NCBI GenBank assembly: GCA_964514545.1
Contig: CAZETR010000011.1
Coordinates: 26,294 to 90,293 of the forward strand
Source: an uncultured Gammaproteobacteria bacterium
GTDB lineage: Bacteria > Patescibacteriota > Microgenomatia > CAZETR01
DNA length: 64,000 nt
Direction of reading: 5' to 3'
In this document: piece by piece, positions 1-64,000 of the stretch
How the letters are laid out: every line of letters begins with the position of its first letter
Position numbering within the stretch: position 1 is the first letter of the stretch
Position numbers and translations under genes: made by a program
Notes under the pieces: model-generated
The model's database searches: none
What the model saw: only the letters and a program-made list of their open reading frames with translations
Told to the model about the DNA's origin: nothing

Positions 1-1725
1 TATGACTATGAAAATAAATAGCAAAGTCGAGATTAATATTTGCGTCCGGGCATGAAGTATAAAGGTTTCCTCGCCTGAGTTAAGAGAGGCTAGTAGGACA
101 TTTGCGTAATCTTTGAGGGTTAGATTTCTGGTAATTTCACTTCCGGTACTTGCCGCTGATGCAAGCGCTTTAAGTTTGGAATATCCAAGGACGCTGATTC
201 CCATATTCCAGGAAATCAGTAATGATTGGGTAAGAGACAAAAGCCCAAGGAGAATAACAATGTATTGCGCCGATACCTTTAACTTGCGGGAGATAAATTG
301 CGCTCCCAGACCCACGGCTATACAGATTAGCGGGACTAGTGGGAGCAAATACCTGGATGAGGCAGTCGATCCCATAAATAGTATCCATATCCAATACCAC
401 ATGAAGCTAACAAGCACGAAGCCGTTCAGGTACTGTGGAAGTAGAAGAACTAGTAATCCTAATGCTTTCGGAATCAAAAATAACGATCCGAATGATTTGA
501 GAAGAATCGGAGCTGCCAATTCTGAATGCTTCTGTGATTGCGACACTGGCTCTCTGTTGAGAATTTGTGAAACTTCGTGGACCGGGATGGTTGAGGGACG
601 TGCATCAGAGAAAGGAACTCTATAAATAATCTGGTTTCTAATAATCCACGTAAAACCCAGGAGAGAAGATATGCCCAGAATAATAATGACTCGTTTGGTG
701 ATATTTTGTCCGATGATTTTTTTCCTATGGAGGATATTTCCCAGAAGTATTACAGCTAGCGAGAGAATGACCGTAATCACGTTGTTGGGCAAAGCAAAGC
801 TAGCTGAGGTGTAAATAGTCGGCCTGATAGTAAAAATGATAAAGGTCACTACTAGTGCAGCCAGGGCAAGTGTTTTTGCCCGTTGGGTTAGCTTGTTTGA
901 TAAAATCAAAAAGAAAAAGATTGGATAATAAAAGATTCCTTGAAATTTTAAGAGAAAACTTGTTGTTAACGCGAGGCCTGCGCTGATTCCAGATGAAGTC
1001 GTTAACAACTGGGTGGATTTGCGATAAATGAAAACGAACAGCGCGGAAAATAGGATCTCGGGATAAAGTGCAAATGTCATGAGGAACTCGTCATTGAAGG
1101 GAAGAAAGGTGAATACCAGGGAACTCAAGGTGGCTAATTTTTTTCCAAAGATTTCTTTACAGAGAAAATAGTTCATTGCAAAGAAAAGTAAGTAGTGCAA
1201 AATTGGCAAGGCTTTAAAGGCTTGGGTACGGGGATTGTTTGTGACCGCCATGGCAACTGAAAAGAGAATCCATCCCCCGGGAGGAGGGACAACCATTGGC
1301 TCGCGCGTAAGTACGGTGTCAGTTGGGATGTGAGACTTAAGATGCGTCGACTGAGCGAATGGTAGATAGGAATTTGTAACATCGGGGTCAACGATCGGCC
1401 TGATAATTGTGAAGATCATCATCTTTAGAATGACTGCGATGAAGATGATTCCAAGAGGTGTTATTTTGGGTATTTTGAACGGTTTTAACTTAAAGATCTC
1501 TCTTATTCCTCTGGCCAGGAGAATCGATTGGCAGATGAAAAAAACTTTCGCCCAAAGATTAAAATTGATAGGAAGAAGGCCAATGATTGTGTAGAGGATA
1601 GTTGATATAGATAGGCCAATGATTGCAGATTCCACAAGACTAACGATCGCCATCGGTCGTCTTGGGATGCCCAGTATCCACAGTGAGACTATGGCTGGGA
1701 AAAGAACTGTCAGTGCAATTTCCAT
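1..1725 (-). CDS. Polytopic membrane protein, C-terminally truncated at the window edge (N-terminus MEIALTVLFPAIVSLWILGIPRRP...); possible GT-C-like membrane glycosyltransferase
   Basis: Reverse complement of 1..1725 translated manually. It gives an uninterrupted 575-codon frame from ATG at 1725 with no stop before position 1. The product is hydrophobic and multi-spanning, with a DPD acidic motif in an early loop. It is missing from the ORF track because it runs off the window edge. All short ORFs listed in 113..1594 are antisense to it or out of frame. Confidence 0.6.
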   Translation of the reverse strand, partial: MEIALTVLFPAIVSLWILGIPRRPMAIVSLVESAIIGLSISTILYTIIGLLPINFNLWAKVFFICQSILLARGIREIFKLKPFKIPKITPLGIIFIAVILKMMIFTIIRPIVDPDVTNSYLPFAQSTHLKSHIPTDTVLTREPMVVPPPGGWILFSVAMAVTNNPRTQAFKALPILHYLLFFAMNYFLCKEIFGKKLATLSSLVFTFLPFNDEFLMTFALYPEILFSALFVFIYRKSTQLLTTSSGISAGLALTTSFLLKFQGIFYYPIFFFLILSNKLTQRAKTLALAALVVTFIIFTIRPTIYTSASFALPNNVITVILSLAVILLGNILHRKKIIGQNITKRVIIILGISSLLGFTWIIRNQIIYRVPFSDARPSTIPVHEVSQILNREPVSQSQKHSELAAPILLKSFGSLFLIPKALGLLVLLLPQYLNGFVLVSFMWYWIWILFMGSTASSRYLLPLVPLICIAVGLGAQFISRKLKVSAQYIVILLGLLSLTQSLLISWNMGISVLGYSKLKALASAASTGSEITRNLTLKDYANVLLASLNSGEETFILHARTQILISTLLFIFIVI

Positions 1726-1742
1726 TTGTTAACTCGATGAAT

Positions 1743-2807
1743 TTACCCGCGACCTGACGGTCGGGGTGTCTTCTCGCGTTCGGACTTCGTCCGAAACTGG
1801 TCGCTCATCCCGCGGTCTGACGACCGGGGTATTACGCGTCGCGATAAAATGGTCTGAATTTTCCAGTAAACCGGGCCTATGTTTTTGGCCAATTTATTTT
1901 TAAATCTCATTAGAAGATTCCCGTAGTGATTTTTTACCTTATACGCAGAATCTATGTTCCTGATTGTTAAGATGGCTTCCTTGGTTGCAGTAATGTATGG
2001 GCTATAAATTAATTTTCTAACGTTACTTGTTAGCCTATATCCCGCCGAATAATCGAACTTATTTTCAGAAAGAAGCAGAAATTGGTGAAAATGGTAGCAA
2101 ATTAACCTGTCCCGTTCTATATAAACTGTTTTATCTTTCTCTGTAACACTATATTGTCCGATGTTCCAGGGAGCTGCGTTCACGCCAAGATTTTTTGAAA
2201 TAACAAGTTGTTTATAAAGCGAGGGCCATTCGTTTAGATACATTTGGTCGCCTAACTTATTGTCTTCATATTTCCAGTAGCACCAATCCAGGCATTGCTT
2301 TCGCCATTTTCGAAGACACGCCATCCCCTCTTTGTTCCCTGCAAAGATTTGAAATCCGACGTTAAATCTGCCAATAAGCGAGATTCTGTATTCCTGTCCG
2401 AGTGGATACCTGCTCTCTACTATATATATTGATCCTCCGTTGAGTTCAGCAAACACCGGGTCAATTTTTCCAAAAAGGTACAAGTCGGCGTCCAAATAAA
2501 CCACATACCTGGTCTTGAAATCGTGCCTAAAAATGTAGAGGGGTAATGAGGGCGTACAGGTCCAGTAATATTCCACCCAGTTCCTGTTATTTTTTGCCTT
2601 TAGTAGCTCTTTGTCTTCAAACTCCGCGAGCGGGACAAGCTTGGCGTTTTTGAGCTTCATCTTTGTTAGGATATCGAGGGTATAGTCGTCCATGCAGAGA
2701 ATCCATAACTTTGAATTTGGATGAAACTTTATTAGCGACGTGTAAAGGGCCAGTCCTTTGGGTAAATAACTTTTATCGAAGTAGGTACAAAAGACAAAAT
2801 TATCCAT
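1743..2807 (-). CDS. Putative nucleotide-diphospho-sugar glycosyltransferase (DxD-type: YVVYLDADLYLF); the C-terminal ~35 aa is encoded by a GC-rich hairpin island
   Basis: 354-aa ORF. N-terminal FCTYFDKSYLPKGLALYTSL plus a DAD motif resemble GT8/GT32-like sugar transferases. The basic, low-complexity C-terminus RVIPRSSDRGMSDQFRTKSEREKTPRPSGRG maps exactly onto the GC-rich segment 1745-1845. Confidence 0.5.
   Translation of the reverse strand: MDNFVFCTYFDKSYLPKGLALYTSLIKFHPNSKLWILCMDDYTLDILTKMKLKNAKLVPLAEFEDKELLKAKNNRNWVEYYWTCTPSLPLYIFRHDFKTRYVVYLDADLYLFGKIDPVFAELNGGSIYIVESRYPLGQEYRISLIGRFNVGFQIFAGNKEGMACLRKWRKQCLDWCYWKYEDNKLGDQMYLNEWPSLYKQLVISKNLGVNAAPWNIGQYSVTEKDKTVYIERDRLICYHFHQFLLLSENKFDYSAGYRLTSNVRKLIYSPYITATKEAILTIRNIDSAYKVKNHYGNLLMRFKNKLAKNIGPVYWKIQTILSRRVIPRSSDRGMSDQFRTKSEREKTPRPSGRG
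1745..1845. repeat. GC-rich island of three hairpins at a gene junction
   Basis: Hairpin 1 (1746-1766) is CCCGCGACC-TGAC-GGTCGGGG. A central hairpin (about 1778-1797) has stem TTCGGAC/GTCCGAA with loop TTC. Hairpin 2 (1809-1829) is CCCGCGGTC-TGAC-GACCGGGG; it uses the same loop and outer stem, with compensatory inner-stem changes (ACC/GGT to GTC/GAC). Confidence 0.5.
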
Positions 2808-3672
2808 ATAGATAAACTTTATTTAGGCTGCCGAGCATTTTTTTTGCCAGACTGACGAAGTTGACAAATTTGTATCTGGGCGGACAATAAAGTCGAATAA
2901 AATTGATGGAGTCAAAGATGTTTAACCTCGAGCGCCGGGAAAAAATTAATTTCAAAGCGTTTTTGAAATGTATTTTTTTGAGTGTATGTTCATGCCCTAG
3001 TCCGGTTAAATTGGATTTATTGTATATGATTGCCTTGTAGTAGATTGCTATTTTAAGCCCCTTTAATTTTGCTCTACACCCAAACTCGTAGTCGGAAAGA
3101 TAATGCGGAAAGGCAATATCGTTAAACAGTCCAATGGATTTAAATACACTTGTTTTATATAGCGTGCCCTTGGTTGAAAGAGTATCGATATTGGTTTCTA
3201 CTTCCAATGTTTCTTGCCAACCAGATTTGAGGATAATGGGTACATATTTGCAATTTGCCCAGTCGATATTAATCCCGGCATCGATAACCTTTTTTCCGTC
3301 TTGACTTACACACAGAGATCCAATTATTTCGTACTTGATGTTTTGACTAAATGCTACCAGGCGTCCTACATAGTCTGTATCGAAAGTGCAATCGTTGTTG
3401 ACGATTAAGACGAAATCGCTCTTTCGGGAAACCTTTAGAATTTCTTCTAAACCCCGGTTTATGGATCTGGTCCACCACAGGTTGCCGTCTCCTTCTAAAA
3501 CGGATAGGTTCTTTTGCCTACGTAAATATTGAAGTGTTCCGTCCGTCGATCCATCGTCCACGATAAAAGTTCTTAGGTTAGGATAACTTTGCTTTTTAAT
3601 ACTAGAAAGCAGTTTTTTGGTTTCATTTAATCTGTTGTGGACTGCTGTAAGAATGTAGACTGTGGGTTTCAT
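2800..3672 (-). CDS. Glycosyltransferase family 2
   Basis: Motifs ILTAVHNR...QSYPNLRTFIVDDGSTDGT and DxD. The likely start is the internal MKPTVYI at 3672, which gives an ATGA overlap with the stop of the upstream gene at 3669. Confidence 0.8.
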   Translation of the reverse strand: MKPTVYILTAVHNRLNETKKLLSSIKKQSYPNLRTFIVDDGSTDGTLQYLRRQKNLSVLEGDGNLWWTRSINRGLEEILKVSRKSDFVLIVNNDCTFDTDYVGRLVAFSQNIKYEIIGSLCVSQDGKKVIDAGINIDWANCKYVPIILKSGWQETLEVETNIDTLSTKGTLYKTSVFKSIGLFNDIAFPHYLSDYEFGCRAKLKGLKIAIYYKAIIYNKSNLTGLGHEHTLKKIHFKNALKLIFSRRSRLNIFDSINFIRLYCPPRYKFVNFVSLAKKMLGSLNKVYLYG

Positions 3673-4634
3673 TTGTCGGTTTCTAAAAATACCAGCCAAC
3701 TCTCGCCTAACCCGAGAAAATCTATCAGACGATTGAATGGAATACACGCAACGAGAAATGACCAGACCACTAGTTTGTACATGGACTGGGTAGCGCTAGA
3801 TCTATTAGGAGATAGTGAATCTGTTGGATTATCCCAGATTGGATTTGGCACTCCATGTTTTGCTTTTTTAACGAGGCTGCGAATTTGCAAGAGCGTCCAT
3901 AAATTTGGGGTAATAGTTCTCACTCTGGTGATTTTTAAGTTGTTTATTTTAGCCAGATGGTTAAGGGACTTTAAGGTAAAAAGGTTTTGATGAAATGGCA
4001 CGTGCCAATGAAGCCATTTACGCCCCAACATTTTTCGGGTAAGAGAATTCAGGTTTGGAGTACTAAGAATTATTTTTCCTGCTGGTTTTAGTTTTTTCTT
4101 TGCGGCTTGCAAGAACAATGCAGGATCCGACACGTGTTCTATCACTTGACTGGCAGTTACCACGTCAAATTTAAGTTTAGGAAACGGATTATTTGTAATT
4201 TCTCCTTGAAATACATTTAGATTGAGGGCTCTGGCAATCTTTTGAGCCATTGGGTCAGGTTCAACTCCATAGCCAGTAGATTTTTGGTCTTTAATCTCGA
4301 GTAGCGAAACTCCCGATCCTGATCCAATATCCAAAACCAGATTATGTGGCTTAATTTGCTTATGGGCTATATTGTCGATTCCTAATAACCAGCTACCAAC
4401 TTTCCCAATCTTCGAGATGGAGCTTTTCACCTGCTGGGGTGTGAATTTAGACAGAGGGTAATATTTGCTATATATTTTAGGTATCTCGTTTTTTTTTAAC
4501 CGAGGATAAGTCTGACCAAGTGAGCAGTTTTTACACTGTAGAACTGAATACTTTCCAGAAGATCCGTATCTGTCGTCGAAAAGACCACTTTCCAAAAGAT
4601 TGAGTTTTGTTTTTTTGCAAAGAACGCAGTTCAT
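3669..4634 (-). CDS. Class I SAM-dependent methyltransferase with an N-terminal Cys4 zinc-ribbon
   Basis: N-terminal CxxC...CxxC (MNCVLCKK...CKNCS). SAM motif VLDIGSGSGVSL and VTASQVIEHVSDP. Confidence 0.7.
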   Translation of the reverse strand: MNCVLCKKTKLNLLESGLFDDRYGSSGKYSVLQCKNCSLGQTYPRLKKNEIPKIYSKYYPLSKFTPQQVKSSISKIGKVGSWLLGIDNIAHKQIKPHNLVLDIGSGSGVSLLEIKDQKSTGYGVEPDPMAQKIARALNLNVFQGEITNNPFPKLKFDVVTASQVIEHVSDPALFLQAAKKKLKPAGKIILSTPNLNSLTRKMLGRKWLHWHVPFHQNLFTLKSLNHLAKINNLKITRVRTITPNLWTLLQIRSLVKKAKHGVPNPIWDNPTDSLSPNRSSATQSMYKLVVWSFLVACIPFNRLIDFLGLGESWLVFLETDK

Positions 4635-5308
4635 TTTTGCCCTTTTAACAGATAGACCGCTGTGACTGTAAAAAGATTTGGAAACATTCGCAAAACTGCC
4701 TCTGGAATTGGGCCAAGTTTGTGGATGGTAAAAAGGTGTCTATCTAAAATCTTAAGTCTTCTTTCCGCGCAGAATTTTTCAAAGTCTACGATAGATAATT
4801 GGTGAATAAGGCCTGTAGAGTACCATCTCTGGTTGGTAAACATTTTCATAGGTATTCTCCCGTCAAATAGTAGCTCGAACCTATTGTTAATGAAAGCAAA
4901 ATTGGGAAAAGAAACAATTTGTCTTTTTGCCACTCTCGCCATTTCGCTTAACAAGATCTCGGGATAAAAAACCATTTGAAGAGTAACATTGCATATTGCA
5001 AAGTCAAAATCCCTTTTTTTATATTTTAATTTTGTATCAATTCTTCCGACTGTTGCTGTAATTCCTTTTTTGCGTGCTGAATTTACACCGGAGCGCGAGA
5101 TATCTATTCCTTCGCCATTTATGCCTTTTTCAATAAGGAGCTTGAGAAGTGAGCCGTCACCGCAACCTAAATCCAGGACACTTGCGTTCGCTGGTATCCA
5201 GTCTTTGATAACACTATATTCAGCACGTTGCGAGCTCCCGTTTAGTTTATAACTATAATTTCGATTGTCACTCATTTTTCGAGTAGATAAACGGCGCTTG
5301 AAGCCCAA
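4631..5308 (-). CDS. MetW-like SAM-dependent methyltransferase (paralog A)
   Basis: VLDLGCGDGSLLKLL plus RQIVSFPNFAF closely resemble the MetW domain (CIVSFPNFGHW). Confidence 0.7.
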   Translation of the reverse strand: MGFKRRLSTRKMSDNRNYSYKLNGSSQRAEYSVIKDWIPANASVLDLGCGDGSLLKLLIEKGINGEGIDISRSGVNSARKKGITATVGRIDTKLKYKKRDFDFAICNVTLQMVFYPEILLSEMARVAKRQIVSFPNFAFINNRFELLFDGRIPMKMFTNQRWYSTGLIHQLSIVDFEKFCAERRLKILDRHLFTIHKLGPIPEAVLRMFPNLFTVTAVYLLKGQK

Positions 5309-5910
5309 AGATTTGAATGTCCGGCCAATAATATTCCAGGAATCGCTCCTAGTTTCGAAAAAATAAAAGGATGATGCATAATTTTTTTAACTTTCTTACG
5401 TTCTATATATTCCTCAAAATCTCGGATCGAGAACTGGTGGATATGTCCGGTTGAATACCAGTTGTACCCGAAAAGGGTAAATCTGGGAAACCTGCCGTTA
5501 AATAGCAGATCTAGTCTGTTTAGGATAAACGCAAAATTGGGGAAAGATACTATTTGGCGCTTTGAGACCCGAACCATTTCTGAAAGCAAAATATCCGGGT
5601 ACATGACCATTTGTATGGTAACGCAGCAGATCGAATAGTCGAAACTGTTGTTTGGGTAGGGCAACTTCTTGTCTATTCTCCCTTTGAAGGCAGTAACTCC
5701 CTTTCTCCTTGCTGACTTTACGGCAGTTGGAGAAATATCCAGACCGATTCCACGAATCTTTTTCTTTTGCAGTGACTTAAGAAGTGAACCATCGCCACAG
5801 CCGAGATCTAGAACCCTGCTTCCAGCTTCGACCAGGTCAAATATTTCTTTAAATTCAGCTCTACTAGTTTGTGAGTCGGGTGCGTACTCGTAATTTCTAT
5901 TATCGTTCAT
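5272..5910 (-). CDS. MetW-like SAM-dependent methyltransferase (paralog B)
   Basis: VLDLGCGDGSLLKSL and RQIVSFPNFAF. This is a tandem paralog of 4631..5308 with visible nucleotide-level similarity. Confidence 0.7.
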   Translation of the reverse strand: MNDNRNYEYAPDSQTSRAEFKEIFDLVEAGSRVLDLGCGDGSLLKSLQKKKIRGIGLDISPTAVKSARRKGVTAFKGRIDKKLPYPNNSFDYSICCVTIQMVMYPDILLSEMVRVSKRQIVSFPNFAFILNRLDLLFNGRFPRFTLFGYNWYSTGHIHQFSIRDFEEYIERKKVKKIMHHPFIFSKLGAIPGILLAGHSNLWASSAVYLLEK

Positions 5911-6044
5911 TTTTCTTTTTTATTCTGCACTTTTATTCATATGGATTATAAACTACCTTGGCCCTACCCACCGACTAAAGTTTGAGTATTGGTTGAGTTG
6001 AACAAAGTTGTTTACCTGAAACTCAATACATATGGTATACTTTT
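5911..6044. promoter_or_regulatory. Divergent intergenic region, probably carrying promoters for both flanking operons
   Basis: 134-nt AT-rich gap between head-to-head genes. It contains a TATACT -10-like hexamer and a short inverted repeat (TTGAGT/ACTCAA). Confidence 0.3.
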
Positions 6045-6890
6045 GTGATTCAAAAATTGAATATGCGAGATAAAAAACGGACAATTTACGAAAAAATTAT
6101 CTCTGGTCTCGTGACACATGTCGACCCTAGGACTCGACTGGCCGGATATGTCTATAGTTTAGCTAAGAGGTACTGTTCTGCTTATCAAGGTGAAAACGAT
6201 CCTGATTACCACACTAACGGGCAGCGGAATTTCTATAAAAAATTAGTTTTATCAGGTAATACAAAATTAGTAGTCATTGTCGGTGCGAACATTGGAGAAA
6301 TGTCGAATTATCTTCTTTCTCTGGAAAAAGGGATTGAGGTGCATTGTTTTGAGCCGGATCCAAGAGCGTTTAAAATTCTCCAAACAAAATTAAATGTCTC
6401 AAACGCCGTATTGAATCAACTGGCCGTAGGAGACAGGGTAGAAATAAAACCAATGCATATGCATAAGAAATTTAGTGAGTGGAATACTTTTCATGTATAT
6501 CCTCATCGACTAAAAGAGTTTAGATCCCAGTCAGTAAAAGTTACCACTCTCGATTCGTATCTTTCGGGAAAAAATATCTCCCACGTTGACTTATTGAAGA
6601 TCGATACGGAGGGCCACGACTTTTTTGTGCTTAAGGGAACAAGCCGTTATTTGCAACGAGCTGCAATTGACGTAATTATATTTGAGTACGGAGAGGTGTC
6701 TATGCTATCCCGACAGCTGTTTTATGACATCTATTCGTATCTTGAAGGCAATGGATATCGAGTATATAAAATAATGCCAAACTATCTGAAGAGAATTAGA
6801 TACTCGCCAGATGATGAACGATGTTTTTATGCCAACTTTGTTGCCATTCGAAGAGATTTTAACATTGGAAGTATAGAAACTGATGACTAA
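6045..6890 (+). CDS. FkbM-family methyltransferase
   Basis: VIVGANIGEMS...HCFEPDP...LKIDTEGHDFFVL matches the FkbM-family signature (TIGR01444-like). Confidence 0.75.
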   Translation: MIQKLNMRDKKRTIYEKIISGLVTHVDPRTRLAGYVYSLAKRYCSAYQGENDPDYHTNGQRNFYKKLVLSGNTKLVVIVGANIGEMSNYLLSLEKGIEVHCFEPDPRAFKILQTKLNVSNAVLNQLAVGDRVEIKPMHMHKKFSEWNTFHVYPHRLKEFRSQSVKVTTLDSYLSGKNISHVDLLKIDTEGHDFFVLKGTSRYLQRAAIDVIIFEYGEVSMLSRQLFYDIYSYLEGNGYRVYKIMPNYLKRIRYSPDDERCFYANFVAIRRDFNIGSIETDD

Positions 6891-8056
6891 GATTCAAATC
6901 GCTTTTTTTCGAGAACAGAACTTTTGTAATTTAGAGCTTTTAGGTGCAGTGCTTTAATTTCAAATCCCACCTGCTGAATTTGATTTTGAGTTAAGGCAAG
7001 CCCCGAGGGGAGATACAATCCTACTTTTGAGGCAAGGATAGTGTTCGGAAACTTATCGTTTTCGCCAAGATATGTTTTTAGGATTGGTTGATCTGATGGA
7101 GGGTAAAAAAAGTCGCGGGTATCAATTCCTCGAAGTTTTAATTCTGCACGAAGCTCGTCCCTGGACATGCCAAATTTAATCTCATCGACTGTAATTGCGT
7201 ACATCCAATAGACACATTTACATTTTTTTTCTTCGTGCGGGAGTTTGATACCAGCTACGTCCTGCAAAAGTGACATGTATGTTTTGGCCATTCGTCTTTT
7301 CTTTTCAACGTAATCTTGAATATGACCTAACCCTCCACAACCGACAGCGGCTTGGAGGTTTGTCATGCGATAGTTAAATCCCAATTTTGAGTGGATGAAA
7401 CGTTTGGGAAAGTGATATAAGTCCATTAATTTCCGGGACTCTTTAGCTAGGCTGTCATTATTCGTAACAATCATTCCTCCTTCTCCGGTGGTGATAATTT
7501 TGTTGGCATAGAAACTAAAACAGTTGATGTCTCCCAGAGATCCACATTTCCTTTCTTTATATTCCGCTCCATGTGCTTCGGCTGCGTCTTCAATGATTGT
7601 GAGTTTGTGTTTTTTGGCTATTTTAATTAACGGATCCATGTCGACAGGGTATCCGTAAATGTGAACAGGAATAATGGCTTTGGTTCTTTTGGAAATTTTT
7701 TTTTCTATTAGTTTGACGTCTATGTTAAAGGTGTCAGGATCGCAGTCGACGAATACTGGTTTGGCGCCTACATATATAACTGCCATCCATGTCGCTGCCA
7801 TTGTAAATGCAGGAACTATTACTTCATCTCTTTTTCCTATTCCGCAAGCAAGTAGGGCTACGTGAAGTGCCGCTGTTCCACTGCTGACTGCAATGGCATG
7901 TTTGACGCCAAGGAAGTGAGCAAATTTTTCTTCAAATTCTTGAATGTATTTTCCGGCTGAGGAGATCCACCCGGTTTCTAAAGCGTCTAATACGTATTTC
8001 TTCGCCTCTGGTGAAATAATGGGTTCATTTACCGGGATTATTATACTAGTGTTCAT
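6887..8056 (-). CDS. DegT/DnrJ/EryC1/StrS-family PLP-dependent sugar aminotransferase
   Basis: IIPVNEPIISPEAKKYVLDALETGWISSAGKYIQEFEEKFAHFLG, AVSSGTAALHVAL and FNYRMTNLQAAVG are hallmark motifs. Confidence 0.9.
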   Translation of the reverse strand: MNTSIIIPVNEPIISPEAKKYVLDALETGWISSAGKYIQEFEEKFAHFLGVKHAIAVSSGTAALHVALLACGIGKRDEVIVPAFTMAATWMAVIYVGAKPVFVDCDPDTFNIDVKLIEKKISKRTKAIIPVHIYGYPVDMDPLIKIAKKHKLTIIEDAAEAHGAEYKERKCGSLGDINCFSFYANKIITTGEGGMIVTNNDSLAKESRKLMDLYHFPKRFIHSKLGFNYRMTNLQAAVGCGGLGHIQDYVEKKRRMAKTYMSLLQDVAGIKLPHEEKKCKCVYWMYAITVDEIKFGMSRDELRAELKLRGIDTRDFFYPPSDQPILKTYLGENDKFPNTILASKVGLYLPSGLALTQNQIQQVGFEIKALHLKALNYKSSVLEKKRFES

Positions 8057-8456
8057 TCTCGTACGTTTTTGCTTCTTTGTCTCCAGGGTAGGGTCCTTGC
8101 TTCACCTCAATAATCTTGCATTTCTCGAGAACTTCAAGCCCATGTCCTCCACTTATGGTGAGAATAAAATCTCCAGCAGTAAGAACCACATCTTCTAATG
8201 GTTCCCAATCATCAGAAAACAAATGAACTTTTACTTTTCCTTTTACAATGTAAAGAAATTCCTGGGTCGTATCAACGTTGTATTTTATGTCTTTGCGGTG
8301 TATGTGATTCTTTACGATCTTTCCAGCAGGATGTTCAATGAGACCAAGTTGAAGTGTGTAGCTTTGAGGCGTTAAAAATCTGACGCCGTCGGCTTTTAGG
8401 CTTTTACGAAAAACTAGTGCGACGGTTTTTTTGTATGTTATCTGCTGTACTTCCAC
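8046..8456 (-). CDS. WxcM/FdtA-like cupin (NDP-4-keto-6-deoxyhexose 3,4-ketoisomerase-like)
   Basis: 136-aa cupin with HxH...H (NHIHRKD...H). Its size and its position next to an aminotransferase match FdtA/QdtA-type isomerases. Confidence 0.5.
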   Translation of the reverse strand: MEVQQITYKKTVALVFRKSLKADGVRFLTPQSYTLQLGLIEHPAGKIVKNHIHRKDIKYNVDTTQEFLYIVKGKVKVHLFSDDWEPLEDVVLTAGDFILTISGGHGLEVLEKCKIIEVKQGPYPGDKEAKTYENEH

Positions 8457-8519
8457 AGACCCTTATTATAAGCATCATTGTGCGATTATCAATCAGAATA
8501 TTTTAATCCATCAACCTAC

Positions 8520-8996
8520 TCATTTCTTTACCCAATTACTTAGAAGGTCTGAGCTTGATCTTATCTTCCCACCACCAACTCCGAATATGATTTGGCACCT
8601 TACCTTTATACACGCGTTCCTTTCGAGAATAGGTATTTTTTTGATTGAATCTATGTCTCCACCATTGGCCCAGATGTTTGGCTTTAGGTGGAGAATTGCA
8701 TTAACTACATCCCCACCTCCCATAACAAATACGTCGTCCACGCATCGCAACTCTTTAATTATGGCAACCCTATCTTCTAATGGCATAAATACTTTTCCTT
8801 TCTTTTTAATTGTGTATTCATCCCCGTCGATGACCACTACTAGCTTGTCTCCAAGCGCCTTTGCGGCCTGAAAGGAAAGTAGGTGACCTAAATGAAGTGG
8901 GTCAAAACTTCCACTTACCATAACAACTTTTTCTTTTCTTAATTCTCTTGAATTTCTTTGTAGCAATCTTTTCTTGTCTTTTTTCCGATTTAGCAT
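8520..8996 (-). CDS. Cytidylyltransferase-like nucleotidyltransferase (HxGH family, TagD/RfaE-domain-II-like)
   Basis: MVSGSFDPLHLGHL (HxGH) plus a Rossmann-like layout. The basic N-terminal 25 aa may lie upstream of the true start at 8921. Confidence 0.65.
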   Translation of the reverse strand: MLNRKKDKKRLLQRNSRELRKEKVVMVSGSFDPLHLGHLLSFQAAKALGDKLVVVIDGDEYTIKKKGKVFMPLEDRVAIIKELRCVDDVFVMGGGDVVNAILHLKPNIWANGGDIDSIKKIPILERNACIKVRCQIIFGVGGGKIRSSSDLLSNWVKK

Positions 8997-9002
8997 CTAT
9001 TT

Positions 9003-9680
9003 TTATGCTTTGTATTTTTCCTCGATCTGGTTTTTGATTAAAAGCGGTATATCTGACGGTTTTCTCAAGAGATGTCCGCGTTTGCGAAGAATTGGGAAGA
9101 TTGTATTTTCCACTTTGTGTCCTGTTTCTCTTTCGACGTCCCAGTATTTTCTTCCACCGAGTCTTGCTGTGAGTGCTGGGTCGCTATTTAAATCCTGTCG
9201 TCTGGCTTCTACTTCACTTACCCTCTCGTCAAAAGAGACGATTTCACTTCCCTTGCAGATATCGTCAAGGTAAAACTGTAGGAGCTCAAGAAAAGTGGCT
9301 TTTCCGTTTACCACCCTGACAAGAAACTCTGGTCCTGTTGCAAACAATAAATCAAGGTCTGGATTAACCCGCGCTTGCAATTCTTCTCCCCACAGCAGAT
9401 CTAATTCATCAAAATCTTCGGGTCTCTTATCGAGACGCATTCGCCAGTCATGTGTCGCCGCGACTTTCTCCATTTTTTTTCGGGCAGATAAAGGCAAATT
9501 CAATATCTTGCATAATGCTTCGGCTGCAGCTAGTTGTACGAGCTGATGTTCAACTACGTTTCTCCACCCATCTCTTTCTGATAGCTTACCTCCCTTTACG
9601 GAAAGCCTTATCTCGTTAAGATGTGATAGGGCTAAATCTGAAAAGTATTTTGATTTTGATTCTTTAATCTCTTTAATCAT
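9003..9680 (-). CDS. Hypothetical protein, possible HD-domain phosphohydrolase
   Basis: Has H...HD spacing (VVEHQL...ATHDW). It is a paralog of the 44208..44951 product. Confidence 0.4.
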   Translation of the reverse strand: MIKEIKESKSKYFSDLALSHLNEIRLSVKGGKLSERDGWRNVVEHQLVQLAAAEALCKILNLPLSARKKMEKVAATHDWRMRLDKRPEDFDELDLLWGEELQARVNPDLDLLFATGPEFLVRVVNGKATFLELLQFYLDDICKGSEIVSFDERVSEVEARRQDLNSDPALTARLGGRKYWDVERETGHKVENTIFPILRKRGHLLRKPSDIPLLIKNQIEEKYKA

Positions 9681-9702
9681 TGGCCCTTTATATCACATTT
9701 TC

Positions 9703-10326
9703 TTGAATTTTAAGAGAAGAAGTTGTTTAATGTCTGTTATGTTTGCGCAAGAAAGAGAAAGACAGGGCGAGTTCAAATTTTGCCAAGGGCTGTTGGAAGA
9801 AGCTTTGTTTGTAAAAATGCGTGAGTTTAATAGGCTTGCCCACACATACGGAGCGTCATTAGGCACTCCTGGTTTTGTTCATGGGGGCGAGGGGTTGATG
9901 GTAATTAACTTAGATGCGTTTGTGATTCAACGAGATGGTAAACCTGTTAATTTCTCTGACTTAATATTTTTTGTGGTCTTACACGAGGTGTGTGAAGAGT
10001 ATGCTCGACACTTTATGCCACTCATTCGTCATCCTGATGATTTTGAAATAGGTCGTGATCGATTTCACGAGTATGCCGTAGAACAGGAATTCAAGGCTGC
10101 TAAGCGGGTTGGCAAGATTGACAGATTGTTTGAATTTAGATGTTTGGTTTCTGGAAAGCCTAGCTTCCTTGGTAAAGTTTTTGGTTCATCTGATAGCTGG
10201 TTTGCTATATATCGAAGAGTAGAGAGTGGCACAGGTGTTACACTAGATGAAGAGGTTTTTCAATTAGTTCAAGAAAAAATTGACAGTATTGATATGGGGG
10301 CAGTATTTGATACTTATCTGTTCTGA
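9703..10326 (+). CDS. Hypothetical protein
   Basis: 207-aa ORF with an HEVCEEYARH segment and no recognisable family. It is the only plus-strand gene between two minus-strand runs. Confidence 0.4.
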   Translation: MNFKRRSCLMSVMFAQERERQGEFKFCQGLLEEALFVKMREFNRLAHTYGASLGTPGFVHGGEGLMVINLDAFVIQRDGKPVNFSDLIFFVVLHEVCEEYARHFMPLIRHPDDFEIGRDRFHEYAVEQEFKAAKRVGKIDRLFEFRCLVSGKPSFLGKVFGSSDSWFAIYRRVESGTGVTLDEEVFQLVQEKIDSIDMGAVFDTYLF

Positions 10327-11555
10327 CTGAATTTATAAAGGATGCTGTTTACTCTGTTTGAGAAGTCCGCTTGAGTCCAGAGTTTGGACTTGATCTTGCC
10401 AAGTTCGATTAGCTTTTTTCTTAGTTTTTCGTTTCCGTAGATTCTTTCTATTTTTAGTGCGATGTCCCGTGGATCCCAGGGATTTATAAGTAATCCCGCT
10501 TTTCCAAGCTGGTCACGGCAGCCGCGGATATTGGAAGTTATCGCGGGAGTACCCATAACCCATGCCTCAAGTATTGGAAGGTTTGTGGGCCCGAAGAACG
10601 ATGGCATGACCATGGCTTGAGATAGCTTGTAAACACTCGACAGCTCATCGTAATCCAGATACCCCATATGTTTAACCTGGTCTCCTAAGCCGTATTCATC
10701 TATTAGATTGGTTATTTTGGGATAAGTTGTGAATTCAGCCTTCGTGTTTCCGGTTAAAACAAGGTTCACCATTTTTCCCTTGAGTTTAAGAATCCGAATT
10801 GCTTCGATGAGGTTAAGGTGGTTTTTGTGTGACCAAAATTTGGCTGGATAGAAAATATATTTATCTGGAAGCCTGAGCTTTTTTTTGATTTTTATTATTT
10901 TTTCCGAAGATATATTTGGATTTAGATAGTCAGCGGGAATATACGGCAGAATAATTATTTGTTTTTCTGTCGTTTCGTAACTGTTTAGTAAATCCTCCTT
11001 TCCGACTTGCGAGTCTACGAACATACCGAAAGACTTCTTTGCAATATTTGTGTATATGTATTCCCTCTCTTCCCAACGACCATTTGCTGATACTTCTTTG
11101 AAACGGGGTTTTATCCGGTGCTCAAGGTCATAAACTGTGACTACAAATGGAACGCCTGAAAGAAAAGAAACTGAGGTGGCTGTGGGATAAAATATTAGGT
11201 CAAGTTTTACTGAACGGACTATATTGACGAGTCTGAAATTTCTTAATCGACAAAACACGTCTATGAATGATAAACCTCCAAAGTGATATAAGGGTTTGAT
11301 TACATATGGTTCAATTACTCCCATTCCAATGTTAAAGAGTCGGTATATTTCAGTAGAGAGCGACTTTTCTTTGGGGTAAACATCAACTACTTTAAATCGT
11401 TCGTCTTTTCTAAACTTCTCAGGAACTTCTCCTCCCTCATTGAATATAGTGTATGTGTGACCGCGGATGCGATTGAAGGCTTCAAGAATAGACACGGAAT
11501 ATTGATGTACTCCTCCCTGGCTGGATACGGCTGTGAAATATATACCAATTTTCAT
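10314..11555 (-). CDS. Glycosyltransferase family 4 (GT-B, group 1)
   Basis: C-terminal EAWVMGTPAI (E-x7-E region) and KAGLLINPWDPRDIA are typical of GT4. Confidence 0.8.
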   Translation of the reverse strand: MKIGIYFTAVSSQGGVHQYSVSILEAFNRIRGHTYTIFNEGGEVPEKFRKDERFKVVDVYPKEKSLSTEIYRLFNIGMGVIEPYVIKPLYHFGGLSFIDVFCRLRNFRLVNIVRSVKLDLIFYPTATSVSFLSGVPFVVTVYDLEHRIKPRFKEVSANGRWEEREYIYTNIAKKSFGMFVDSQVGKEDLLNSYETTEKQIIILPYIPADYLNPNISSEKIIKIKKKLRLPDKYIFYPAKFWSHKNHLNLIEAIRILKLKGKMVNLVLTGNTKAEFTTYPKITNLIDEYGLGDQVKHMGYLDYDELSSVYKLSQAMVMPSFFGPTNLPILEAWVMGTPAITSNIRGCRDQLGKAGLLINPWDPRDIALKIERIYGNEKLRKKLIELGKIKSKLWTQADFSNRVNSILYKFSQNR

Positions 11556-12673
11556 TTTGGTAAATATTTTTTGACTAAGTGTACGAGTTCTTTCATCCTT
11601 TGGGGATAAGTGTGTTCTTTAAGTGTTCTTTTTTGACCTGCGAGTGCAATTTCTTTTCTCTCGTTTTCATGGGAAAGATAATATCTAATCTTTGCGATCA
11701 AATCTTGAGAGTTCGTATAAGAAACGACTTCTTTGTTTATTTCGAATAGTTCTCCAAGATTGGTTTTATCATCTGTGATGAGCGTCGATCCCATGCCCGT
11801 ACTTTCGTATAAGCGCATATTATTAGCATAATCTTCCGAAGTAGATATATGTCTATTGATAACTATTTTGCTCCGGGAAAGGATCTTATACATCTCGAGC
11901 CCCCAGGCTTCTCCCCGGTAGCACGTTCTAAGTGGAGACATGGGAGCGAGATATTTATCTCCGTTTCCCCAGAAGTTTAGCGGAACTTCTCTGGCTACTT
12001 CCTCTAATAATTGGGTGCCTTTATGGTGATGGGGACTAATGCTGCCAACAAATGTAACATTATAAATTCGTTTTTGTTTCCTGATTCTTTTTAAGACTCT
12101 CTGCTCAAAGCATAATTTAAGATATTCGCTATTAATACCCATTTGGCGGAATTTAGTCACGAAATGCGGAAAAGAGGTCAAAATTAAATCAAACTGTTTT
12201 AAATTGTTTATTCTCGGCATAGGAGACGCGATTTGACCGACAATTAGGCGACAATAAATTTTTGCCTCTTTCAGAGTTTCTGAGTCTAGAATGCTTAAAT
12301 CTTGGATGTAGAGAACGTCCGGGCGAGAAGACCTGATTTTTGCCAGGGCTACTTCTTGCATGGCTTTCGGACGGCCAATGAACCTGTGGGCAAGAGGCAG
12401 GGTCCTGATTTTGTCAATTAAGTTTGGAGGAGAAATCTTAACGCTATTTTCCCGTGCCCAGGATATGTACAGTATCTCGTCATTTAGAATGAAGTCCTCT
12501 ACTCTATGACCCAATTTTCGAAGGCTATATGAATAAAAATCAGCGGTTCCAAAACTTTGGGACAGAATCCCTTGAAGTTGTTTCTTGTATGACTGCTGCT
12601 GAAGTTCTTTATGGCCTTTCCAAAAAGTTCTTAGAAATGAAGGATAGTATGAGTCGATTATTAAAAATTTCAT
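11552..12673 (-). CDS. CgeB-like / glycosyltransferase-1-type domain protein
   Basis: C-terminal IVINRHISTSEDYANNMRLYESTGMGSTLITD resembles the CgeB/Glyco_trans_1_2 C-domain. Start chosen at the internal MKFLIID to avoid a 158-nt overlap. Confidence 0.5.
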   Translation of the reverse strand: MKFLIIDSYYPSFLRTFWKGHKELQQQSYKKQLQGILSQSFGTADFYSYSLRKLGHRVEDFILNDEILYISWARENSVKISPPNLIDKIRTLPLAHRFIGRPKAMQEVALAKIRSSRPDVLYIQDLSILDSETLKEAKIYCRLIVGQIASPMPRINNLKQFDLILTSFPHFVTKFRQMGINSEYLKLCFEQRVLKRIRKQKRIYNVTFVGSISPHHHKGTQLLEEVAREVPLNFWGNGDKYLAPMSPLRTCYRGEAWGLEMYKILSRSKIVINRHISTSEDYANNMRLYESTGMGSTLITDDKTNLGELFEINKEVVSYTNSQDLIAKIRYYLSHENERKEIALAGQKRTLKEHTYPQRMKELVHLVKKYLPK

Positions 12674-12689
12674 TATATGGAGCGGGGAG

Positions 12690-13628
12690 CTATGTTTTAT
12701 ACAGCTCTCGTATTTTTGACAATCGTTTGGTTCTCGTATTGTATATATGGAGATGTTTAATTTCGTTGAGTTTTTCTGACTGGGAGAGAAAGTTAAGTCT
12801 TCCGTCAGTACCCCTGGATTCACGGTATAAAGATGGGGTGTAGCCATTGCTGAGTGTCTTTATAGGTAATTTCCCTACCCTATCTTTGCGAACAAAGTAG
12901 GCGTTGTTTCCGGTACTTTCTGTCCCCACAAATGCATATCCCTTTCTCTTTGCTAATTCGTAGAGAGCCTTGAACGAAGCACCCCAGTATAGGTGAGAGT
13001 AATGGGCTCTGAAAGTCACAAAATTAGAGTCGTACGGGACTGTCACTGGGAAAGCGTTCCCAAATATTGAGTTGTACTCAATAATTACAATGACCGGATT
13101 CACTTTCTTAATCGCATCCCATACCCAATAATCGTTGCCGTCGATATCGATACTTAATAGGCCAATATCTTGGCGAAAGTTGTACTTCGTGATTATAGCT
13201 TCAACATTTTCAACTGTGATAAATTCGCTTATAGCGGTTAGATCATGCTTCCAATAAATTTCGTCATTTTTAATAAAGTTTATATTCTTAGAACTTGCGT
13301 CTATGACCAAACCACGCCAATTGTTGTTAGTTAATAAAAAGCGCGTGTTCGACTCGAGGTAATTCTCGACCCCAAACTCTATGAACCTTCTTTCTTCGTC
13401 GTTAAGTTTGACGTTATTAATTAAATACTGAATGATGCCGTCGCCACCAAATTGGGAGTAGACTTTAAACTCCGTATCTTGAATGTCTTGGTAGATTCCG
13501 TGGGACTTGATTTGATTAATGAGGGATTTAGCGATTAGATGTTGAGTCGTGTTGTGTACTTTTCTCTGACCTATTAGGTTGCTTAGGTGAATTGCGAGGG
13601 CTTGCAACAGTGAGCTCATTCTTACCAA
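12690..13628 (-). CDS. FkbM-like methyltransferase-domain protein
   Basis: EFGVENYLESNT...WRGLVIDAS and SIDIDGNDYWVW resemble the FkbM core. Confidence 0.45.
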   Translation of the reverse strand: MVRMSSLLQALAIHLSNLIGQRKVHNTTQHLIAKSLINQIKSHGIYQDIQDTEFKVYSQFGGDGIIQYLINNVKLNDEERRFIEFGVENYLESNTRFLLTNNNWRGLVIDASSKNINFIKNDEIYWKHDLTAISEFITVENVEAIITKYNFRQDIGLLSIDIDGNDYWVWDAIKKVNPVIVIIEYNSIFGNAFPVTVPYDSNFVTFRAHYSHLYWGASFKALYELAKRKGYAFVGTESTGNNAYFVRKDRVGKLPIKTLSNGYTPSLYRESRGTDGRLNFLSQSEKLNEIKHLHIYNTRTKRLSKIRELYKT

Positions 13629-14785
13629 AATACGACGTCTGGGTTTATATTTTCAAGTATATCTTTTTTGATTTCTTCGTTATATGGACCGGCTTTTAGA
13701 ATAATGTTTATCCTCCCTTTTCCTTTTAGAATCTTGGGGGAATGGACTATAAATTTCGTGCCATATAAACGCTGGCCTTGTTTCATGGGGCTGTTGTCCA
13801 GAACCGACACAATTCGGTCTGTTTTCAGGCCAAATCCGATTAGATACTGAGAGAAAATGTGAGCGCCAAAAAGATACAACAATTCGTGATTAGTTAATTT
13901 GTTAATTTTTCGATTAAGTCCATTTACCATATCCAGGTGAAAATTTACGAAATCCATAAAAACCTTCTTGTAAACTTTATATTTATTTCTTAACTTAACT
14001 GGGTGTGGTTTGTCTTTGCGGGTAAGGTAGAAAATGCTGTGGTCGTCTCCAAAGGTTTGTTTTCTGATAATCTTAAATCCGGTTCTTAGGAGAAGGTAAT
14101 CCATGAAATATTCGGTGAGGAAGAATGTGTGCTCAAAGTTAAGAGCGTTGGTAAATTTCTTTTTTAGAAAATCGTGTAGCATGGGAATGGCAAAAGCGTG
14201 ATTCTGGCCGGGTTTTAGAAATTTATATATCACTTCGAGAAACTCAACGGGGTTATAGAGATGCTCGAAAAAGTGTGAATGGACAATCGTATCAATTTCT
14301 CCACTGAAAGTGAATTTATCGTCAAACCACTTTTTAACCACTTTTATTCTTTTGTCTTCGACGATTGGATGTGGCTCTACGAGGGTCCATGTGGCTTGGG
14401 GGACTTTATCGAGGTAGTTTTGAGCGATTCGTCCGTGGGCCCCTCCAATTTCAAGAATTTTTTGCGGCTTAAACGTACTCAAGAATTTGGCAAACTCGCT
14501 ATACAAGTCATTCCATACTTTCCCGGTTCCGTCGTTGTGCTGGTTCTTGTAAAGAATCTCTAGGGGAAGAAGTTTTTTTAGCTGAATCATTCCTGATTCT
14601 GGATCTATGACCCACTCCATGTCCGCAAACAGATCATGCTTTATTGGCTCGTCCGTACAGCCCATGAAGACGGGAAAGCTCTTGAAAGTGTACAGGGGTT
14701 CTAGGTCTTGTTTGCCGGTGACGATACTTTTATCACGACGAATATAATCTGTCTGTTTCATCTGGGTGGATATTATGACACTCAA
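13622..14785 (-). CDS. Class I SAM methyltransferase with C-methyltransferase-type C-terminal domain (NDP-hexose C-methyltransferase-like)
   Basis: ILEIGGAHGRIA SAM motif. A long C-terminal domain resembles the Methyltransf_14-type C-terminal domain of sugar C-methyltransferases. Confidence 0.5.
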   Translation of the reverse strand: MSVIISTQMKQTDYIRRDKSIVTGKQDLEPLYTFKSFPVFMGCTDEPIKHDLFADMEWVIDPESGMIQLKKLLPLEILYKNQHNDGTGKVWNDLYSEFAKFLSTFKPQKILEIGGAHGRIAQNYLDKVPQATWTLVEPHPIVEDKRIKVVKKWFDDKFTFSGEIDTIVHSHFFEHLYNPVEFLEVIYKFLKPGQNHAFAIPMLHDFLKKKFTNALNFEHTFFLTEYFMDYLLLRTGFKIIRKQTFGDDHSIFYLTRKDKPHPVKLRNKYKVYKKVFMDFVNFHLDMVNGLNRKINKLTNHELLYLFGAHIFSQYLIGFGLKTDRIVSVLDNSPMKQGQRLYGTKFIVHSPKILKGKGRINIILKAGPYNEEIKKDILENINPDVVFW

Positions 14786-14814
14786 GAAGATACATCAATG
14801 ATCAGAAGAGAAGT

Positions 14815-15519
14815 TTATTTTACTAGATAAGGATTTGTTCTGAGGAGATCGAGAGTTGGCTGGCACAAAACCCTGCCTACCTGTAGGCTTAGCGGTCTGT
14901 GTGAGATTGTGTGTCTTAAGAATTGCATAAACTTGATGTATTCACTAAACCCGTTTTCCTTCGCACTTTCGGGAATATGAATCATTCGGGCGAGGGAAAT
15001 GTGGAGGAGGTTATCAAGAAGCGCTGGTTTTAGTCCGGCCTCCATATAAATCCCTTCGAGTTCTCTTCTTGTTTCAAGAATAAAATCGGGGATGTCTATC
15101 GCTGTCAGAATAATGTTCCCCTTGTCCAAAAGTAGGTACTTATATTCGATGAATTGACCTTCCAGCGCGCTTGCCAGTTGCCTAAGACTTTCATTTTCGG
15201 AAAGAGACGAGAAAATTTGCTTCCTGGCTTCAACACTTTGCGGGGCCTCAAACCCCTCCATGACAGTTGAATGGAGAGGAAAATCTATATCTGCGATAAT
15301 CATTTTAATCCCCATCCCCCTCTCTATGCCCATGCGTATAGCTTGAGTTAGCCTGCCAACACGAGTCAGTGACGAGGGCGAAAAAGTAAGAGCTATAACG
15401 AATCTATTAGCGAGACTGTCTGAAAATCCTTTGAATTCTTCGATCTTCCCTGACCTAAGAGCTGCTATCCCAGACCTATTCATTCCTATGTATTTCAGTC
15501 CTTCGGGTGAGATATTCAT
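14815..15519 (-). CDS. Hypothetical protein, possible 2H phosphoesterase (LigT-like)
   Basis: Two H-x-[ST]-x motifs (PLHSTVME and LLHISLAR) spaced about 100 aa apart. Confidence 0.35.
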   Translation of the reverse strand: MNISPEGLKYIGMNRSGIAALRSGKIEEFKGFSDSLANRFVIALTFSPSSLTRVGRLTQAIRMGIERGMGIKMIIADIDFPLHSTVMEGFEAPQSVEARKQIFSSLSENESLRQLASALEGQFIEYKYLLLDKGNIILTAIDIPDFILETRRELEGIYMEAGLKPALLDNLLHISLARMIHIPESAKENGFSEYIKFMQFLRHTISHRPLSLQVGRVLCQPTLDLLRTNPYLVK

Positions 15520-15584
15520 GTTAAATTCTTTGAACTGGTCTATTCTATGGCCTTTTTGGTTTAAGTCAAGTAGAGCGGGGTTTA

Positions 15585-16412
15585 CTATGATAGATAAAAT
15601 GTTTCATTGCGAACATCTTGGTTGCATCTCCACTGACCCTCCGGGTTTCTGTAAAGCAACTGTTCTCCATCTGGAGGCCGAGGAACTCTCCGGTCTATCG
15701 AAACGAGGTTTCTATCTTCATTAAAGCCCAGATAACCCAAGGCAATAGTTTTACCCGCAGAATCTTCCAGTAGGTATTCAAGTAACCATCTTTCTCCGGG
15801 AAAAAGGTAGCACATTCTGTACCAGCCATCAGGATCGTTGTCGAAAAGTAGATTTTTCATCTTCAGTTCTTCAACTAGTGCTGGATCTACTCTTCTGCTA
15901 TCGAGAGCTTGATTAACCGCTTTGGTTAGTAGGGGAAGATTTTTGTTAAAACGGAATTTTTTTAGTGACTGTCGTAGGCGATCGGTTTGGTCAGAGGTAA
16001 ATATAAATTGAAAGTGAGGGTTTCCTGGCAATTTCGCCGCGTCTCTTTCAGACCACGTAGCAGGGGAAAAATGACTCGTAGTAGGTTTAGTTTTAGTTCG
16101 AATCTCTTCTCTTTTAAGTTGGAGGGCTGTGCGAAGCTTGCCCTGCTTTAATTTAGCAATAAAGGTGTTGTCGCATACCAATTCGTCAGTTAGAACTCCC
16201 CAAACTGTTGATTCATCCATCCTGGGGAATATATCTTCGAGATCAATTTTTCCGACACCTGGTTCTGAGGGAAAGAATTTCGTGTAAGTAACGTCCTCCC
16301 CCTCGATGTAAATAATCAGACATTTACCATTCTTTCTTGGAGAGAATTTGGCTCCAAACATAATCCCACTTCGGAGATATGGTTTTTGTTCAGACTCTTT
16401 TGATACTCTCAT
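15585..16412 (-). CDS. Hypothetical protein
   Basis: 275-aa soluble ORF with no recognisable motif. Confidence 0.4.
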   Translation of the reverse strand: MRVSKESEQKPYLRSGIMFGAKFSPRKNGKCLIIYIEGEDVTYTKFFPSEPGVGKIDLEDIFPRMDESTVWGVLTDELVCDNTFIAKLKQGKLRTALQLKREEIRTKTKPTTSHFSPATWSERDAAKLPGNPHFQFIFTSDQTDRLRQSLKKFRFNKNLPLLTKAVNQALDSRRVDPALVEELKMKNLLFDNDPDGWYRMCYLFPGERWLLEYLLEDSAGKTIALGYLGFNEDRNLVSIDRRVPRPPDGEQLLYRNPEGQWRCNQDVRNETFYLS

Positions 16413-16457
16413 GGGGTGAGTTGTACCATATCTATGGCCTTTTTGCTTTTTAATAGG

Positions 16458-17420
16458 TTAGCCGGTTTTGAAATCTTTGTAACCTGTAAAACTGGACTGG
16501 GCTAAAGGAAGAAGCATTGCGTGAACCTTTTCAGAACAGGATCCGAGAACCACAGACGTGGAGTTTGCGGTAACTTCTTCTCCTTCGTGTGTGGTTGCAA
16601 CGCCTCCGGCCCATTTGGTCATAACTGCACCATTTTCCACATCCCACCTGCCTCCAATGGCATACGTGATCCAGGCATGTCCGTGCAATATTGCAAGCTT
16701 TTGGTTTTGAACATTACTTGCAGTGCCAATTAGGCTAATGTTCATCCCGGTGATTTGAGGGAGGTTTTTAATAAATTCTGCCACTCTTTGTGATGTCCCA
16801 TTTCTAATCGTCGAATCTATATAAACCAATATTCTTCCCCGTGTTGGTTCTGGAATCCTGATTCGAACTGGGTCTATACGTTCATTTAGACTCAGGTCAC
16901 TTTCAAGCGAGAATCTATAGACAAGATCTTTCTGAGCTAAAACTAATCCCTCTTCTCTAAGAAAGGGGCTTGCAATTGCTACCGCATGCGGCTCATTGTT
17001 TAATCTCGCCATGACGGTTGTAGCTGCAAAGGGGAGTCCGAACGCGTATTCTGTGGTTCCATCCAGAGGGTCACCAATAAATTCTAATTCGCTCTCCTGC
17101 CCACTGATTCCTCCCTCTTCAAAAATTAGTTTGCATCCGGACGGGTTGGATCTAGCGAGGAAACGTTTCATTAGTCCTTCAGACGCCCAATCGGCACGGG
17201 TGACAAAGGTATTGTCTCCCTGCTTTACTTTCAATTGTAGGTTGTGCCCTAGCGGGGAATTGGGATGATATTTGACTAGTCGGGTAGCTCCGATAATTGA
17301 AGCCAGTGCGCAGTTTACGGCAATTTTATCGAACCCTGTGGCTGTTATTCTTTCTCTCGCTATAGATATCTTTTCTTCAGTCGAACTTGAGTCTCTTGCG
17401 AGGCTTTCTCGATAAATCAT
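16458..17420 (-). CDS. Inositol monophosphatase / CysQ-family phosphatase
   Basis: DPLDGTTEYAFGLP (DPxDGT) and WDxxAG-type motifs of the IMPase/FBPase superfamily. Confidence 0.8.
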   Translation of the reverse strand: MIYRESLARDSSSTEEKISIARERITATGFDKIAVNCALASIIGATRLVKYHPNSPLGHNLQLKVKQGDNTFVTRADWASEGLMKRFLARSNPSGCKLIFEEGGISGQESELEFIGDPLDGTTEYAFGLPFAATTVMARLNNEPHAVAIASPFLREEGLVLAQKDLVYRFSLESDLSLNERIDPVRIRIPEPTRGRILVYIDSTIRNGTSQRVAEFIKNLPQITGMNISLIGTASNVQNQKLAILHGHAWITYAIGGRWDVENGAVMTKWAGGVATTHEGEEVTANSTSVVLGSCSEKVHAMLLPLAQSSFTGYKDFKTG

Positions 17421-18151
17421 TTTCTATTTTGTGACAAATAATCTGTCGTGTAGGCTAGTGTGTCTGGGTTTCCCGTGTCGAGCCAGGGATCAAAAAGTGT
17501 GGAAGTGAATGGATATCCTCTTTTGATCATCTCGTTTATAACGTGGGTGTCGGTGAGTTTTTGGTCGTTGGGATCCTTTTGGTAAAGATAATTCAGGGAG
17601 TCCCAAAATACTTTGTAATCCTTAACCGCTGTGAGGCCGATATGGACCTGGTGATAATCATTTGCTCCAACATCCTGTACTTTTATAAGCTTTCCATCTT
17701 CTATCCAATGGGTGCGGAAGTACTTGGTAACAACTGATTTATCCAAGTCGCGCATCGGATTTCCACCGGTCCAATTAGTGTCCGGACGGGGAATAGGCTG
17801 GGTAACAATTGTGTCGCAGGCATGGAAGATAAAGGGGCACTGAAGAAGTTCCGCGGCCTTTGACATGGAATATGCGCAGCTGGTACCGGGACCTACAAAT
17901 TTGTCTACCCATGCATATTCAACTTTGATGTCCGAATGATTTTTCTTTAGGTACTCTCTAACCTGGTCACCCAGGAATCCAAGTGTAATTACAAACGAAA
18001 CTCCTTTGGGGTAGGAATCAAAAATATAGGAGAGAATGGATTTGCCGTTTATTTCTACTAGGGCTTTGTTCTTTTCGCGGGTCAGATCACCAAGGCGGGA
18101 CCCAATTCCGGAGGTCGTCACGAGAACTTTATAGGGGTTCGGCCAGCGCAT
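17417..18151 (-). CDS. Sugar-phosphate nucleotidyltransferase (NTP_transferase family)
   Basis: KVLVTTSGIGSRLGDLT (GxGxRL) Rossmann-like nucleotidyltransferase signature. Confidence 0.7.
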   Translation of the reverse strand: MRWPNPYKVLVTTSGIGSRLGDLTREKNKALVEINGKSILSYIFDSYPKGVSFVITLGFLGDQVREYLKKNHSDIKVEYAWVDKFVGPGTSCAYSMSKAAELLQCPFIFHACDTIVTQPIPRPDTNWTGGNPMRDLDKSVVTKYFRTHWIEDGKLIKVQDVGANDYHQVHIGLTAVKDYKVFWDSLNYLYQKDPNDQKLTDTHVINEMIKRGYPFTSTLFDPWLDTGNPDTLAYTTDYLSQNRK

Positions 18152-18166
18152 TAGCTGACGGTTCTA

Positions 18167-19162
18167 TCACGAAAGGTTGTGGATGTAAAGATCAAAGACC
18201 CTGTGCATTTCATTCTGAATTGCGTTTGCAAAATCTTCGTGGTGGGAAATTTTGTCAAATAATCTCTTGTATTCGTCAGTGTTGAAGTTGTAGTGGCCTG
18301 AGATTGTGCTACACAAAAGCTTGTTATTGGCATCATTTTTATTGAGCCACTTCACCCATTTTTTGCTCCGGTATGAGAGCTCGAGAAATTCATTTGCGTC
18401 CAGACCGTACTGGGTGGCCTTATAGAGTGAGAGTTGCGTTTGCAGAATGCCGAATTGTGGCGCAACGTTCATTGCCGAAATCAAACCCCTTCTCTGGCTA
18501 ATTTCTTCCTGACTAAGATAATCTGCGTTGTGCTCTTTCAGGGGTAGATCGTATTTGTCTGCAAGAAGCTTCACCTTTTTTAGATAATCTTCGTGGAAAA
18601 CTCCTTCTTGGTTAATTTCTTTTATAACCGAGCCTGTCTGTGTCACGAAAAAATGCGGTTTGAAAAAAGAGGTAAAGAATTGCATCTGTTGTTCGACTTT
18701 ACCAATGTTCTCAACTTCAATTCCATTATTTTCATCGGTTCCGATCTCAATAAAAACATCGGGGGATTTTTTCTTGATATATTCGATTGCTTTTTGAGAC
18801 TCGTCGAGTATTTCATCATATGTTCCATTGTGGAAACAAAAATCGATATGAATCAAGTCAAAACCTACCTCTATATCTTCATCTATCGTTCTGTATGTAT
18901 CTTTAATGTCGTAGACGCTATTGTGGCCTGGTCCACAATGGTCCCGACAGAGTAGGACTCTGGCATCTGGATATTTTTTATCTAGTCTAGAAATGAAATT
19001 TCCGTAATCCTTGGTATTAAACACGTAGCCTCTGTCAAAATCAACCTGGTTCTTCGAGCAGATGAGCATTAGAGGAACATTGTTCTCTTGCGAGTAAGAG
19101 AAGACCGCTTCAATTATAATATTGCTCATTGGCCCTACCCCTAACGTACTAATCACTTCCAT
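18167..19162 (-). CDS. GatZ/KbaZ-like TIM-barrel protein (tagatose-bisphosphate aldolase non-catalytic subunit family), tentative
   Basis: IIEAVFSY...LMLICSKNQVDF...LCRDHCGPG parallels GatZ LVIEAAL...LIEATSNQVNQ...LGGDHLGPN. Confidence 0.4.
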   Translation of the reverse strand: MEVISTLGVGPMSNIIIEAVFSYSQENNVPLMLICSKNQVDFDRGYVFNTKDYGNFISRLDKKYPDARVLLCRDHCGPGHNSVYDIKDTYRTIDEDIEVGFDLIHIDFCFHNGTYDEILDESQKAIEYIKKKSPDVFIEIGTDENNGIEVENIGKVEQQMQFFTSFFKPHFFVTQTGSVIKEINQEGVFHEDYLKKVKLLADKYDLPLKEHNADYLSQEEISQRRGLISAMNVAPQFGILQTQLSLYKATQYGLDANEFLELSYRSKKWVKWLNKNDANNKLLCSTISGHYNFNTDEYKRLFDKISHHEDFANAIQNEMHRVFDLYIHNLS

Positions 19163-19671
19163 ATCCCGACCCCCTTTTTGAATGTCATCTGTTGGATATT
19201 AAGCCTACTATAAAATTTCGCCATGAGGTGAAAACAGGCCTCTGCAACGGCTCCTTCTCCTCCCCTTCTCTTGGTTACAAAATCAGCTTGAGTTTTGGTC
19301 TGAGGAAAAGCATTTGCGGGGGCAATTGAGTAAGCCACTGCCTTAAATACTAAGCCATCAAAGATTCCGTCGCCCATATAACAAGTTGACTTGATATCGT
19401 AATTCTCTTTTATCCATGAGACTCTATCAAAGGTGCTGACTAATGTTAGTGGAAAATGCATATCGTCGACTATTCTTTTCTTGGAGATTTCAAATCCTCT
19501 TTTGTCTCCTGAGATCATGTGAATGTTTATTCTATCTTTAATAAGGTTTAGCGCGTCGCTGTCGTCAGGGCCGAAAATTTTATATGCTTTCCCTTTGACA
19601 GAATATAAAAATTGGCCGGTCGTGAGAACTCCGTCCACATCGATAATGAAATTCTTTATTTTTTTCTTCAT
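19153..19671 (-). CDS. HAD-IIIA phosphatase, KdsC-like (3-deoxy-sugar 8/9-phosphate phosphatase family)
   Basis: IIDVDGVLTTG and GDGIFDG motifs of KdsC/NANP-type phosphatases. Confidence 0.8.
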   Translation of the reverse strand: MKKKIKNFIIDVDGVLTTGQFLYSVKGKAYKIFGPDDSDALNLIKDRINIHMISGDKRGFEISKKRIVDDMHFPLTLVSTFDRVSWIKENYDIKSTCYMGDGIFDGLVFKAVAYSIAPANAFPQTKTQADFVTKRRGGEGAVAEACFHLMAKFYSRLNIQQMTFKKGVGIWK

Positions 19672-20498
19672 TGTCCTAATAAGCGCAACATTGCACTTTT
19701 CATTATTTCAAGAGGCGCTTCCTGATCAGTGTAAAGTTCAAATTGTTTGACGGCTTGTAAAAGACACATTACCGTACCCGGAATTACGACTTTATTTCTC
19801 TTTCGGGCTAGTTTTATGAGTAGGGTATCAACTGGGCTAATTACAACCTCGTATATTATTTTGAAATTTTCAACTGCTGGTTCATCCACTGGAGTTTCAC
19901 TAAAATCAGGAGTCATGCCGATGCTGGTGGCATTTATTAGCACATCAGCTGGATATTGGTTTCTGTTATTCCAAGGAATAAAAGAATACCCTCTTTTAAG
20001 AGCGAGGTCGTGAGCCTTTTGATAGGTTCGATTGCAGATGCTAACGTCAGTGACACCCAGATGTTTAAGGGCAGCAGTTATTGCAAGGGAGACACCGCCA
20101 GCTCCCAAAACTAATACTTTTTTCCTTTCGATACTCCCTATTCCCTTCAGAGCCTCTGTTGCACCGAAAAAGTCTGTGTTGTAACCAATTAACATTCCGT
20201 TTTCATTGACGATAGTGTTCATGGCTCCAACTTCAATGGCGCTGGTGTCTAGCCTATCCATGTAGTTCAATGCGTCTACCTTAAACGGCATAGACACTCC
20301 GCATCCTCTTATTCCAAGTGCCCTTATACCGTGAATAGCATCTCTCAAATTATTCCCAGTCGGCTCGAGGCCTCGAGCAAGGTAGATCGCGTTTATGCCC
20401 AATGACTCAAACCCGGCATTATGTACAGTTGTCCCGAAATCGCTCGGTCTTTGGGCAAGTGACATGCAAATAATGGTTTCTTTGGTAATGCTAGACAT
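19668..20498 (-). CDS. Shikimate/quinate dehydrogenase (AroE)-family oxidoreductase
   Basis: GAMNTIVNENGMLIGYNTDFFG and VLVLGAGGVSLAI Rossmann segments are typical of AroE. Confidence 0.8.
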   Translation of the reverse strand: MSSITKETIICMSLAQRPSDFGTTVHNAGFESLGINAIYLARGLEPTGNNLRDAIHGIRALGIRGCGVSMPFKVDALNYMDRLDTSAIEVGAMNTIVNENGMLIGYNTDFFGATEALKGIGSIERKKVLVLGAGGVSLAITAALKHLGVTDVSICNRTYQKAHDLALKRGYSFIPWNNRNQYPADVLINATSIGMTPDFSETPVDEPAVENFKIIYEVVISPVDTLLIKLARKRNKVVIPGTVMCLLQAVKQFELYTDQEAPLEIMKSAMLRLLGQ

Positions 20499-21900
20499 AT
20501 AAAGATTTGGTTAGCATTAATTTTCCTAGATGATGGAGAAAAAAATTGAATGGTTCATGGTGTAAGGGAGACATGTTGATAAATATAATTCCTGTTAGTA
20601 ACTGGATCTTCGTTTTATCATATTTTCTGGCTTTGATAAATTCCCGAAATTCATCCCTTGCCTGATGTAAATACGGCGGGGGCTGAAGACTAATTTCTAC
20701 GCTACTGTCAGCCTGGGAAAAAGCAAATTTATTTTTCTTGATCGAACTATAAGGAATAATTAACCCTCCATAGAGTTTGGCCAGATCGTAATAAATATCA
20801 CCGTACTCTACTAAACCGGCAAAACTTTCCCGCCAGTCCAGAAGAATAAACTCAGAACTTCCATTTGGAACAAATAATACGTTGTCAAATTGTAGATCGC
20901 CATGAAACCTGACTGGTGTACCATGACAGAGATAATCCCAATCGACCAATTCGATTAATTCATTTAGGGTAGGTGTTTGTTCTCCGTTAACTTGAGTTTG
21001 AATATCTTTGTGCGAAACTGTATTCCAGTAATTATGTATTCGTTCGTTAGTTTTATTTTTATAGAATTTAACGCAGGCTTGGAAAAAATCTACCGTTTGA
21101 CCATCGGCAAGAAGTGGTTTTTGTGTATCCCAGAGGTGAGATGAGCACCACCACAAAAATCGATTTGTCAGTCCAGGAGATAAACATTCATACATCGTTT
21201 TGCCTGGTACTTTTTTATATGAATAATAATTAGCACCCACTCTGTCCAAGCTTGGAGTTAACCCGTTTAAGAATTTGATTCTTTCAACTCTTGCTTTTAC
21301 GATCTTTTCGTCCTGAAAATATTTGACAACCATGTTTTCCGGAAAGTAAATCGCCTCTTCGGGTTTGGAGAAATCGAACTCTTGATCGTTGTCATTTTTA
21401 AGGTAATTTCTGGCTTGAAGCAACTTATCTGGCTCAGATAAATTTAGATAATCGATAGCGATATCTTCATAATTTGCTTTTACTGTATCTAGTGATTTTT
21501 TTTGTTTTATTGCGTTCCAAAATGACAGATGGTCGAATACGTGAATAATTGGTTCAGATGTCCAATTGCGGTCTTCGTTGAGTGAACTGGTGTTTAGAAA
21601 ATAATTTCCAAAGACAATAAAAAACGGTGTTGTGAGCTGGTTTCTTAGTTTTAGAAGCTCTTGGGAGGTGCCGAAAATATTACCAAGATCGGTAGATGCC
21701 CTAATTACTATGATTTTTTTGTCTGGATGGGCACATAGCAAATAATCCTCCAAAAGTTTCGCATCTTTGCCGGTTATAACAATTATCTCCTCCAGCTGGG
21801 AAAAGATCGATATTTGATGAGAAATTAGAGGAATCCTTCCAAGCGAGGTTAACGATCTGACGGTATTTGAAGGAGAGATGAAGACTGCTTTTTTTGTCAC
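20491..21900 (-). CDS. Fusion: N-terminal MobA-like nucleotidyltransferase domain plus C-terminal APH/choline-kinase-like phosphotransferase
   Basis: C-terminal HGDLQFDNVL catalytic loop and LLDWRE. The N-terminal ~110 aa is a small nucleotidyltransferase-like fold. Architecture resembles LicA/LicC-type kinase plus cytidylyltransferase pairs. Confidence 0.6.
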   Translation of the reverse strand: MTKKAVFISPSNTVRSLTSLGRIPLISHQISIFSQLEEIIVITGKDAKLLEDYLLCAHPDKKIIVIRASTDLGNIFGTSQELLKLRNQLTTPFFIVFGNYFLNTSSLNEDRNWTSEPIIHVFDHLSFWNAIKQKKSLDTVKANYEDIAIDYLNLSEPDKLLQARNYLKNDNDQEFDFSKPEEAIYFPENMVVKYFQDEKIVKARVERIKFLNGLTPSLDRVGANYYSYKKVPGKTMYECLSPGLTNRFLWWCSSHLWDTQKPLLADGQTVDFFQACVKFYKNKTNERIHNYWNTVSHKDIQTQVNGEQTPTLNELIELVDWDYLCHGTPVRFHGDLQFDNVLFVPNGSSEFILLDWRESFAGLVEYGDIYYDLAKLYGGLIIPYSSIKKNKFAFSQADSSVEISLQPPPYLHQARDEFREFIKARKYDKTKIQLLTGIIFINMSPLHHEPFNFFLHHLGKLMLTKSLYV

Positions 21901-21934
21901 AGATTAAGGTGAATTACGGGCAGTCTGAAAAAAC

Positions 21935-22435
21935 TTATATTTTTCGATGTTCCTGTTCGATTCGCCCGTTCGGGCGATCAGTATCGTCCTGAATTCGAAT
22001 AACGTCATCAAGTTGTGGCGAGGAAGCTTCGATTAAAATTAGATCTGTTAAAGCTTCTATCCTGTGTACGCCCGGGGGATTAACGTAGATTATGTGGCCC
22101 GGTCCGAGTTCTTGCGATGACACAATCTCACCAGTATCTTTATCTTCGTAATATAATATTGCTTTCCCGCTAAGTATAAAATTGTGTTCTCGCTTTTCTT
22201 TGTGATATTGGAGGCTTGTCTTTGTACCATTTTTAAGGCCTATTATTTTGAATGCGTACGAACCCTCACTGCCATCGGCAATCCAGATTTCAAAACCCCA
22301 CGGTTTTATTACTAATTTTGCTTGGGCTAAATTAAAAATTTGAAGTTCTTCGGGAAGGTTATCGGGATAAAGTTCATGTCTTCCTGTTCGTGTAAAGTTA
22401 ACAATCTGTTCAAACATTTTAATTTCTGCGCTCAT
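21935..22435 (-). CDS. Cupin-2 protein resembling the type II phosphomannose isomerase (ManC C-terminal) domain
   Basis: KPWGFEIWIA...FKII...GTKTSLQYHKEKREHNFILSGKA parallels RPWG...VKRI...LSLQMHHHRAEHW. Confidence 0.6.
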   Translation of the reverse strand: MSAEIKMFEQIVNFTRTGRHELYPDNLPEELQIFNLAQAKLVIKPWGFEIWIADGSEGSYAFKIIGLKNGTKTSLQYHKEKREHNFILSGKAILYYEDKDTGEIVSSQELGPGHIIYVNPPGVHRIEALTDLILIEASSPQLDDVIRIQDDTDRPNGRIEQEHRKI

Positions 22436-22501
22436 CTTGATTTGATATCTTTCTGGAGTTTTATATACTACTCAGCTACCGAGTGTCAATAATTTCTTGG
22501 C

Positions 22502-23371
22502 TCATTTGCCGAGATTCCTTACGGGAGTTGTGTGTTTGTATATACCACGACTAACTAGTGAGTATCTTGGGACACCTTGGTCATCATCGATGGAGGCAAA
22601 TAATTCTCTTGTTGGGAGCGAAAGGCGGAGTGGTAATATGTCAATCCGGCTGGGATCTTTTTCTAATTCAAACGGGGCCTCGTGCGTGTAGCGGCTAAGT
22701 TTATAGCCTAATAGGCTGTTTAGGAATTGGAATGGACTTTGGGGGTTTACTTTGAACCCTATTCTATTTATAAGAGCTGAGAGCGTGAATATTGGTCGAG
22801 ATAGCGTGGGTGACCATTTGTTTATATCCTTTTTCATCATTGCGATTAGGAACTCCTTTCTAAATATTCCCAAAAGGGAAATTAGGTAATAAGAATGTCC
22901 AGATTTTCTAATAGCAACCCAGTCTTTTATTCTCAGTACAGCGGTATCTGAGTACGTCTGGTGATTAAATTTCACCCCACTGAATGACTTTTTGAATCTG
23001 CCGAAGTGCCACCAAGATATGGGGAGATAATCGCTTCTACTTTTCTGCATTTCTTGGACTAGGTTTTTATATATCGTTTGCGGAGCTAAGTTAAGGTGGT
23101 CCTCGTTCCAAATAAGAATGTAGTTATGTTTGGCTTTTTGGATCATTTCCAAGGCGTTATTAATCCAACCGTTAGCGTCATTTAGAAGCTGGAAGAGTAT
23201 CATTCTGGGACCGAGCTGTTTTTTTAAATATTCTATTGCCTGATCTCTATATGGACCTCGGACATTTATTAACCAGTTGTCACTGACTTTGTCGAATGAC
23301 TTAAATGAATCTTTTAAGTGTTGAAGTTTATCTGGACTGTTTATTTTTAGATTTCCAAGAATTGTTAGCAT
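22502..23371 (-). CDS. Hypothetical protein (possibly GT-A-like)
   Basis: 289-aa soluble ORF immediately downstream of wzt. Contains NEDH; no secure family. Confidence 0.4.
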   Translation of the reverse strand: MLTILGNLKINSPDKLQHLKDSFKSFDKVSDNWLINVRGPYRDQAIEYLKKQLGPRMILFQLLNDANGWINNALEMIQKAKHNYILIWNEDHLNLAPQTIYKNLVQEMQKSRSDYLPISWWHFGRFKKSFSGVKFNHQTYSDTAVLRIKDWVAIRKSGHSYYLISLLGIFRKEFLIAMMKKDINKWSPTLSRPIFTLSALINRIGFKVNPQSPFQFLNSLLGYKLSRYTHEAPFELEKDPSRIDILPLRLSLPTRELFASIDDDQGVPRYSLVSRGIYKHTTPVRNLGK

Positions 23372-23374
23372 TAC

Positions 23375-24607
23375 TTAACTTATTTGATAATTAAGGAGAA
23401 GGCTGCCTTCTGATTGCAGTGGCAATTGTCCGGTTTTGTAGTAATCACCAAACTCTACACTGAAGTTGCCTGCTTTTTGCACCCAGTCCAGGATGTCGCC
23501 ATTTTGGTCTACTGTGATGAGGGTAAATTGATATCTTCCAGGGGTTAATGGAAGATTGCTGATTTTAACCTTTATCACGCCGTCGGATGTACTTATATGT
23601 TGGTTAAAGATTTTATTGCTTATAAAGGCAATTCGGTTTTGCGAAACAAAATCGTCTATGCTAAGGGCAAAATCGATTTTTTTGACAGCCGGGTCAATTA
23701 TATTAAACTCTATCCAGAAGTAGGCGTCCTCCCCGCTTCTAAAGAAATTGACACTCTTTCCTAGGCTGTCTTTGAAAAACACGCGGGTAATTCTTAGCCT
23801 ACCACTTCCCTGTCTGTCTTTTCGATCTTTAAGAGAAATCTTACTTGTTTCGCCCGACATTTTCAGATACTCGGCAATTACTTTGCGTGAATCACCCGAT
23901 TTGACTAATTTTCCTTTGGAGAGGAGCAGTGATCTGGGACAGAGTGATTGAATCGCGCTCATGTTGTGGCTTACAAAAATTACTGTTCTTCCGCTTTTGG
24001 CAACGTCCTGCATCTTGCCGATACTTTTTTTCTGGAACCTGGCATCTCCTACTGCCAATACTTCGTCAACCAGTAGAATTTCCGATTCTAAAAATGCGGC
24101 GATTGAAAATGCTAGGCGAGTATACATGCCTGAGGAATAGTGTTTCACGGGTGTATCCAAAAATTTTTGGATCTCGGAAAAATTCACTATATCGTTGTAT
24201 TTCTTTTTAATTTCCGTTCTACTCATTCCGAGGATTGATCCATTTAGGAAAATATTTTCTTTTCCGGTTAATTCCGGATGAAAACCGGTTCCCACCTCCA
24301 GTAAACTGGCTACTCGCCCGCGAAGATTAATTTGTCCCTGTGTTGGGGGTGTTATCTGGCTGAGTACTTTTAAGAGTGTACTTTTGCCTGCTCCGTTTCC
24401 GCCGATTACTCCTAGCACCTCTCCTTGACCTACGTTGAAAGATACATTTTTCAAGGCCCAAAGGGATATGGCGGGAGCCTTTAGAATTGGCTGAATTTGT
24501 GGAAATTTGATAATTTTAGCAATCGAATCCCGAAGTGCGTGATATGGCTGACGCTCCCCCAGGGCATATTCTTTGGATAAATTTTTGACTTCTATGATTG
24601 GCTCCAT
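23375..24607 (-). CDS. wzt: ABC transporter ATP-binding protein Wzt/TagH-type with C-terminal carbohydrate-binding extension
   Basis: Walker A GGNGAGKST, signature YSSGMYTRLAF, Walker B ILLVDE. A ~160-aa β-rich C-terminal extension resembles Wzt_C. Confidence 0.9.
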   Translation of the reverse strand: MEPIIEVKNLSKEYALGERQPYHALRDSIAKIIKFPQIQPILKAPAISLWALKNVSFNVGQGEVLGVIGGNGAGKSTLLKVLSQITPPTQGQINLRGRVASLLEVGTGFHPELTGKENIFLNGSILGMSRTEIKKKYNDIVNFSEIQKFLDTPVKHYSSGMYTRLAFSIAAFLESEILLVDEVLAVGDARFQKKSIGKMQDVAKSGRTVIFVSHNMSAIQSLCPRSLLLSKGKLVKSGDSRKVIAEYLKMSGETSKISLKDRKDRQGSGRLRITRVFFKDSLGKSVNFFRSGEDAYFWIEFNIIDPAVKKIDFALSIDDFVSQNRIAFISNKIFNQHISTSDGVIKVKISNLPLTPGRYQFTLITVDQNGDILDWVQKAGNFSVEFGDYYKTGQLPLQSEGSLLLNYQIS

Positions 24608-24613
24608 TTTGGG

Positions 24614-25429
24614 TCAGATGATGTCTGCTATATATTTTTCTGTGTGTTTGAAGTAAGCAAGTCCTGAGGCAAAAATTATGACAGCTGAAGTTATGGATGT
24701 AATAATAACCGGCCAATTAAGAATCACTGTCCCGGACAATGCCTCTCTGGATGAATCAATGACTGCGGTCATGGGATTTAGCGCCATAATTAATTTATTT
24801 GTGGAGCTGACAATACTTAAGGGATATATCACGGGAGTGACAAATAGCAGAATTTGAATAAAGAATGGAAGGATATACCTAACGTCGCGAAATCGAACGT
24901 TTAGAGCGCTGGTAAATAAGCTAAGTCCGGCAGAGGTTACGGTGGTTAGCAGAATTGCAAGTGGAATAATCAATATCGCGTAGATAGATGGCGTGAATTT
25001 TAGTACCAGGGAATAGAGTATTAATATAATAAGATTAATGGTGAAGTCTACAAAGCTGACAAGTATGGATGATAGCGGGAGAAAAATCTTGGGAAAATAG
25101 ACTTTTTTGATCAGATTTTCATTTTCAATCAAAGAATTACTGGCATGGCTGAGTACCCCCGAAAAAAAATTCCAGAAAACTAATCCCCCTAGAACAAAAA
25201 GCGAGTATGGCAATTTACCTGAGGAAATGCGAGCTAATTTTCCGAAGAAAACAGTGAATATAATCATGGTTGTAACGGGTTGAAAAACTGTCCATGCAAT
25301 CCCCAGGAAAGTTTGCTTATATCTAACTTTTATATCTCTCCAGGCGAAAATAAAAAATAGTTCCCGAAACCGCCACAGTTCTTTCCAGTCAATATTCCAC
25401 CAATTATTGCGGGGAGTAATTGTAATCAT
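24614..25429 (-). CDS. wzm: ABC-2 type polysaccharide export permease Wzm
   Basis: REL...RDIKVRYKQTFLGIAWTVFQP ABC-2 signature, six predicted TM helices, ATGA-coupled to wzt. Confidence 0.85.
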   Translation of the reverse strand: MITITPRNNWWNIDWKELWRFRELFFIFAWRDIKVRYKQTFLGIAWTVFQPVTTMIIFTVFFGKLARISSGKLPYSLFVLGGLVFWNFFSGVLSHASNSLIENENLIKKVYFPKIFLPLSSILVSFVDFTINLIILILYSLVLKFTPSIYAILIIPLAILLTTVTSAGLSLFTSALNVRFRDVRYILPFFIQILLFVTPVIYPLSIVSSTNKLIMALNPMTAVIDSSREALSGTVILNWPVIITSITSAVIIFASGLAYFKHTEKYIADII

Positions 25430-27471
25430 GTGCCCTGGGGGTTAAGCAAGTAGAGATTTTTAATTATCATGCTTGAGTTGCATATTAACAAATTTCTTAT
25501 TTCGAGGCGATAAAGAGAGTAGTCTTCTTTTCGACTGATGTTTAGGTTAATTGGTTTTCTGCATTTTTCCCTATCGGCAAAATATAGCATTTTGTTTTCT
25601 GCAACGAGATGTTTTAGTTCCTCCATTGGGGTGGCCTCGTAAAAGTCAAGAGGTAGAAGTTCGCAATTTACATTAAATATGTGTGTCCACCCATCTTCGG
25701 CTTTTCTAATTACATCTTCATCAGCCAGGAATAATTCCTTTTTTCCTAAAGTGCCGCACCACTTGTAAATATCCCCGGTCACTCTGTGTCTGTCTTTTAA
25801 CCAATCGTAGATATCTGTTTTGCCTAAGGCGTAGCGGATCTCTTGGGGGGAAATATATGATTTCAGTGAGTAGATTCTTTTAACATTGAAGGCAAAAAAA
25901 TACCCGGCGAATAAAAATAAAACCACTGAATATACTTTGTTTAGTTTCTTTAGACTTCTAGATTTAGAATGAAGCGATAAGGGAATAGTTAGTAGTAGAG
26001 CCAGAACTATCTGCAGAAAGTAAAAGTATCTATCAACATATCCGGTAAAATATTTGATGACAACGAAAGAGAGAGTTGAGCATGAGAGCAAAAACAGAGC
26101 TATTTTGATGGTAGGTAATCGCCGGCTCTTGAGAATTAATAATAATGCAGGAATTAAGAGTAATAGATAGATCGAGTGTCCCTTGGTTATCCCTATTGCC
26201 AGTTGAGGTAAATAAGAAAAGGAAATAGGAATGGTAGCTCCAAAAATGCTATTTGTAACCGAACAGAGTGCCTGATCGCATTTAAATACATTTCCCAGAA
26301 ATGGAAAAATTGGGTTTCCGGTAAGTGCCAAGTTTTTGAGGTACCAAAATCCTCCAAAAAAGACGAGTAGGGAAATAAGCTTAAGAATACTGCTTGGCTT
26401 TAGAATTTTAGAAAACCTCGTCACAAATTTCGCACTTTCTTCTTTGCCTGCGGGTCCTGTCGCGAGTTGTCCTTCCCGCCAGTGCTCGCGGGATTTACCC
26501 GTCTGCGCGCTGTCGGGCGTGCTCGCTGACGCTGTGCCTTGCAGTGCAAGCCTTCCTCTCGCACCACCCGCGTTATTTGTAGACGCAAAACTTATTGCTG
26601 TGTAGGCCAACCAAACCACGAAAATGGTATAGGATGTGGCAAAAGGAACCAGAGATGGATATTTGCTGCCAATAGACATGGCACTAAACACCATACTTGC
26701 GTAAAGGTAATTGGCGGTTTTGGTCAGAATAAACTCAATCATTGTAATCATGCCAAGTACTGTTAGGGCGGCCGTTGAGTAGTCTATATATCCGGAAGTA
26801 GCAACTATTAATAAATCGTGATTTAGAAACAAAAAAATCCAAAGAAACGCAAAAGCTGATAGGTGTGATGTGCGTGATTTAAACCATGCGTAAATGGCGC
26901 TGACGGACGAATAAAAAATCGCAAAATGAAGAAGGCGCGTGGGAGAGTAAGTTTTGGTAAGTGAAAATGGAATCGCAAAAAAAAGGTCTAGTTCTTTCGG
27001 AAGGCTCGGGTGGACGCTTTCATAATCTATTTTCCAGGTTGAGTTGTATGTTTCGTATGGCGACAAGAAGTGATACTGCATCTCGTCCGTGAGATACGGG
27101 GGAAGAGAGCTCTTGACGAGCAAGATCGGAAGAAATATTAGTATGGGCATGATTGATAGCAGATTTGCTTTTATAAAAACCGTGAGTGAGCGCCACTCGC
27201 GGTTTTTTATATAACTTGGTAGAGCAATTATTAGTAACGGAACCAGTGACCAAAGCACATAGTTGGGTCTTATGGGAATAAGAAACCTAAGCCAGAACCA
27301 CTCAAAAACGATTGCCCCTACTCCATAGATCCAGATTGCCGGACGGATAAAACTGGGGGACTTAATGAATTTCTTGTCTATAAATACGCCTAATACGTCA
27401 AAGTATACAAAGAGTCCAAGGGAGATTAACAGAAGGAGGGGCGAGAGGGGCCTGAAGTATTCAGATAACAT
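25426..27471 (-). CDS. Large polytopic membrane protein, PPY-DEM-YH family paralog 1 (putative GT-C-like), with GC-rich in-frame insertion
   Basis: Conserved loop motif SSLPPYLTDEMQYHF, plus LTKTYSPTRLL and SGYIDYST, all shared with 27474..29396 and 33138..34928. Has a soluble C-terminal domain. A ~60-aa low-complexity insert (STNNAGGARGRLALQGTASASTPDSAQTGKSREHW...) is absent from paralog 2. Confidence 0.6.
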   Translation of the reverse strand: MLSEYFRPLSPLLLLISLGLFVYFDVLGVFIDKKFIKSPSFIRPAIWIYGVGAIVFEWFWLRFLIPIRPNYVLWSLVPLLIIALPSYIKNREWRSLTVFIKANLLSIMPILIFLPILLVKSSLPPYLTDEMQYHFLSPYETYNSTWKIDYESVHPSLPKELDLFFAIPFSLTKTYSPTRLLHFAIFYSSVSAIYAWFKSRTSHLSAFAFLWIFLFLNHDLLIVATSGYIDYSTAALTVLGMITMIEFILTKTANYLYASMVFSAMSIGSKYPSLVPFATSYTIFVVWLAYTAISFASTNNAGGARGRLALQGTASASTPDSAQTGKSREHWREGQLATGPAGKEESAKFVTRFSKILKPSSILKLISLLVFFGGFWYLKNLALTGNPIFPFLGNVFKCDQALCSVTNSIFGATIPISFSYLPQLAIGITKGHSIYLLLLIPALLLILKSRRLPTIKIALFLLSCSTLSFVVIKYFTGYVDRYFYFLQIVLALLLTIPLSLHSKSRSLKKLNKVYSVVLFLFAGYFFAFNVKRIYSLKSYISPQEIRYALGKTDIYDWLKDRHRVTGDIYKWCGTLGKKELFLADEDVIRKAEDGWTHIFNVNCELLPLDFYEATPMEELKHLVAENKMLYFADREKCRKPINLNISRKEDYSLYRLEIRNLLICNSSMIIKNLYLLNPQGT
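26445..26572. repeat. GC-rich hairpin-rich island inserted in-frame in a membrane-protein gene
   Basis: About 130 nt of much higher GC than its surroundings. Contains stems CGCGAG/CTCGCG, TCCCGC/GCGGGA and CTTGCA/TGCAAG. Corresponds to the extra loop insert relative to the paralog. Confidence 0.45.
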
Positions 27472-27473
27472 CG

Positions 27474-29396
27474 CTATAGCTTGTACGAAACAGAATTATT
27501 TATTTTTTGAGGATCGAAGAGATAAACATTTTTTACAACCGGGGTGGAGTTACAGACAAGTAAGTTTCTAACCTCTTCCCTAAAAATAACCCTGTTTTCT
27601 TCTCTGGTAATACTAAGGTTGTATCGATCGCGGCAAGCTTTTCTATCTGCCAAATATAGTTTCTTGTTTTGTTTTACCATCAAATTAAATGCTTCAATTG
27701 GCGTGGAACCTGTAAACTCGGTAGCAATCAATTTACAGTTAACGTTAAATATCTGGCCCGGGCTCTCGTCCGGGTCGTGTATGAGCCACTCATCGATCAG
27801 CTCCAGCTCTTTTTCTCCGGGAGTACCGCACCAGGCGAACAAATCGCCGTTGTGTCGATGCCGGTCTTTAAGCCAATCAAAAATGTTTGTTTTTCCAAAA
27901 GCGAAATTTATTTCCTGGGGCGAAACATAAAATCTCGTGGAATAGATTGTCTTTGTCGTTGATGATAGTTTTCCAATGAGGAAAGAAAGAAGAATTATTT
28001 TGTAGCTTATGAGTAAAACTTTTCCAGTGGGACTCTTGAGCTTTATGGCAAATGGTAGAGCTAACACTAGTGTCAAAATTATTTGGAGGAAATAGAAGTA
28101 TCGGTCGACAAAGCCCGAGAATAGTTTAATGATGGGAAATACAATTGTCCCGCTAAGGAGAAGAAATGTCGCAATTCTAGTTAGTTGGGGCTTTCTTCCG
28201 ATAATTAAAATTAGGGCTGCTGGGATCATCAAGGCCACTAAGATCGAGTTTCCCCTAGTGGCGCTAATTACTATTTGAGGGAGATTTGACAAAGTTAAGG
28301 GTGTAGTCCAACTGCCAAAAAAACCTTCGGTGCTATAACAATTATTAAACCTGCACTTAAAAACGTTGGAAAGGAAAGGGTAGAGTGGGTTACCTGTGTA
28401 AATCCAGGTTTTAATATACCAAAACCCGCCGAACAAAACTAGAATAAAAATTATTCTAAGTATCAGAGCTTTGCTGAGAAGTTGTTTGTGTCGGTTTATG
28501 ATGCCCCATCCTGATAGAAGAGTCATCGATACAACAAAAGGGGCCAGGCCGGGGAGTTTGCTGCCAATTGTCAGTCCCCAGAAAGCAAAGCTGGCCATAA
28601 GGACTCCCGGATTAGTACTTAGAAAGTATTCGATCAAGGTAACGATGCCAAGAGCGGTTAGAGAAGCGGTGGAGTAATCTATATAACCGCTAGTTGCCAT
28701 GATGAGCATGTCGTGGTGGAGAAACAAATAAAGAAGTGAAAAAATGGCGGCCGCCCGTAAATTGCTCCGGGACTTGAACCATGCATAAATGGACCAGATT
28801 CCGCTATAAAGAATCATGAAGTGCAGAAGTCTGGCCGGAGCAAATGTTTTGGTGAGTGCAAAAGGAATATTTAAAAAAAGATCCATTTCTTTGGGCAAAT
28901 TTGGATAAAACCTGTCATTGAAAATCCATAATCCGGTTTTAAAGTCCTTGGGTTGGGTCCAGGTAACGTGATTTGCCTCAAAGGGGGACATGAAGTGATA
29001 GGCCATTTCGTCCGTGGTGTATGGAGGCAGAGAGCTTTTGACAAAGAGAATTGGCAGGAATATGGCTAGGGGGATGAGCAGAAAAGCATTACTTTTTATG
29101 AAGACAAATAGTTCAAGCCAGTTTTTGTTTTTTATATAACTCGGGACCGAAATGACGGCCAGTGTGATCAAGGCTAAAAATATCGGTAGGGAGCGTAAGG
29201 GGAAAAAGAAATGAACAAAAAAACTAACAATAACCACCACGCCTAACCCAAAAAACCAGATCACGGGGCGGAGAAATTGGGGGGATTTAATTAGACGCTT
29301 ATCGACGAATATGCCTAACGCGTCGAGAAAAAGGAAAAATATGATTACAAACCCAAGTAGGCCTGGTGTCAGTGGTTTAAAATATTCGGAGAGCAT
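27474..29396 (-). CDS. Large polytopic membrane protein, PPY-DEM-YH family paralog 2 (putative GT-C-like)
   Basis: SSLPPYTTDEMAYHF, LTKTFAPARLL, SGYIDYST. The C-terminal domain is conserved with paralog 1 (SPQEI.FAFGKTNIFDWLKDRHR). Confidence 0.6.
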   Translation of the reverse strand: MLSEYFKPLTPGLLGFVIIFFLFLDALGIFVDKRLIKSPQFLRPVIWFFGLGVVVIVSFFVHFFFPLRSLPIFLALITLAVISVPSYIKNKNWLELFVFIKSNAFLLIPLAIFLPILFVKSSLPPYTTDEMAYHFMSPFEANHVTWTQPKDFKTGLWIFNDRFYPNLPKEMDLFLNIPFALTKTFAPARLLHFMILYSGIWSIYAWFKSRSNLRAAAIFSLLYLFLHHDMLIMATSGYIDYSTASLTALGIVTLIEYFLSTNPGVLMASFAFWGLTIGSKLPGLAPFVVSMTLLSGWGIINRHKQLLSKALILRIIFILVLFGGFWYIKTWIYTGNPLYPFLSNVFKCRFNNCYSTEGFFGSWTTPLTLSNLPQIVISATRGNSILVALMIPAALILIIGRKPQLTRIATFLLLSGTIVFPIIKLFSGFVDRYFYFLQIILTLVLALPFAIKLKSPTGKVLLISYKIILLSFLIGKLSSTTKTIYSTRFYVSPQEINFAFGKTNIFDWLKDRHRHNGDLFAWCGTPGEKELELIDEWLIHDPDESPGQIFNVNCKLIATEFTGSTPIEAFNLMVKQNKKLYLADRKACRDRYNLSITREENRVIFREEVRNLLVCNSTPVVKNVYLFDPQKINNSVSYKL

Positions 29397-29426
29397 CGTG
29401 CCGTCTCATCATACATGGTCACCCTT

Positions 29427-31268
29427 TTAACTTGAAACGACCTGTTTTACTTTCTTGGCGGGGTTTCCGACGGCGATAGTATTTTTGGCAATGTTTTTGG
29501 TAACTACACTTCCCGCACCGATAACAGCGTTATTCCCGATTGTAATCCCCTTTAGAATTATCGCATTTGTTCCAATAAAAACATTCTTTCCAACTAGTAC
29601 TTCCCGGGATTTAATGTTTGCTTTGTTGAAGCGGCGATTCGTGCTATCTATCGGATGAAAATCCGTATCGAGAATTATGCTGTTCGCTCCAACCAAAGTC
29701 CCTTCGCCAATATTAATACTTCTTGCGGCACAGATAACTCCACCCGTAATTCCCACGTTGTCGCCGATAGAAATTGATGCTCCTTTTTCCCACGTGGTTA
29801 AGATTAGCGGGTGATTTACTCCAAGAGGATTTGAATATTTCCAATTGCGCACCTCAACTCCATCCCCTATCCTGATGCTACTATTTTTATGTTTCATAAT
29901 TTTGGGAAATCCATACCATTTGGTGTTTTTGCCTACGCTCACTCCCAATGCTTTGAGATAAACCAGAATTAGTGGATGGTAAATCATGCGTTTTATCTCT
30001 AAAGTAACTTTCCACACAGCACCAAAGCCGGTAATTGTTTCTCTAATTTTAGTTATTTCTATTTTTGCTTCTTCTTTTGAAGGCATGAATTCCTTAAGGA
30101 TGAGGAGAACGACTACAAATTGAATTAAGCCCAAGATAGTTAGCATTGGTTCGTAATTAAGAGTGAGGAATACCGGCCCACCTGTTCCTAATCTATATCT
30201 GACCCAGATACTGTAGAGGTGAATAGCAATTGAGAGAAACCAATATAGTCGGATTCTAGGATTCTCGAAAATATAGAATAGAAGAAGGATCGACGCATTG
30301 TAAAAGTGGTTGGCATGGGCCTGGATGACAATCTGGGGCAATAAGACTGAGGATAAGGTGTAAGTGTCAAGCAAGCTACTTCTTTTTCTTAAAATTGAGA
30401 GTGTAATGAAAATAGTCATTATCGTAAGCGTCAAATACAAAGTTATGTCGGTAATTGTGTGACTAAAGTATGGGGTGTAGATAGGGCCTGATTTATGTAC
30501 AATGCTCTGGATTAACCTAACAATTGGGTGCCAAATATTTACTTCCGATCCCACGAGTACGGGAAATGTATTCTTAACTTGTGTCAGTCTCCATGCAAGA
30601 TAAAATATCGATTGGCCGCTTATTTTGAAATAGATTGAAAAGGCAATGAAAGGGACGATAAAGCCGGAAAAATAATTTAGGGCTGCTTCTATGTGCTGAT
30701 GCACAACTTCCTTAAGTACTAGGAAGATAGCTGCTCCAAGAACTAGTGACTGTGCTTGTGGCTTTGCCATAAATGCCAGTCCCAACATTAGTCCTGAGAA
30801 AAAGGCCTTGTGCTTTACCTTTATGAATTCTTGCCAGATGGCGGCAGAGAGAAGAATAAAAAACGCCATAAGTGAGTCCCAGAAACCTTGCCAGGCTGAG
30901 ATTATAATGAACCATGGGTTAAGCCAATATAATCCAAGCATTTGGAGTTTTTTATTCGGGAAAAGAACTAGCAATAACTTAAGTATTGCTAGTTCAAAAA
31001 TTAAATTGGAAACCTTGAAGGGAAGGAACCAAAGACTGGGAATGGTTTTGGCAATACACGCATCTATTCCGTAGAAAATATAGGTAATGGGAAAATAGAC
31101 TCCGTAAAAAGCATTTGAGAGGCCTTTTTCACAGACGTCTTTGCCCCACGCGTAATAAGCGTCTTTCATATCATGCATCCCCTCTACAAATAACCCGGGA
31201 AACCTTAGGGTCAATCCGACGGCAAAAAGAAGGCCAAGTAAGATTGTTTTGTTGTATCTACGCTTCAT
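29427..31268 (-). CDS. Fusion protein: N-terminal ~400-aa polytopic membrane (GT-C-like) domain plus C-terminal left-handed β-helix (hexapeptide) acetyltransferase domain
   Basis: The C-terminal repeats IRIGDGVEV...ISIGDNVGITGGVIC...INIGEGTLVGANSIIL...VLVGKNVFIGTNAIILKGITIGNNAVIGAGSVV are typical of Mac/LacA-like acetyltransferases. The N-terminus has more than ten hydrophobic helices. Confidence 0.7.
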   Translation of the reverse strand: MKRRYNKTILLGLLFAVGLTLRFPGLFVEGMHDMKDAYYAWGKDVCEKGLSNAFYGVYFPITYIFYGIDACIAKTIPSLWFLPFKVSNLIFELAILKLLLVLFPNKKLQMLGLYWLNPWFIIISAWQGFWDSLMAFFILLSAAIWQEFIKVKHKAFFSGLMLGLAFMAKPQAQSLVLGAAIFLVLKEVVHQHIEAALNYFSGFIVPFIAFSIYFKISGQSIFYLAWRLTQVKNTFPVLVGSEVNIWHPIVRLIQSIVHKSGPIYTPYFSHTITDITLYLTLTIMTIFITLSILRKRSSLLDTYTLSSVLLPQIVIQAHANHFYNASILLLFYIFENPRIRLYWFLSIAIHLYSIWVRYRLGTGGPVFLTLNYEPMLTILGLIQFVVVLLILKEFMPSKEEAKIEITKIRETITGFGAVWKVTLEIKRMIYHPLILVYLKALGVSVGKNTKWYGFPKIMKHKNSSIRIGDGVEVRNWKYSNPLGVNHPLILTTWEKGASISIGDNVGITGGVICAARSINIGEGTLVGANSIILDTDFHPIDSTNRRFNKANIKSREVLVGKNVFIGTNAIILKGITIGNNAVIGAGSVVTKNIAKNTIAVGNPAKKVKQVVSS

Positions 31269-31971
31269 CTGCCCTTAATTTGATTGTGATAATGTCTATA
31301 ATCATCCTTGTTCCAAGTTTGAGAGCCTTTCCAAGTGTCCCAGAGTAAGTGCTCTCTCCGGTGGGTCTCTCTTTGTAGTTAACCGGTATTTGAATTATTG
31401 ATAGATTGTTTTTGCAAGCAAGCACCATCATTTCCAGGCTGAAATCTCCTCCGTTGGCTCTGAATTGTCTTCTAATTTTTTCTAAGGCTTTTTTATGGAT
31501 AATTCGATAGGTGCAACCAACGTCTGAGAGTGAAACTGTGTTGAATAAAAACTGGACTAATTTTGCGACAACGTAGTTTCCCCATTTGAGTAAAAATCCC
31601 ATGTTCGCCCCTTCCCAAATCAATTCCTGCACTGTTCTTGTTCCAATTACGAATTGAAACTCCTTGCTGTAGCTTAGAAGTTTGAATATATCATTAGCTA
31701 CAAACGTACCGTCAGGTTCACAGATTACGATTAGGTCCCCTTTTGCCACCCTTAATCCTTTTTGAATTGCAGCGCCATATCCCTGTTTGACTTCTGGTAC
31801 CACCTTTGCACTTGTCCCTGCGGTCGTTTTTAAAACATCAAACGTGGCGTTATTATCGATAATAATAATTTCATCTATGGCTCTGGTCTTCTCGAAGTCG
31901 AGAATGCTTTTGCGAAGAGTAGCCCGCTCGTTATATGTTGGCATAACGAGTGAAAGTTTAAGTTGTTTCAT
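31258..31971 (-). CDS. GT2 polyprenyl-phosphate sugar synthase-like (Dpm1/ArnC/GtrB-type)
   Basis: LSLVMPTYNERATL... DxD region and a small single-domain GT2 typical of Dol-P/Und-P-hexose synthases. Confidence 0.8.
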   Translation of the reverse strand: MKQLKLSLVMPTYNERATLRKSILDFEKTRAIDEIIIIDNNATFDVLKTTAGTSAKVVPEVKQGYGAAIQKGLRVAKGDLIVICEPDGTFVANDIFKLLSYSKEFQFVIGTRTVQELIWEGANMGFLLKWGNYVVAKLVQFLFNTVSLSDVGCTYRIIHKKALEKIRRQFRANGGDFSLEMMVLACKNNLSIIQIPVNYKERPTGESTYSGTLGKALKLGTRMIIDIITIKLRADEA

Positions 31972-32101
31972 CTTTTATAATTTCAGGGTCATTTTTATTT
32001 TATCAGGCTCTTGCTAAAAAAATCCGTGTGTTCTTTATAAACTTGAGTTTTGTTCTTTACAAGTCTTTAGTTGTCGGTTATGTTGGCTGTGAGTTTGTTT
32101 T
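31972..32101. promoter_or_regulatory. Divergent intergenic/promoter region
   Basis: 130-nt AT-rich gap between a head-to-head minus-strand run and the plus-strand epimerase gene. Confidence 0.3.
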
Positions 32102-33106
32102 ATGAGTAGAAAAAGAACTAGTCTGGTAACGGGTGGGGCTGGGTTTATAGGGTCTCATGTGGCGAGTTATTTATTGAAAATGGGCCAGAGGGTGGTTATA
32201 CTCGATGATTTAAGTGGGGGAAGTATTTCGAATATCCCCAAAGGGGCAGTGTTCGTTAACGGGTCTATAAACGACTCCGGAGTCGTCGAGCCGATTTTTG
32301 ATATGTGTAGATTTGATTATGTTTATCATTTAGCTGCGTATGCGGCTGAGGGACTTAGTCACTTTGTTCGAAAATTCAATTATGAAAACAATTTAATGGG
32401 TTCTATTAATCTTATAAACCAGTCGATTAAATTTGAAGTCAAACATTTTGTTTTTACTTCAAGTATTGCAGTCTATGGAACTAATCAGTTGCCCATGATC
32501 GAAACTCTTATTCCAAATCCAGAGGATCCCTATGGAATAGCAAAATTGGCGGTCGAGAAAGATCTTGAGTCAGCTCATAAAATGTTTGGTCTCACTTATA
32601 CAGTTTTCCGACCCCACAATGTATTCGGGGAGAGACAAAATTTGGGAGATCCTTATCGGAACGTGATAGGGATATTTATTAATAAATGTTTAAAGGGAGA
32701 GCCGATGCAAATATTTGGCGATGGAAGACAAACAAGGGCGTTTTCGTATATCGATGATGTGGCGCCATATATAGCAAAGAGTGCCGAAGTAAAAGAAGCT
32801 TGTAATGAGATTATTAATATAGGGGCAGATCATCCTTATTCCGTGAAGGCTATTGCCGGGATTGTGGCTGAATTAATGGGATCTAAAACGAAGATAAGAT
32901 TTGTGAAAGGCCGCCAGGAGACAAAACATGCTTATTCTGATCATGCAAAGGGGAAGAGAATTTTTAACATTACAAAGACGACAGACTTTAGATCTGGGCT
33001 GTCAAGAATGATCGACTGGGCGAGGCAAAAAGATCAACTATTTACTTCGAAAGTACCAGAAATCGAGGTTGTGAAGAATTTGCCGACTGCATGGAGAGTG
33101 AAATGA
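32102..33106 (+). CDS. NAD-dependent epimerase/dehydratase (extended SDR)
   Basis: TGGAGFIGSHV Rossmann motif, YxxxK region YHLAAYAAEG...; family-level call only. Confidence 0.85.
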   Translation: MSRKRTSLVTGGAGFIGSHVASYLLKMGQRVVILDDLSGGSISNIPKGAVFVNGSINDSGVVEPIFDMCRFDYVYHLAAYAAEGLSHFVRKFNYENNLMGSINLINQSIKFEVKHFVFTSSIAVYGTNQLPMIETLIPNPEDPYGIAKLAVEKDLESAHKMFGLTYTVFRPHNVFGERQNLGDPYRNVIGIFINKCLKGEPMQIFGDGRQTRAFSYIDDVAPYIAKSAEVKEACNEIINIGADHPYSVKAIAGIVAELMGSKTKIRFVKGRQETKHAYSDHAKGKRIFNITKTTDFRSGLSRMIDWARQKDQLFTSKVPEIEVVKNLPTAWRVK

Positions 33107-33137
33107 CTGAGAACCCAAGATGTGAATTTTATGATAG

Positions 33138-34928
33138 CTATTTGCTAAAACCGGTAAATTCATAGAGGTATGGTTTTATCTTTCTTGATTTGCAAATGAC
33201 ATCGTTGTTGTTTTTTCTAAAATAATACTTGCCGTCAGAGTCGTCTACTGGCAAATTCTTGTCGCATTCAGAAAGTGAGATTGCGTAAAGTGGTTTAGCC
33301 TTTGAATAAGTTGAGAGCTCATCGCGACTGTGGGAGCAATTGGTCATAAAGATGGAAAATAATGCATCGTAGTTCCCCCAAATTAGCTCCGGGTCTGTAA
33401 CTCTAATTTGAGTGTCAGGATTTACTTCTTCGCACCATTTTATGACTCCTCCCAGTCTGGGAAAGAAAGCACGAGTCCAATCGTAAATATTTATCATGCC
33501 TTTGGCGTAGGCTAGCTCTCTGGGATTTTGCGTATAGGCTAATTTCACTGTATTTAGAGTGTTTATGGAATTGCGATAAATAAATGAGGCCGAGTAAACC
33601 ATAAGTAATAGGGCGAGTGCCTTGGGGAAAAAATGGATTTTTGACAGATTCCAAGACGCGGCCACAAAAAGAATAGTCATCAGTTGCCAATGAATAAAGT
33701 ATCTGGGTTCAAAAGCCGTAAATTTTGATGAGATTGTCCAGTCAAGAGCTAAAATAGACGTTAATAAGAGCGTGAATTTAACTGATTTCCTGTTCCGGTG
33801 AATGAGGAGAAGAATTAGGGAAATTAATAATAATTTTTCGATACTTAGAAATTGATTGAAAAGTAAAGACTTTATCTTGCTTAGATTGCTAAGGGTAATA
33901 GGAGTGGTCCAGCTGCCAAAAATGTCTGTTTTCTTAGGACATGTTTTACAGGCAAAAATTAATGGATAAACCGGATTCTTGTACAGAACCGCGTTTTTAA
34001 TATACCAGTATCCTCCAAACAGAGAAAAAATTACTAAACATGATATTAACGTGTTTCTTCTAACCGCTTTAAAATCTACAAGTAAACTTATTAGAAAAAT
34101 TGAGATTGCGCTGGAAAGAACTGAGTACTTCATGCCTACCGCCAAGGCGATAAAGCCGACTCTTCCTGCTAGTGAATTTTTGTAAAAAAAGGTGAGCAGG
34201 GCCAAAATTATAAATGCAGCGGCTGCCACGTCGACGTAACCGGATGTACTTAAAGTGAGAATGTCGGGACTGAAAAATAGGATGCCGATGTACCCTCCTG
34301 CTGCCGAGAGAGTTCCAATGTTCTCCTTTAAACAGAAGTAAACTGTAGCTGCCGCAGTTAAAAAGATCAGGAATTGCAGCAGCCTGGCCGATGCGTACGT
34401 CTTGGTTAATACAAATAGGCCCAAGGCCGCGGTTTCAAGTGATCTGGGCATACTTGAGTAGAGTCCGCCTGACAGATTCCACGATTTTTCAAAAGTAATA
34501 GTTGATGGGGACTGCCAGTGATAGGCCATTTCATCCCACATGTACGGTGGAAGAGAGAGCTTTGTAAATATTGGCTTTGCGATGATTACCAAGGGAAGCA
34601 GTAGCACTACGACATCAGGCAATATTTGTTTGAATGAAATATTAAGTTTAATCCTCGAGATTTTGGTTTTATAAAAGCAGAAGAGAAAAATCGGTAAATA
34701 TAAATCTAAAACCGTGGTCGGCTTTAGGGGATAAAAAAGGTGACCTACGTAAACCGCGAGTGTCCAAATAGCTAGGCCAAAGGTCCACCTGGTGAGCAAA
34801 AGAGCCGAGGGAAGTTTGATAAATTTCTTATCGATCCAGGTACCGACAACAAACCAGGAGAGAAAAAGTGCAAAATAAACTAAGAGGTTAAAGAAATTTA
34901 GAGGTTGAAAATAATCGAGGAGTGTCAT
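33138..34928 (-). CDS. Large polytopic membrane protein, PPY-DEM-YH family paralog 3 (putative GT-C-like)
   Basis: LSLPPYMWDEMAYHW, LTKTYASARLL, SGYVDV. Shorter C-terminal domain than paralogs 1 and 2. Confidence 0.6.
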   Translation of the reverse strand: MTLLDYFQPLNFFNLLVYFALFLSWFVVGTWIDKKFIKLPSALLLTRWTFGLAIWTLAVYVGHLFYPLKPTTVLDLYLPIFLFCFYKTKISRIKLNISFKQILPDVVVLLLPLVIIAKPIFTKLSLPPYMWDEMAYHWQSPSTITFEKSWNLSGGLYSSMPRSLETAALGLFVLTKTYASARLLQFLIFLTAAATVYFCLKENIGTLSAAGGYIGILFFSPDILTLSTSGYVDVAAAAFIILALLTFFYKNSLAGRVGFIALAVGMKYSVLSSAISIFLISLLVDFKAVRRNTLISCLVIFSLFGGYWYIKNAVLYKNPVYPLIFACKTCPKKTDIFGSWTTPITLSNLSKIKSLLFNQFLSIEKLLLISLILLLIHRNRKSVKFTLLLTSILALDWTISSKFTAFEPRYFIHWQLMTILFVAASWNLSKIHFFPKALALLLMVYSASFIYRNSINTLNTVKLAYTQNPRELAYAKGMINIYDWTRAFFPRLGGVIKWCEEVNPDTQIRVTDPELIWGNYDALFSIFMTNCSHSRDELSTYSKAKPLYAISLSECDKNLPVDDSDGKYYFRKNNNDVICKSRKIKPYLYEFTGFSK

Positions 34929-35695
34929 GGGGAGTTTGTAATGATAAGATGAGATGGAATAATTCCAAGAGTCATATAAATTATTACCCTGAATTTATTT
35001 CCTGGAAGCATTTTTACAATATCTTTTACGTACAACGGATTTAGGTTTGAATTTGAGGACCAGAATGACTTGCCTGTAAATTTACATAGAAACCGAAAAA
35101 TTTTGAGAGGAAGCCAGTGGAGAAAGAAAAATCCTGTATGTGGCTCATAAATACAACCTCTGTAAGGAGTCGTGATAAATATTTTTTTCCCAACTCGAGC
35201 TATTTCTCTTATAAATTTTGCTTGTTTGGTAAAGTTTCCTACATGCTCCAATGTTGCCCATGCTGTGGCGATATCAAATTGATTTGATTTAAACGGTAAC
35301 CTTACATTAGGTTCTATTCTAATAATTTTAATCTTCGGATATTTTTTCTTTATTTCTGAATAGTCTTCGACCGCAAGGGCCGTAATTTGTGATGGGTATG
35401 GATAGTGTTTCTCAAAATAATTTGCATCTACCATGTCCTCAGTTGGTGAGATCCCTATGTCTATAACGGTTTCGTCTGGTTTCGGTTTGTACTCACGAAG
35501 TAAGAGATTTAGCTGCTCCTTTCTGACTCGCAGAGACAAGTGACTCAAGAATCTCTTCGTGATGCCGACTTTGTTTTCCGGATTTGTAGTCCAAGTGGAA
35601 GCATTGTACTGACTCATCAAAGTTAACCTTTGTACGTTTTGAATAACTTGCTTTCCTTCAGAATGAAGCTGATATCTCTTAGTCCATCTCTCCAT
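34925..35695 (-). CDS. Class I SAM-dependent methyltransferase
   Basis: VIDIGISPTE and FDIATAWATLEHV (Methyltransf_11-like). An alternative start at 35617 would remove the 72-nt overlap. Confidence 0.6.
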   Translation of the reverse strand: MERWTKRYQLHSEGKQVIQNVQRLTLMSQYNASTWTTNPENKVGITKRFLSHLSLRVRKEQLNLLLREYKPKPDETVIDIGISPTEDMVDANYFEKHYPYPSQITALAVEDYSEIKKKYPKIKIIRIEPNVRLPFKSNQFDIATAWATLEHVGNFTKQAKFIREIARVGKKIFITTPYRGCIYEPHTGFFFLHWLPLKIFRFLCKFTGKSFWSSNSNLNPLYVKDIVKMLPGNKFRVIIYMTLGIIPSHLIITNSP

Positions 35696-36348
35696 TGATT
35701 AAGGTTGGATTTTCTGATTCTTCCATCAGGGTGGTAAGTTATGGGAACTTCCTTTAAACTTACGCCTGCTTGCCTGGCTTTGATCGTTGTTTCAGGGCCG
35801 AATTCCATTCCGGGTGAAGAGAGATTCATTTTTTGGAAGGCATTCTTCGAAAATGCCTTCATGCCACAGCAAAGATCGCTAATATGTGTCGAGCAGAAAA
35901 GATTAGCTGTCAAGGTCAATACGGGATTTCCGATATACTGGTGCGACCAGGGCATGGAACCGGGCAGAATTTTGCCTTTGTACCTGCTCCCCATCACAAC
36001 GTCATATCCTTCTCTTAGAAGTCTTATAAATCTGTCTATCTCGACTGGATCATAGCTACCATCAGCGTCTAGTTTAAGTAAATATTTGCCTTTTGCTTTT
36101 TTTAGCCCAGTGATGCAGGCATTGCCGTATCCCCTATTTCTTTCGATAATTATCCGGGCTCCGAGTTTTTTGGCAATCTCTTTTGACTTATCTGATGAAT
36201 TATTATCGCAGACAACTACTTCTCCGTTAATTTTGTGTTTCTTAAGAGCTTTAAAGCAATTTTTTACACAATTTCCGATGGTTCTCTCTTCGTTAAGACA
36301 TGGCATGACCAAGGATAGTTCAATGTTTTTTTTACTCGGTTTTTCCAC
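35623..36348 (-). CDS. GT2 polyprenyl-phosphate sugar synthase-like (Dpm1-type)
   Basis: ELSLVMPCLNEERTI...VVCDNNSSDKS...LKLDADGSYDP. Confidence 0.8.
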   Translation of the reverse strand: MEKPSKKNIELSLVMPCLNEERTIGNCVKNCFKALKKHKINGEVVVCDNNSSDKSKEIAKKLGARIIIERNRGYGNACITGLKKAKGKYLLKLDADGSYDPVEIDRFIRLLREGYDVVMGSRYKGKILPGSMPWSHQYIGNPVLTLTANLFCSTHISDLCCGMKAFSKNAFQKMNLSSPGMEFGPETTIKARQAGVSLKEVPITYHPDGRIRKSNLNQWRDGLRDISFILKESKLFKTYKG

Positions 36349-36385
36349 AGTTTAAGATTATTACCTTTTATTTGCTGTGTGGCAA

Positions 36386-37375
36386 TTACTTCTTTTTATA
36401 TCCCGAAGGATGCAAACTCATCCATCTCCAGGCAGTATTGATTATTTCCTGAGCGCTTGAGCGCTTTGGCTGCCAATTGAGCTCTGAAATGGCCTTGGAA
36501 GAATTGGCAATGAGGCGGGCAGGGTCGCCGGCTCGACGGTTGGTGATAGTAAAAGGAATCTTTTTACCGGTGACTTGTGAGGAGATCGCTATTATTTTTT
36601 TGACGCTAATTCCCTTCTGGTTTCCTAAATTAAACACGGAGTTTGGCAATCGGTCAAACTTGGAGATGGCAGAGATATGTGCCTGGGCAATGTCGATTAC
36701 ATGGACATAATCCCGCAGGCAAGATCCATCTGGGGTGTTGTAGTCATCCCCGAAAATACTAACTTGGTCTCTTTTGTTTTGAGCAACTTCCAGAACTAAT
36801 GGGATAAGGTGGGTCTCGGGACGGTGAAATTCACCATGAGTTTTACTGGCCCCGGCTGCATTAAAATATCTGAAAGTAAAATATTGTAAGCTGTGGGCTG
36901 AGGCATAATGCCTAAGAATCTGCTCAAACATGAGCTTGGACTCGCCATAAGCGTTTAGAGGTCCTTTGATCGCGTCCTCCGATATTGGCGATTGTCTAGT
37001 TTCTCCGTAGACCGCGGCGGTGGAGGAAAAAATGATTTGCTTGCATCCGTATTTAAGCATTGAATTAAGTAAAGTGATTCCGTTGGAGAGGTTGTTTTCG
37101 AAATACAGATGAGGGTGGGTGTTGGCTTTGCCAACTTCTGTCTCGGCGGCAAAGTGGATGACTGTTTGAACACTGTAACGCTTAAAGATCGAGTTAAGTA
37201 AAGACTGCTTGCCAATATTTCCCCGAACGAAAACAGCATCTGGGTCAACGGCTTGTCTGTGGCCGGTTTGCAGGTTGTCGATAACTATCGTTTTAAATCT
37301 CTTTTTGATGAGCATTTCCACACAGACTGATCCTATAAAACCTGCCCCGCCTGTCACTAGCACGGTCTTTTTCAT
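36386..37375 (-). CDS. galE: UDP-glucose 4-epimerase
   Basis: VLVTGGAGFIGS, FSSTAAVYGE and YGESK catalytic region; 329 aa. Confidence 0.85.
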   Translation of the reverse strand: MKKTVLVTGGAGFIGSVCVEMLIKKRFKTIVIDNLQTGHRQAVDPDAVFVRGNIGKQSLLNSIFKRYSVQTVIHFAAETEVGKANTHPHLYFENNLSNGITLLNSMLKYGCKQIIFSSTAAVYGETRQSPISEDAIKGPLNAYGESKLMFEQILRHYASAHSLQYFTFRYFNAAGASKTHGEFHRPETHLIPLVLEVAQNKRDQVSIFGDDYNTPDGSCLRDYVHVIDIAQAHISAISKFDRLPNSVFNLGNQKGISVKKIIAISSQVTGKKIPFTITNRRAGDPARLIANSSKAISELNWQPKRSSAQEIINTAWRWMSLHPSGYKKK

Positions 37376-38178
37376 TACCGAGGTTTGATTACTTTCAAGT
37401 AAAGATTGAACATTTTAAACCCGATTCCGTTTTTAAAATCAATTGGCAGATTATTTCTCAATTTCATGTAACTGGCCCACTTGTTCTGTCGGTTTATCTT
37501 TTGGTTCGTGGAGCTGCCAATTTCATAGCGAAACTTTACCAGTTTCTTCGGAATAAGTTTAATCTGATGACTTTTTAGAATATGCGTGTACATTCCCCAG
37601 TCTTCCCCTCCTCTGCGATATTCATAGTCAAATCGATATTTGTTAACTGCGCTTCGTCTAAAAATTGAGTGGGAAAGTTGGCAGACCCAAAAAAAATCTT
37701 TTGATATATATCCGCTGTTGAAAATAAAATTTATGCTAAGCGCAAGCTGTCGAGCTAAGTTGATCAGCGATACTTTGAGCTTCTCAGCTAAAGGATATGG
37801 ACCGTAGAAATAGGGTTTGATGAGGCACATGGTTCCCATACAGGCGGGATTTGCAAATGCCTTTAGAGAAGCAACTAAAAAGCCGGGCTCCCATTGATCA
37901 TCTGAGTCAAGAAATGCAATCAATTTTCCTGCAGCATGTTTTATTCCGGTGTTTCTAGAACCCCCGGGTCCTTCTTCGTTCGTATTGGGTACAATTTTTA
38001 CTTTTGGATATCTTTTCTTGATGACGTTTTTGGGATAATCTAGGTTGTTGTCGATAACCAAAATTACCTCGATTTTCTCCAGTGGGACTTTTTGTAAATA
38101 TATAGACTGAATTGCTTGAATTGCATATTCAGGTCTGTGTTTATCAGGAATTATTACTGAGATATAAGCTTGCGTCAT
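37375..38178 (-). CDS. Glycosyltransferase family 2
   Basis: ISVIIP...GGSRNTGIKHAAGKLIAFLDSDDQW (DxD). Confidence 0.75.
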   Translation of the reverse strand: MTQAYISVIIPDKHRPEYAIQAIQSIYLQKVPLEKIEVILVIDNNLDYPKNVIKKRYPKVKIVPNTNEEGPGGSRNTGIKHAAGKLIAFLDSDDQWEPGFLVASLKAFANPACMGTMCLIKPYFYGPYPLAEKLKVSLINLARQLALSINFIFNSGYISKDFFWVCQLSHSIFRRSAVNKYRFDYEYRRGGEDWGMYTHILKSHQIKLIPKKLVKFRYEIGSSTNQKINRQNKWASYMKLRNNLPIDFKNGIGFKMFNLYLKVIKPR

Positions 38179-39461
38179 GGTCTGCTTAAATTCTTTGTTC
38201 CTCTCCCAAAATACTTCACTTCGGATTTCTTGATAACTCTTGGGTTTAAAATATTATTAGTGTCAAGAATTAGTTTGTGTCTCATTTTATTAATTTGACT
38301 TGAGGTGATGTTTCTGAATTCAGGCCATGGTGTCATAACTATCGCAAGGTCCAGTCCAGTAAAAAAATCGTCCAGACTCGTGCAAATTTTAAGGTGGGGG
38401 TGAGACACAATCTCGGTGCTGATTGCAGGATCGTAACCTATAATTCCTGCGACTTCGGATTTGAGAATAGTCGACAACGCAAGGGAGAGTGATCTGCGTA
38501 GTGTGTTTGTGTTTGGTTTATAAGTCAGGCCTAAAATTCCAATTATTTTATTTTTTGGCGATGGGAAAATGGTCTTTACCTTCTTAAGAATCATCTTTAA
38601 TCTGTCTGAATTTACCTCATAGACGGCACTTAATAGCTTTGGATTGTAACCGACGTTTGTAGCGATTTTTAGTAAAGCTTTTACGTCTCTGCCGAGGGTT
38701 CCGCCAGCGAATCCGGTACCTGGATTTATCGGTGCAAATCCGATTCTTTTATCCATTTTTAAAGCCTGAAGGATGTCTTTGTAGTCTCCGCCTACCTCTT
38801 CACATAAGTCACAAATTTCGCTGGTAAAGCTGATGGTTGTGGCCAAAAAGGCGTTTAGGGCATGTTTTACCATCTCGGCACTCTCGAATGACATCTCAAG
38901 CATCGGACACTTGAAGAAACTAAAGTCTTTCTTAAATTTATTTATCGCTCTATGACTCGCTGACCCAAGTACGATTCTATCTGGGCTGAGGAATGTTTGA
39001 TATGCATTGCCGAGTCTGATATTTTCGGGAAAATATATCACCTCTACATCTGCCACGCTTTTAAGTTGTCGCTCAAATCTTCGTGTGGTGCCTGTCGGGA
39101 TTTGGCTTGAAATTATAATTATTGACCCGGTGGAACAGTGGTGAGATATCAATTTGATTAGTCTTCTAACTGGCTCTATGTTCAACTCATCGTTTTCATC
39201 AACCGGTGTATCGATAGTGACAAAGATATATTTTTTGTTTTTTATCGCATCGGATGCGTCGAAAGAGAATCTAAGATTTTTATCAAGAGATTCTTTTAAT
39301 TTTTCGTTTAACCCAGGCTCAAAAATGGGTGGGTGGCCGTTTATTAACTCTCTGGTTACTTCAGGATCCAAATCGAATCCGGTGACGCGATACCCCAAAG
39401 AAGCCAACGAAGTCGCATAAATGCAACCCAGGTGCCATAGTCCGAGAATACCGATTTCCAT
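38175..39461 (-). CDS. Nucleotide-sugar 6-dehydrogenase (UDP-glucose/GDP-mannose dehydrogenase family)
   Basis: MEIGILGLWHLGCIYATSLASLGYRVTGFD N-terminal NAD fold plus a conserved central and C-terminal domain. Start placed at the internal MEIGILG. Confidence 0.85.
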   Translation of the reverse strand: MEIGILGLWHLGCIYATSLASLGYRVTGFDLDPEVTRELINGHPPIFEPGLNEKLKESLDKNLRFSFDASDAIKNKKYIFVTIDTPVDENDELNIEPVRRLIKLISHHCSTGSIIIISSQIPTGTTRRFERQLKSVADVEVIYFPENIRLGNAYQTFLSPDRIVLGSASHRAINKFKKDFSFFKCPMLEMSFESAEMVKHALNAFLATTISFTSEICDLCEEVGGDYKDILQALKMDKRIGFAPINPGTGFAGGTLGRDVKALLKIATNVGYNPKLLSAVYEVNSDRLKMILKKVKTIFPSPKNKIIGILGLTYKPNTNTLRRSLSLALSTILKSEVAGIIGYDPAISTEIVSHPHLKICTSLDDFFTGLDLAIVMTPWPEFRNITSSQINKMRHKLILDTNNILNPRVIKKSEVKYFGRGTKNLSRP

Positions 39462-39462
39462 A

Positions 39463-40350
39463 TTATTTTTCATAGAACGTACTGTTATCAATTCTCCTAA
39501 GCTTATATTTGTTTGCAGATAACTTTGACTCATGTTCCAGATCATCTATTGAGTCCCATTTGGCACTAATCAGCCTGCCTGTAATGTGGTCAGCCTTGCT
39601 TGAGCAGAGAAATGAGACTAATTCAGCGGCTAGTAGCGGGGAATCTCCACCCGATCTTTTTTGTTTAAGAGATCTCAAGTATATTTCTTTGCCGACTTTT
39701 TTTTCTCCTTGACCGAGAAGATAGTCGGTTAAGGATGAGTTAACAGCTCCTGGAGCGATACAATTTACCTGTATGTTGGAACCCTTTAGCTCTTCTGCAA
39801 CTACTTCAGTAAGTCCAGCTATTGATATTTTTGACGTAAAGTAGGCTGAGAATCTGGGAAGTGTGTTTTGTCCCCCGACTCCACCACCACAAAGGTTTAT
39901 TATTTTCCCCTTTTTGTTTTTTTTCATGACGGGGATGACCAGTTGGGTACAGTATACGGCCCCGAGTAAATTGACTTGGATGGTTTTTGACCATTCTGTG
40001 GGGTTTATATCTTCCAGTTTTCCTACGGGTCCGTAAATACCCGCGTTGTTAATAAGTACTTCGATTTTTTTTGAGATCTTCTTGGAGAAGTTGATGAGTT
40101 TTTTGCAATCTGCGGAATCGGACACATCTATTTTTAATCCGTATGCGCGAGTTTTTTTTGGGCTACTGTTTAGTGTCTCGAGGGCAATGTTAATGTCTTT
40201 TTTAGTTCTTGAGCATATAACAACTGTGTATCCATCTGCTATCAATTGCTTCGAAATAGCAATGCCTATCCCCCTTGCTCCACCGGTAATAATGGCTAAA
40301 TTTTTATTTTTCACTAACAGATGTATAGCTTGTTTACTATGTACTTTCAA
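39463..40350 (-). CDS. Short-chain dehydrogenase/reductase (SDR)
   Basis: LAIITGGARGIGIAI TGxxxGxG motif; classical SDR length. Confidence 0.85.
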   Translation of the reverse strand: MKVHSKQAIHLLVKNKNLAIITGGARGIGIAISKQLIADGYTVVICSRTKKDINIALETLNSSPKKTRAYGLKIDVSDSADCKKLINFSKKISKKIEVLINNAGIYGPVGKLEDINPTEWSKTIQVNLLGAVYCTQLVIPVMKKNKKGKIINLCGGGVGGQNTLPRFSAYFTSKISIAGLTEVVAEELKGSNIQVNCIAPGAVNSSLTDYLLGQGEKKVGKEIYLRSLKQKRSGGDSPLLAAELVSFLCSSKADHITGRLISAKWDSIDDLEHESKLSANKYKLRRIDNSTFYEK

Positions 40351-40394
40351 CCGTTATATTGATTTTGTTTTATCGATCGGTTATATAGAGTTCA

Positions 40395-41522
40395 ATGAAG
40401 GGAAAGGTTTTGGTGACAGGCGGAGCGGGGTTTATTGGTTCTCATATTGTAGACTTGTTGTTAACGAAGGGCTATAGCGTTCGAATCATTGACATATTAC
40501 AAGAGAGGGTTCATCCCAAGGGTAAACCAAAATATATTCCAAATGAAGTTGAATTTATCAAAGGAGATGTCTCAGATCCAAAGTTGATGCTAAAAGTTCT
40601 GAGGGAAATAGATTATGTCTTCCACCTCGCGGCATATCAGGATTATTTACCGGATTTTAGTCATTTTATCCATACAAATTCTGAGAGTTCAGCTTTGATG
40701 TTTGAGTTAATACTTGCAAATAAGCTTCCGGTAAAGAAAATTGTTTTTGCGTCATCTCAAGCTGTTGCGGGTGATGGAAAATGGAACTGTATAAAACACG
40801 GTCAGTTTTGGGCTGCGTCTCGACCAATTGAACAACTGGAAAGAGGCGAATGGGAGATTAAGTGCCCGAAGTGCCGCAAAGACTGTCAACATGTCTTAAT
40901 GACTGAAGATATCTGCAGGCCGATCACAACTTACGGTATTTCTAAATATGCGATAGAGCTATTAGCTCAAACTTTGGGAAATAAATATAATATTCCAACC
41001 GTGTGTATGCGGTATACGTATGTTCAGGGGCCAAGAAATTCTATTTATAATGCTTACTCAGGAATTCTGCGGGTGTTTGCAATGAGAATACTGAATAATA
41101 AATCTCCGGTCTTATTTGAGGACGGAATGGGCCTAAGGGACTATGTAAATGTGACGGATGTCGCAAGGGCAAATGTCTTGGTAATGGAAGATGACAGGGC
41201 GAATAATAAGGTATTCTTTGCGGGAGGGGGAAGGCCTTACACTGGGTTGGAGTTCGCACAGACGATGCTTAGGGTATTCGGCCGCAAATTGGAGCCGCAA
41301 ATACCGGGAATCTTTCGTGTTGGGGATACTAGATCCACGGTTTCTGATATTTCTGCCTTAGGAAAGTTGGGATGGAAACCCCAAAAAACCCTTGAGAAGT
41401 CCTTGACTGAATATCGAGATTGGCTCTTGGAACAAGGCAAAATTGAAGATGTTTCTGGCATGGCAATGAAAAATATGATAAAGCAGGGGGTAATTCGGAA
41501 AGTTAAAAATCATAAACAATGA
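40395..41522 (+). CDS. NAD-dependent epimerase/dehydratase with a Cys-rich insertion
   Basis: VLVTGGAGFIGSHIV; YGISKYAIE (YxxxK). Insert GKWNCIKHG...EIKCPKCRKDCQH contains C-x25-C-x2-C-x3-C. Confidence 0.8.
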   Translation: MKGKVLVTGGAGFIGSHIVDLLLTKGYSVRIIDILQERVHPKGKPKYIPNEVEFIKGDVSDPKLMLKVLREIDYVFHLAAYQDYLPDFSHFIHTNSESSALMFELILANKLPVKKIVFASSQAVAGDGKWNCIKHGQFWAASRPIEQLERGEWEIKCPKCRKDCQHVLMTEDICRPITTYGISKYAIELLAQTLGNKYNIPTVCMRYTYVQGPRNSIYNAYSGILRVFAMRILNNKSPVLFEDGMGLRDYVNVTDVARANVLVMEDDRANNKVFFAGGGRPYTGLEFAQTMLRVFGRKLEPQIPGIFRVGDTRSTVSDISALGKLGWKPQKTLEKSLTEYRDWLLEQGKIEDVSGMAMKNMIKQGVIRKVKNHKQ

Positions 41523-42235
41523 AGGGCATAGTTTTGGCCGGAGGGTTGGGAACTCGGCTAAATCCGGTTACAAAGGTCTTGAATAAACATATACTCCCCG
41601 TGGATGACAAGCCGATGTTTTACCATCCCCTGGGGACACTGATACGGTCTGGGATTAAGCAAGTAGCGGTAGTAAGCGGGCCGCCGTTCGGAAATCAAAT
41701 TAGAGAACTATTGAGATATTTCCCTTTCCCGGAAACAGTAAAATCTATTTATATTGATCAGCCTTCCCCTGCGGGTATGCCTGACGGTATAATGAGATGT
41801 AAGGCATTTGTGCAAAAGGAATCTGTGATTGTGATCGCAGGTGATAATTTATACGACCTGGATTTTACGACTGAGATCAAAAATTTTTCATCAGGAGCGT
41901 TGTCCTTTTTAAGAAAGACAAGCGATGCCCATAGGTTCGGAGTGCCGATCTATGATATAGATGGAAAATTGATCGGAATTGTGGAAAAACCGATTAACTT
42001 GGTGTCGGAATGGGCTGTAACAGGACCGCATATCTTTGATAATCGTGTGTTTGACATGATAGGGAATTTGAAACCATCTGATAGACGCGAACTGGAAATC
42101 TCTGATTTGAATTTTGAATATATTAAGTTGGGACAGCTGAAGCTTGTGAAACGTTCTGACTACTGGGTTGACATGGGCACTTTCGAATCATTATTGACTG
42201 CAGGTGAACATGCACATTCTAAAATGAAACAATGA
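41519..42235 (+). CDS. Sugar-1-phosphate nucleotidyltransferase (small RmlA/HddC-like)
   Basis: MKGIVLAGGLGTRLNPVT; 238 aa. Confidence 0.8.
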   Translation: MKGIVLAGGLGTRLNPVTKVLNKHILPVDDKPMFYHPLGTLIRSGIKQVAVVSGPPFGNQIRELLRYFPFPETVKSIYIDQPSPAGMPDGIMRCKAFVQKESVIVIAGDNLYDLDFTTEIKNFSSGALSFLRKTSDAHRFGVPIYDIDGKLIGIVEKPINLVSEWAVTGPHIFDNRVFDMIGNLKPSDRRELEISDLNFEYIKLGQLKLVKRSDYWVDMGTFESLLTAGEHAHSKMKQ

Positions 42236-43218
42236 TTGTTGTAAGAGCACCGTTTAGGATTCCCTTGGGTGGTGGAGGCACCGACTTGCCGACATATTAT
42301 TCTAAATTCGGCGGTAGTTTAATGTCAGTCGCTATAGATAAATACATTGTTGCAACTGTGAATAGGCCAATGATTGATAATTTAATTCGTCTTAAGTATT
42401 CGAAAACAGAAATTGTAGAGAAGGTTGACCAAGTAGAACATGCTTTAGTAAAGGAGGCTCTCCGCTTAACTGGTGTGCTTGACAGGGTCGAACTGTCCTG
42501 GATCGCAGACGTCCCCTTCGGAACCGGGATGGGGTCTTCGGGCACATTTCTAGTTTCGACTTTGAAAGCTCTGCATGCAATCGCAGGGAATGAAGTAACT
42601 ACAAGGCAGGTGGCCGAGGAAGCGTGTAAGATAGAGATCGAGATTCTCAAGTCACCGGTTGGGAAACAAGATCAGTACATGGCTGCTTACGGAGGTGTTA
42701 CAAGGCTAGAAATAGATAAATTCGGACATGTTGATGTAATTAAACCCAATATTTCAACTGAAACATTGAGAGACTTAGAAAGTAGTCTGGTGGTTTTTTA
42801 TACCGGCATAAGAAGATCTGGCGCAGGGGTGCTTGCAAAGCAGAATGCGGCAGTAAAAAGAGGAAGTTCAAAGGTCGAGAATAATTTGCATTTCATAAAA
42901 GAGCTGGGGATGGAGATTGTAAAGGCGTTGGAGGGAGGAAATATTAGAAGATTCGGAGCCCTACTGGATGCCCACTGGCAGTACAAAAGAAGGCTGTCGG
43001 ATAAGGTTTCCAGTGACGAAATTGATAGATGGTACCAGGAGGCTAGATATGCCGGGGCTATCGGTGGCAAGATAATGGGAGCCGGCGGCGGTGGCTTTAT
43101 GGTTTTTTGTTGCCCTGGAGACAAGGCGGAGTTAAGAGAATTGATGAAAAAAGAGGGACTCTTGGAGATGCATGTCCGCTTTGATATGGAGGGCGCAAAG
43201 GTAATGATAAACTTTTAA
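42232..43218 (+). CDS. GHMP-family sugar kinase (HddA-like)
   Basis: PFRIPLGGGGTD and PFGTGMGSSGTFLVST GHMP motifs; ATGA-coupled to the preceding nucleotidyltransferase. Confidence 0.8.
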   Translation: MIVVRAPFRIPLGGGGTDLPTYYSKFGGSLMSVAIDKYIVATVNRPMIDNLIRLKYSKTEIVEKVDQVEHALVKEALRLTGVLDRVELSWIADVPFGTGMGSSGTFLVSTLKALHAIAGNEVTTRQVAEEACKIEIEILKSPVGKQDQYMAAYGGVTRLEIDKFGHVDVIKPNISTETLRDLESSLVVFYTGIRRSGAGVLAKQNAAVKRGSSKVENNLHFIKELGMEIVKALEGGNIRRFGALLDAHWQYKRRLSDKVSSDEIDRWYQEARYAGAIGGKIMGAGGGGFMVFCCPGDKAELRELMKKEGLLEMHVRFDMEGAKVMINF

Positions 43219-43231
43219 TTTTTTTAATGTT

Positions 43232-44203
43232 ATGAAAGTAGGAATAATCGGTGCAGGGTTGATCGGAAGAAAAAGAGCAGGAGCGGTGGCAAAATCCGAT
43301 CAGATAATTGTTGTCGCTGATATCGATATTTCCAAGGCAGAAAATTTGGCTAATGAGTTGGTTGGTTGCGAGTCGACGGGAAAGTGGACTGAGGTCGTGG
43401 CAAGAAAGGATGTAGATGCTGTGTGTGTGGCAACAACCCACGAGTCTTTGGCCGAGATCTCTTTGGCAATTCTGACATCTGGAAAACATGTTTTGTGTGA
43501 GAAGCCACTGGGGATAAGGACGCCGGAGGTAGAAAGATGCGTGAAAGAGGCGAAGAAGAAAAAGCTGATCTATAAAACCGGATTCAATCATAGATTTCAT
43601 CCTGGAATTTTTAGAGCGCATGAGATGTTTAAAACCGACAAGATAGGCGAATTGATGTATATTAAAGCAACTTACGGAATTGGCGGGCGACCGGGTTATG
43701 AAAGGGAGTGGCGAATGAATAAAAGGATTTCCGGAGGCGGAGAGTTAATTGACCAAGGAACGCATTTAATCGATTTATCGAGGTGGTTTATGGGAGAAAT
43801 CGTTGATTTTAAAGCCGAGTTATTAACCTGTTTTTGGCCGGTAAGGGTCGAGGACAATGTCTTCATGTGGCTCAAAAATAAAAAGGCGGTTGCCGAGCTT
43901 CACGCCAGTTGGACGGAATGGAAAAATCGATTTGTGTTTGAAGTACATGGAACCCTCGGGTATTTGAAAATTAACGGACTTGGTGGTTCGTATGGAACAG
44001 AGACTTTGACCTGGGGTTTGAGGATTCCCGGCAAGGCCCCGGAGGAAAAAGCGTGGGCGTTTCCCGGTGAGGATGTGTCCTGGAAAGGAGAGTGGCAAAA
44101 TTTTAGACAAGCTGTTCGGGGGAAAGAAGAATTAAACGGGTCTGGGGAAGATGGACTAGAAATGCTACGGATCATCGAGAAAGCTTACAAGCATAAAACC
44201 TAA
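43232..44203 (+). CDS. Gfo/Idh/MocA-family NAD(P)-dependent oxidoreductase
   Basis: MKVGIIGAGLIGRKRA...HVLCEKPLG. Confidence 0.85.
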   Translation: MKVGIIGAGLIGRKRAGAVAKSDQIIVVADIDISKAENLANELVGCESTGKWTEVVARKDVDAVCVATTHESLAEISLAILTSGKHVLCEKPLGIRTPEVERCVKEAKKKKLIYKTGFNHRFHPGIFRAHEMFKTDKIGELMYIKATYGIGGRPGYEREWRMNKRISGGGELIDQGTHLIDLSRWFMGEIVDFKAELLTCFWPVRVEDNVFMWLKNKKAVAELHASWTEWKNRFVFEVHGTLGYLKINGLGGSYGTETLTWGLRIPGKAPEEKAWAFPGEDVSWKGEWQNFRQAVRGKEELNGSGEDGLEMLRIIEKAYKHKT

Positions 44204-44207
44204 TCCG

Positions 44208-44951
44208 GTGCTGTTGTGTTATACTCCATGCCGTATGAGTGTTGAAAATTTATTAAGCGGCCCTTTTTTTCTGGAAAGGCAGAGAAGGTATTTTCAGTAT
44301 TTTACTTTGATTCATTTAAGCGAAATGAGACGTTTGAAAGCTGGAGGGCTTTTTTTTACTGACGAAAAAAATGACTTTAGGGGGGTTGTCAGACATCAAT
44401 TGCTTGTGGGGGCAATGGCTCTAGAAGTGGGAGAATTGTGCGGACTGCCGCAAGATGAGTTGAATGAAGTGGTTTCTCAGGGTTTAACACACGATGAAGA
44501 TAAGCGAAGGCAGGTAAGAGATAGGAGTCGGACTGAAGAATTGACGCATGAATTACAAAAAGGCTCGGGACTGGCTCGCGCAACGAGTACTCATTTTGGC
44601 GATTTTGATAAATGGGGCATAAAAGAGTACATTTTGAGATTTTGTGATTCAAGTGTAACTACTCAAATACTTCCCTGGCGAGAACGAGTGGCAAAACTAT
44701 ACGAAACAAAGGCTGACGAGAATGAATTGGGAAAAGGCATATACGGAATGGGAATGTGGGATAAACTTACCCAAGCAATGGAGGTAGTTGAACAAGAGCT
44801 GTACACAAGAATCATTGAGAGGCACGCGGAGCTTGAGGATCGATTCCCTAGCCAAGAAGATCTGCACCAGATTGTAATAGAAAGGATATTTGAGAAAATT
44901 ATTAATTATTCAAGCAGATCGTATCCAAAATTGAAATCAGGCTCAGACTAG
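44208..44951 (+). CDS. Hypothetical protein, possible HD-domain protein (paralog of the 9003..9680 product)
   Basis: RGVVRHQLLVGAMALEV...GLTHDEDKRRQVRDR aligns with RNVVEHQLVQLAAAEAL...ATHDWRMRLDKR of the other gene. Confidence 0.4.
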   Translation: MLLCYTPCRMSVENLLSGPFFLERQRRYFQYFTLIHLSEMRRLKAGGLFFTDEKNDFRGVVRHQLLVGAMALEVGELCGLPQDELNEVVSQGLTHDEDKRRQVRDRSRTEELTHELQKGSGLARATSTHFGDFDKWGIKEYILRFCDSSVTTQILPWRERVAKLYETKADENELGKGIYGMGMWDKLTQAMEVVEQELYTRIIERHAELEDRFPSQEDLHQIVIERIFEKIINYSSRSYPKLKSGSD

Positions 44952-45686
44952 TTTGAAGTTGGGATCTTTAGAAGCTAGTTCGTAGGCTTGGTCAAATTGA
45001 CTAATAGTTTCCCGAAGTCTGCGGTTGGAAAATGATTGGCGCAGGACCTCCGGCGTTACGGTAACTATATGAGCTCCAAGGGAAAAGGCCTGTCTTATCT
45101 GCTCGGCAGTCCTGATGCTGCCAACAATGACGCGGACATTGCGATGGTTCCTGGTAACCAAGTAAGCAAGGGTTGACTCAAGAACGGCCTCTGGTCCAGG
45201 GCCTTGGTCATATTTTTCATGGCTCTCTTGAGTCCTGGCCCAAAAGAGGCTAATAAAATTGGCGCCGGCGTCAGCTGCGAGAGCTAGTTGTGAAAAAACT
45301 AAACCCAGGGTGGCGTTAACTGGAATATTACGTTTTCTTAGCTCTGGTATAACCTTTAACCATTTAAAATCTGGAGCCAACGGTACTTTAACGACTGCGT
45401 TGGAGGGATGTGCGTCTGCGTATTTAACTCCCAGGTCTACCATTTGTCTAGCCGTCATCTTGGTACTGGGAATTTCGACTGACACCGGAAAACCTGGTCC
45501 AACTATTTGACAAATTTCATTTAGTCGGGCCGGAATATCTAGGACTCCGTCTTTTAGAAGTATGACCGGGTTCGTGGTGAGCCCGGTAAGGACAGCCCTC
45601 CATCTTTTTATTTGCTCAGGGTCGCTTGAGTCAAGGAAGTGGCCGGAGACGTTAACTTCTGGTCTTAGGATTTCTGTGTTTGTCAT
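44943..45686 (-). CDS. Transaldolase-family protein (Fsa/TalC-like)
   Basis: LDSSDPEQIKRW...GLTTNPVIL and VVKVP...NATLGLVFSQ match transaldolase/FSA motifs. Confidence 0.7.
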   Translation of the reverse strand: MTNTEILRPEVNVSGHFLDSSDPEQIKRWRAVLTGLTTNPVILLKDGVLDIPARLNEICQIVGPGFPVSVEIPSTKMTARQMVDLGVKYADAHPSNAVVKVPLAPDFKWLKVIPELRKRNIPVNATLGLVFSQLALAADAGANFISLFWARTQESHEKYDQGPGPEAVLESTLAYLVTRNHRNVRVIVGSIRTAEQIRQAFSLGAHIVTVTPEVLRQSFSNRRLRETISQFDQAYELASKDPNFKLV

Positions 45687-46311
45687 TTATGACACCTGGG
45701 AAATTTTTTATCATATTTTTAAGGGCAAAGATAATGGCATGATGCAGAACGACATGGGTTGCCTCGATCCCAGGTGTTCCGTATGGCTCCGAATTAATTG
45801 GTACTACCAAGCATACGTCTGCCATCTTCATCATGGCTCCCCCATTAAATCCCGCAAAGCCGATTATTTTTGCCTTACGGTCTTTGGCTAGTTTCATCGC
45901 CTGAACCAAGTTTTGCGACCACAGTCCAGCATCTCCCTCGCCTGCCCCGCCGTGGACTGAAAATCCAATCAAAACATCTTTGCTCGTAATCCAGGGGTCA
46001 AGTTGGCCGGCAAAAACGCTCCCCCATCCTTTGTCGTTGGTCCAAGCGCTGACCAATGGAATGTTGTCTACTAAGGAAATTGCCCTAAGCCCTTTTTTGC
46101 CGTCTGCCATGACGGTTTTTGCCAGGTCTGCTGCAAAATGTGTGGCTGTGGAAGCTGACCCTCCGCATCCCATGGTAAAAATGGTGCCTGAATTTTTCCA
46201 TGTTTCAAAAAGAATGTTTATAACTTTTTGAAGGTCATCATTTGACGAAAAGTGGATGGCTGATTTGACTATTTCAAAAAAATACCCGCTTAGTGAAAAG
46301 CTATTATCCAT
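45652..46311 (-). CDS. SIS-domain sugar-phosphate isomerase, GmhA-like (sedoheptulose-7-phosphate isomerase family)
   Basis: IFTMGCGGSASTATHFAADL matches GmhA GNGGSAADAQHFAAEL; about 200 aa. Confidence 0.75.
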   Translation of the reverse strand: MDNSFSLSGYFFEIVKSAIHFSSNDDLQKVINILFETWKNSGTIFTMGCGGSASTATHFAADLAKTVMADGKKGLRAISLVDNIPLVSAWTNDKGWGSVFAGQLDPWITSKDVLIGFSVHGGAGEGDAGLWSQNLVQAMKLAKDRKAKIIGFAGFNGGAMMKMADVCLVVPINSEPYGTPGIEATHVVLHHAIIFALKNMIKNFPGVINDKHRNPKTRS

Positions 46312-46389
46312 TTCCTGGGGCAGGATATGAAACTTTTATTCTATTGGAAATTGGTTGTCAATTAGCAAAGTATTGTATATCATGCCGAT

Positions 46390-47832
46390 ATGTTCAAAAA
46401 TGCGTGGTTTGATTCAATTGCGGCAAATCGGGACGAATGGATAAAGAGGAATTCTTATTATTACGGCTTTATAGAAAACTTAGTGAAATTCTACGTTCCT
46501 GGGGAGGCAAGTGTACTTGAAGTCGGTTGCGGAACCGGAAACTTGATCGGAAAACTAAAAAATAAAATGCGCGTTGGGGTTGACGTTAGCCGGGAAATGC
46601 TTAAAATTGCTAACCGGCACGCGAGAGGCGTTAAGTATATAAGAGCAGACGTGGAAGATGAAGCGGTTGGCGGAAAATATGACTGGGTTTTGGCTGTCAA
46701 CTTGGTTGGATATCTGTCAGATGTTTACAAAGCCTTTGAAAAACTAAAATTGAATTGTATGTCTGACTCGCGAGTCTTGGTTATAACCTACAACCACTTG
46801 TGGGAACCGATCTTAAAACTTGGAGAATTGCTCGGTCTTAGGTCGAAACAACCGGAACAAAACTGGCTTGGAGTCGATGATGTGAAGAATATTTTTTCTG
46901 CAATTGGCTTTGAACTTGTTCAGACAGACTTTAGGTTACTTGTTCCGTTCGACCTGGGGCCAGTTTCCAACCTGATTAACAACCTCTTCGCAAGCTTACC
47001 GGTCATTAGGCATTTTAGCCTATTACAGTGTTTAATTTTCCGACTAGAAAGTCGAACCGAGCGAAATTTGTCCGTTTCCATTATTGTTCCGGCTAGGAAT
47101 GAAGAAGGAAATATTCCAAATATAATCAAACTTCTGCCAAAATTCGGGAAATGGCAGGAAATAATATTTGTCGAGGGGCATTCGAAAGATAGGACGTGGG
47201 AGGAGATAAAGAAAATTTCAAATATCCCATTGAAAATTTCTGAAAATTTATCAAGGGTAAACAAATATCAAAGATCAAATAAATTTGTAGTTAGAGCTTA
47301 TAAACAAAAGGGTATGGGCAAGGCAGATGCGGTTAGATTGGGATTTGAGCAAGCGAAGGGTGAATTGTTGATGGTGATGGATGCTGATTTGACTGTTAGC
47401 CCAGCAGAACTGCTCAAGTTCTATAGCGTAATCTCTCAAGGTAAAGCTGACTTTGCAAATGGCAGTCGGTTGGTCTATCCGATGGAAAAGGAATCAATGA
47501 GGTTTCTAAACAAAGTTGGAAATAAAGTTTTCGGAGTCCTTTTGTCTTTTATCCTGGGACAGTCTTTCAAGGATACTCTGTGTGGTATGAAGGCTCTACT
47601 AAAGAAAGACTATGACAAGATTAAAAGAGGCCGAGCTTTTTTCGGTGATTTTGACCCTTTTGGCGATTTTGATTTGATTTTCGGTGCTGCGAAATTGAGT
47701 TTAAAGATTCTGGAAATACCTGTCAGGTACTGGGAAAGAAAGTATGGGGCAACTAATATTAACCGTTTTAAGCACGGGTTGATGTTGCTGCGGATGACCT
47801 TCTTTGCATTTACAAAATTTGTGTTTTACTAG
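46390..47832 (+). CDS. Bifunctional fusion: N-terminal SAM methyltransferase plus C-terminal GT2 (Dpm1-like)
   Basis: N-terminal LEVGCGTGNLIGKL SAM motif. C-terminal SVSIIVPARNEEGNI...MVMDADLT GT2 core, followed by a hydrophobic tail. Confidence 0.75.
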   Translation: MFKNAWFDSIAANRDEWIKRNSYYYGFIENLVKFYVPGEASVLEVGCGTGNLIGKLKNKMRVGVDVSREMLKIANRHARGVKYIRADVEDEAVGGKYDWVLAVNLVGYLSDVYKAFEKLKLNCMSDSRVLVITYNHLWEPILKLGELLGLRSKQPEQNWLGVDDVKNIFSAIGFELVQTDFRLLVPFDLGPVSNLINNLFASLPVIRHFSLLQCLIFRLESRTERNLSVSIIVPARNEEGNIPNIIKLLPKFGKWQEIIFVEGHSKDRTWEEIKKISNIPLKISENLSRVNKYQRSNKFVVRAYKQKGMGKADAVRLGFEQAKGELLMVMDADLTVSPAELLKFYSVISQGKADFANGSRLVYPMEKESMRFLNKVGNKVFGVLLSFILGQSFKDTLCGMKALLKKDYDKIKRGRAFFGDFDPFGDFDLIFGAAKLSLKILEIPVRYWERKYGATNINRFKHGLMLLRMTFFAFTKFVFY

Positions 47833-49381
47833 ACACGCATTGCGGTTGCTTGAGAAGAAGCATTTTAGTTCCGGAGATTCGTTCGAATGGAGTTGATTTA
47901 TATTGGGGATTGGCAGTAATAAAATCACTGTACGAGACTTGCTGAATATAGAGGGCGTTCCAGCACAAATTGTCTATGGGCACGGAGTTTCCATTGTGAT
48001 CCCCTACGAATGAAAGGTTTTCTAAATCGTATAGATACGGATAGGTTCTGGCTAATTGAGCCGCATTAAACCTTCCGGCCCAAACTCGGCTCCACAATAA
48101 GGAGAATGGTTTTGACTTACCGTATTCCCAAATTGCCGGTCCATCTATTTTTTGAGTTGAAACAAAGACTTCCAAGGCTGCCGAATTTTCAACTTCCTCC
48201 CGGACGTTTACTGATTGACGAGAAATCGTTGATATCGCCAATATTATTGATACGATTAGAACAAGTTGTCGTAGTGATGTGGACAAAGACTTGAAAATCA
48301 ATAATATGGCCGTAATGGTTAAAAAAAGATTTACAGTTTGGTAATAATCCTGGGGGTATTTAAAAAATGCTAACCAGCCGAGGATTGATAATCCAAGTAA
48401 CAAACCAGGGGTTCGGCTGTTGGTAAATTTTCGTGAGAATAGAACAGCTATTGCAGTTAAGACTAGGAGAAATAACCATGGGGTTGACCTTAAACCGGCT
48501 GTGGCGTGAACTGTCCAGCTAGCAATGTCGAGAACTTTAGTCTCTCCCCCACCGTAAACTCCAGCATGGCTAAACAAGGCAATGGCCCATCGGAAAATTT
48601 GTGAGTATCTGTCGTGAATTGGCCAGGTGGTTACGATGAAACCGAGTGCAATTAAGAGTGAGTCCATGGCTACCCTTAAAACAACATTGAAGATTGCTTT
48701 CTTGCTTTTTACCGCCCTGGAAAATCCCAGCGCTAAGGTAATCGGAATTATTGTAATTGAGGTAAATTTGCTAGCAAGCATTACGCCTGAACAAAGTGCC
48801 ATTAATCTCATAGGGAAATCTAATTTATCTCTATGCCAGACGGAGTAGAGAACCAGCCAGATTGAGAAAAGAAGAAATAGCATGTTTTCGGCTCTTATTG
48901 AGACTGGAATAACTGTAAATGGGTAAAACGATAATAGAATGGCTATTCCAATTAACGAAGTTGTTCTTGATTCTGAAATTGCGAACCATCCGCACAGTGT
49001 CAAATAAATACTGAAAACGAAGATCACAGATATAAATCCACGGCTATACCATAGAAGTAAATCGATGTTTACAGTGCTCCATTCTAGAAATGAGGTGTGG
49101 TGAATTTTTGCCCATACTCTGAGAGGCCAATAAGAAGACCCAAGGAACATATGGAGCGGAGTACCGGGGTGATTCGTGTAGGAAATTTGACCTATTGTTA
49201 TCCACTCCACTGCGTTACTAACGTAGTGAATGTCAGGGTCAATTGAATAGAACGGACTGGTTGGCCTTGTAATAATCGGTGAAACTAGGATAGCTGTTAT
49301 GACCAGGGACGCTAATAAAAAGAGTGCCCTAATCCTGAAGGAGGGGAAAACAACGTTTTTAATTCCCTCAACGGTCTTCAT
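47810..49381 (-). CDS. Polytopic membrane protein, possible GT-C-like
   Basis: 523 aa with more than ten hydrophobic segments and an early loop IDPDIHYVSNAVEW. Located inside the GT2 / GT-C block. Confidence 0.45.
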   Translation of the reverse strand: MKTVEGIKNVVFPSFRIRALFLLASLVITAILVSPIITRPTSPFYSIDPDIHYVSNAVEWITIGQISYTNHPGTPLHMFLGSSYWPLRVWAKIHHTSFLEWSTVNIDLLLWYSRGFISVIFVFSIYLTLCGWFAISESRTTSLIGIAILLSFYPFTVIPVSIRAENMLFLLFSIWLVLYSVWHRDKLDFPMRLMALCSGVMLASKFTSITIIPITLALGFSRAVKSKKAIFNVVLRVAMDSLLIALGFIVTTWPIHDRYSQIFRWAIALFSHAGVYGGGETKVLDIASWTVHATAGLRSTPWLFLLVLTAIAVLFSRKFTNSRTPGLLLGLSILGWLAFFKYPQDYYQTVNLFLTITAILLIFKSLSTSLRQLVLIVSIILAISTISRQSVNVREEVENSAALEVFVSTQKIDGPAIWEYGKSKPFSLLWSRVWAGRFNAAQLARTYPYLYDLENLSFVGDHNGNSVPIDNLCWNALYIQQVSYSDFITANPQYKSTPFERISGTKMLLLKQPQCVSSKTQIL

Positions 49382-50181
49382 AAAATTGGTTTGATTGTTC
49401 TTTGCAAACTGTATATCGGAAGAATAAGTATTTTTGTGTGCAAATAGTGGAGAATTAACAAAATTTTATTATTGGTTTGGCCTCTGGCAATTTCTAGTTG
49501 CTCTTTAAACTGCTCCTTGAAATAATTAGTACTTTTTGAAAACCGGTGTTTGCGAAAAACAGATAGATAAGATTTAATAATTCGGGGCTTGCTCAACTGG
49601 CTTAATCTCAGCCAGTAGTCGTAGTCAAAGGCGAATTTGTATTTGGGATTGAATAGTCCAATCTTGTCGACTACTTCTCTTCTCCAGAAAGTTGAGGGTT
49701 GGGGAATCATGTTGAGAATTAGCTGAAAGAGGCGCGAGTAAAAAAGTAGTGAAAAATGGACGTAAGTTGTAATTAACGTACTTCTTGGATGTCTGCCGTT
49801 GAGTAAAACTTTATAGAAACCTGTTACCCAGAGATTTTTTGGGTGATTTTCAAATTCTATGGCAATCTTTTGCAGAGTTCCGGGAAGATAAAAGTCGTCG
49901 GAGTTAAGATAGCCAATTATCTTTCCTGTTGCAACTTTGAGACCTTTGTTCAGCGCATCAACTTGGCCTTTGTCCCTTTCTGATTTCCATCTTATGACTT
50001 TGGGGTGTTTACGGGCGTACCTTTTAATTATTTCAATCGAATTGTCCGTCGATCCTCCATCAAAGATCAGGTATTCTAGGTTTGAGTAATCTTGGTTAAT
50101 GACGCTTTGAATCGTATTATCCAGAAATTTCGCCTGGTTGTACGATGGGGTAATGATTGTAATTTTTGGCCAGGCTTTCAT
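49378..50181 (-). CDS. Glycosyltransferase family 2
   Basis: ITIITPSYNQAKFL...FDGGSTDNS...YLNSDDFY. Confidence 0.8.
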   Translation of the reverse strand: MKAWPKITIITPSYNQAKFLDNTIQSVINQDYSNLEYLIFDGGSTDNSIEIIKRYARKHPKVIRWKSERDKGQVDALNKGLKVATGKIIGYLNSDDFYLPGTLQKIAIEFENHPKNLWVTGFYKVLLNGRHPRSTLITTYVHFSLLFYSRLFQLILNMIPQPSTFWRREVVDKIGLFNPKYKFAFDYDYWLRLSQLSKPRIIKSYLSVFRKHRFSKSTNYFKEQFKEQLEIARGQTNNKILLILHYLHTKILILPIYSLQRTIKPIL

Positions 50182-50183
50182 TA

Positions 50184-50525
50184 CTATTTCTTTTTTCCTT
50201 TGGAGATAACGGTAAACTTGCTGATTAGCTTTTCCATCTCTTTTTTTAGTTCCAGGTGGGAAATATAATTGTTGTAGTTCATAACAGTCAGGATAATGAA
50301 TGCAATTACCATGATAAAGTCCAGGGTCCTGACAAAATGAAACTTCTTGGCAATCGGATCAAGCAACTGAGGGAAAAGTGAGAAGACAATAAAGGAAGAC
50401 CACAGAATTGCCCAGAAAATGAAGCTTTGTTTTAGGATATGCCCTTTTTTGTAATGAATAAGGCCCGCGTAGACCATGAAACATGCGAATGGGACGGTAA
50501 TTAGCTGAACTCCTAAAAGATTCAT
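50184..50525 (-). CDS. Small membrane protein (DUF2304-like, GT2-associated)
   Basis: 113 aa with three or four TM helices. ATGA-coupled downstream of a Dpm1-like GT2, the usual arrangement for DUF2304. Confidence 0.4.
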   Translation of the reverse strand: MNLLGVQLITVPFACFMVYAGLIHYKKGHILKQSFIFWAILWSSFIVFSLFPQLLDPIAKKFHFVRTLDFIMVIAFIILTVMNYNNYISHLELKKEMEKLISKFTVISKGKKK

Positions 50526-51193
50526 CTTCTTTGGGTAATTTTAAATGTCGGAATTGATAAAAAGACTTCAATTGCTTCGAGCAGAGAGACGCCTTTGAAT
50601 TGGTCAAGGTAAATGTTTTCTATTGGTATTTCGGTGTATTTTATTCCGGCTGAACCGATTCTGGCAATCATTTCGGTTTCGACACCATAGCGTTCTGACA
50701 CCCATTTTATTTGTCTGTATGCCGAGGAGCGAAATGCCCTGAATCCGCAAAGGAGGTCTTTGACGTAGATGCCATAGATACCGGAGACCAGAATCGCTGC
50801 GACCCTGTTTCCTAATTTGCGAACAATTGGTACTGGGTGGTGGCCGGTTCTAATACCAATTGCAACGTTGTATTTTTTGAGGGCCTTGATAAATTTAGAA
50901 ATGTGAGAAGGTTTGTGCTGACCGTCTGCGTCAAAGGTAATAATCGCCTTAGCTCCGACGGAAATTGCGTATTCAATCCCCTTCCTTAACGCATATCCTT
51001 TACCCTTATTAAGGGGGAGTGACATTAGTGTTATTGGCAATTGTCTGGCTATTTTAGGAGTGTTATCGGTTGATCCGTCGTCGACGAGAATAATGTTTTT
51101 GCACTCCTTTCGAACACCCTGAATAACTTCGCGGATGTGTCTTTCTTCATTATAGGCAGGAATAACGACATAGGTATTGGATCTATTTATCAT
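50522..51193 (-). CDS. GT2 polyprenyl-phosphate sugar synthase-like (Dpm1-type)
   Basis: YVVIPAYNEERHI...LVDDGSTDNT...TFDADGQHKP. Confidence 0.8.
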   Translation of the reverse strand: MINRSNTYVVIPAYNEERHIREVIQGVRKECKNIILVDDGSTDNTPKIARQLPITLMSLPLNKGKGYALRKGIEYAISVGAKAIITFDADGQHKPSHISKFIKALKKYNVAIGIRTGHHPVPIVRKLGNRVAAILVSGIYGIYVKDLLCGFRAFRSSAYRQIKWVSERYGVETEMIARIGSAGIKYTEIPIENIYLDQFKGVSLLEAIEVFLSIPTFKITQRR

Positions 51194-52323
51194 GCTACCC
51201 AGTAGCCTCTGGTAAACCTCATCCAGAGGAAAAAGAGCCCTGAGACGGAAATGAGGAAATATACTAGCGTTAGTTTTCTGCGGCTGGAAAAAAACTGTGC
51301 AAGAAGAAGAAATGAAGGGAAACAGACCAGAACATAACGAGGTAGTGATACGAAGCTACCGGTAAGCGTGGGCACGATAAATGCAAGGAGATTGAAAATG
51401 GAATAAGAAAGGCGGTGTTTGACTAGGGAAAAAAACGAGGTGATTAGGAACACTGTTCCGACAATTGCCTCCAAAACAATAGTCGAATAGATATCACTCG
51501 ACCTATCTACCGTTGTTATCATTTTAAAATAGCGCCAGTATACTTGATAGAGCATGATTATTTTTTGACTCCTAAATTCGCCGTAGTGACTCAGTGATCT
51601 GATGAAAATAAATGGGTCGCCTGTGGAGGATTTGAGAAATTGCATATAGTAGATTAGCCCCAGGGGTATTAAACAAATCGCGAGTAGGGAACGAAAACTT
51701 GTCGACGGGTGGTTTTTTCTTTGTGTAAACCATTCAATAATCATCGCGGGAAAGAGGAAAATCCCTACAAATCTGGTTGAGGTAGCCAATAATCCCGCTA
51801 TTCCAGCTAACCACCATTTTTTTCTTCTGGCTCCATAAAAAGTCAAAACTGTTAACAATAAAAAAAGCGATTCGGTGTATACAGCTCCAAAGTAAAAGCT
51901 GGTTGGAAATATCAATATAACTAGCAAGGTAAGCAGGCTAACATTTTTGGTGTAGTCGAGTGCAATTAATTTGTATAAAAAGAATAGGGCCGTGATAAAA
52001 CAAACATTGGAAATTGTAAATCCGGCTAATGCCGAATTCGAATTGAATAAAGGGGAAAGACTTTTTATTAGATTGGGATAAAGCGGAAAAAAGGCCTGTT
52101 CTGCAAGCCTGTAGCCAAATTTTGCAATCCCAAGGTAATGTTCACCGTCAAAGTTTGCGTGGACCCAAAGAAGAGGATTTTTTTCAACTGTTTTCCAGTC
52201 AGTTCCCAATAAGTCATGTTTGAGCTGAAAAAACTTGGGGGCAATGAAGATCAGCGCTATGAGCAGTAATCTCCACGAAATAAAGCCGGCAATAATTCTC
52301 TTTGTGGGTGTGTAAAGAATCAT
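51190..52323 (-). CDS. GT-C-like membrane glycosyltransferase (PIG-V/mannosyltransferase-like), tentative
   Basis: WVHANFDGEHYLGIAKFGY...AFFPLYP resembles PIG-V/GT76-type mannosyltransferase signatures. Multi-pass membrane. Confidence 0.45.
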   Translation of the reverse strand: MILYTPTKRIIAGFISWRLLLIALIFIAPKFFQLKHDLLGTDWKTVEKNPLLWVHANFDGEHYLGIAKFGYRLAEQAFFPLYPNLIKSLSPLFNSNSALAGFTISNVCFITALFFLYKLIALDYTKNVSLLTLLVILIFPTSFYFGAVYTESLFLLLTVLTFYGARRKKWWLAGIAGLLATSTRFVGIFLFPAMIIEWFTQRKNHPSTSFRSLLAICLIPLGLIYYMQFLKSSTGDPFIFIRSLSHYGEFRSQKIIMLYQVYWRYFKMITTVDRSSDIYSTIVLEAIVGTVFLITSFFSLVKHRLSYSIFNLLAFIVPTLTGSFVSLPRYVLVCFPSFLLLAQFFSSRRKLTLVYFLISVSGLFFLWMRFTRGYWVA

Positions 52324-52334
52324 GTTGAGTATGT

Positions 52335-53168
52335 CTAGCGCCAGTCTTGAGCTATTCTTTCTCGCGTCTGCGGATTGTGTTTAAATTCCCAGTATTTTAC
52401 GTAGGCTGATGCTTTGGTTAATCCGCTATAAAAGGCAAAAATAAATCCCGGGAAACCGTCTACGAATCCCAGGTGGCGAACGTAAATGGAAATGAATATT
52501 AACACGGGTGAAAAAATAAAGAACCTAATAAAGCTAATAGGTCCGGTTCCCGGGTTGATTGCGAATAATTCGTGGGCAAAGAGGGTTGAATAACGATTGT
52601 CCTTCGTAATATAGGCTGAAAATGAAGGTGTTGGTAAATGGATTAGTTCGTTTTCTAACCAACCGATTTGTCCGGCTATTTCGATTTGTTCATGGACACT
52701 CGTCTGCGGAAATTTGCCCTTTCTTCGACGGAATAACCTGACTACCGGGTCAGGGTAGTGACCACCCTTCTTGATCCAACGACCGAGAAACTGTTTTTTT
52801 CGCTTGATCCAGTAGCCATCAGCGGCATTCTTTGACTCTATAACTCTTTTTATCTCGTCTGCTAACTGCGGTGAAACCCTTTCATCAGCATCAAGCTGCA
52901 AAACCCAGTCTCCCCTTGCCATACCGATGGCCTTCTGTTTCAGAATATGAAAAAGTGGCTTATTTTCCGTTACGATTGTTCTCGCCCCGAGGTTTTTTGC
53001 AATTTCAACTGTGTGGTCATGCGAATTTCCATCTACTATTACAACCTCTTCTGCAAATTTTTTAACCGAGTCAAGACAGTCAACAATGTTTTGTTCTTCA
53101 TTGAAGGTCGCGAGGCAAACGGAAAGTTTAATTTTAGACCCTGAATAATTCAAATGCTGGTTTGCCAT
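52335..53168 (-). CDS. Glycosyltransferase family 2 with C-terminal membrane anchor
   Basis: LSVCLATFNEE...VIVDGNSHDHT...LQLDADE, followed by two hydrophobic helices. Confidence 0.8.
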   Translation of the reverse strand: MANQHLNYSGSKIKLSVCLATFNEEQNIVDCLDSVKKFAEEVVIVDGNSHDHTVEIAKNLGARTIVTENKPLFHILKQKAIGMARGDWVLQLDADERVSPQLADEIKRVIESKNAADGYWIKRKKQFLGRWIKKGGHYPDPVVRLFRRRKGKFPQTSVHEQIEIAGQIGWLENELIHLPTPSFSAYITKDNRYSTLFAHELFAINPGTGPISFIRFFIFSPVLIFISIYVRHLGFVDGFPGFIFAFYSGLTKASAYVKYWEFKHNPQTRERIAQDWR

Positions 53169-54798
53169 TTGGAAAGTTGATCGTTTTAATGGGTGAAATG
53201 CCTGCGGGCGCCTCTTCCGGGGAGGTAATAATGAGAGCGTTGTGGTACTCGGCCATATTGTCCCATTTTATTGGTTTGAACTCAAATTTGCTGAATCTCT
53301 CAACTGTCGAAAAGCCGAAATTGTCACGGGGTGTCAGAACATGATCGGCCTGAAATTGCGACGGGTTGAAACCTGTAAAGAAAAGGGTAAGTATGTACGG
53401 TTGGTCATATCTGTCGGTGATCACGATTTTATCAAAGTTTGAGCCATTTTCTCTAAGATACTTGACCAATTCCTGAAAGCCGTATTGGGATGAAAATGGT
53501 AAACTTTTGGCCAAGTGATTATAGTACTGATGAAGGTAATAGGTAAAATTCCAAGTTATTACTGCAAGTAGAAGGATATGCACTAACAGATTCTTGGGGC
53601 GGGCTTTTGGTCGCCCAATTATCGAAACGAGTCCAAACGCAGATATGAGTTCCAGGGGGATAATCATGTTTTCGGCGCGTAAGGCGTGGGGACTTTGGAA
53701 AGTCAGAGAGGATGCAAGTGGAGCGATGATAAGCCATAGAATTGGAAACTTGCCTAATCCTTTTGCGCCAGCAAGGAAAATTATGCCGATGGCAAGAGTT
53801 GGGATTTCAAAATAATAAAGCAGGCCCATGTTAGGGATTTTATTTCTCTGGATTTCGTCTCCACTAATAAAAAGGAAGTCAGCCGAAAAATGTCGGGTGT
53901 AATTGTCGAAGAAACGAATTGTATATTCGACAAGGCGGTTGTGAATTAGTTTCGCTCCTTGGCTAAACGGAAAACGATGCTGGGATCTCAGTTCATCCGA
54001 GCGCGATTTAGGTCCAGGATCAGATGTGATGCCGACTCCCAGAAATCTAGCTGAAGCACGGCTACTGAAAAAGCTGGCTACTATAGGTAATAATAAAATT
54101 ATAGAGATTGCAATTGATGGTAGTAGCTTACTAAGTTCGGGTCGCTCACTTCTTGGGGTGGTTAAATAAAGTGCAAGAGCCAATATTGGAGCGACCAGGC
54201 GCATCGAGTGGTAGAGGTACATCGTAAGCAGAAAGGCAAATACGGAAAGTTTGGGAGATCGGGCTAGTTTGACAGACTTAATGTACTGCAGGATACCAAA
54301 GAGAAGTACTGTAGTTGCTGCGTTACTCTCCCAACCACCACGCGAAAAGTGGATATGCCATGGAGAAATAGCTAGGAGGAAACCAGCGACGGTTCCGATT
54401 GAAAATTGAATACTGAAAATTGAAAATTGTTTACCCGGGTAAATTAGGTTTGCAAGCTCGCTTATAAGAAAGATGGAGAAGATCGAGAGGAGGATATTGG
54501 GAAGGCGGACCGCGAGTGTGTTTAGACCAAGTGTTTTAACAAACGGGAGAGCAAGGTAGAAATAGGCTCCCGGTTTGTAATCATTGAATGATTGAAATTC
54601 AAACGGCCAGGGACGGCCGTGTTCGTCTTTTCCGGTTTTGATCAAAGAATAGGTGTTATAACCGATGGCTGCTTCATCGGCATTCAGAGCCGGAAGCGAG
54701 CTGATCTTATAGAATCTGAGAACTGAAGATAAAAGAAGAATGAGAAAAAGAGGAATATTTTTCTTCCACTTCACTGCCATGACTTTAATCGGGTTCAT
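53134..54798 (-). CDS. GT39/ArnT-family (PMT_2) membrane glycosyltransferase, paralog 1
   Basis: LNADEAAIGYNTYSLIKTGKDEHG N-terminal loop with DE, SPWHIHFSRGGWESN, and more than ten TM segments. Confidence 0.8.
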   Translation of the reverse strand: MNPIKVMAVKWKKNIPLFLILLLSSVLRFYKISSLPALNADEAAIGYNTYSLIKTGKDEHGRPWPFEFQSFNDYKPGAYFYLALPFVKTLGLNTLAVRLPNILLSIFSIFLISELANLIYPGKQFSIFSIQFSIGTVAGFLLAISPWHIHFSRGGWESNAATTVLLFGILQYIKSVKLARSPKLSVFAFLLTMYLYHSMRLVAPILALALYLTTPRSERPELSKLLPSIAISIILLLPIVASFFSSRASARFLGVGITSDPGPKSRSDELRSQHRFPFSQGAKLIHNRLVEYTIRFFDNYTRHFSADFLFISGDEIQRNKIPNMGLLYYFEIPTLAIGIIFLAGAKGLGKFPILWLIIAPLASSLTFQSPHALRAENMIIPLELISAFGLVSIIGRPKARPKNLLVHILLLAVITWNFTYYLHQYYNHLAKSLPFSSQYGFQELVKYLRENGSNFDKIVITDRYDQPYILTLFFTGFNPSQFQADHVLTPRDNFGFSTVERFSKFEFKPIKWDNMAEYHNALIITSPEEAPAGISPIKTINFPNGKPAFELFRV

Positions 54799-56450
54799 TG
54801 TTTTTTGGATGCGAAAATATAGAAAGCCGGAGATTTGTCAGGGTATTCAATTTCTTTAACCAGCCTTACATCGGTTTGGTTTTTGGCGTTTGGATCCATG
54901 GCAAGAGGCTCCCCTACAACAAGGGTGTTCGATAGGTATTTATCCCCACTCCAGGCAAGCGGCCGAAACTCCACGTTGTCAATTTTTTCGATTAATCCAA
55001 CGTCTCCGTTTGGATTTTCCTTTAGTCTGACTTGGGGCCACCATTTCCGCGGGTCATATTTTTGATAAAAGAGAAAATAAATATAGGGTTGAGCGTAACT
55101 TTGGTTGAAAATAATTTTTTGGTATTGGGTCTGAATAGGGCTTAAGGCATTTACTACTTGTTTATAGCCAAAGTACCAATATTTAGCGTTGAGGAGAGAT
55201 GTGTGGATAAATTCCAGATCAAGAAACCTAACCAAAGAGATTGTGTATAAAATGATGATTAGAGCGATAATTGGTTTTGCGCTTTTAAAAGATCTGACCA
55301 GGTAAATTAGTCCGAATGCTGTCGCAAGAGTTAGCGGAGCAACAAAATTTAATGATCTGACCCCGTGTATTATGTCTCTGGAAAGGGCCGCCGAGAGAGG
55401 GGCTGTGGCAAGCCAGTAAAGCATAAATTTTTGACCTGATGATGAGGAGTTTACAATCTTGACTACACCGATAACTAAAAATACGGCTTCGAATATGTAC
55501 ATTACCCCGTGGTAGGGAGTTGAATGCCTAAGTGTCGTCCAATCGCCTTCAAATAAGAGAAATCTTGGAGAGAAGTAATTGAAATAGTGCAAGAGAAAAA
55601 CTTTAGAGAGATATAGGGGTTCCGAGTGATAAAGATAATAGGATAGGGTTTTTTGTGATTTTCCATCTTCGGACAGAAGTTGAGAGATTTCTTCCGGTGA
55701 TCTCCTGTAAGCAAATAAACTATAGACCTTGAGTCTTCCTGAACCAGTGCGCAGTGAAATAATTATCGGTAGTGCCAGAAGAGATAAAACGATAGTTGGT
55801 TTAATTAGGACTTTAGTTTGCGGCAGTTTGATTCTGTAGGCTAGTAAAAGCGACAAGATTGTTAACGGGGTGGATAATTTTGCTCCCTGGTAAGCCCAGA
55901 AGGTAAAACCAAAAAGTAGCGCCGAATAGTAATAAAATTTTGGTCTGTCGAGTGATTTTAAAAAGAAATGGATACCGGCCAAAGTAAGAGTAAGCGCGAG
56001 ATTTGATTCCCAGGCTCCCCTGGAGAGGTGGATGTGCCAAGGGGAGAGTGCGAGCAAGAAACTGGCGACGTGCCCAACGTTAAGTTTTAAGAAACTAGTT
56101 TTAACGTTGTTCTCGGAAAACAACGCGTTTGCGATAAAATATATCATTAGAACTGCCACTAATCCGGCTATGGCGCCCGGAAGACGAGTCGAGAATTCGT
56201 TGAGTCCAAAGATGGCTATAAACGGTATGTCTGAATAAATATAAAGACCCGGTTTATAATCCCCGAATGATTTAAAGACAATTGGGAACCTCTGACCGTA
56301 TTCGTCCCTGCCTGTTTTTAGAATCGAGTAAGCGTTGTAGCCCAGTGCTGCCTCGTCTGGTGTCAGATGGATTGGATTTGTACCCAGACCCCAGAATCGC
56401 AAAATTGTCGCTATAACTAATATTGAGAGTAAGGGTAAGTTCTTGAGCAT
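54795..56450 (-). CDS. GT39/ArnT-family membrane glycosyltransferase, paralog 2
   Basis: LTPDEAALGYNAYSILKTGRDEYG; SPWHIHLSRGAWESN. Confidence 0.8.
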   Translation of the reverse strand: MLKNLPLLSILVIATILRFWGLGTNPIHLTPDEAALGYNAYSILKTGRDEYGQRFPIVFKSFGDYKPGLYIYSDIPFIAIFGLNEFSTRLPGAIAGLVAVLMIYFIANALFSENNVKTSFLKLNVGHVASFLLALSPWHIHLSRGAWESNLALTLTLAGIHFFLKSLDRPKFYYYSALLFGFTFWAYQGAKLSTPLTILSLLLAYRIKLPQTKVLIKPTIVLSLLALPIIISLRTGSGRLKVYSLFAYRRSPEEISQLLSEDGKSQKTLSYYLYHSEPLYLSKVFLLHYFNYFSPRFLLFEGDWTTLRHSTPYHGVMYIFEAVFLVIGVVKIVNSSSSGQKFMLYWLATAPLSAALSRDIIHGVRSLNFVAPLTLATAFGLIYLVRSFKSAKPIIALIIILYTISLVRFLDLEFIHTSLLNAKYWYFGYKQVVNALSPIQTQYQKIIFNQSYAQPYIYFLFYQKYDPRKWWPQVRLKENPNGDVGLIEKIDNVEFRPLAWSGDKYLSNTLVVGEPLAMDPNAKNQTDVRLVKEIEYPDKSPAFYIFASKKQ

Positions 56451-56453
56451 GAT

Positions 56454-58139
56454 TTAGCGTATTTCCAGTAAATCAAAGGCCGGATGCCCGTCGAGAAAAT
56501 TAATTGTGGAAAGTTTACTCCACCCTGATGGATAGTTCCCGGGGGAGGTCACTAATAACGCTGGTTTGACCAGGGGTATTTTAACTCCGCGCTCGGTTGT
56601 CAGATCTTTAACCTGCCAGTCATTTACAAACCAGTATTTCCCGAATCGATCTGTCCAGTACCAGTTTGACTGAAAATAACGGATTTTATTGGGATCGGTT
56701 TGTAGGTCGAGAGGGTTAAACTTAAGATAAAATAAATAAAACTCGTGCGGTTCGCCGTATTTTTTAGTCGTAATTACCGTACGGTACTCTGGATGAGAAC
56801 GCAGGAACTTAACGACGTCTTGGTAACCATACTGCCAGGCCCATGAGTAATTTACCCGATACGTTGTAAATAAAACTTTCATGTAATTGAATAGAGGTGC
56901 TGAGAGGCAGAGCGTAAGGGTAATAAAAAATATCTTAGTTGTATATTTAAGTTTGGTTTTCAAAAATTTGTGGGCAAGAAAAATTCCAACAGCCGATATG
57001 AGTACAATTTCTGGGAGCATAAGTGAGCTCCTAATGACATGGTATTGACCTGACGTAAGAGCTGCCGGAATTGGTGAGGAGAAAAGAAGGATCAATACCG
57101 GAGATTTATAAAAGTGCCGATTTTTAACAAAATAGATAAGCCCGATGTAAAAAAAGGGTAGAATTACAAGCGGAAGGAGTCCAAAGCCAGGGATACTGTA
57201 TTGATACTGACTGCCGCCGGAGACAAATAAAAAGTTGGGTAAAAAATAACCGATGTAATTCTTAAAACTTTGTTTGACAACGTAGATCCCCTTGTTGTAA
57301 ATAAGGCGAGAGAAAATTGCCGGGTAGGGTGATTTTCCCCGAAGATGGTTTATTTCGTTAATTGCGCCTGAGTCTAAAACAAAAACCCATGGGGCCCGAG
57401 CAGTCGATGATGAGGAGAGAAAAATCCAGAACATTGATGAGGATAGGAGCAATGCTGAAAGTAGGATTAAGACGTGTTTACTCGGATGTTTTATTATTTC
57501 GTTCAATTTATGAGCGTGTCGGAAAGCGAGGAAAATGAACAATATCGGAATGACGAGGCGAGTGTTGTGATAGGAAAATAGAGAGAAAGATAGACATAAC
57601 AATGAGAGGGGAAGGAAAAGCGAATGTCTGTGACGGTGAAAGTAAAGAGCAACGCCGCTAATGAAAAAGAAAAGAGCAATTGTTGACTGAAACACTGCTC
57701 GAGACGGGAGGATATGCCAAGGAGAAATTGCCAATAGAAGAGCGGCAAAAAGTGCGATGTTTTTTGAGTTAATGCTGGTTGGAGACTGTTCTAAGAGACC
57801 TGTTGTAAAGAAATAAATCGAAATAATTGAGAGGGAACCAAACAGGGCTGCCGGAAAACGGGTGCTAAACTCGGTGAGCCCAAAAGTAGCAATAAACGGT
57901 ATTGAAAGATACATATAGGCCGTGGTTGGATAATCCCCATAGGCTCTAAAGTTTATAATGGGTAGACGCTTCCCCCATTCGTCCCGTCCAGTCTTTAATA
58001 TTGAATAGGCGTTGTAACCATGACTAACCTCATCCCAGTTAAGAGAAGGTGGCGAGGACGAAAGGTGAAGAAAACGAAGAAATATCCCTAAAAAGAAAAT
58101 AAATATTAGCCCCGGCCAGGGATGTAAGAGTTTTTTCAT
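56454..58139 (-). CDS. GT39/ArnT-family membrane glycosyltransferase, paralog 3
   Basis: LNWDEVSHGYNAYSILKTGRDEWG; SPWHILPSRAVFQS. Confidence 0.8.
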   Translation of the reverse strand: MKKLLHPWPGLIFIFFLGIFLRFLHLSSSPPSLNWDEVSHGYNAYSILKTGRDEWGKRLPIINFRAYGDYPTTAYMYLSIPFIATFGLTEFSTRFPAALFGSLSIISIYFFTTGLLEQSPTSINSKNIALFAALLLAISPWHILPSRAVFQSTIALFFFISGVALYFHRHRHSLFLPLSLLCLSFSLFSYHNTRLVIPILFIFLAFRHAHKLNEIIKHPSKHVLILLSALLLSSSMFWIFLSSSSTARAPWVFVLDSGAINEINHLRGKSPYPAIFSRLIYNKGIYVVKQSFKNYIGYFLPNFLFVSGGSQYQYSIPGFGLLPLVILPFFYIGLIYFVKNRHFYKSPVLILLFSSPIPAALTSGQYHVIRSSLMLPEIVLISAVGIFLAHKFLKTKLKYTTKIFFITLTLCLSAPLFNYMKVLFTTYRVNYSWAWQYGYQDVVKFLRSHPEYRTVITTKKYGEPHEFYLFYLKFNPLDLQTDPNKIRYFQSNWYWTDRFGKYWFVNDWQVKDLTTERGVKIPLVKPALLVTSPGNYPSGWSKLSTINFLDGHPAFDLLEIR

Positions 58140-58145
58140 GGCGAG

Positions 58146-59762
58146 TTAAGGCTTTTGGTTGTCTTTAACTGACACGAACCTGAAGAGAACTTTTCCGCTG
58201 GGATCCAAAATATCTTTCAAGCTTTTTATATCTTCAGGAAAATCCTCATTTGAGCCGATCAAAAGAACATTGCCCCTATTTCTGTCGAGCGACCAATTTA
58301 AATCCCTAATCTCGTATTTGCCGAGATTGTAGCTTTCCAACTGATCTACGTATTTTTTGCCTGCTGATTCGTATCTAAGCCAGTCTTTGGAATTCTTTTG
58401 AAAATCGGGCGGATCCCAGGGTTTGTAAAAGGCCAGAAAACTTTGGGGTTCAGTATAGCGTTTCGAGAAATGGATGGAATCGTAATTGTTCTCGAGAGAG
58501 ATGGCTGTCTGAAAGGCTTCCCGGAAACTAGCTCTTTGACTGTAGATTGGCTTTTGAGGCAAAAGAAAAAAATATTTGAATAAAAAGTAAACTACGGAAA
58601 TCAGTAGAATTGTAAATATTAATTTTGGTTTAACTTTAGGGTTCGATTGAAGAAAGCGAGTTAGCCCAAAAGCCGAAAGGATCACACTTAGTGGCAGAAT
58701 TGTTATTCCTCGGTTTGCGTTTAGGTCTCCAGCCAATGCCGGCGCGATAGGGGCAAGTAAAAACCAGCCAAATATTAACTTCTTGTGGATGTGTTTTTCT
58801 CTGAGAAGAAAATAGATGGCGTATGCAATAAAGATAATTTCAATTCGATAGTGAAGAGGTGTTCCGGGAAAGTTAAGGTGGGAATTGTCCGGGCGGGCTC
58901 CGGTAAAGAAAAATGTGGGGGAAAAGTAGCTCAGGTAGTTTGTTATAAACTGCCCTCCAACAAAAATATATTTGTTATCGAATATTTTAACTATGGCTGG
59001 GTGGATTGGAATTTGTGGTCTGTTTGTAAAATATCCAGCAACATTTTGTGAAGAAAAGATACTTACGTCGCTGGCTCGCTTGAGGACAAGTTTAAAATTG
59101 AGGAGCGTGGGGAGAAATATGACAAAGAAAATTCCAAGTGAGGTTAGCAAATATATTCTTTTTACTCCGCGTGACCTGAGAAACGGAATAAGTATAATCG
59201 TTAACAAGAGTGTTGCGAGTCTCCACGAGTGATAGGTATATGTGTTAATTGCTAGAAACAGAAAACCCGAGTAAAGATATCTTCGATTGTGGATTCCTTT
59301 TATAGCTAGCAGTAGACCTAGACTAACAAAAAAAATGCCTAATCCACCTTCGAAAGCCGAACGCGAGACTTGGATATGCCACGGTGAAATGGCTAAGAGA
59401 ACCGCAGCCCACATACCGGTATGAGAATCAAATAATTCCCGAGTAAGCAAGTAAACAAGGAGTATTGAAAGGGTACCAAAAAGGACTGCTGGGAGTCGAG
59501 TCGAGAACTCCGACAGACCAAACAAAGCCACCGACGGAATTGTAAGGAATGTATAAAGGGGAGCTTTATAATCTCCAAAGCCCCGGGGGAATAGTGGAAG
59601 GAGTTCTCCCCATTCATCCCGTCCAGTTTTCAAAATTGAATAGGCGCTGTATCCCTGTCCTGCCTCGTCGGCATTAAAACCAGTTGGGAATTCGGTGATC
59701 AAGGCTATTCTTAGGAGGAATCCTAGAAAGAGGGAAAGTATCAGGACGTGTCGGAGGTTCAT
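58146..59762 (-). CDS. GT39/ArnT-family membrane glycosyltransferase, paralog 4
   Basis: FNADEAGQGYSAYSILKTGRDEWG; SPWHIQVSRSAFEG. Confidence 0.8.
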   Translation of the reverse strand: MNLRHVLILSLFLGFLLRIALITEFPTGFNADEAGQGYSAYSILKTGRDEWGELLPLFPRGFGDYKAPLYTFLTIPSVALFGLSEFSTRLPAVLFGTLSILLVYLLTRELFDSHTGMWAAVLLAISPWHIQVSRSAFEGGLGIFFVSLGLLLAIKGIHNRRYLYSGFLFLAINTYTYHSWRLATLLLTIILIPFLRSRGVKRIYLLTSLGIFFVIFLPTLLNFKLVLKRASDVSIFSSQNVAGYFTNRPQIPIHPAIVKIFDNKYIFVGGQFITNYLSYFSPTFFFTGARPDNSHLNFPGTPLHYRIEIIFIAYAIYFLLREKHIHKKLIFGWFLLAPIAPALAGDLNANRGITILPLSVILSAFGLTRFLQSNPKVKPKLIFTILLISVVYFLFKYFFLLPQKPIYSQRASFREAFQTAISLENNYDSIHFSKRYTEPQSFLAFYKPWDPPDFQKNSKDWLRYESAGKKYVDQLESYNLGKYEIRDLNWSLDRNRGNVLLIGSNEDFPEDIKSLKDILDPSGKVLFRFVSVKDNQKP

Positions 59763-61483
59763 CTCGAAAGGATGTAAAAAATAGGCTGAGCGGAGGGATT
59801 TAGAACTGTTTTGAGAATTCGCACGTCTTTTGTCGGACTGTTAATCCAATCTCCAGTTCCAATTTCATCTCGTGCGCTGGCAACATAAATATCACCCGGC
59901 TTTAGCAGTTCAATAAATCCCTGATCCTTGACGATCTTTTCAACTATTCCGAAATAATACTTATCTCCGATATTAAATCCTTTAAATCCGGGCACAATAT
60001 CCGATTTCATTTCATATGAAGTAAATTGTTTTTGAAATAGACCCGGATCGTAGTTGTACCAAAAGAGAAATCTGGGTAATGATGGCTCGTATGTATTGTT
60101 TATGTAAATTCTGTTAGTTTCTGAATCGTGTTTTTTGAGATAAAGCATGCTTTCTTTGAATCCGGACTGCCAAAAACGCCAGGATTCCCGTGGCCATTCT
60201 ACGTAATAGCGGAATAGATATTTGCTTATATTATAAGTTCCTAATAGGCAGACGATAATGATGGCTAACTTTACCGGCGTTTTGTGTTTTGAAGTAAATA
60301 ATTGATTTATTCCCATTGCTGAAATAATTGCAAGCGGTGGTAGGAGCACAATTAGCCTGCCGGCGTGATTGCCACCGTCCTTCGTTAATGCAGAGGCAAC
60401 GGGAGCAATCAAAAGCCAACCCAGAAGAAGATAATAAGGAGGCTTAACTGTTGAGGTGGTTACTAGTTGTTTGGCAATAACTCCGAAACCCAGAACTATG
60501 GTTATCGCTTCAAATAGATATAATTCTCCCATTCCACCTACGGAGTGACGTAGAATTGGATCTCCCTCAAATAAAAGAAAGTCGGTCGAGAACGATTTTA
60601 AGTAATTATGAATAATTTCTTCTCCGTATAGAGTTAGTTTATTTCGAAAAAACCGAGTCAGGGGAGAGATTGATTGTGATCTACGGGTGATCAGGTCGTG
60701 CAAGAGGGACTGGTCTCTGAAAAGAGAAATTTTGGAGAACCTTTCTGAAGGGGAGCCACGGGTGAGCTGGCCTATAAATGGGATAAGCAAGATAAGGGCA
60801 ATTATGCAGGCTGATGCGATCGTTGCCGGCTTGATCTGTTTGATTGATTTCCAATAGACGGATATTGCAGTTAAGAACAGTAATGGAATAAAAAGTATGG
60901 CAATCGCGTATGAGTATATTCCGAGGGCATTAATTGCAGCGGCTATAGGCAATAGCTTGGGTGTCGTTCGCGACTTTAAAAGGAAATACAGACCAAATAG
61001 AGAGAAAACCAGAACTCCGATGTTGTCGTTATCCCAGCGAGAGAATTGAATATGCCAAGGGGAAATGGTCAATAGAATTAAGGAAATTAATCCTAGACGA
61101 CGGCCGAAAAGATCTCTGACAATTAAGAAGAAAGCGGCAAGGGAGAGGATTCCAAAAAAGACGCTTGGGAGTCTAACTCCCAATTCCGTAAGGCCAAAAA
61201 TAGCAATAAACGGAACTGTTGAATAGATATAGATCGGGAGTCTATATTCAGCAAACGATTTGAACATGACAGGCAATAAGTTCCCGTAGTAATCTCTTCC
61301 TGTCCTGAGAATCGAGTTTGCCTGTAATCCAACATCTATTTCGTCACCTGATAATTCGATTGGCACCCGATCAAGCTTGTAGGTTCTTAAAAATATGGCG
61401 AGAATAAAAGTTAGTATGACTAGAAGGGAGTACTTGGAGAGCATATGGCTACGTTCATTGTATCTTATTCTTCGTAGATGCAA
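59759..61483 (-). CDS. GT39/ArnT-family membrane glycosyltransferase, paralog 5
   Basis: LSGDEIDVGLQANSILRTGRDYYG; SPWHIQFSRWDNDN. Confidence 0.8.
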   Translation of the reverse strand: MHLRRIRYNERSHMLSKYSLLVILTFILAIFLRTYKLDRVPIELSGDEIDVGLQANSILRTGRDYYGNLLPVMFKSFAEYRLPIYIYSTVPFIAIFGLTELGVRLPSVFFGILSLAAFFLIVRDLFGRRLGLISLILLTISPWHIQFSRWDNDNIGVLVFSLFGLYFLLKSRTTPKLLPIAAAINALGIYSYAIAILFIPLLFLTAISVYWKSIKQIKPATIASACIIALILLIPFIGQLTRGSPSERFSKISLFRDQSLLHDLITRRSQSISPLTRFFRNKLTLYGEEIIHNYLKSFSTDFLLFEGDPILRHSVGGMGELYLFEAITIVLGFGVIAKQLVTTSTVKPPYYLLLGWLLIAPVASALTKDGGNHAGRLIVLLPPLAIISAMGINQLFTSKHKTPVKLAIIIVCLLGTYNISKYLFRYYVEWPRESWRFWQSGFKESMLYLKKHDSETNRIYINNTYEPSLPRFLFWYNYDPGLFQKQFTSYEMKSDIVPGFKGFNIGDKYYFGIVEKIVKDQGFIELLKPGDIYVASARDEIGTGDWINSPTKDVRILKTVLNPSAQPIFYILSR

Positions 61484-61629
61484 AGTGGGGTCTGGAGCGT
61501 ATCAACAACCGCCAACTTACGCAGGTGGTTTGCCGTACTTCTCTCGCTTTGCGAGTCCGCCTTCGGCAGAAAATCTACATCTACCAGATAACGCTGGTAG
61601 ATTTAAGACTTGAAGTATAAAGTTGGGGT
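61484..61629. promoter_or_regulatory. Divergent intergenic region with a perfect 7-bp inverted repeat (candidate operator/promoter region)
   Basis: CTACCAG-ATAACG-CTGGTAG at 61581..61600. The region is GC-richer than its surroundings and lies between the head-to-head GT39 array and the plus-strand paralogs. Confidence 0.3.
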
Positions 61630-63183
61630 ATGTTTGATCACCGAAATAGGTCATGGAAGTTGATACTTGTAGTTCTTCCGGTTTTGATCAAAGTTTTTTT
61701 GTTATTAAATATTCAACTCGGCATTCAGGAGCATCTGTATCTATATAGGGCATGGACTTTGGTAAAGTTCGGGAGGGACGAGACCGGAAACTTTCTGCCA
61801 CCAATTTTTCAGTCTCATGAGAGCTACCAGTTGCCATTTTTGTCGTATCTGATTGTTCCTGTCGTGGGAGTTTTAGGTCTGAATTTCTTCTCCGGGGCAA
61901 TTGTTGAGATGGGGTTATGGGCTGGTTTAGCTTTATTGCTATTGCATAAGTTCAAGGGAATAGGGGCTCCATTGATGGTACTTGTGGGTCCAATTTTTGT
62001 TTGGCCGGGGAGTTGGGAAGCAAAGCTATTGGTTGTGGAGCTAATGCTTTGGTTTATATTTCTGGAGCGGAGGAGATGGATAGCTTTAACTGGAATTGGA
62101 GTATTGATGTTGCTGACTTCTTTTGATAGCTATGTTTTGCTACCGACCTTGATTTTGGGAGCTGGAGTTGCATTTCCAACTTTGAGAAAAGGATTGTTTA
62201 CTCCCGGGGTCTGTTTAATTCTGCTCGTGACGAGCTTGATGTTCCAAGCCAGAAGATTTCCAGGACTTGGGAGAGCATTTCGAGAGAAGGAGTTTGGTGT
62301 GTTTCTTGGCTCTGAAGTTAGTTCCACAATAAACTTACTCAGAGGCGAGGATTTGAGAGCAAATGTTCAAGTGTGGGCGCGGGTCTGGCATAATAAACTT
62401 TCATATGGAACTGTCTTTATTAATAACTTCTTAACTGCGACTGATCCGGTACTGTTCTTTGGGCATGGGGATCTGGACAAAAGATCTAATAGCCAGTGGG
62501 TTGGAATCCTGTTGGTAGTGTACCTGCCGATGTTGGTTTTGGTTGTCCGATTTTGGAAAATGAGTTACGCTTGGTGGGTTTATGTTTTTGTGGTCGGGAT
62601 AGTGATCGCGAGTTTGAAAGGTACGCAGGTTTTTGAGCGAGATATGTTTATCGCTGCCTTGTGTTTGGTAATTATTATTGCCGGAGTAATGGATCGATTT
62701 CCGTTATGGGGCTACAGGGTTCAGGTTGGTGCCACTATGCTTTTATTGTTTGCTGTCTATTTTTCAGCTAATTTTCATCCCTTAAATATGGAAATCGAAT
62801 CCGGGTATGGGCTGAAAAATATAGCTAGTTTAGCGTTAGCTCACCCGAATACATTAGTTTTGTTCGCAGATGATGTCTATGCTAATCCAGGACCAACTTT
62901 AGCTTATTATATGAAACCAGTCCCTCTCAAAAATAAGTTGAGTGTTTTTGGGTACAGGCAGTTTTTACGTAGAGTTGGGAATATTGAAGTGGTGACCCCT
63001 AACGATAAACGCCTGGAACTGGAACGCGAGATGTGCCGGAAAGTTGATTTAGCTCCGATTCGAATTGTTTCAGCAAATGCAGTTAATGGTTGGTCGGATT
63101 ACAGGCTCGCCGTAGTAAAACCTATTATTGTTCAACGTTCAGGAATACCCCTTGTCTATTCAGCTGTTTACAATGAAAAGTAA
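61630..63183 (+). CDS. Divergent GT39-like membrane protein lacking the catalytic DE motif (possible pseudo-glycosyltransferase)
   Basis: LGIQEHLYLYRAWTLVKFGRDETGNF...YQLPFLSYLIVP aligns with the LNADEAAIGYNTYSLIKTGKDEHG...YKPGAYFYLALP loop of the neighbours, but has QEH in place of DE. Polytopic. Confidence 0.55.
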   Translation: MFDHRNRSWKLILVVLPVLIKVFLLLNIQLGIQEHLYLYRAWTLVKFGRDETGNFLPPIFQSHESYQLPFLSYLIVPVVGVLGLNFFSGAIVEMGLWAGLALLLLHKFKGIGAPLMVLVGPIFVWPGSWEAKLLVVELMLWFIFLERRRWIALTGIGVLMLLTSFDSYVLLPTLILGAGVAFPTLRKGLFTPGVCLILLVTSLMFQARRFPGLGRAFREKEFGVFLGSEVSSTINLLRGEDLRANVQVWARVWHNKLSYGTVFINNFLTATDPVLFFGHGDLDKRSNSQWVGILLVVYLPMLVLVVRFWKMSYAWWVYVFVVGIVIASLKGTQVFERDMFIAALCLVIIIAGVMDRFPLWGYRVQVGATMLLLFAVYFSANFHPLNMEIESGYGLKNIASLALAHPNTLVLFADDVYANPGPTLAYYMKPVPLKNKLSVFGYRQFLRRVGNIEVVTPNDKRLELEREMCRKVDLAPIRIVSANAVNGWSDYRLAVVKPIIVQRSGIPLVYSAVYNEK

Positions 63184-64000
63184 AATAATTTTGTTCTTGA
63201 TTCTTTTTGTTGCGGGTTTCTTGAGATTGTATTTGCTGGGAAAATATCCTACTTCGTTAAGTGTAGACGAAGTGTCGATTGGATATAACGCCTATTCAAT
63301 TCTCTCTACTGGCAGGGATCAGTATAGACGATTTTTTCCGTTGGTATTTGAGTCTCTCGGAGATTTCAAATCTCCAGTTTACATTTATGTGACGGCTGTA
63401 TCTGAGAAATTGTTAGGGGTTAATGAAGTTGCTGTGCGGGTTCCAGCAGCCGCTGCGGGAATTGTCGTAGTGTTCTTAGCCTACCTGGTAATTTACCGGT
63501 TAACGGGAAAGGTTAATTTGGCTTTGTGCTCGGCGGCGGTCCTCGCGCTTTCGCCTTGGCATATCAGATTTTCCAGAGGTGCCTATGAAGCAAGCTTGGC
63601 CCTCGCGTTTTTAATGTCAGCTTTTTACTGCCTAATTAGATTGAAAAAATTCACGTTGGGGCTAGTAATGGCTATATTCTCTATGTATACCTACCACGCC
63701 GAAAAGATTATTGCCCCACTGTTTGTTATGGGCATGGTGGTTATTTATCGAGATCGTTTCCATGTTTTGTGGAATGGCTCAAGGAAAAGAATGGTCTTTC
63801 TGGGATTTGTCTTTGCCTTAGCCACAATGGTAGCTGTTTTTATAAACGGTGGACAAGTGAGAGCCTTACACACGAGCATATTAAGTGATGTTGGGGTAAA
63901 TCAGGGATTGAGTCAAACTAAAGGGCTAAAGAGCGTAAATCGCGCATTTCTTGTATTTAGTACAATTACGAATAGGTATATTCAATATTTTGGCTCGTAT
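63173..64000 (+). CDS. GT39/ArnT-family membrane glycosyltransferase, paralog 6 (3' truncated at window edge)
   Basis: Manual translation from ATG at 63173 gives MKSKIILFLILFVAGFLRLYLLGKYPTSLSVDEVSIGYNAYSILSTGRDQYRRFFP...SPWHIRFSRGAYEAS. Not in the ORF track because it runs off the window. Its start overlaps the stop of the previous gene. Confidence 0.75.
   Translation, partial: MKSKIILFLILFVAGFLRLYLLGKYPTSLSVDEVSIGYNAYSILSTGRDQYRRFFPLVFESLGDFKSPVYIYVTAVSEKLLGVNEVAVRVPAAAAGIVVVFLAYLVIYRLTGKVNLALCSAAVLALSPWHIRFSRGAYEASLALAFLMSAFYCLIRLKKFTLGLVMAIFSMYTYHAEKIIAPLFVMGMVVIYRDRFHVLWNGSRKRMVFLGFVFALATMVAVFINGGQVRALHTSILSDVGVNQGLSQTKGLKSVNRAFLVFSTITNRYIQYFGSY

Follow-up and report, generated by a model that had tools for sequence, protein, structure and literature searches.

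A cell-envelope glycan locus with several predicted polyprenyl-phosphate sugar synthases and GT-C-type membrane enzymes in a Patescibacteria-related bacterium

The 64-kb window (the whole stretch of DNA analysed, from an uncultured bacterium) is one large cell-envelope glycan locus whose gene string includes Wzm/Wzt, and the known three-component scheme for extracytoplasmic glycosylation is quite likely built into it several times over, together with a Wzm/Wzt glycan pathway. Judged from sequence, the system is of a known kind, present here in multiple copies, with four predicted donor synthases and at least 12 predicted GT-C enzymes. The locus also includes one membrane-enzyme family without Pfam, NCBIfam or PDB sequence match. 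Three-component systems acting on ABC-transporter-dependent glycans are established (PMC11127046). The nearest named homologs of the window come from CPR/Patescibacteria (Microgenomates-type, 44–46% identity), and these homologs alone suggest that the bacterium probably belongs to a small-genome lineage. Proteins are named below by the first coordinate of their genes.

Predicted donor synthases

The GT2 genes of the window discussed here, with an adjoining methyltransferase gene, are:

31258–31971, minus strand: Dpm1/AglJ-like GT2, 237 aa, E-P-D replacing DxD (PF00535, 7.3e-15)
34925–35695, minus strand: SAM methyltransferase between GT2 35623 and GT-C 33138 (PF08241, 3.6e-6)
35623–36348, minus strand: Dpm1/AglJ-like GT2, 241 aa, DAD motif, no TM segment (PF00535, 1.6e-29)
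37375–38178, minus strand: conventional GT2, 267 aa, not Dpm1-like (PF00535, 2.3e-22)
46390–47832, plus strand: fusion of a SAM methyltransferase with a Dpm1-like GT2, 480 aa (Pfam domains)
49378–50181, minus strand: conventional GT2, 267 aa, not Dpm1-like, a conserved cassette member (PF00535, 4.9e-31; synteny)
50522–51193, minus strand: GacI/PpgS-like GT2, 223 aa, DAD motif, no TM anchor (PF00535, 3.8e-26)
52335–53168, minus strand: GT2, 277 aa, DADE motif, hydrophobic C-terminus (PF00535)

The initial annotation had proposed 31258, 35623, 46390, 50522 and 52335 as Dpm1/ArnC-like enzymes; all five are open reading frames at exactly these positions and score above the PF00535 gathering score (E from 7e-15 to 2e-29). 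The proposal stands for 31258, 35623, 50522 and the C-terminal half of 46390, for which polyprenyl-phosphate sugar synthases rank first in both NCBIfam and PDB searches, and it fails for 52335. In NCBIfam these four match best to AglJ, Dol-P hexose transferase, PpgS and ArnC, with alignment across both halves of the catalytic domain; in sequence searches of the PDB, PfDPMS, ArnC and GtrB come first. Since they score 89–126 bits, far under the equivalog cut-offs of 325–529 bits, we assign the four GT2s to the predicted class of polyprenyl-phosphate sugar synthases and not to any ortholog, and any substrate or even acceptor class given for them is an extrapolation. At this level, multiple distinct lipid-linked monosaccharide donor synthases adjoining GT-C enzymes, as originally suggested, are borne out for four of the five GT2s.

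AglJ is the top NCBIfam match of 35623 (126 bits over residues 12–235, followed by Dol-P hexose transferase, PpgS and ArnC), which also matches PfDPMS in the PDB (4e-14 over residues 8–207). AglJ likewise matches 31258 (89 bits, residues 7–209); in its alignment with PfDPMS and ArnC, which runs from end to end and takes in the 'IPV.Y.ER..GES.YS' segment, EPD stands where the other two have DAD. In 46390 a Pfam methyltransferase domain (residues 42–118) precedes the PF00535 domain (residues 230–410); AglJ is again the top NCBIfam match (90.7 bits) and residues 228–457 match PfDPMS (2.6e-12) and ArnC in the PDB. Genes of this type are fused in the related locus L005, whereas L009 and L015 encode the methyltransferase separately, in a gene adjoining that of the GT2.

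The TM scan called for by the initial annotation found C-terminal anchors in none of the four, whereas GtrB, ArnC and PfDPMS carry 2–4 C-terminal TM helices; a 37%-identical relative of 35623 in L005 has four such segments, like PfDPMS. Only 50522 among the four has a membrane partner.

For 52335 a Dpm1-like identity was rejected. Its closest relatives are protein- or peptide-acceptor GT2s (top PDB matches GmaR, 1.5e-12, and SunS), with the alignment limited to the N-terminal half and NCBIfam matches confined to residues 15–122; such relatives were what the initial annotation itself had taken to speak against a polyprenyl-phosphate sugar synthase. The gene is kept between the PMT_2 array and a small GT-C in related loci. 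Two further GT2s, 37375 and 49378, were absent from the earlier list and are conventional, WcaA/TuaG/PglI-like enzymes, with top NCBIfam matches PglI, MftF and WcaA-like for the former and TuaG, PgaC and EpsE for the latter, in both cases over the N-terminal half only.

A GacI/GacJ-like cassette

Two membrane proteins are encoded on either side of 50522:

50184–50525, minus strand: DUF2304 small membrane protein, 113 aa, 3 TM, GacJ/Rv3632-like (PF10066, 6.9e-16)
51190–52323, minus strand: candidate small GT-C of 377 aa with 8 or more TM segments, encoded immediately upstream of the GacI/GacJ-like pair (PMT_2, 1.7e-4)

The pairing of a GT2 with a DUF2304-like protein noted in the initial annotation holds: 50184 scores 58.9 bits against PF10066 (cut-off 25.5), its first 4 nt are shared with the end of the 50522 gene, and the pair matches GacI/GacJ and PpgS/Rv3632. 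GacI/GacJ/GacK/GacL add the GlcNAc side chain of the group A carbohydrate in Streptococcus pyogenes and PpgS/Rv3632/Rv3779 are the Mycobacterium tuberculosis counterpart; the DUF2304 proteins GacJ and Rv3632 each stimulate the Und-P-HexNAc synthase they pair with, whose product in the Gac system is used by the GT-C GacL (10.1101/180810). As in these systems, an anchor-less GT2 of ~220–240 aa is followed directly by the 113-aa, 3-TM DUF2304 protein, with a GT-C alongside in a locus with an ABC-transporter-exported polymer. PpgS is the top NCBIfam match of 50522 (profile positions 2–216 of 226), with AglJ, Dol-P hexose transferase and ArnC ranking next, ArnC, PfDPMS and GtrB lead in the PDB, and 50522 is predicted to be a polyprenyl-phosphate sugar synthase, perhaps for a HexNAc. 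Its similarity to PpgS is limited, however, at 112.6 bits where the equivalog cut-off is 370. The GT-C partner also differs, 51190 being a 377-aa PIG-V/PMT_2-like protein; its own PMT_2 match is under the gathering score, its ortholog in L005 matches PF04188 (Mannosyl_trans2) and that in L002 weakly matches PMT_2. The 51190 gene is kept upstream of the GacI/GacJ-like pair in nine loci, and of the 23 closest genome loci 19 show GT2–DUF2304 adjacency, as do 7 of the other 57.

The lack of anchors would also suit a different role, in which the GT2s are not donor synthases but ordinary cytoplasmic transferases extending an Und-PP- or Und-P-linked oligosaccharide or polymer, as archaeal Agl GT2s elongate Dol-P-bound glycans, while the GT-Cs would draw on donors from elsewhere, or would themselves be oligosaccharyl or polymer transferases. 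The scores well under the equivalog cut-offs, the presence in the locus of conventional GT2 and GT4 enzymes and of an ABC transporter for a cytoplasm-built polymer, and STT3 and PglB among the structural matches described below all agree with it. We nevertheless consider this role improbable. The acceptor-binding C-terminal halves of the four GT2s align specifically with PfDPMS, ArnC and PpgS, whereas the conventional GT2s of the window align through their N-terminal halves only; the characterised PpgS and GacI are also ~230 aa long, GacI having been described as a putative cytoplasmic glycosyltransferase; and the DUF2304 partner is known only alongside Und-P-HexNAc synthases (10.1101/180810).

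GT-C-type membrane proteins and the export genes

The remaining membrane proteins, with the ABC transporter of the locus, are:

23375–25429, minus strand: Wzm/Wzt glycan-export ABC transporter (PF01061, PF00005, PF14524)
23375–24607, minus strand: Wzt with Wzt_C domain, part of this transporter
24614–25429, minus strand: Wzm, part of this transporter
25426–27471, minus strand: group A GT-C-fold paralog of 681 aa that overlaps the Wzm start (blastp, alignments)
27474–29396, minus strand: group A GT-C-fold paralog, 640 aa (blastp, invariant DE motif)
29427–31268, minus strand: WbbJ-like hexapeptide O-acetyltransferase joined to a polytopic membrane domain of ~400 aa (Hexapep, 3e-9)
33138–34928, minus strand: group A membrane protein, predicted GT-C fold, 596 aa (AF2 model and Foldseek)
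47810–49381, minus strand: Pfam-less membrane protein, predicted GT-C fold, 523 aa (AF2 model and Foldseek)
53134–61483, minus strand: five tandem group B GT-C paralogs, PMT_2/ArnT-like, 554, 551, 561, 538 and 574 aa (PMT_2, blastp)
61630–63183, plus strand: distant group B relative, 517 aa, Q-E replacing D-E (blastp)
63173–64000, plus strand: sixth group B paralog, truncated where the window stops (blastp against 54795, 8.9e-41)

The suggestion of more than ten GT-C-like proteins is upheld, with 12 supported (six PMT_2-like paralogs, one distant relative, 51190, and 25426, 27474, 33138 and 47810) and 29427 as an additional candidate; the majority lie at 25426–31268 and 53134–64000, beyond the region first described. 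Three reach a Pfam GT-C gathering score, and the others are counted through paralogy, an ortholog's Pfam match or predicted structure. These three are the group B proteins 54795, 58146 and 59759 (PMT_2). The five tandem proteins are mutual paralogs (blastp, 1e-40 to 1e-87), D-E after TM1 is invariant in group B (D32, E33), 61630 is related to the group at 1e-7 to 7e-9, and 63173 carries the motif 'SVDEVSIGYNAYS'.

Group A has only 10 homologs in a collection of 5.8 billion proteins. Its member 33138 has zero Pfam matches even at E≤10; 27474 is related to it by blastp (1.3e-47) and is 42% identical to 25426. The AF2 model of 33138 (pLDDT 79.5, pTM 0.84) matches exclusively GT-C structures among its top 10 PDB entries in Foldseek (ALG12 at 2.1e-5, ArnT at 2.8e-4, ALG9, STT3, AftA and PglB), and D132 and E133 are invariant in the 12-sequence alignment. 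For 47810 (mean pLDDT 67.5, pTM 0.77) the top 29 are all GT-C (ALG12 at 1.7e-4, ArnT at 9.4e-4, STT3, PglB, DPY19 and AftB); the motifs D48-P-D50 and H71-P-G-T-P75 are conserved in its four-sequence alignment, the D-P-D loop being of low confidence in the model. Both proteins are therefore predicted to have the GT-C fold, at modest TM-scores of 0.38–0.54. In 29427 the acetyltransferase part scores 79.8 bits against WbbJ, and the N-terminal domain belongs to a family of 169 representatives in which 5 of 40 members weakly match PMT_2.

Could the likeness to GT-C be superficial, with group A, 47810 and 29427 being polymerases, ligases, flippases, transporters or other polytopic envelope proteins? 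Sequence searches of Pfam and the PDB give no match for them, hhalign against group B was not significant, and the alignments behind the models are shallow (12 and 4 sequences). However, the exclusively GT-C matches have probabilities of 0.97–1.0, while transporters reach 0.16 or lower; the invariant acidic motifs sit in a loop that the positive-inside rule, read from the sequence, would place outside the cell; and group A, 47810 and 29427 each adjoin a Dpm1-like GT2. A superficial resemblance is therefore very unlikely in our view.

Proposed mechanism and acceptors

The analysis establishes domain and family assignments, the order of the genes and how far it is conserved, and the GT-C fold of the models; enzymatic activities, sugar identities, GT-C-to-donor matching and acceptors are inferred, as follows. 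Each of the four diverged GT2s would transfer one sugar from a nucleotide sugar to polyprenyl phosphate at the cytoplasmic face of the membrane, 50522 presumably in complex with 50184, as in GacI/GacJ and PpgS/Rv3632. The polyprenyl-phosphate sugars would then be flipped by a flippase; no GtrA, ArnE/F, Wzx or MATE gene was found in the 64-kb window. On the outer face they may be used by the GT-C-fold transferases 51190, 47810, the three group A paralogs and the PMT_2/ArnT-like tandem array; group A paralogs adjoin 35623 and 31258, and 51190 adjoins the GacI/GacJ-like pair. The acceptors could be the Wzm/Wzt-exported polymer, surface proteins or both. NCBIfam matches of the transporter (TagH and Wzt) are both under cut-off, and no initiating phosphoglycosyltransferase was found within the 64 kb.

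The acceptor is where another reading departs, in which the GT-C arrays, and group B in particular, would act as protein O-glycosyltransferases on surface, pilus or S-layer proteins and the polysaccharide genes would be separate and merely co-located. Group B matches PMT and PMT_2, which are protein O-mannosyltransferase families, and streptococcal GtrB/GT-C systems glycosylate Ser/Thr-rich protein regions (PMC12041528). PMT_2, however, extends to ArnT-like transferases of lipids and glycans as well, group A, Wzm and Wzt share a single overlapping gene string, and an acceptor protein is not evident within the window. We regard this reading as a real but lesser possibility; it would alter the acceptor only and leave the donor logic the same.

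The logic of a GT2 polyprenyl-phosphate sugar synthase plus a GT-C transferase is that of GtrA/GtrB/Gtr* and ArnC/ArnE-F/ArnT. The four GT2s also align with ArnC, and with PfDPMS of the PfDPMS/DPM1 dolichol-P-mannose synthases, along the entire catalytic domain, and group B is PMT_2/ArnT-like. Unlike the Gtr and Arn systems, with one of each component, the locus has four predicted donor synthases and at least 12 GT-Cs; the flippase gene of those systems is not seen in the window, nor is the Wzx (GacK) of the Gac system or a GtrA-type flippase. Many GT-C paralogs alongside few lipid-linked monosaccharide donors also recall mycobacterial and corynebacterial repertoires (Emb, Aft, PimE, Mpt, PMT), and AftA, AftB and Emb are among the structural matches of the window's GT-Cs, although there is no sequence-level relationship and group A lacks a Pfam family.

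The cassette is conserved in at least eight related loci and found again in Woesebacteria, Daviesbacteria and other Patescibacteria loci. The recurring arrays comprise runs of PMT_2 paralogs, a GT2 resembling 52335, a small GT-C, a GacI-like GT2, a DUF2304 protein, another GT2, and a methyltransferase together with a Dpm1-like GT2, and they are present in Woesebacteria, Daviesbacteria, Microgenomates and other Patescibacteria loci. Because related loci hold the same gene arrays, the glycosylation capacity, which had been called unusually elaborate for so small a genome, is shared with other genomes.

Predicted polyprenyl-phosphate sugar synthases of the GT2 family

The initial annotation proposed five Dpm1/ArnC-like synthases in this region, and each of the five genes agrees exactly in its coordinates with our ORF map. 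Two more GT2 genes, which had been left out of that list, lie inside the same interval:

31258-31971, minus strand, GT2 candidate
35623-36348, minus strand, GT2 candidate
46390-47832, plus strand, GT2 candidate (N-terminal SAM methyltransferase joined to a GT2 domain)
50522-51193, minus strand, GT2 candidate
52335-53168, minus strand, GT2 candidate
37375-38178, additional GT2
49378-50181, additional GT2

All five candidates match PF00535 with 55.7-103.5 bits (gathering cut-off 23.3), and comparison with NCBIfam splits the seven GT2s cleanly into four Dpm1-like enzymes and the rest. AglJ, a haloarchaeal Dol-P hexose transferase, PpgS and ArnC are the families that score best for 31258, 35623, 50522 and the GT2 part of 46390. 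In all four enzymes the alignments take in the C-terminal, acceptor half of the catalytic domain (residues 7-209 of 31258, 12-235 of 35623, 7-211 of 50522 and 302-468 of 46390, with the ArnC match of the latter at 228-457), and 50522 spans positions 2-216 of the 226 in the PpgS profile. Sequence searches of the PDB agree with this grouping, as PfDPMS, ArnC and GtrB rank highest for the four enzymes; the alignment of 31258 with ArnC extends to the 'EIPVHHAEREFGESKYS' segment. A DAD motif is found in 35623, 46390 and 50522, while in 31258 an E-P-D stands opposite the DAD of PfDPMS and ArnC, which is a deviation from DxD.

The Dpm1-like assignment thus held for four of the five candidates and was lost for 52335, since only its residues 15-122, in the N-terminal half, are aligned and its top PDB relatives are GmaR (1.5e-12) and SunS. 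Matches of the small GT2s to glucosyl-3-phosphoglycerate synthase reach the N-terminal half only, and this identity was therefore rejected. The remaining GT2s, 37375, 49378 and one at 2800-3747, resemble conventional members of the family (WcaA/TuaG/PglI-type for 37375 and 49378).

The best NCBIfam scores of the four Dpm1-like enzymes (89-126 bits) are far under the equivalog cut-offs of 325-529 that would mark orthology to a characterised enzyme, and so what we assign is a class, not a substrate. Their pairwise identity of only 24-29% fits distinct specificities. C-terminal TM anchors were looked for and are present in none of the four (0/4); only 50522 has a membrane partner, a DUF2304 protein. 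A relative of 35623 (37% identical) in a syntenic locus, L005, has the architecture of PfDPMS, with four TM segments at its C-terminus.

Membrane proteins of predicted GT-C type

A hydropathy scan revealed twelve large polytopic proteins and a thirteenth truncated by the end of the window, which were grouped by BLAST:

25426-29396 and 33138-34928, minus strand, group A (25426, 27474 and 33138)
53134, 54795, 56454, 58146, 59759 and a partial gene from 63173, group B (PMT_2/ArnT-like mutual paralogs by BLAST)
29427-31268, minus strand, ~400-aa polytopic membrane domain fused to a WbbJ-like hexapeptide O-acetyltransferase

Twelve of these proteins are supported as GT-C-type by family matches, paralogy, the Pfam match of an ortholog or predicted fold, in line with the more than ten GT-C-like proteins expected initially, and one (29427) is left without firm assignment. 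In group B the PMT_2 gathering score is reached by 54795, 58146 and 59759, and 53134, 56454 and the partial 63173 are included by paralogy; an invariant D32-E33 is found just past TM1. A distant PMT_2-like relative of this group, at 61630-63183 on the plus strand, has Q-E at the position of the invariant D-E and may be catalytically altered or inactive. The small candidate 51190 has a weak PMT_2 match under the cut-off, and its L005 ortholog has PF04188.

Curated GT-C families did not accept 25426, 27474, 33138, 47810 or 29427, and relaxing the Pfam threshold to E<=10 gained nothing for the membrane proteins that lack a Pfam family. Profiles built from group A, from group B and from the N-terminal domain of 29427 gave no meaningful match in the PDB, and hhalign comparisons among the membrane-protein groups were not significant (A1 against A2, A6 against A2 and A4 against A2, with A6 against A3 at 28% probability). 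As these alignments were too shallow, the fold was tested by structure prediction. The AlphaFold2 model of 33138 (pLDDT 79.5, pTM 0.84) has only GT-C enzymes (ALG12, ArnT, ALG9, STT3, AftA and PglB) as its ten best Foldseek matches in the PDB, with E-values down to 2e-5, TM-scores of 0.34-0.54 and probabilities of 0.99 or more. The model of 47810, which has no Pfam family, is weaker (pLDDT 67.5, pTM 0.77), and all of its 29 best PDB matches are GT-C enzymes. A GT-C fold is therefore predicted for both proteins from these models.

Group A has no Pfam match at E<=10, and only 10 homologs, none with a Pfam domain, were found at E<=1e-5 in a collection of 5.8 billion proteins. D132-E133 is invariant in this group, on a loop that would be extracytoplasmic by the positive-inside rule, the only basis for its orientation. 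Five cysteines of the C-terminal domain are also invariant (C330, C499, C531, C555 and C579 in 33138 numbering), suggesting a disulfide-bonded outer domain. The invariant residues of 47810 are D48-P-D50 and H71-P-G-T-P75. In group B, group A and 47810 alike, the conserved acidic residues would lie outside the cytoplasm near the N-terminal TM module, with orientation taken from the positive-inside rule only.

The membrane domain of 29427 belongs to a family of 169 representatives, in which a PMT_2 match is weak and found in only 5 of 40 members. Its homologs are mostly free-standing proteins, 400-470 aa long, in which GxxD, KPQ and HxNH motifs are conserved.

Gene order, the DUF2304 cassette and related loci

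The window is 94% coding and is a glycan locus throughout, with genes for nucleotide-sugar enzymes, GT4s, a DegT aminotransferase, numerous methyltransferases and the ABC transporter Wzm/Wzt. Donors and transferases are paired by gene order. One string runs from 31258 through 29427, 27474 and 25426 to Wzm and Wzt, and another from a nucleotide-sugar dehydrogenase, a GT2 and GalE (378 bits, over the cut-off) through 35623 and a methyltransferase to 33138. A third, tightly packed on the minus strand and convergent with 46390, begins with five tandem group B genes and continues with 52335, 51190, 50522, the DUF2304 gene, 49378 and 47810. GT-C candidates are encoded together with the synthases: 51190 upstream of 50522, 33138 after 35623, and 29427, 27474 and 25426 after 31258.

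The pairing of one GT2 with a DUF2304-like small membrane protein, also proposed initially, is borne out by the gene that follows 50522 and overlaps it by 4 nt:

50184-50525, minus strand, DUF2304 protein of 113 aa with three hydrophobic segments (PF10066, 58.9 bits against a cut-off of 25.5)

The adjacency is seen in the related loci L002-L007. When species-representative genomes were scanned, the GT2 gene was directly followed by one for a DUF2304 protein in 19 of the 23 closest loci and, among the other 57, in 7. The position of 51190 immediately upstream of 50522 is likewise conserved in related loci. The same anatomy is known from GacI and GacJ: GacI produces GlcNAc-P-Und; GacJ, a DUF2304 protein of 113 aa with three TM segments, binds to it and reduces the Km of GacI for Und-P; the GT-C enzyme GacL consumes the GacI product; and Rv3632 serves PpgS as GacJ serves GacI (10.1101/180810). 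In the window the pair 50522/50184 repeats this anatomy, and immediately upstream of it stands the small GT-C candidate 51190.

Among named organisms, Candidatus Woesebacteria, Daviesbacteria and further Patescibacteria supply the closest homologs of 50522, and the cassette is kept in loci of these groups and in groundwater metagenomes. Related loci also hold two to five PMT_2-like paralogs in runs and a methyltransferase fused or adjacent to a Dpm1-like GT2. The elaborate glycosylation capacity, at first regarded as unusual for a small genome, is therefore a trait of the lineage and not peculiar to this genome. For group A and 29427 a counterpart is absent from the 86 related loci compared.

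Several of these loci differ in detail. In a Daviesbacteria locus the gene immediately upstream of the GacI-like GT2 (L003, 9618-9989) encodes a 123-aa protein with a faint EamA match; this protein is possibly an ArnE/F-type flippase, and its counterpart is absent from the window. In five archaeal loci (L008, L011, L013, L014 and L016, from Methanosarcinales and Woesearchaeota MAGs) a polytopic protein of 930-1160 aa directly upstream of the GacI-like GT2 holds the position of the ~380-aa GT-C of the patescibacterial cassette. DUF2304 follows the GT2 in four of these five and was not detected in L016. A MAG labelled 'uncultured Gammaproteobacteria' has PMT_2 paralogs, a 52335-like GT2, the small GT-C, a GacI-like GT2, DUF2304 and a 49378-like GT2 (L012); a second locus with this label (L010), which ends just upstream of the cassette part, has the small GT-C, the GacI-like GT2, DUF2304 and the 49378-like GT2. 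These labels may reflect mis-binning or mis-classification.

Proposed extracytoplasmic glycosylation and methylation

The best explanation for this arrangement is three-component extracytoplasmic glycosylation, an established scheme that has been reviewed and extended (PMC11127046) and is also treated in PMC8035078. On the inner side of the membrane a GT2 would produce a polyprenyl-P-monosaccharide; once this donor had been flipped across, a GT-C enzyme would move the sugar onto a glycan or protein outside. In the window several copies of the scheme would be linked to a polymer pathway that depends on an ABC transporter, an arrangement also known for the streptococcal group A carbohydrate. We infer the activities, the sugars, the matching of donors to transferases, the acceptors and the flippase. 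Among window ORFs of at least 150 aa no Pfam match to a dedicated flippase (GtrA/SMR, ArnE/F, Wzx or MATE) was found, nor did any small ORF of the window without annotation have two TM segments or more; a flippase gene could lie in another part of the genome. An initiating phosphoglycosyltransferase was also searched for in the window and not found.

The mechanism is already well known from systems of Gram-negative and Gram-positive bacteria and of mycobacteria, and so the finding adds to known biology without altering it. The window nevertheless departs from textbook cases in the number of components within one locus, in the lack of TM anchors on all four synthases, in the association with methyltransferases and in group A, with its GT-C-like predicted fold and no curated family. 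At two sites of the window a Dpm1-like GT2 occurs together with a SAM methyltransferase, fused in 46390 and as the neighbour 34925 of 35623 (34925-36348, minus strand). The fusion is also found in L005, while in L009 (11225-13093) and L015 (9807-11538) the counterpart of 46390 is a GT2 gene next to a separate methyltransferase gene.

We think it rather improbable that a wider reading holds, in which group A, with three additional N-terminal TM helices ahead of the D-E loop and a Cys-rich outer domain, founds a previously undescribed GT-C family working with the methyltransferase-coupled Dpm1-like GT2s, some of the lipid-linked donors are methylated sugars, a kind of donor of which we know no account for three-component systems, and much of what an ultra-small CPR cell, probably dependent on a host, has for building its surface resides in this locus. 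Our literature search found no description, for CPR bacteria, of the elaborate glycosylation capacity seen in these loci, which is a weak sign of novelty only. The CPR bacteria (Patescibacteria) are uncultured, their genomes are small, and it is presumably through their surfaces that they attach to hosts. If the CPR affiliation holds, the whole 64-kb window of the contig would serve glycan synthesis, with four donor synthases and at least 12 GT-C enzymes, and extracytoplasmic glycosylation would be a major and lineage-conserved investment. The GacI/GacJ-type pair, the methyltransferase-GT2 fusion and the GT-C family without a Pfam model are candidates for biochemistry.

A candidate NDP-heptose-type pathway, all members of which score under equivalog cut-offs, is spread over 41519-46311 and 8520-8996:

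45652, GmhA-like isomerase
42232, HddA-like GHMP kinase
41519, RmlA-like nucleotidyltransferase
44943, fructose-6-P aldolase/transaldolase-like protein
8520, RfaE-domain-II-like adenylyltransferase

In established ABC-transporter O-antigen systems, Wzt_C together with methyltransferases marks chain termination via terminal methylation. The Wzt ATPase of the window (23375-24607) has a Wzt_C carbohydrate-binding domain, and the locus contains at least six separate methyltransferases (at 3669-6890 and 12690-14785), including two of the FkbM type and a tandem MetW-like pair, 4631 and 5272, which are 56% identical.

What the first reader, a model, noticed from the sequence alone, without database searches (positions are those of the whole stretch)
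40395..46311. Inferred NDP-heptose (glycero-manno-heptose) biosynthesis module
A transaldolase/Fsa-like enzyme, a GmhA-like SIS isomerase (GCGGSASTATHFAADL), a GHMP kinase and a small sugar-1-P nucleotidyltransferase are co-located. In the GDP-D-glycero-α-D-manno-heptose pathway of S-layer glycan producers these correspond to sedoheptulose-7-P supply, GmhA, HddA and HddC. A KdsC-like HAD phosphatase elsewhere in the cluster could serve as GmhB. The flanking SDR epimerase/dehydratases and a Gfo/Idh/MocA oxidoreductase could further tailor the heptose (deoxy or epimer forms).
Basis: inference. Interest (0 to 1): 0.55.

Follow-up and report, generated by a model that had tools for sequence, protein, structure and literature searches.

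The report
Transaldolase-dependent nucleotide higher-sugar (octose-like) module
The genes are real and form a widely conserved operon for a nucleotide-activated 7- or 8-carbon sugar, but its composition fits the eight-carbon (octose) route of lincomycin biosynthesis better than the classical heptose route, and its usual phosphatase is missing, with an uncharacterised HD-type enzyme in its place.

Summary
Observation confirmed: seven intact ORFs lie at 40395-46311 (SDR, nucleotidyltransferase, GHMP kinase, Gfo/Idh/MocA, unknown, transaldolase, SIS). The functional block extends to 38175-47832.

Interpretation partly supported. The kinase and SIS are closer to HddA and GmhA than to fuco-/galactokinase or DiaA. 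None of the four "heptose" proteins reaches its equivalog cutoff. The SIS has Asp/Glu where GmhA has catalytic Glu/Gln. The nucleotidyltransferase is RmlA-like, not HddC-like. No GmhB-type HAD exists in the 64 kb.

Of 54 loci carrying kinase homologs from many bacterial and archaeal phyla (≥5 kb flanks), 46 hold the SIS; 42 of these 46 also hold a transaldolase. Many also hold a Cys-less NDP-sugar-dehydrogenase-like protein, a Gfo/Idh/MocA enzyme and a short-chain reductase. This enzyme set, and the order NT-kinase-oxidoreductase, match LmbR/N/P/K/O plus LmbM/L/Z, the GDP-octose pathway of lincomycin.

Best reading (about 0.5): a dTDP/UDP-activated, probably 8-deoxy, octose for surface glycans. 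Heptose remains possible (about 0.3).

The 247-aa ORF belongs to a small H..HD..D family found only inside this module. It sits exactly where a fully syntenic relative has the HAD phosphatase.

No Lmb protein sequence could be obtained, so orthology is untested.

The parts
38175..39545 (-). NDP-sugar dehydrogenase-like protein (UDP-Glc/GDP-Man dehydrogenase fold) that lacks the catalytic cysteine (Thr283). The probable true start is near 39473. Proposed LmbL-like partner in side-chain dehydration or oxidation.
   Evidence: All three UDPG_MGDP_dh domains are present and TIGR03026 scores 312 bits. Alignment to UGDH 4a7p shows GGSCFPKD replaced by GGTLGRD. The same Cys-to-Thr change (His in two loci) occurs in all module-linked homologs, whereas unrelated UGDH paralogs keep Cys. 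The gene is syntenic in L091, L002, L069 and L082.
39463..40350 (-). Classical short-chain dehydrogenase/reductase (FabG-like). Proposed ketoreductase of the tailoring branch. The called start in the public contig corresponds to 40314.
   Evidence: PF00106 E=2e-50. Co-located with the kinase in 24 of 54 loci, 22 of them with the transaldolase. Syntenic in L091, L002, L069 and L082.
40395..41522 (+). Extended SDR, GalE-like NDP-sugar epimerase (LmbM-like), with a 45-aa insertion that carries a conserved CxxH...CPxC motif.
   Evidence: PF01370 E=2e-41. The best solved relative is T. maritima GalE 4zrm, matched in two pieces flanking residues 123-171. It has S..Y180xxxK184 and no dehydratase Asp-Glu pair. 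The insertion motif is conserved in 12 homologs next to the kinase. L091 homolog is 78% identical and L084 homolog 73%.
41519..42235 (+). Short (238 aa) RmlA-like sugar-1-phosphate nucleotidyltransferase. Probably pyrimidine (dTTP/UTP) specific.
   Evidence: RmlA 4ho0 E=3e-48 against HddC 5xhw E=3e-9. TIGR01207 181 bits against NF049965 HddC 42 bits. The Gln81 and Trp216 equivalents of RmlA Q83 and W224 are kept. It overlaps both neighbours by 4 bp. The same 238-240 aa type occurs in L091, L088, L084 and L090.
42232..43218 (+). GHMP-family anomeric sugar-phosphate kinase. It is HddA/LmbP-like and belongs to a distinct, very widespread family.
   Evidence: PF00288 and PF08544. The best family is HddA at 150 bits, far below the 600 cutoff. 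WcbL 4usk E=5e-41. At least 7444 homologs were found; some are named HddA by JGI. 579 genome loci matched; the 80 kept come from many phyla.
43232..44203 (+). Gfo/Idh/MocA NAD(P) oxidoreductase (LmbZ-like position, directly after the kinase).
   Evidence: PF01408, PF22725 and PF02894. Present in 20 of 54 loci, 19 of them with the transaldolase. L091 homolog 68% identical, L084 homolog 58%.
44208..44951 (+). Member of a small uncharacterised family with the H..HD..D metal-binding signature (H63, H95-D96, D147). Proposed phosphohydrolase that does the job of the missing GmhB/LmbK-type HAD. The GTG start at 44208 is supported by N-terminal homology; the public gene call of 208 aa is truncated.
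   Evidence: No Pfam or NCBIfam hit even at E=5. 53 representatives among 1.84 billion proteins. Invariant H, HD and D. AF2 model pLDDT 90, all-helical. The three best PDB fold hits are HD phosphohydrolases, but they are weak. All 8 genomic contexts examined lie inside this module. The ORF occupies the exact slot of the HAD in the syntenic locus L091.
44943..45686 (-). Small (class TalC/Fsa-size) transaldolase with a complete transaldolase-type active site. Proposed LmbR-like maker of the ketose phosphate.
   Evidence: PF00923 E=2e-27. D19, N39, E71, K100, N124/T126, S146/F148/R151 and S190/R192 align with catalytic residues of solved transaldolases. It has Glu+Phe, not the Gln+Tyr of Fsa. The subfamily has only 23 detected relatives, and all 4 sampled lie in the same module.
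45652..46311 (-). SIS-domain ketose-phosphate isomerase related to GmhA/LmbN but with an altered active site. It overlaps the transaldolase start by 35 nt.
   Evidence: PF13580. TIGR00441 92 bits, below the 209 cutoff. GmhA structures E=1e-18 to 1e-10, DiaA 4e-7. The H58-D62-E183-H186-H191 pattern against H-E-Q-H-H of GmhA, and the longer loop, are conserved in 58 of 58 module-linked SIS proteins.
46390..47832 (+). Methyltransferase-GT2 fusion. The GT2 part is like polyprenyl-phosphate sugar synthases (AglJ/DPM/ArnC-like). It is a conserved neighbour and the candidate first user of the activated sugar.
   Evidence: PF00535 plus methyltransferase domains. AglJ TIGR04182 91 bits. Syntenic next to the SIS in L091 (58%) and L002 (55%).

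Best explanation
The block 38175-47832 is one biosynthetic module. It builds a nucleotide-activated higher-carbon sugar from pentose-phosphate-pathway intermediates and tailors it for the large glycan-assembly island around it.

Proposed route:
1. The dedicated transaldolase transfers a C3 dihydroxyacetone unit from fructose-6-P or sedoheptulose-7-P onto an aldose phosphate. The acceptor is most likely ribose-5-P, giving octulose-8-P, as LmbR does.
2. The SIS isomerase, translationally coupled to the transaldolase, converts the ketose-P to the aldose-P.
3. The GHMP kinase phosphorylates C1.
4. A phosphatase removes the terminal phosphate. Here this is the HD-motif protein, standing in for the HAD (GmhB/LmbK-type) enzyme that relatives use.
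5. The RmlA-like nucleotidyltransferase makes the NDP-sugar, probably dTDP or UDP.
6. The GalE-like SDR epimerises it.
7. The Cys-less dehydrogenase-like protein plus the Gfo/Idh/MocA enzyme oxidise or dehydrate the side chain, as LmbL/LmbZ do (6,8-dehydration).
8. The FabG-like SDR reduces the resulting ketone where lincomycin biosynthesis transaminates. The product would be an NDP-8-deoxy-octose.
9. The MT-GT2 fusion and the many GT-C enzymes then use the sugar.

What is shown: gene content, family assignments, retained or altered catalytic residues, and conserved cross-phylum synteny. What is inferred: every substrate and product, carbon number included.
For: Cross-phylum conservation:
- Kinase homologs (45-63% identical) from CPR, DPANN and other archaea, Legionella/Coxiellaceae, Verrucomicrobiota, Planctomycetota, Chloroflexota, Acidobacteriota and Lachnospiraceae carry the same neighbours.
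- So does the cultured pathogen Lawsonia intracellularis, on plasmid 3.
- In 54 loci with at least 5 kb of flank on both sides, the SIS is present in 46 and the transaldolase in 42. The transaldolase is in 42 of 46 SIS-positive loci and 0 of 8 SIS-negative loci (Fisher p=5e-7).
- Gfo is present in 20 loci, 19 of them with the transaldolase.
- Two different small-transaldolase lineages fill the slot: the window type, and TIGR02134 in L069. This argues the activity itself is required.
- All four sampled members of the window-type transaldolase subfamily lie in this module.
- The transaldolase active site is intact and transaldolase-type.

Match to the lincomycin pathway:
- The lmb sugar sub-cluster is lmbR-S-O-P-Z / lmbN-M-L, which encode transaldolase, aminotransferase, NT, kinase, oxidoreductase / isomerase, epimerase, dehydrogenase. 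The genes overlap by 4 bp (PMC12945683; PMC7014725).
- LmbR condenses F6P or S7P with R5P to octulose-8-P, and LmbN isomerises it (PMC5854111; PMC7014725).
- LmbK is the C8 phosphatase and LmbO the guanylyltransferase (PMC4351081).
- The window has NT-kinase-Gfo in the same order, also with 4-bp overlaps.

Altered enzymes:
- The dehydrogenase-like protein cannot make a uronic acid by the canonical mechanism, because Cys is replaced by Thr283. The change is conserved in module-linked homologs.
- The SIS active site differs from GmhA in a conserved way.

Phosphatase slot:
- L091 is syntenic gene for gene (53-82% identity), except that a HAD sits where the window has the HD-motif ORF.
- L092 has kinase-HD-HAD, then TAL-SIS on the opposite strand.
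Against: No Lmb or Ccb protein sequence could be obtained. The match to the lincomycin pathway therefore rests on enzyme families and gene order, not on tested orthology. That LmbL is UGDH-like and LmbZ is Gfo/Idh/MocA-like comes from my memory of the primary literature; the papers I could read only call them 'dehydrogenase' and 'NAD(P)-dependent oxidoreductase'.

Sequence searches name GmhA and HddA as the nearest characterised families. Automated JGI annotation calls close homologs HddA.

A transaldolase could in principle just raise sedoheptulose-7-P supply.

The RmlA-like NT keeps the Trp that packs against C6 of glucose in RmlA. This is not what one would naively expect for a sugar with a C6-C8 side chain.

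The HD-motif family usually co-occurs with the HAD (5 of 8 contexts). Its general role may therefore differ from the terminal-phosphate phosphatase. Its fold matches to HD enzymes are weak (E about 0.2-0.5, TM 0.31-0.42). A GmhB-type gene may exist elsewhere on the genome; the window is 64 kb of a 220-kb contig.

The 54 loci are not phylogenetically independent, so the Fisher p-values overstate significance.

I know of no report of an unbranched aldo-octose in a bacterial surface glycan, and none was found in the searches.
Confidence: 0.5

Rival explanations
1. The module makes an NDP-heptose (D-glycero-alpha-D-manno-heptose or a gluco epimer) from sedoheptulose-7-P. SIS acts as GmhA, the GHMP kinase as HddA, the NT as HddC. 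The transaldolase only boosts sedoheptulose-7-P supply. The oxidoreductases make deoxy or epimeric heptoses.
For: GmhA and HddA are the nearest characterised families for the SIS and the kinase. JGI names close kinase homologs HddA. The HAD in relatives is GmhB-like: PRK08942 110 bits, TIGR00213 93 bits. CPR and DPANN organisms have reduced central metabolism, so an extra transaldolase could matter. Four SIS-containing loci lack a nearby transaldolase.
Against: All scores lie far below the equivalog cutoffs. The SIS has a conserved Asp/Glu swap and a loop insertion relative to GmhA. The NT is RmlA-like, a family that normally takes gluco-configured sugar-1-phosphates, and not HddC-like. A dedicated transaldolase accompanies the SIS in 42 of 46 loci, including Legionella, Planctomycetota, Verrucomicrobiota and Desulfobacteraceae. 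These lineages are expected to make sedoheptulose-7-P anyway (my inference; not checked). From my own knowledge, characterised GDP-heptose clusters (C. jejuni, B. pseudomallei, Y. pseudotuberculosis, A. thermoaerophilus) have no transaldolase.
Confidence: 0.3
2. Same pathway logic, but the transaldolase uses another acceptor. Examples are arabinose-5-P, a deoxy-pentose phosphate or a hexose-6-P. The product would then be a differently configured octose or a nonose, not the LmbR/LmbN sugar.
For: The window-type transaldolase and the SIS are both divergent from characterised enzymes (61 and 71 bits to the best PDB relatives). Two transaldolase lineages are used in different loci. Nothing tested here fixes the acceptor.
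Against: There is no positive evidence for any alternative acceptor. The only characterised pathway with this enzyme set uses ribose-5-P.
Confidence: 0.12
3. The genes do not form one pathway. The RmlA-like NT plus SDR make an ordinary dTDP/UDP-hexose, the transaldolase is the housekeeping pentose-phosphate enzyme, and the SIS and kinase act elsewhere.
For: The NT looks like a genuine glucose-1-P thymidylyltransferase core with Q83 and W224 equivalents. The transaldolase and SIS are on the opposite strand from the NT and kinase.
Against: The + strand genes overlap by 4 bp. The same nine genes travel together, in various orders and on one strand, in distant phyla. L069 carries SDR-UGDH-FabG-Gfo-kinase-NT-SIS-HAD-TAL as one operon; Lawsonia plasmid 3 has the same set. 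The window-type transaldolase subfamily was found only in this module.
Confidence: 0.05

Closest known systems
Lincosamide GDP-octose pathway of Streptomyces lincolnensis / S. caelestis: LmbR, LmbN, LmbP, LmbK, LmbO, then LmbM, LmbL, LmbZ(CcbZ), LmbS
   Same: The enzyme families match: small transaldolase, SIS isomerase, GHMP kinase, sugar-1-P nucleotidyltransferase, GalE-like epimerase, 'dehydrogenase' and NAD(P) oxidoreductase. The local order NT-kinase-oxidoreductase is the same. Both clusters are tightly packed with 4-bp overlaps. Relatives of the window also carry the HAD phosphatase (LmbK equivalent). Sources.
   Different: The window is not in an antibiotic cluster. It sits in a surface-glycan island with a Wzm/Wzt transporter and many GT2 and GT-C enzymes, in a CPR-like genome. 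It has no PLP aminotransferase (LmbS); a FabG-like reductase is present instead. It has no HAD phosphatase; an HD-motif protein is present instead. The NT is RmlA-like, which suggests a pyrimidine nucleotide, whereas LmbO uses GTP. The SIS has no carrier-protein fusion. Sequence-level orthology to Lmb proteins could not be tested.
GDP-D-glycero-alpha-D-manno-heptose pathway (GmhA, HddA, GmhB, HddC) of capsule, O-antigen and S-layer glycan clusters
   Same: The core logic is the same: SIS isomerase, GHMP C1-kinase, terminal phosphatase, NT. GmhA and HddA are the nearest characterised sequence families.
   Different: All four equivalog tests fail. The SIS active site is altered (D62/E183). The NT belongs to another subfamily. 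There is no GmhB. A dedicated transaldolase and LmbL/LmbZ-type tailoring genes are present; canonical heptose clusters lack them (the last point is from my own knowledge).
RmlA glucose-1-phosphate thymidylyltransferase
   Same: About 230 residues align with E=3e-48. The GGxGTRLxPxT loop, the Q83 equivalent (Gln81), Asp/Asn of GDN, EKP and the W224 equivalent (Trp216) are kept.
   Different: It is 55 residues shorter and lacks the C-terminal part of RmlA (query 1-231 aligns to RmlA 1-236 of 293-297 residues). It scores 181 bits against a cutoff of 361. It is coupled by overlapping codons to the GHMP kinase. It is not found with RmlB/C/D.
HD-domain metal-dependent phosphohydrolases (for example YfbR-type nucleotidases, DatZ, SP1746)
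   Same: The invariant H...HD...D signature and an all-helical fold. The top three PDB fold hits are HD-domain enzymes.
   Different: No Pfam HD-domain hit even at E=5. Structural similarity is weak (TM 0.31-0.42). The family is tiny and confined to this sugar module. No activity is known.
UDP-glucose / GDP-mannose 6-dehydrogenases
   Same: Full three-domain architecture. TIGR03026 scores 312 bits, above its cutoff.
   Different: The catalytic Cys is replaced by Thr283 and the following Lys by Arg. The change is conserved in module-linked homologs. Uronic-acid formation by the canonical thioester mechanism is therefore excluded.

Membership tests
GDP-D-glycero-alpha-D-manno-heptose pathway (GmhA/HddA/GmhB/HddC) | SIS protein is a GmhA equivalog (TIGR00441 at or above 209 bits, with the catalytic Glu and the Gln/His set) | tested here: not met
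   92 bits. Asp62 replaces the Glu and Glu183 replaces the Gln, and the phosphate loop is lengthened. The changes are conserved in 58 of 58 module-linked SIS proteins.
GDP-D-glycero-alpha-D-manno-heptose pathway (GmhA/HddA/GmhB/HddC) | GHMP kinase is an HddA equivalog (NF049969 at or above 600 bits) | tested here: not met
   150 bits. HddA is nevertheless the best-scoring family, and WcbL/HddA structures are the best PDB hits.
GDP-D-glycero-alpha-D-manno-heptose pathway (GmhA/HddA/GmhB/HddC) | GmhB-type HAD-IIIA 7-phosphatase present | tested here: not met
   tblastn with two module HADs against the 64 kb finds nothing better than E=0.069, and that hit is to the KdsC-like ORF of another operon. 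The rest of the genome was not available.
GDP-D-glycero-alpha-D-manno-heptose pathway (GmhA/HddA/GmhB/HddC) | HddC-type guanylyltransferase | tested here: not met
   NF049965 42 bits against a cutoff of 300. RmlA 181 bits. PDB RmlA 3e-48 against HddC 3e-9.
GDP-D-glycero-alpha-D-manno-heptose pathway (GmhA/HddA/GmhB/HddC) | Substrate is sedoheptulose-7-P and product is a heptose | not testable with these tools
   Needs enzymology or nucleotide-sugar mass spectrometry.
Lincosamide-type NDP-octose pathway (LmbR/N/P/K/O + M/L/Z/S) | Dedicated small transaldolase encoded with the SIS isomerase | tested here: met
   TAL and SIS overlap by 35 nt in the window. TAL is present in 42 of 46 SIS-containing loci. 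The active site is intact.
Lincosamide-type NDP-octose pathway (LmbR/N/P/K/O + M/L/Z/S) | GHMP kinase plus sugar-1-P nucleotidyltransferase plus NAD(P) oxidoreductase in the order O-P-Z | tested here: met
   The window order is NT-kinase-Gfo with 4-bp overlaps. The lmb order is lmbR-S-O-P-Z. The match is at family level only.
Lincosamide-type NDP-octose pathway (LmbR/N/P/K/O + M/L/Z/S) | HAD phosphatase (LmbK) | tested here: not met
   Absent from the window. Present in 52 of 80 related loci and at the same slot in syntenic L091. An HD-motif protein takes its place here.
Lincosamide-type NDP-octose pathway (LmbR/N/P/K/O + M/L/Z/S) | Epimerase (LmbM), dehydrogenase (LmbL) and oxidoreductase (LmbZ) tailoring set | tested here: inconclusive
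   A GalE-like SDR, a Cys-less UGDH-like protein and a Gfo/Idh/MocA protein are present and co-conserved. That LmbL and LmbZ belong to these same families comes from memory, not from a tool result.
Lincosamide-type NDP-octose pathway (LmbR/N/P/K/O + M/L/Z/S) | PLP aminotransferase (LmbS) giving the 6-amino sugar | tested here: not met
   No aminotransferase lies in 38175-47832. A FabG-like reductase is present instead.
Lincosamide-type NDP-octose pathway (LmbR/N/P/K/O + M/L/Z/S) | Sequence orthology to Lmb/Ccb proteins; octulose-8-P as intermediate | not testable with these tools
   Lmb sequences and the primary papers (PMC3486926, PMC3932030, PMC7547251) were not obtainable.
HD-domain phosphohydrolase superfamily (ORF 44208-44951) | H...HD...D metal-ligand signature on an all-helical fold | tested here: met
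   H63, H95-D96 and D147 are invariant in 25 sequences. The AF2 model is all-helical with pLDDT 90.
HD-domain phosphohydrolase superfamily (ORF 44208-44951) | Significant profile or fold match to known HD domains | tested here: inconclusive
UDP-glucose/GDP-mannose 6-dehydrogenase (ORF 38175-39545) | Catalytic cysteine in GGxCxxKD | tested here: not met
   GGTLGRD, with Thr283.

The most novel reading that the evidence does not exclude
This is a widespread route to a nucleotide-activated straight-chain octose (probably 8-deoxy) used for cell-surface glycans. It occurs in many bacterial and archaeal phyla, including CPR, DPANN, Legionella-like organisms and Lawsonia intracellularis. It would be the ancestral, non-antibiotic counterpart of the lincomycin sugar pathway. 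In this lineage a previously unrecognised HD-type phosphohydrolase family has taken over the terminal-phosphate phosphatase step from the HAD enzyme.
Probability: 0.4. Interest if true: 0.78.

Novelty: new variant of a known kind. Interest (0 to 1): 0.62.

Why it matters
Automated annotation files this family as an HddA/GmhA heptose pathway or under generic names ('galactokinase', 'SIS domain-containing protein', 'transaldolase' in RefSeq for Lawsonia).

If the transaldolase-dependent reading is right, thousands of genomes encode an eight-carbon sugar that I have not seen reported in bacterial or archaeal surface glycans. The lincomycin octose pathway would then be a recruitment from ordinary glycan biosynthesis and not an antibiotic-specific invention.

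The finding also yields three concrete, cheap-to-test enzyme predictions:
- a GmhA-like isomerase with a swapped acid/base pair;
- a UGDH-fold enzyme without its cysteine;
- an orphan HD-motif family tied to one pathway.

It also points to a culturable organism (Lawsonia intracellularis) and compact single-strand operons (for example the Legionella-like locus L069) in which to test them.

For CPR bacteria, whose envelopes are almost uncharacterised, it names a candidate unusual sugar.

Tried and rejected
1. Getting Lmb/Ccb protein sequences or the primary papers. The DOI and PMC look-ups for Wang 2020, Sasaki 2012 and Lin 2014 are not held. NCBIfam has no Lmb-specific models. Two Streptomyces plasmid hits to the kinase never reached the listed rows. 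No direct orthology test was therefore possible.

2. tblastn of the transaldolase against plasmids. It returned only generic Fsa/Tal genes at about 30% identity and was uninformative.

3. Word-based homolog search for the 247-aa ORF. It found only itself. The exhaustive HMMER search was needed.

5. Metagenome locus scan with HD-family alignments.

6. First co-occurrence count using only window proteins as queries. It under-counted transaldolases of the TIGR02134 lineage and suggested that TAL tracks the Gfo/UGDH genes. The recount with extra queries shows TAL tracks the SIS itself.

7. 'HD protein is a simple replacement of GmhB everywhere'. Rejected, because in 5 of 8 contexts both are present. 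Only differential loss or redundancy is claimed.

8. Fsa-type aldolase (dihydroxyacetone donor) for the TAL-like gene. Judged less likely, because it has Glu71/Phe148 and not Gln/Tyr.

9. SDR 40395-41522 as a 4,6-dehydratase. Judged unlikely, because it has no Asp-Glu pair after the Ser and its best match is GalE.

10. Literature searches for octose pathways in polysaccharide clusters. They found nothing beyond lincosamides and branched octoses.

Full report
**1. What is there**

The window is a 40% GC stretch without tRNA or Rfam hits. It is almost entirely filled with glycan-biosynthesis genes:
- many GT2 glycosyltransferases;
- methyltransferases;
- a Wzm/Wzt ABC exporter;
- long multi-pass proteins, of which those scanned at 51190-52323 and 59759-61483 hit PMT_2, the GT-C family.

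The closest protein relatives are from Candidate Phyla Radiation bacteria (Daviesbacteria, Amesbacteria). An identical 8-kb metagenome contig exists.

- extended SDR, 40395-41522(+);
- nucleotidyltransferase, 41519-42235(+);
- GHMP kinase, 42232-43218(+);
- Gfo/Idh/MocA oxidoreductase, 43232-44203(+);
- an unannotatable 247-aa ORF, 44208-44951(+);
- a small transaldolase, 44943-45686(-);
- a SIS protein, 45652-46311(-).

The first three overlap by 4 bp. The SIS and transaldolase overlap by 35 nt.

**2.

It does not fall.
- The kinase's best solved relatives are the heptose-7-P kinases WcbL (4usk, E=5e-41), 3k85 and 4n3o. Fucokinase scores 1e-18 and galactokinase 3e-13. Its best NCBIfam model is HddA.
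- The SIS matches thirteen GmhA sequences (1e-18 to 4e-8) ahead of DiaA (4e-7), and no KpsF.

Membership in the heptose pathway nevertheless fails on every defining feature I could test.
- HddA scores 150 bits against a cutoff of 600. GmhA scores 92 against 209. HddC scores 42 against 300.
- The SIS has Asp62 where GmhA has the catalytic Glu, and Glu183 where GmhA has Gln. It also has a 9-residue longer phosphate loop.
- The nucleotidyltransferase is an RmlA-type enzyme (4ho0 E=3e-48; HddC 5xhw E=3e-9). It keeps RmlA's pyrimidine-contacting Gln and the Trp next to C6, and it lacks the C-terminal part of RmlA.
- No GmhB-type HAD is encoded anywhere in the 64 kb.
It sits inside another tightly packed operon: inositol-monophosphatase-like, NT, class-II-aldolase-like, HAD, shikimate-dehydrogenase-like.

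**3. The module is conserved far beyond this genome**

A scan of one genome per species found 579 loci encoding a relative of the kinase. The best 80 share 44-63% identity. They come from Verrucomicrobiota, Planctomycetota, Chloroflexota, Acidobacteriota, Legionella/Coxiellaceae, Lachnospiraceae, Micrarchaeota, Woesearchaeota, Thermoplasmatota and others.

I mapped the window's proteins, and then additional queries from two distant loci, onto these loci.
- Among the 54 loci with at least 5 kb on both sides, the SIS is present in 46, an NT in 50 and a transaldolase in 42. A GmhB-like HAD is present in 43 by one count and 35 by another.
- The transaldolase accompanies the SIS in 42 of 46 loci and is never present without it (0 of 8).
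- A FabG-like SDR occurs in 24 loci, a Gfo/Idh/MocA enzyme in 20 and a UGDH-like protein in 9. These are found almost only where the transaldolase is (22/24, 19/20, 9/9).
- In a Legionella-like MAG the whole set is one co-directional operon: SDR-UGDH-like-FabG-like-Gfo-kinase-NT-SIS-HAD-transaldolase.
- Plasmid 3 of the cultured pathogen Lawsonia intracellularis carries the same genes. RefSeq names them only generically.
- The transaldolase slot is filled by two different small-transaldolase lineages: the window type, and TIGR02134, which scores above its cutoff in L069.
- The window-type lineage is small, with 23 detected relatives. All four members I looked up sit SIS-TAL next to HAD-kinase-NT-SDR.

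These loci are related to each other, so the counts are not independent events. The pattern is still hard to reconcile with an incidental 'supply' gene.

**4. Details of the enzymes**

- The transaldolase keeps every catalytic residue of solved small transaldolases: D19, N39, E71, Schiff-base K100, N124/T126, S146, F148, R151, S190/R192. It carries the Glu/Phe pair of transaldolases, not the Gln/Tyr pair of fructose-6-P aldolases.
- All 58 module-linked SIS proteins share H-D-E-x-H against GmhA's H-E-Q-H-H, and the longer loop. They form a distinct isomerase subfamily.
- The UGDH-like protein has all three domains (TIGR03026, 312 bits), but its catalytic Cys is Thr283. The same replacement (His in two loci) occurs in every module-linked homolog, while unrelated UGDH paralogs in the same loci keep Cys. 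It cannot make a uronic acid by the usual thioester mechanism.
- The extended SDR is GalE-like (T. maritima 4zrm) with S...Y180xxxK184 and no dehydratase Asp-Glu pair. It has a 45-residue insertion with a conserved CxxH...CPxC motif.

**5. The 247-aa ORF**

- It has no Pfam or NCBIfam hit, even at E=5. A word-based search found only itself.
- Exhaustive HMMER against 1.84 billion representatives found 53 relatives.
- Their alignment has invariant H63, H95-D96 and D147, the H..HD..D signature of HD-domain metal phosphohydrolases.
- It shows that the N-terminus upstream of the public 208-aa gene call is homologous, so the GTG at 44208 is the likelier start.
- An AlphaFold model built on this alignment is confident (pLDDT 90) and all-helical.
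- Its three best PDB matches are HD phosphohydrolases (SP1746, DatZ, an HD-GYP domain). The scores are weak: E 0.2-0.5, TM 0.31-0.42.
- All eight genomic contexts recovered for family members lie in this same module:
  - SDR-NT-FabG-Gfo-kinase-HD-HAD (L084);
  - SIS-HAD-HD-TAL (L085);
  - kinase-HD-HAD (L086);
  - SIS-HD (L087);
  - kinase-HD-HAD, then TAL-SIS on the opposite strand (L092);
  - TAL, then HAD-NT-HD on the opposite strand (L093);
  - HD and SIS convergent (L094);
  - one member next to a GHMP kinase.
- The closest fully sampled relative of the window, L091, is syntenic gene for gene at 53-82% identity. The one exception is that a GmhB-like HAD occupies the slot that the HD-motif ORF occupies in the window.
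- The states are therefore HAD only (common), both (some), and HD only (this window). That is the pattern expected of overlapping function. It does not show that the HD protein's normal role is the terminal-phosphate phosphatase.
- A paralog (32% identity over 74 residues) sits at 9003-9680 next to a cytidylyltransferase-like gene.

**6. Comparison with what is known**

From my own knowledge, the only characterised pathway with this composition is the sugar branch of lincomycin/celesticetin biosynthesis. That composition is a small transaldolase, a GmhA-like isomerase, an HddA-like kinase, a GmhB-like phosphatase and a nucleotidyltransferase.
- LmbR condenses fructose-6-P or sedoheptulose-7-P with ribose-5-P to octulose-8-P, and LmbN isomerises it (PMC5854111; PMC7014725).
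- LmbM, LmbL, LmbZ/CcbZ and LmbS convert GDP-octose to GDP-lincosamide (PMC12945683).
- The lmb genes are arranged lmbR-S-O-P-Z and lmbN-M-L with 4-bp overlaps. The order is transaldolase, aminotransferase, NT, kinase, oxidoreductase / isomerase, epimerase, dehydrogenase.
- The window has NT-kinase-oxidoreductase in the same order. It has counterparts, at family level, for seven of the nine Lmb sugar enzymes.
- It lacks the aminotransferase and has a ketoreductase-type SDR instead. It lacks the HAD and has the HD-motif protein instead.

From memory of the primary literature, not verified here:
- LmbL is UGDH-like and LmbZ is Gfo/Idh/MocA-like, and together they carry out a 6,8-dehydration. That reaction needs a three-carbon exocyclic chain, which an octose has and a heptose lacks.
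- The LmbN product is gluco-configured, which would suit an RmlA-type NT better than a manno-heptose.

I could not obtain any Lmb sequence. The resemblance is therefore in enzyme families, order and logic, not proven orthology.

**7. Verdict**

The module does make a nucleotide-activated higher sugar by GmhA/HddA-like chemistry (high confidence).
- 'GDP-D-glycero-manno-heptose with a supply transaldolase' is not the best fit.
- I put about 0.5 on a transaldolase-built octose tailored to an 8-deoxy form, about 0.3 on a heptose, and about 0.12 on another transaldolase-derived higher sugar. Very little weight goes on the genes being unrelated.
- The module as such appears uncharacterised. Public annotation is generic or calls it HddA, and literature searches found no description.
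- It is best described as a new variant of a known kind of pathway, with three unusual components: an Asp/Glu-swapped isomerase, a Cys-less UGDH-fold enzyme and an orphan HD-motif family.

Noticed in passing
window 8520-10326: A paralog of the HD-motif protein lies at 9003-9680(-). It is 32% identical over the N-terminal 74 residues and has H..HD. It sits directly next to a 158-aa cytidylyltransferase-like gene at 8520-8996(-), PF01467, and an unannotatable 207-aa ORF at 9703-10326(+). Several distant family members (P0145, P0150) resemble this paralog more than the one in the finding.
   Followed up: partly
window 16458-21900: A second, unrelated sugar or cyclitol activation operon on the minus strand. 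It contains an inositol-monophosphatase-family protein, a weak NTP_transferase, a class-II aldolase/GatZ-like protein, the KdsC-like HAD (19153-19671), a shikimate-dehydrogenase-like protein and a 469-aa protein with a weak APH-kinase match. Two ORFs with no family hit lie just downstream (14815-16412). Its product is unknown.
   Followed up: partly
window 38175-39545: A UDP-glucose/GDP-mannose-dehydrogenase-fold protein whose catalytic Cys is Thr283 (GGTLGRD). The substitution is conserved in all module-linked homologs from distant phyla. This defines a Cys-less subfamily of unknown chemistry.
   Followed up: yes
window 40760-40910 (residues 123-171 of the SDR at 40395-41522): A 45-residue insertion in a GalE-like SDR with a conserved CxxH...CPxC motif, apparently a zinc knuckle. 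It is absent from all solved relatives and conserved in 12 homologs next to the kinase.
   Followed up: partly
window 53134-63183, 25426-29396, 33138-34928: A tandem array of six roughly 520-575-aa multi-pass membrane proteins, plus three further paralogs of 596-681 aa. Only the member scanned at 59759-61483 (and the shorter 51190-52323) hit PMT_2 (GT-C). The others share N-terminal sequence motifs but had no Pfam hit. The copy number in one island is unusually high. These enzymes would use polyprenyl-phosphate-linked sugars.
   Followed up: partly
window 23375-25429: A Wzm/Wzt-type ABC exporter (ABC2_membrane; ABC_tran plus the Wzt C-terminal carbohydrate-binding domain). This indicates an ABC-transporter-dependent polysaccharide route in a CPR-like genome.
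   Followed up: no
L002 (CAZUBK010000001.1): The genome record holding the closest species-level relative of the module (kinase 63% identical, same MT-GT2/SIS/TAL arrangement) is labelled 'uncultured Pseudomonadales'. Its gene content here looks like that of the CPR relatives. The bin may be mislabelled or contaminated.
   Followed up: no
L069 12882-13619; window 44943-45686: The transaldolase slot of the module is filled by two different lineages. The TIGR02134 'Staphylococcus/Coxiella-type' transaldolase scores above cutoff in the Legionella-like locus. A small separate lineage fills it in the window and its relatives. This suggests independent recruitment of the activity.
   Followed up: partly
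window 1-64000: GC skew is positive in 29 of the 32 2-kb windows across the 64 kb, although most genes are on the minus strand.
   Followed up: no

Follow-up and report, generated by a model that had tools for sequence, protein, structure and literature searches.

An array of diverged ArnT-like GT-C glycosyltransferase paralogs in a conserved Microgenomates locus with a putative role in envelope glycan synthesis

The 64-kb stretch of DNA analysed here (the window), from an ultra-small Microgenomates (CPR) bacterium known only without cultivation, ends in seven neighbouring genes for related membrane glycosyltransferases, and raises the question of what so many enzymes of one kind may be doing side by side. 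The open reading frames lie exactly where the first-pass annotation had placed them, five head-to-tail genes on the minus strand (53134-61483) being followed by two on the plus strand:

53134-54798, minus strand: G1, ArnT-like GT-C glycosyltransferase ending in an extracytoplasmic alpha/beta domain (554 aa), last of the five-gene run
54795-56450, minus strand: G2, ArnT-like GT-C, modelled representative of the family (551 aa)
56454-58139, minus strand: G3, ArnT-like GT-C, BLASTP paralog (561 aa)
58146-59762, minus strand: G4, ArnT-like GT-C with PMT_2 and PMT matches (538 aa)
59759-61483, minus strand: G5, ArnT-like GT-C with a PMT_2 match, first of the run (574 aa from TTG 61483)
61484-61629, no strand: divergent intergenic region between G5 and G6 (146 bp)
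61630-63183, plus strand: G6, divergent paralog without canonical catalytic residues, candidate non-catalytic partner of G7 (517 aa)
63173-64000 and running off the window, plus strand: G7, canonical ArnT/PMT-like GT-C, N-terminal part (276 aa in the window, G7p below)

Most of the minus-strand genes had been described as coupled by ATGA overlaps. Such overlaps were found at just 2/4 of the G1-G5 junctions (G5/G4 and G2/G1); the G4/G3 and G3/G2 gaps are 6 nt and 3 nt, respectively, and G6 and G7 overlap by 11 nt. For G5, an ATG start at 61444 (561 aa) is more likely than the TTG at 61483, because of the alignment and of a promoter-like site at 61484-61457. As to the divergent promoter proposed between G5 and G6, the divergent intergenic region is real, but its one sigma-70-like match, on the minus strand (TTTGCA-16-TACAAT), represents a count that is not above that of shuffled sequence.

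The seven genes are true paralogs. BLASTP excluded chance resemblance, with full-length E-values of 1e-33 to 1e-87 for the pairs among G1-G5, 1e-24 to 1e-41 for G7p against the other paralogs and about 1e-5 to 1e-10 for G6 against the others. The identities measured over long alignments were 27-31% for G1-G5, 29-37% for G7p and 22-25% for G6 (compared with G1, G2 and G5), in place of the roughly 30-50% estimated by eye. Using the PF13231 PMT_2 gathering threshold of 26.1 bits, 4/7 paralogs were recognised: G2, marginally (26.9 bits), G4 (46.6 bits, E 5.4e-12), G5 (53.3 bits, E 4.7e-14) and G7p (29.6 bits, E 9.5e-7). PF02366 PMT was above its cut-off only in G4 (25.6 bits, E 1.1e-5) and G7p (39.8 bits, E 4.9e-10). 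G1, G3 and G6 have no Pfam match. The ArnT equivalog model NCBIfam PRK13279 yielded 22.8 bits for G3 and 17.1 bits for G4 against a cut-off of 567, and no match for the other paralogs. With the Agl23 model (TIGR03663), the best scores were 35-45 bits against a cut-off of 126.25 and covered only the N-terminal 150-220 residues.

The model of G2 adopts a GT-C fold, closest to ArnT by structure comparison, and ArnT, ALG12, STT3 and AglB all rank above any PMT. The family assignment rests on this fold comparison because family profiles gave only marginal matches to the PDB (STT3 E 0.013, ArnT E 0.011). Membership of the GT-C superfamily is retained, but the GT39 label is too specific, the nearest solved structure being ArnT (GT83). 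The paralogs are ArnT-like in fold and motifs, yet they are not ArnT orthologs. In public annotations these proteins appear as "glycosyltransferase family 39 protein", a name that does not establish GT39 function.

Residue equivalences combine a weak alignment with the fold match, since solved GT-C enzymes are only marginally similar in sequence (E about 0.01). In G2 numbering, the active-site residues comprise D32-E33 in EL1, K66 aligned with ArnT K85, E148 aligned with ArnT D158, and R365, the EL5 Arg located immediately before a TM10-like helix. PMC7801869 describes what the counterparts of these residues do in GT-C enzymes of solved structure, including the essential Asp of the first extracytoplasmic loop. 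D32, E33, D49, R144, Y187 and R365 are the same in all or nearly all sequences (at least 81/86) in every orthogroup but G6, and within the G1 orthogroup D32, E33, D49, K66, R144, Y187 and R365 are all invariant. In G1-G5 and G7, a cytoplasmic N-terminus leads into about 11 transmembrane helices, and the C-terminal part forms an extracytoplasmic alpha/beta domain resembling the generic soluble modules of other GT-C enzymes; a MIR domain is absent. Topology was derived from the helix boundaries of the model and from K+R counts, Kyte-Doolittle prediction being too noisy. Helix parity places EL1, EL2, EL4, EL5 and the C-terminal domain on one side, and K+R amount to 29% in the model-cytoplasmic loops vs 8% in the short outside loops (45 sequences), in line with the positive-inside rule. 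Both computations put the N-terminus inside and the DE loop outside, in agreement with the extracytoplasmic position first proposed for this loop.

The DE loop and SPWHI motif, originally reported for G1-G5, also occur in G7 but not in G6, where DE becomes QE and SPWHI becomes GP--I. With D32 and K66 both replaced by Q and R144 by P, G6 is devoid of the catalytic Asp, the carrier-phosphate Lys, SPWHI and the EL2 Arg that follows it. A word-indexed search matched G6 alone, as would an orphan or decaying gene; this was ruled out by an exhaustive HMMER search, which recovered 9 representatives (E<1e-30) of a small but conserved subfamily with the same Asp and Lys missing, xE in place of DE throughout, and motifs of its own. 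Eight locus sequences that formed a "G6 clade" by neighbour joining (NJ) keep D32 and are not of the true G6 type; they were treated as a long-branch grouping and left unused. In 3/3 other contigs, a PMT-type gene directly follows the G6-like gene, and both of those with readable DNA are G7 orthologs, G7 being 49-50% identical to the genes found at this place in loci L085 and L086. From these sequence comparisons, G6 is most likely a non-catalytic or re-purposed partner of G7.

To evaluate how far the array extends beyond this genome, comparison loci from about 80 species-representative genomes were picked by similarity to G2, and the frequencies given here apply to genomes with a G2 ortholog rather than to all CPR. 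All 84 related loci hold 2-7 family members (mode 5). The array proved to be a conserved Microgenomates operon: in 75/76 loci a G1 ortholog is the next gene downstream of that for G2, G3 and G2 are adjacent in 68/71, G3-G2-G1 in 63/67, G4-G3-G2-G1 in 43/63 and the complete G5-G1 run in 24/61. An NJ tree of 370 sequences resolved six exclusive orthogroup clades with about one member per locus (members/loci: G1 76/76, G2 85/81, G3 75/71, G4 50/49, G5 43/42 and G7 20/20). Orthologs from different genomes have median identities of 35-44% vs 27-31% between paralogs, which, together with the clades, bears out the early view of an old expansion. Some slots (G4, G5 and extra opposite-strand copies) vary between genomes; in locus L002, the G4 slot is occupied by an unrelated 556-aa PTPS_related membrane protein. 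On comparative sequence grounds, it is strongly supported that G1-G5 and G7 represent six anciently diverged, individually retained ArnT-like GT-C orthogroups. We found no earlier description of such arrays in CPR in the literature searched, whose coverage was limited.

Next to the array lie the following genes:

52335-53168, minus strand: gt2a, GT2 glycosyltransferase directly downstream of G1 (277 aa; Glycos_transf_2 E 2.5e-18)
51190-52323, minus strand: C377, polytopic membrane protein (377 aa; weak PMT_2 match, E 1.7e-4)
50522-51193, minus strand: PpgS/GacI-like GT2, putative polyprenyl-phosphate sugar synthase for donor synthesis (223 aa; NCBIfam PpgS E 1.8e-32)
50184-50525, minus strand: DUF2304 small membrane protein of the GacJ/Rv3632 family, putative activating partner of the GT2 upstream (113 aa; PF10066 E 6.9e-16)
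49378-50181, minus strand: SpsA/chondroitin-synthase-like GT2 (267 aa), syntenic in L002 with 46% identity
47810-49381, minus strand: polytopic membrane protein syntenic with the cluster (523 aa), L002 ortholog at the same place, 30% identical
46390-47832, plus strand: methyltransferase fused to an AglJ/Dol-P-hexose-transferase-like GT2, L002 ortholog at the same place, 58% identical

The order G2-G1-gt2a is found in 72/74 loci and G1-gt2a-C377 in 43/69. The best solved relatives of gt2a, the GT2 with the tightest link to the array, are the protein/peptide glycosyltransferases GmaR and SunS, and its sequence does not clearly mark it as a polyprenyl-phosphate sugar synthase. C377 is probably a second type of GT-C, PIG-V/Mannosyl_trans2-like: its L002 ortholog (51% identical) carries PF04188 Mannosyl_trans2, and it weakly matches the AZOBR_p60025 surface-glycopolymer family. 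For the 223-aa GT2, the PpgS match spans the full profile, further matches being AglJ, Dol-P hexose transferase and ArnC, and the best solved relatives ArnC, DPMS and GtrB. The 523-aa protein has no Pfam or NCBIfam match, and hhalign comparison of the 523-aa and 377-aa neighbours with the G family, using single-sequence queries, gave no significant match (probabilities of 2-4%). The related locus L086 has a natural GT2-PMT_2 fusion and a GT2-GtrA fusion. More widely, the window is rich in GT2 and GT4 enzymes, methyltransferases and nucleotide-sugar enzymes, and encodes a Wzm/Wzt exporter with a Wzt_C domain. The link between the array and an ABC-exported polymer is loose, because Wzm/Wzt lies about 28 kb from the array and was not found within 10 kb of the arrays of L001 and L002. 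No Pfam family of the GtrA, Wzx or small multidrug-resistance flippase type was detected among about 60 ORFs of the window.

Known systems offer several points of comparison. ArnT, the undecaprenyl-phosphate-L-Ara4N:lipid A transferase (GT83; PDB 5ezm/5f15), has just 13% identity to the G family and is a single gene, whereas here six or seven orthogroups stand in one operon-like array. Because CPR bacteria are generally considered to be monoderm and to have no LPS, lipid A is excluded as the acceptor of the G paralogs. The GacI/GacJ/GacK/GacL system of the streptococcal group A carbohydrate, PpgS/Rv3632/Rv3779 of M. tuberculosis and CsbB/GtcA/YfhO share a parts list with the window, in which a GT2 synthase of polyprenyl-phosphate sugars is joined by a DUF2304 activator and a GT-C. 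Their counterpart here is the PpgS-like GT2 directly upstream of the DUF2304 gene, about 2 kb from the array. In such three-component systems, the GT-C transferase works on a surface polymer (see also PMC11127046). They differ in using one GT-C per donor for a single side-chain sugar, whereas five to seven GT-C paralogs and a PIG-V-like one are kept together here; moreover the window has no recognised flippase, and its GT-C family is not that of GacL or YfhO. Also among the closest known systems are the mycobacterial and corynebacterial cell-wall GT-C sets (the EmbC-EmbA-EmbB tandem paralogs, AftA-D, MptA/B/C and PimE). In Rhizobium, the RgtA/RgtB/RgtC/RgtD genes are adjacent and the donor is dodecaprenyl-P-GalA. 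These several ArnT-like paralogs use one lipid-linked donor at different positions of one glycolipid, RgtA and RgtB adding GalA to Kdo (PMC4402001). The Rgt set offers a functional analogy to the array, its acceptor being the LPS core or lipid A of a diderm.

Taking these elements together, we consider it probable, with some reserve, that the array is part of a conserved Microgenomates envelope-glycan locus, in which ArnT-like paralogs at the outer face of the membrane would glycosylate an envelope glycoconjugate step by step. The use of polyprenyl-phosphate sugars by the paralogs on this face is supported indirectly, by sequence and model, because of the ArnT-closest fold, the conserved Asp-Glu/Lys/Arg, the outward DE loop, the adjoining PpgS/GacI-like GT2 with DUF2304/GacJ and the GT2-PMT_2 fusion of L086. 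Cytoplasmic GT2s would transfer monosaccharides from nucleotide sugars to polyprenyl monophosphate, the candidate loaders being the 223-aa GT2 with its DUF2304/GacJ partner and up to three more AglJ/Dol-P-hexose-transferase-like GT2s of the window. The lipid-linked sugars would then cross the membrane via a putative flippase. At the outer face, each GT-C paralog might add its sugar at a different acceptor position or stage, so that the paralogs would jointly assemble or modify a single glycoconjugate of the cell surface in successive steps. Homology, fold, conserved motifs, topology parity, synteny and the orthogroup structure were observed directly. We infer a separate specificity for each paralog from the retention of every orthogroup; the donor type, the sidedness of the reaction, the sharing of successive steps among the paralogs and the kind of acceptor are likewise inferred. 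As the window is, over all its 64 kb, a glycan island that includes a Wzm/Wzt exporter, the acceptor is more likely to be a glycopolymer or lipoglycan. The marginal sequence similarity to solved GT-C enzymes, the missing flippase match, the likeness of gt2a to protein and peptide glycosyltransferases and the loose Wzm/Wzt link weigh against the scheme.

Other explanations were weighed against this scheme. It is rather unlikely that the paralogs act as PMT-type protein O-glycosyltransferases, moving sugars from polyprenyl phosphate to Ser/Thr of secreted or surface proteins (S-layer proteins, pilins, adhesins), with orthogroups that would stand for substrate classes or for hetero- and homodimers like fungal Pmt1/Pmt2/Pmt4. 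The GT39 protein O-mannosyltransferases (Pmt1/2/4, bacterial Pmt) do have the loop-1 DE motif in common with the array, some paralogs match PF02366/PF13231, and the conserved PMT subfamilies, which share out their tasks and dimerise, provide a useful analogy for the G orthogroups. However, no PMT comes as close in structure as ArnT, ALG12, STT3 and AglB, there is no MIR domain and the C-terminal domain resembles a generic GT-C module, and the surrounding 64 kb resembles polysaccharide synthesis and export. To our knowledge, the characterised bacterial Pmt enzymes (actinobacteria) are single-copy, which also counts against this idea.

The tandem paralogs could alternatively assemble into a single hetero-oligomeric GT-C complex, or a few of them, with translational coupling for stoichiometric co-assembly and some subunits (clearly G6) structural or regulatory; either acceptor type would fit. 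The strict gene order with ATGA overlaps or 3-6 nt gaps, the conserved G6-G7 pair in which G6 is devoid of catalytic residues, and the solved hetero-complexes of GT-C paralogs EmbA-EmbB (7bvf) and Pmt1-Pmt2 (6p2r) speak for such an organisation. We nevertheless hold it as doubtful, as the full catalytic motifs of G1-G5 and G7 leave no need for a mere scaffold among them, and modular enzymes better fit the variable G4 and G5 slots (43/63 and 24/61 loci) and the unrelated protein in the G4 slot of L002. By far the least credible idea is a recently and rapidly diversifying family serving antigenic/phase or phage-receptor variation with largely redundant biochemistry. In its favour, hypervariability is common in surface-glycan loci, G6 has diverged strongly, and G4, G5 and the extra opposite-strand copies differ between genomes; yet the one-to-one orthogroups over about 80 species-level genomes, with orthologs closer than paralogs, the invariant catalytic residues and the core order kept in over 90% of loci largely refute it.

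A more ambitious proposal, which we put forward as speculative and rather unlikely, is that of an ancient, vertically inherited "GT-C assembly line", made of a G5-G4-G3-G2-G1-GT2-PIG-V-like operon and the G6-G7 pseudoenzyme/enzyme pair. It would make a lineage-specific lipoglycan or wall glycan wholly on the outer face, like the mycobacterial LAM/arabinogalactan machinery; the GT-C enzymes would be obligate hetero-oligomers, and G6 a dead subunit presenting the acceptor or regulating G7. If true, the resulting glycan would be a candidate surface structure by which these episymbionts attach to their hosts.

Pfam and NCBIfam both miss the core orthogroups G1 and G3, which may go unrecognised as glycosyltransferases in annotation relying on those models. 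The G6-G7 pair provides a natural test case for a GT-C pseudoenzyme, and heterologous expression, assays with glycolipid donors and glycan analysis can be aimed at the orthogroups, their invariant residues and the linked donor module. CPR/Patescibacteria represent a large and almost uncultivated part of bacterial diversity, with tiny genomes and an essentially unknown cell-surface chemistry. That a genome of about 1 Mb keeps six or seven ordered glycosyltransferase paralogs, across numerous candidate phyla (Woese-, Shapiro-, Ames-, Blackburn- and Daviesbacteria), implies that their envelopes carry an important, conserved glycoconjugate.

The ORF map places five paralogous genes head to tail on the minus strand, in exact agreement with the positions proposed in the first-pass annotation, and two more on the plus strand:

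G1, 53134-54798, minus strand
G2, 54795-56450, minus strand
G3, 56454-58139, minus strand
G4, 58146-59762, minus strand
G5, 59759-61483, minus strand
G5/G6 intergenic gap of 146 bp, between the minus-strand run and the plus-strand pair
G6, 61630-63183, plus strand
G7, from 63173, plus strand, 276 codons and then leaving the window (partial product, G7p)

ATGA overlaps occur at two of the four junctions within G1-G5 (G5/G4 and G2/G1), not at most of them as had been suggested; the other junctions are gaps of 6 nt and 3 nt. The reading frames of G6 and G7 share an 11 nt overlap. For G5 the ATG at 61444 is a more probable start than the listed TTG at 61483, because the 13 extra residues added by the TTG (61444-61483, minus strand) have no counterpart in the paralogs and because the extension contains a -35/-10-like site, TTTGCA-16-TACAAT.

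Using BLASTP, G1-G5 were found to be full-length paralogs with 27-31% identity (E 1e-33 to 1e-87). G7p shares 29-37% identity with them, and G6 is far more distant (22-25% across ~300 residues, E ~1e-8); the previous estimate of 30-50%, made by eye, was thus too high. The DE and SPWHI motifs announced for the five-gene run are present in G1-G5 and also in G7, and are absent from G6. The assignment to PMT_2 holds in part: G2 (marginally), G4, G5 and G7p scored over the HMM threshold, and PF02366 did so for G4 and G7p, while G1, G3 and G6 had no Pfam match. NCBIfam returned Agl23, ArnT and STT3, all sub-threshold, and orthology to ArnT was rejected since the scores were far under the cut-off. 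Profile searches against solved structures were marginal (STT3, E 0.013; ArnT, E 0.011). The proteins cannot be filed as GT39 in a functional sense. They are members of the GT-C superfamily by fold, by the Asp-Glu pair of the first extracytoplasmic loop (EL1) and by topology, and would act in the manner of ArnT and of the GT-C enzymes found in three-component systems.

In all GT-C enzymes the D-E pair of EL1 (ArnT D55/E56, Pmt1 D77/E78) has an essential first Asp; ArnT K85 touches the carrier phosphate, ArnT D158, in EL2 before TM4, touches sugar or acceptor, and the carrier phosphate is also bound by an Arg of EL5 that precedes TM10 (PMC7801869). The putative counterparts in the array family are D32-E33, K66, E148 and R365 (G2 numbering), a weak ArnT alignment (E 0.011) placing K66 on K85 and E148 on D158. 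The clades of G1-G5 and G7 show little or no variation at D32, E33, D49, R144, Y187 and R365 (conserved in at least 81 of 86 sequences), and at position 66 most sequences have Lys or Arg. According to helix parity in the model, the conserved polar motifs and the C-terminal domain all lie on one side of the membrane, and Lys+Arg amount to 29% in the opposite-side loops versus 8% in the short outside loops (45 sequences). From parity and charge together, the DE loop is predicted to be extracytoplasmic, as the first-pass annotation had anticipated, and not cytoplasmic.

Of the candidates scored, 3608 were homologs of G2. Those with a name came from Candidatus Microgenomates, Woesebacteria and 'Patescibacteria group', labelled 'glycosyltransferase family 39 protein' or 'ArnT-like', and the nearest relatives were 54-63% identical. 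On this evidence the source of the window is probably a CPR bacterium of the Microgenomates type. Scanning one genome per species yielded 80 loci in Woese-, Shapiro-, Ames-, Blackburn- and Daviesbacteria-type MAGs. Many array-bearing MAGs (L005-L084) are titled 'uncultured Gammaproteobacteria bacterium', one 'Clostridia' and one 'Pseudomonadales', which are probably placeholder or wrong taxonomic labels. The comparison loci having been picked by similarity to G2, the frequencies below hold for genomes with a G2 ortholog. Each of the 84 related loci, none longer than 21.7 kb, carries 2 to 7 family members, with a mode of 5. When each ORF was assigned to its best window gene, with best-match bit scores well over the second-best, one order recurred: G5-G4-G3-G2-G1, the GT2 gene at 52335-53168, then the gene of a 377-aa membrane protein (C377).

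Adjacent genes in loci with enough flanking sequence
G3-G2-G1, 63/67 loci
G2-G1-GT2, 72/74 loci
G4-G3-G2-G1, 43/63 loci
G5-G4-G3-G2-G1, 24/61 loci
G1-GT2-C377, 43/69 loci

These adjacencies mark the array as a conserved, operon-like unit in related genomes. G7 lies beyond G5 in the window, its position and orientation being variable and the G3-G2-G1 core fixed. Many related genomes carry a G7-type gene in inverted orientation, ~7-9 kb upstream of G2 and flanked by the orthologs of G5 and G4 (L009, L012, L016, L019, L024, L025, L034, L035, L040, L044, L052, L065, L066, L068, L072, L075).

Median ortholog identities to window G1, G2, G3, G4 and G5 were 44, 40, 40, 36 and 35%, orthologs being closer to the window genes than the window paralogs are to one another. 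A neighbour-joining tree of 363 locus proteins and the seven window proteins gave exclusive clades with about one member per locus (members/loci: G1, 76/76; G2, 85/81; G3, 75/71; G4, 50/49; G5, 43/42; G7, 20/20). These clades and identities strongly support the proposed old expansion, with duplications older than the divergence of these lineages; together with the invariant residues, they indicate that each G1-G5 and G7 copy was retained, probably as an active enzyme. Recent diversification for antigenic variation is highly improbable, being essentially refuted by this orthogroup structure.

A 268-kb groundwater contig (L002) is syntenic over the entire right-hand third of the window except in the G4 slot, occupied by an unrelated PTPS_related membrane protein (556 aa, 6692-8362, plus strand).

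Identity of L002 genes to their window counterparts, in gene order
G5 ortholog, 39%
G3, G2 and G1 orthologs, 53%, 54% and 50%
GT2 after G1, 48%
386-aa Mannosyl_trans2 protein, 51%
next GT2, 64%
DUF2304 protein, 63%
GT2 after DUF2304, 46%
520-aa membrane protein, 30%
methyltransferase-GT2 fusion, 58%

The run is extended by a 562-aa PTPS_related protein upstream and by a 408-aa GT87 protein. With this extension and the unrelated protein in the G4 slot, the array appears modular.

A word-indexed search found no relative of G6; an exhaustive HMMER search recovered 9 cluster representatives at E<1e-30, the best 37% identical, which make up a small subfamily. The whole subfamily lacks the first Asp of the DE pair (xE instead), has Gln for the Lys aligned to ArnT K85, in a (G/S)YQLP motif, and reads FLWPGxWExKL where the canonical paralogs have SPWHIxxSR. 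Residues that every characterised GT-C requires (PMC7801869) are among those missing. Decay of G6 was discarded, the conserved subfamily retaining GRDE and motifs of its own, and the comparison identifies G6 as a maintained divergent lineage. A PMT-type gene immediately follows the G6-like gene on the same strand in all three other contigs examined, and is 49-50% identical to G7 in both contigs with readable DNA. By this criterion G6-G7 is a conserved pair, for which a pseudoenzyme/enzyme partnership would be a reasonable reading.

Downstream of the array lie the following genes, in order:

GT2, 52335-53168, most similar to GmaR and SunS
377-aa membrane protein, PIG-V/Mannosyl_trans2-like
223-aa GT2, best matches PpgS (1.8e-32, full profile length), AglJ, Dol-P hexose transferase, ArnC, DPMS and GtrB
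DUF2304 protein

DUF2304 proteins form the GacJ/Rv3632 family; binding by GacJ strongly stimulates GacI, the maker of GlcNAc-P-undecaprenol, the GT-C enzyme GacL moves that GlcNAc onto polyrhamnose outside the cell, and PpgS/Rv3632 share the mode of action of GacI/GacJ (bioRxiv 10.1101/180810). Three more window GT2s resemble AglJ/Dol-P hexose transferases (35623-36348, 31258-31971 and the C-terminal half of 46390-47832). Comparison locus L086 encodes natural GT2+GtrA_DPMS_TM (4168-5304, plus strand, 378 aa) and GT2+PMT_2 (6379-8547, plus strand, 722 aa) fusions, the GT2 half of the latter resembling the window's polyprenyl-phosphate-synthase-like GT2s; these fusions give Rosetta-stone support to a functional link between the GT2 and GT-C classes.

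The rest of the window holds glycan genes: Wzm, Wzt with Wzt_C, GT2 and GT4 enzymes, many methyltransferases, a DegT aminotransferase, UDP-glucose dehydrogenase, epimerases and a heptose-like nucleotide-sugar pathway. No flippase of the GtrA/Wzx type could be recognised in the window. Particular features are:

23375-24607, minus strand, Wzt, ABC ATPase with Wzt_C carbohydrate-binding domain
24614-25429, minus strand, Wzm, ABC-2 permease
25426-27471, 27474-29396 and 33138-34928, minus strand, paralogous large proteins of 681, 640 and 596 aa
41519-46311, NTP transferase, GHMP kinase, GFO/IDH oxidoreductase, unassigned 247-aa protein, transaldolase-family protein and SIS-domain (GmhA-like) isomerase

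Wzt-Wzm form an ABC-transporter-dependent polysaccharide export pair, and an APH-like kinase (20491-21900) with many nearby methyltransferases is reminiscent of WbdD-type chain-terminator systems. The three large proteins, mutually 42% and 28-32% identical, have no Pfam match and a weak LIC_10190-family match only; they may act as polymerases or ligases, or be additional membrane glycosyltransferases. Only one part of the 613-aa product of 29427-31268 (minus strand) is recognisable, a hexapeptide-repeat segment of the acyltransferase type at the C-terminus; the first 550 residues have no assignment. The 41519-46311 run resembles a nucleotide-activated heptose pathway and could supply an unusual donor sugar. 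Tandem MetW-like methyltransferase paralogs (4631-5308 and 5272-5910, minus strand) are 56% identical, a duplication far more recent than the GT-C array.

The best supported model, which we hold to be rather probable, has three steps. Polyprenyl-monophosphate sugars would be synthesised in the cytoplasm and flipped across the membrane, and at the outer face six ArnT-like paralogs, predicted to be catalytically competent, would each be responsible for a separate acceptor position, or a separate stage, of a single envelope glycoconjugate. The acceptor is more likely to be a polymer or lipoglycan, given the genomic context and the parallels with the GacL, Rgt and Emb/Aft/Mpt systems. PMT-type O-glycosylation of proteins seems rather unlikely; the PMT model matches of some paralogs, the tightly linked GT2 (52335-53168) resembling protein glycosyltransferases and the precedent of conserved PMT subfamilies could all point to it. 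Still less probable is a hetero-oligomer of the paralogs, compatible with either polymer or protein acceptors and consistent with the fixed gene order, the tight gene coupling and the G6-G7 pair.

Neither the type of enzyme nor the type of pathway is new, and tandem GT-C paralogs are known in mycobacteria and rhizobia. The biochemistry of the array would not be very surprising to a specialist. In the literature searched, we found no description of an operon conserved across Microgenomates in which five to seven ancient GT-C orthogroups keep a fixed order, of the orthogroups G1 and G3, undetected by Pfam and NCBIfam, or of a conserved G6 partner subfamily without the catalytic Asp. For a bacterial radiation that is still poorly understood, the array defines an envelope-glycan machinery that is conserved, concrete and open to test.
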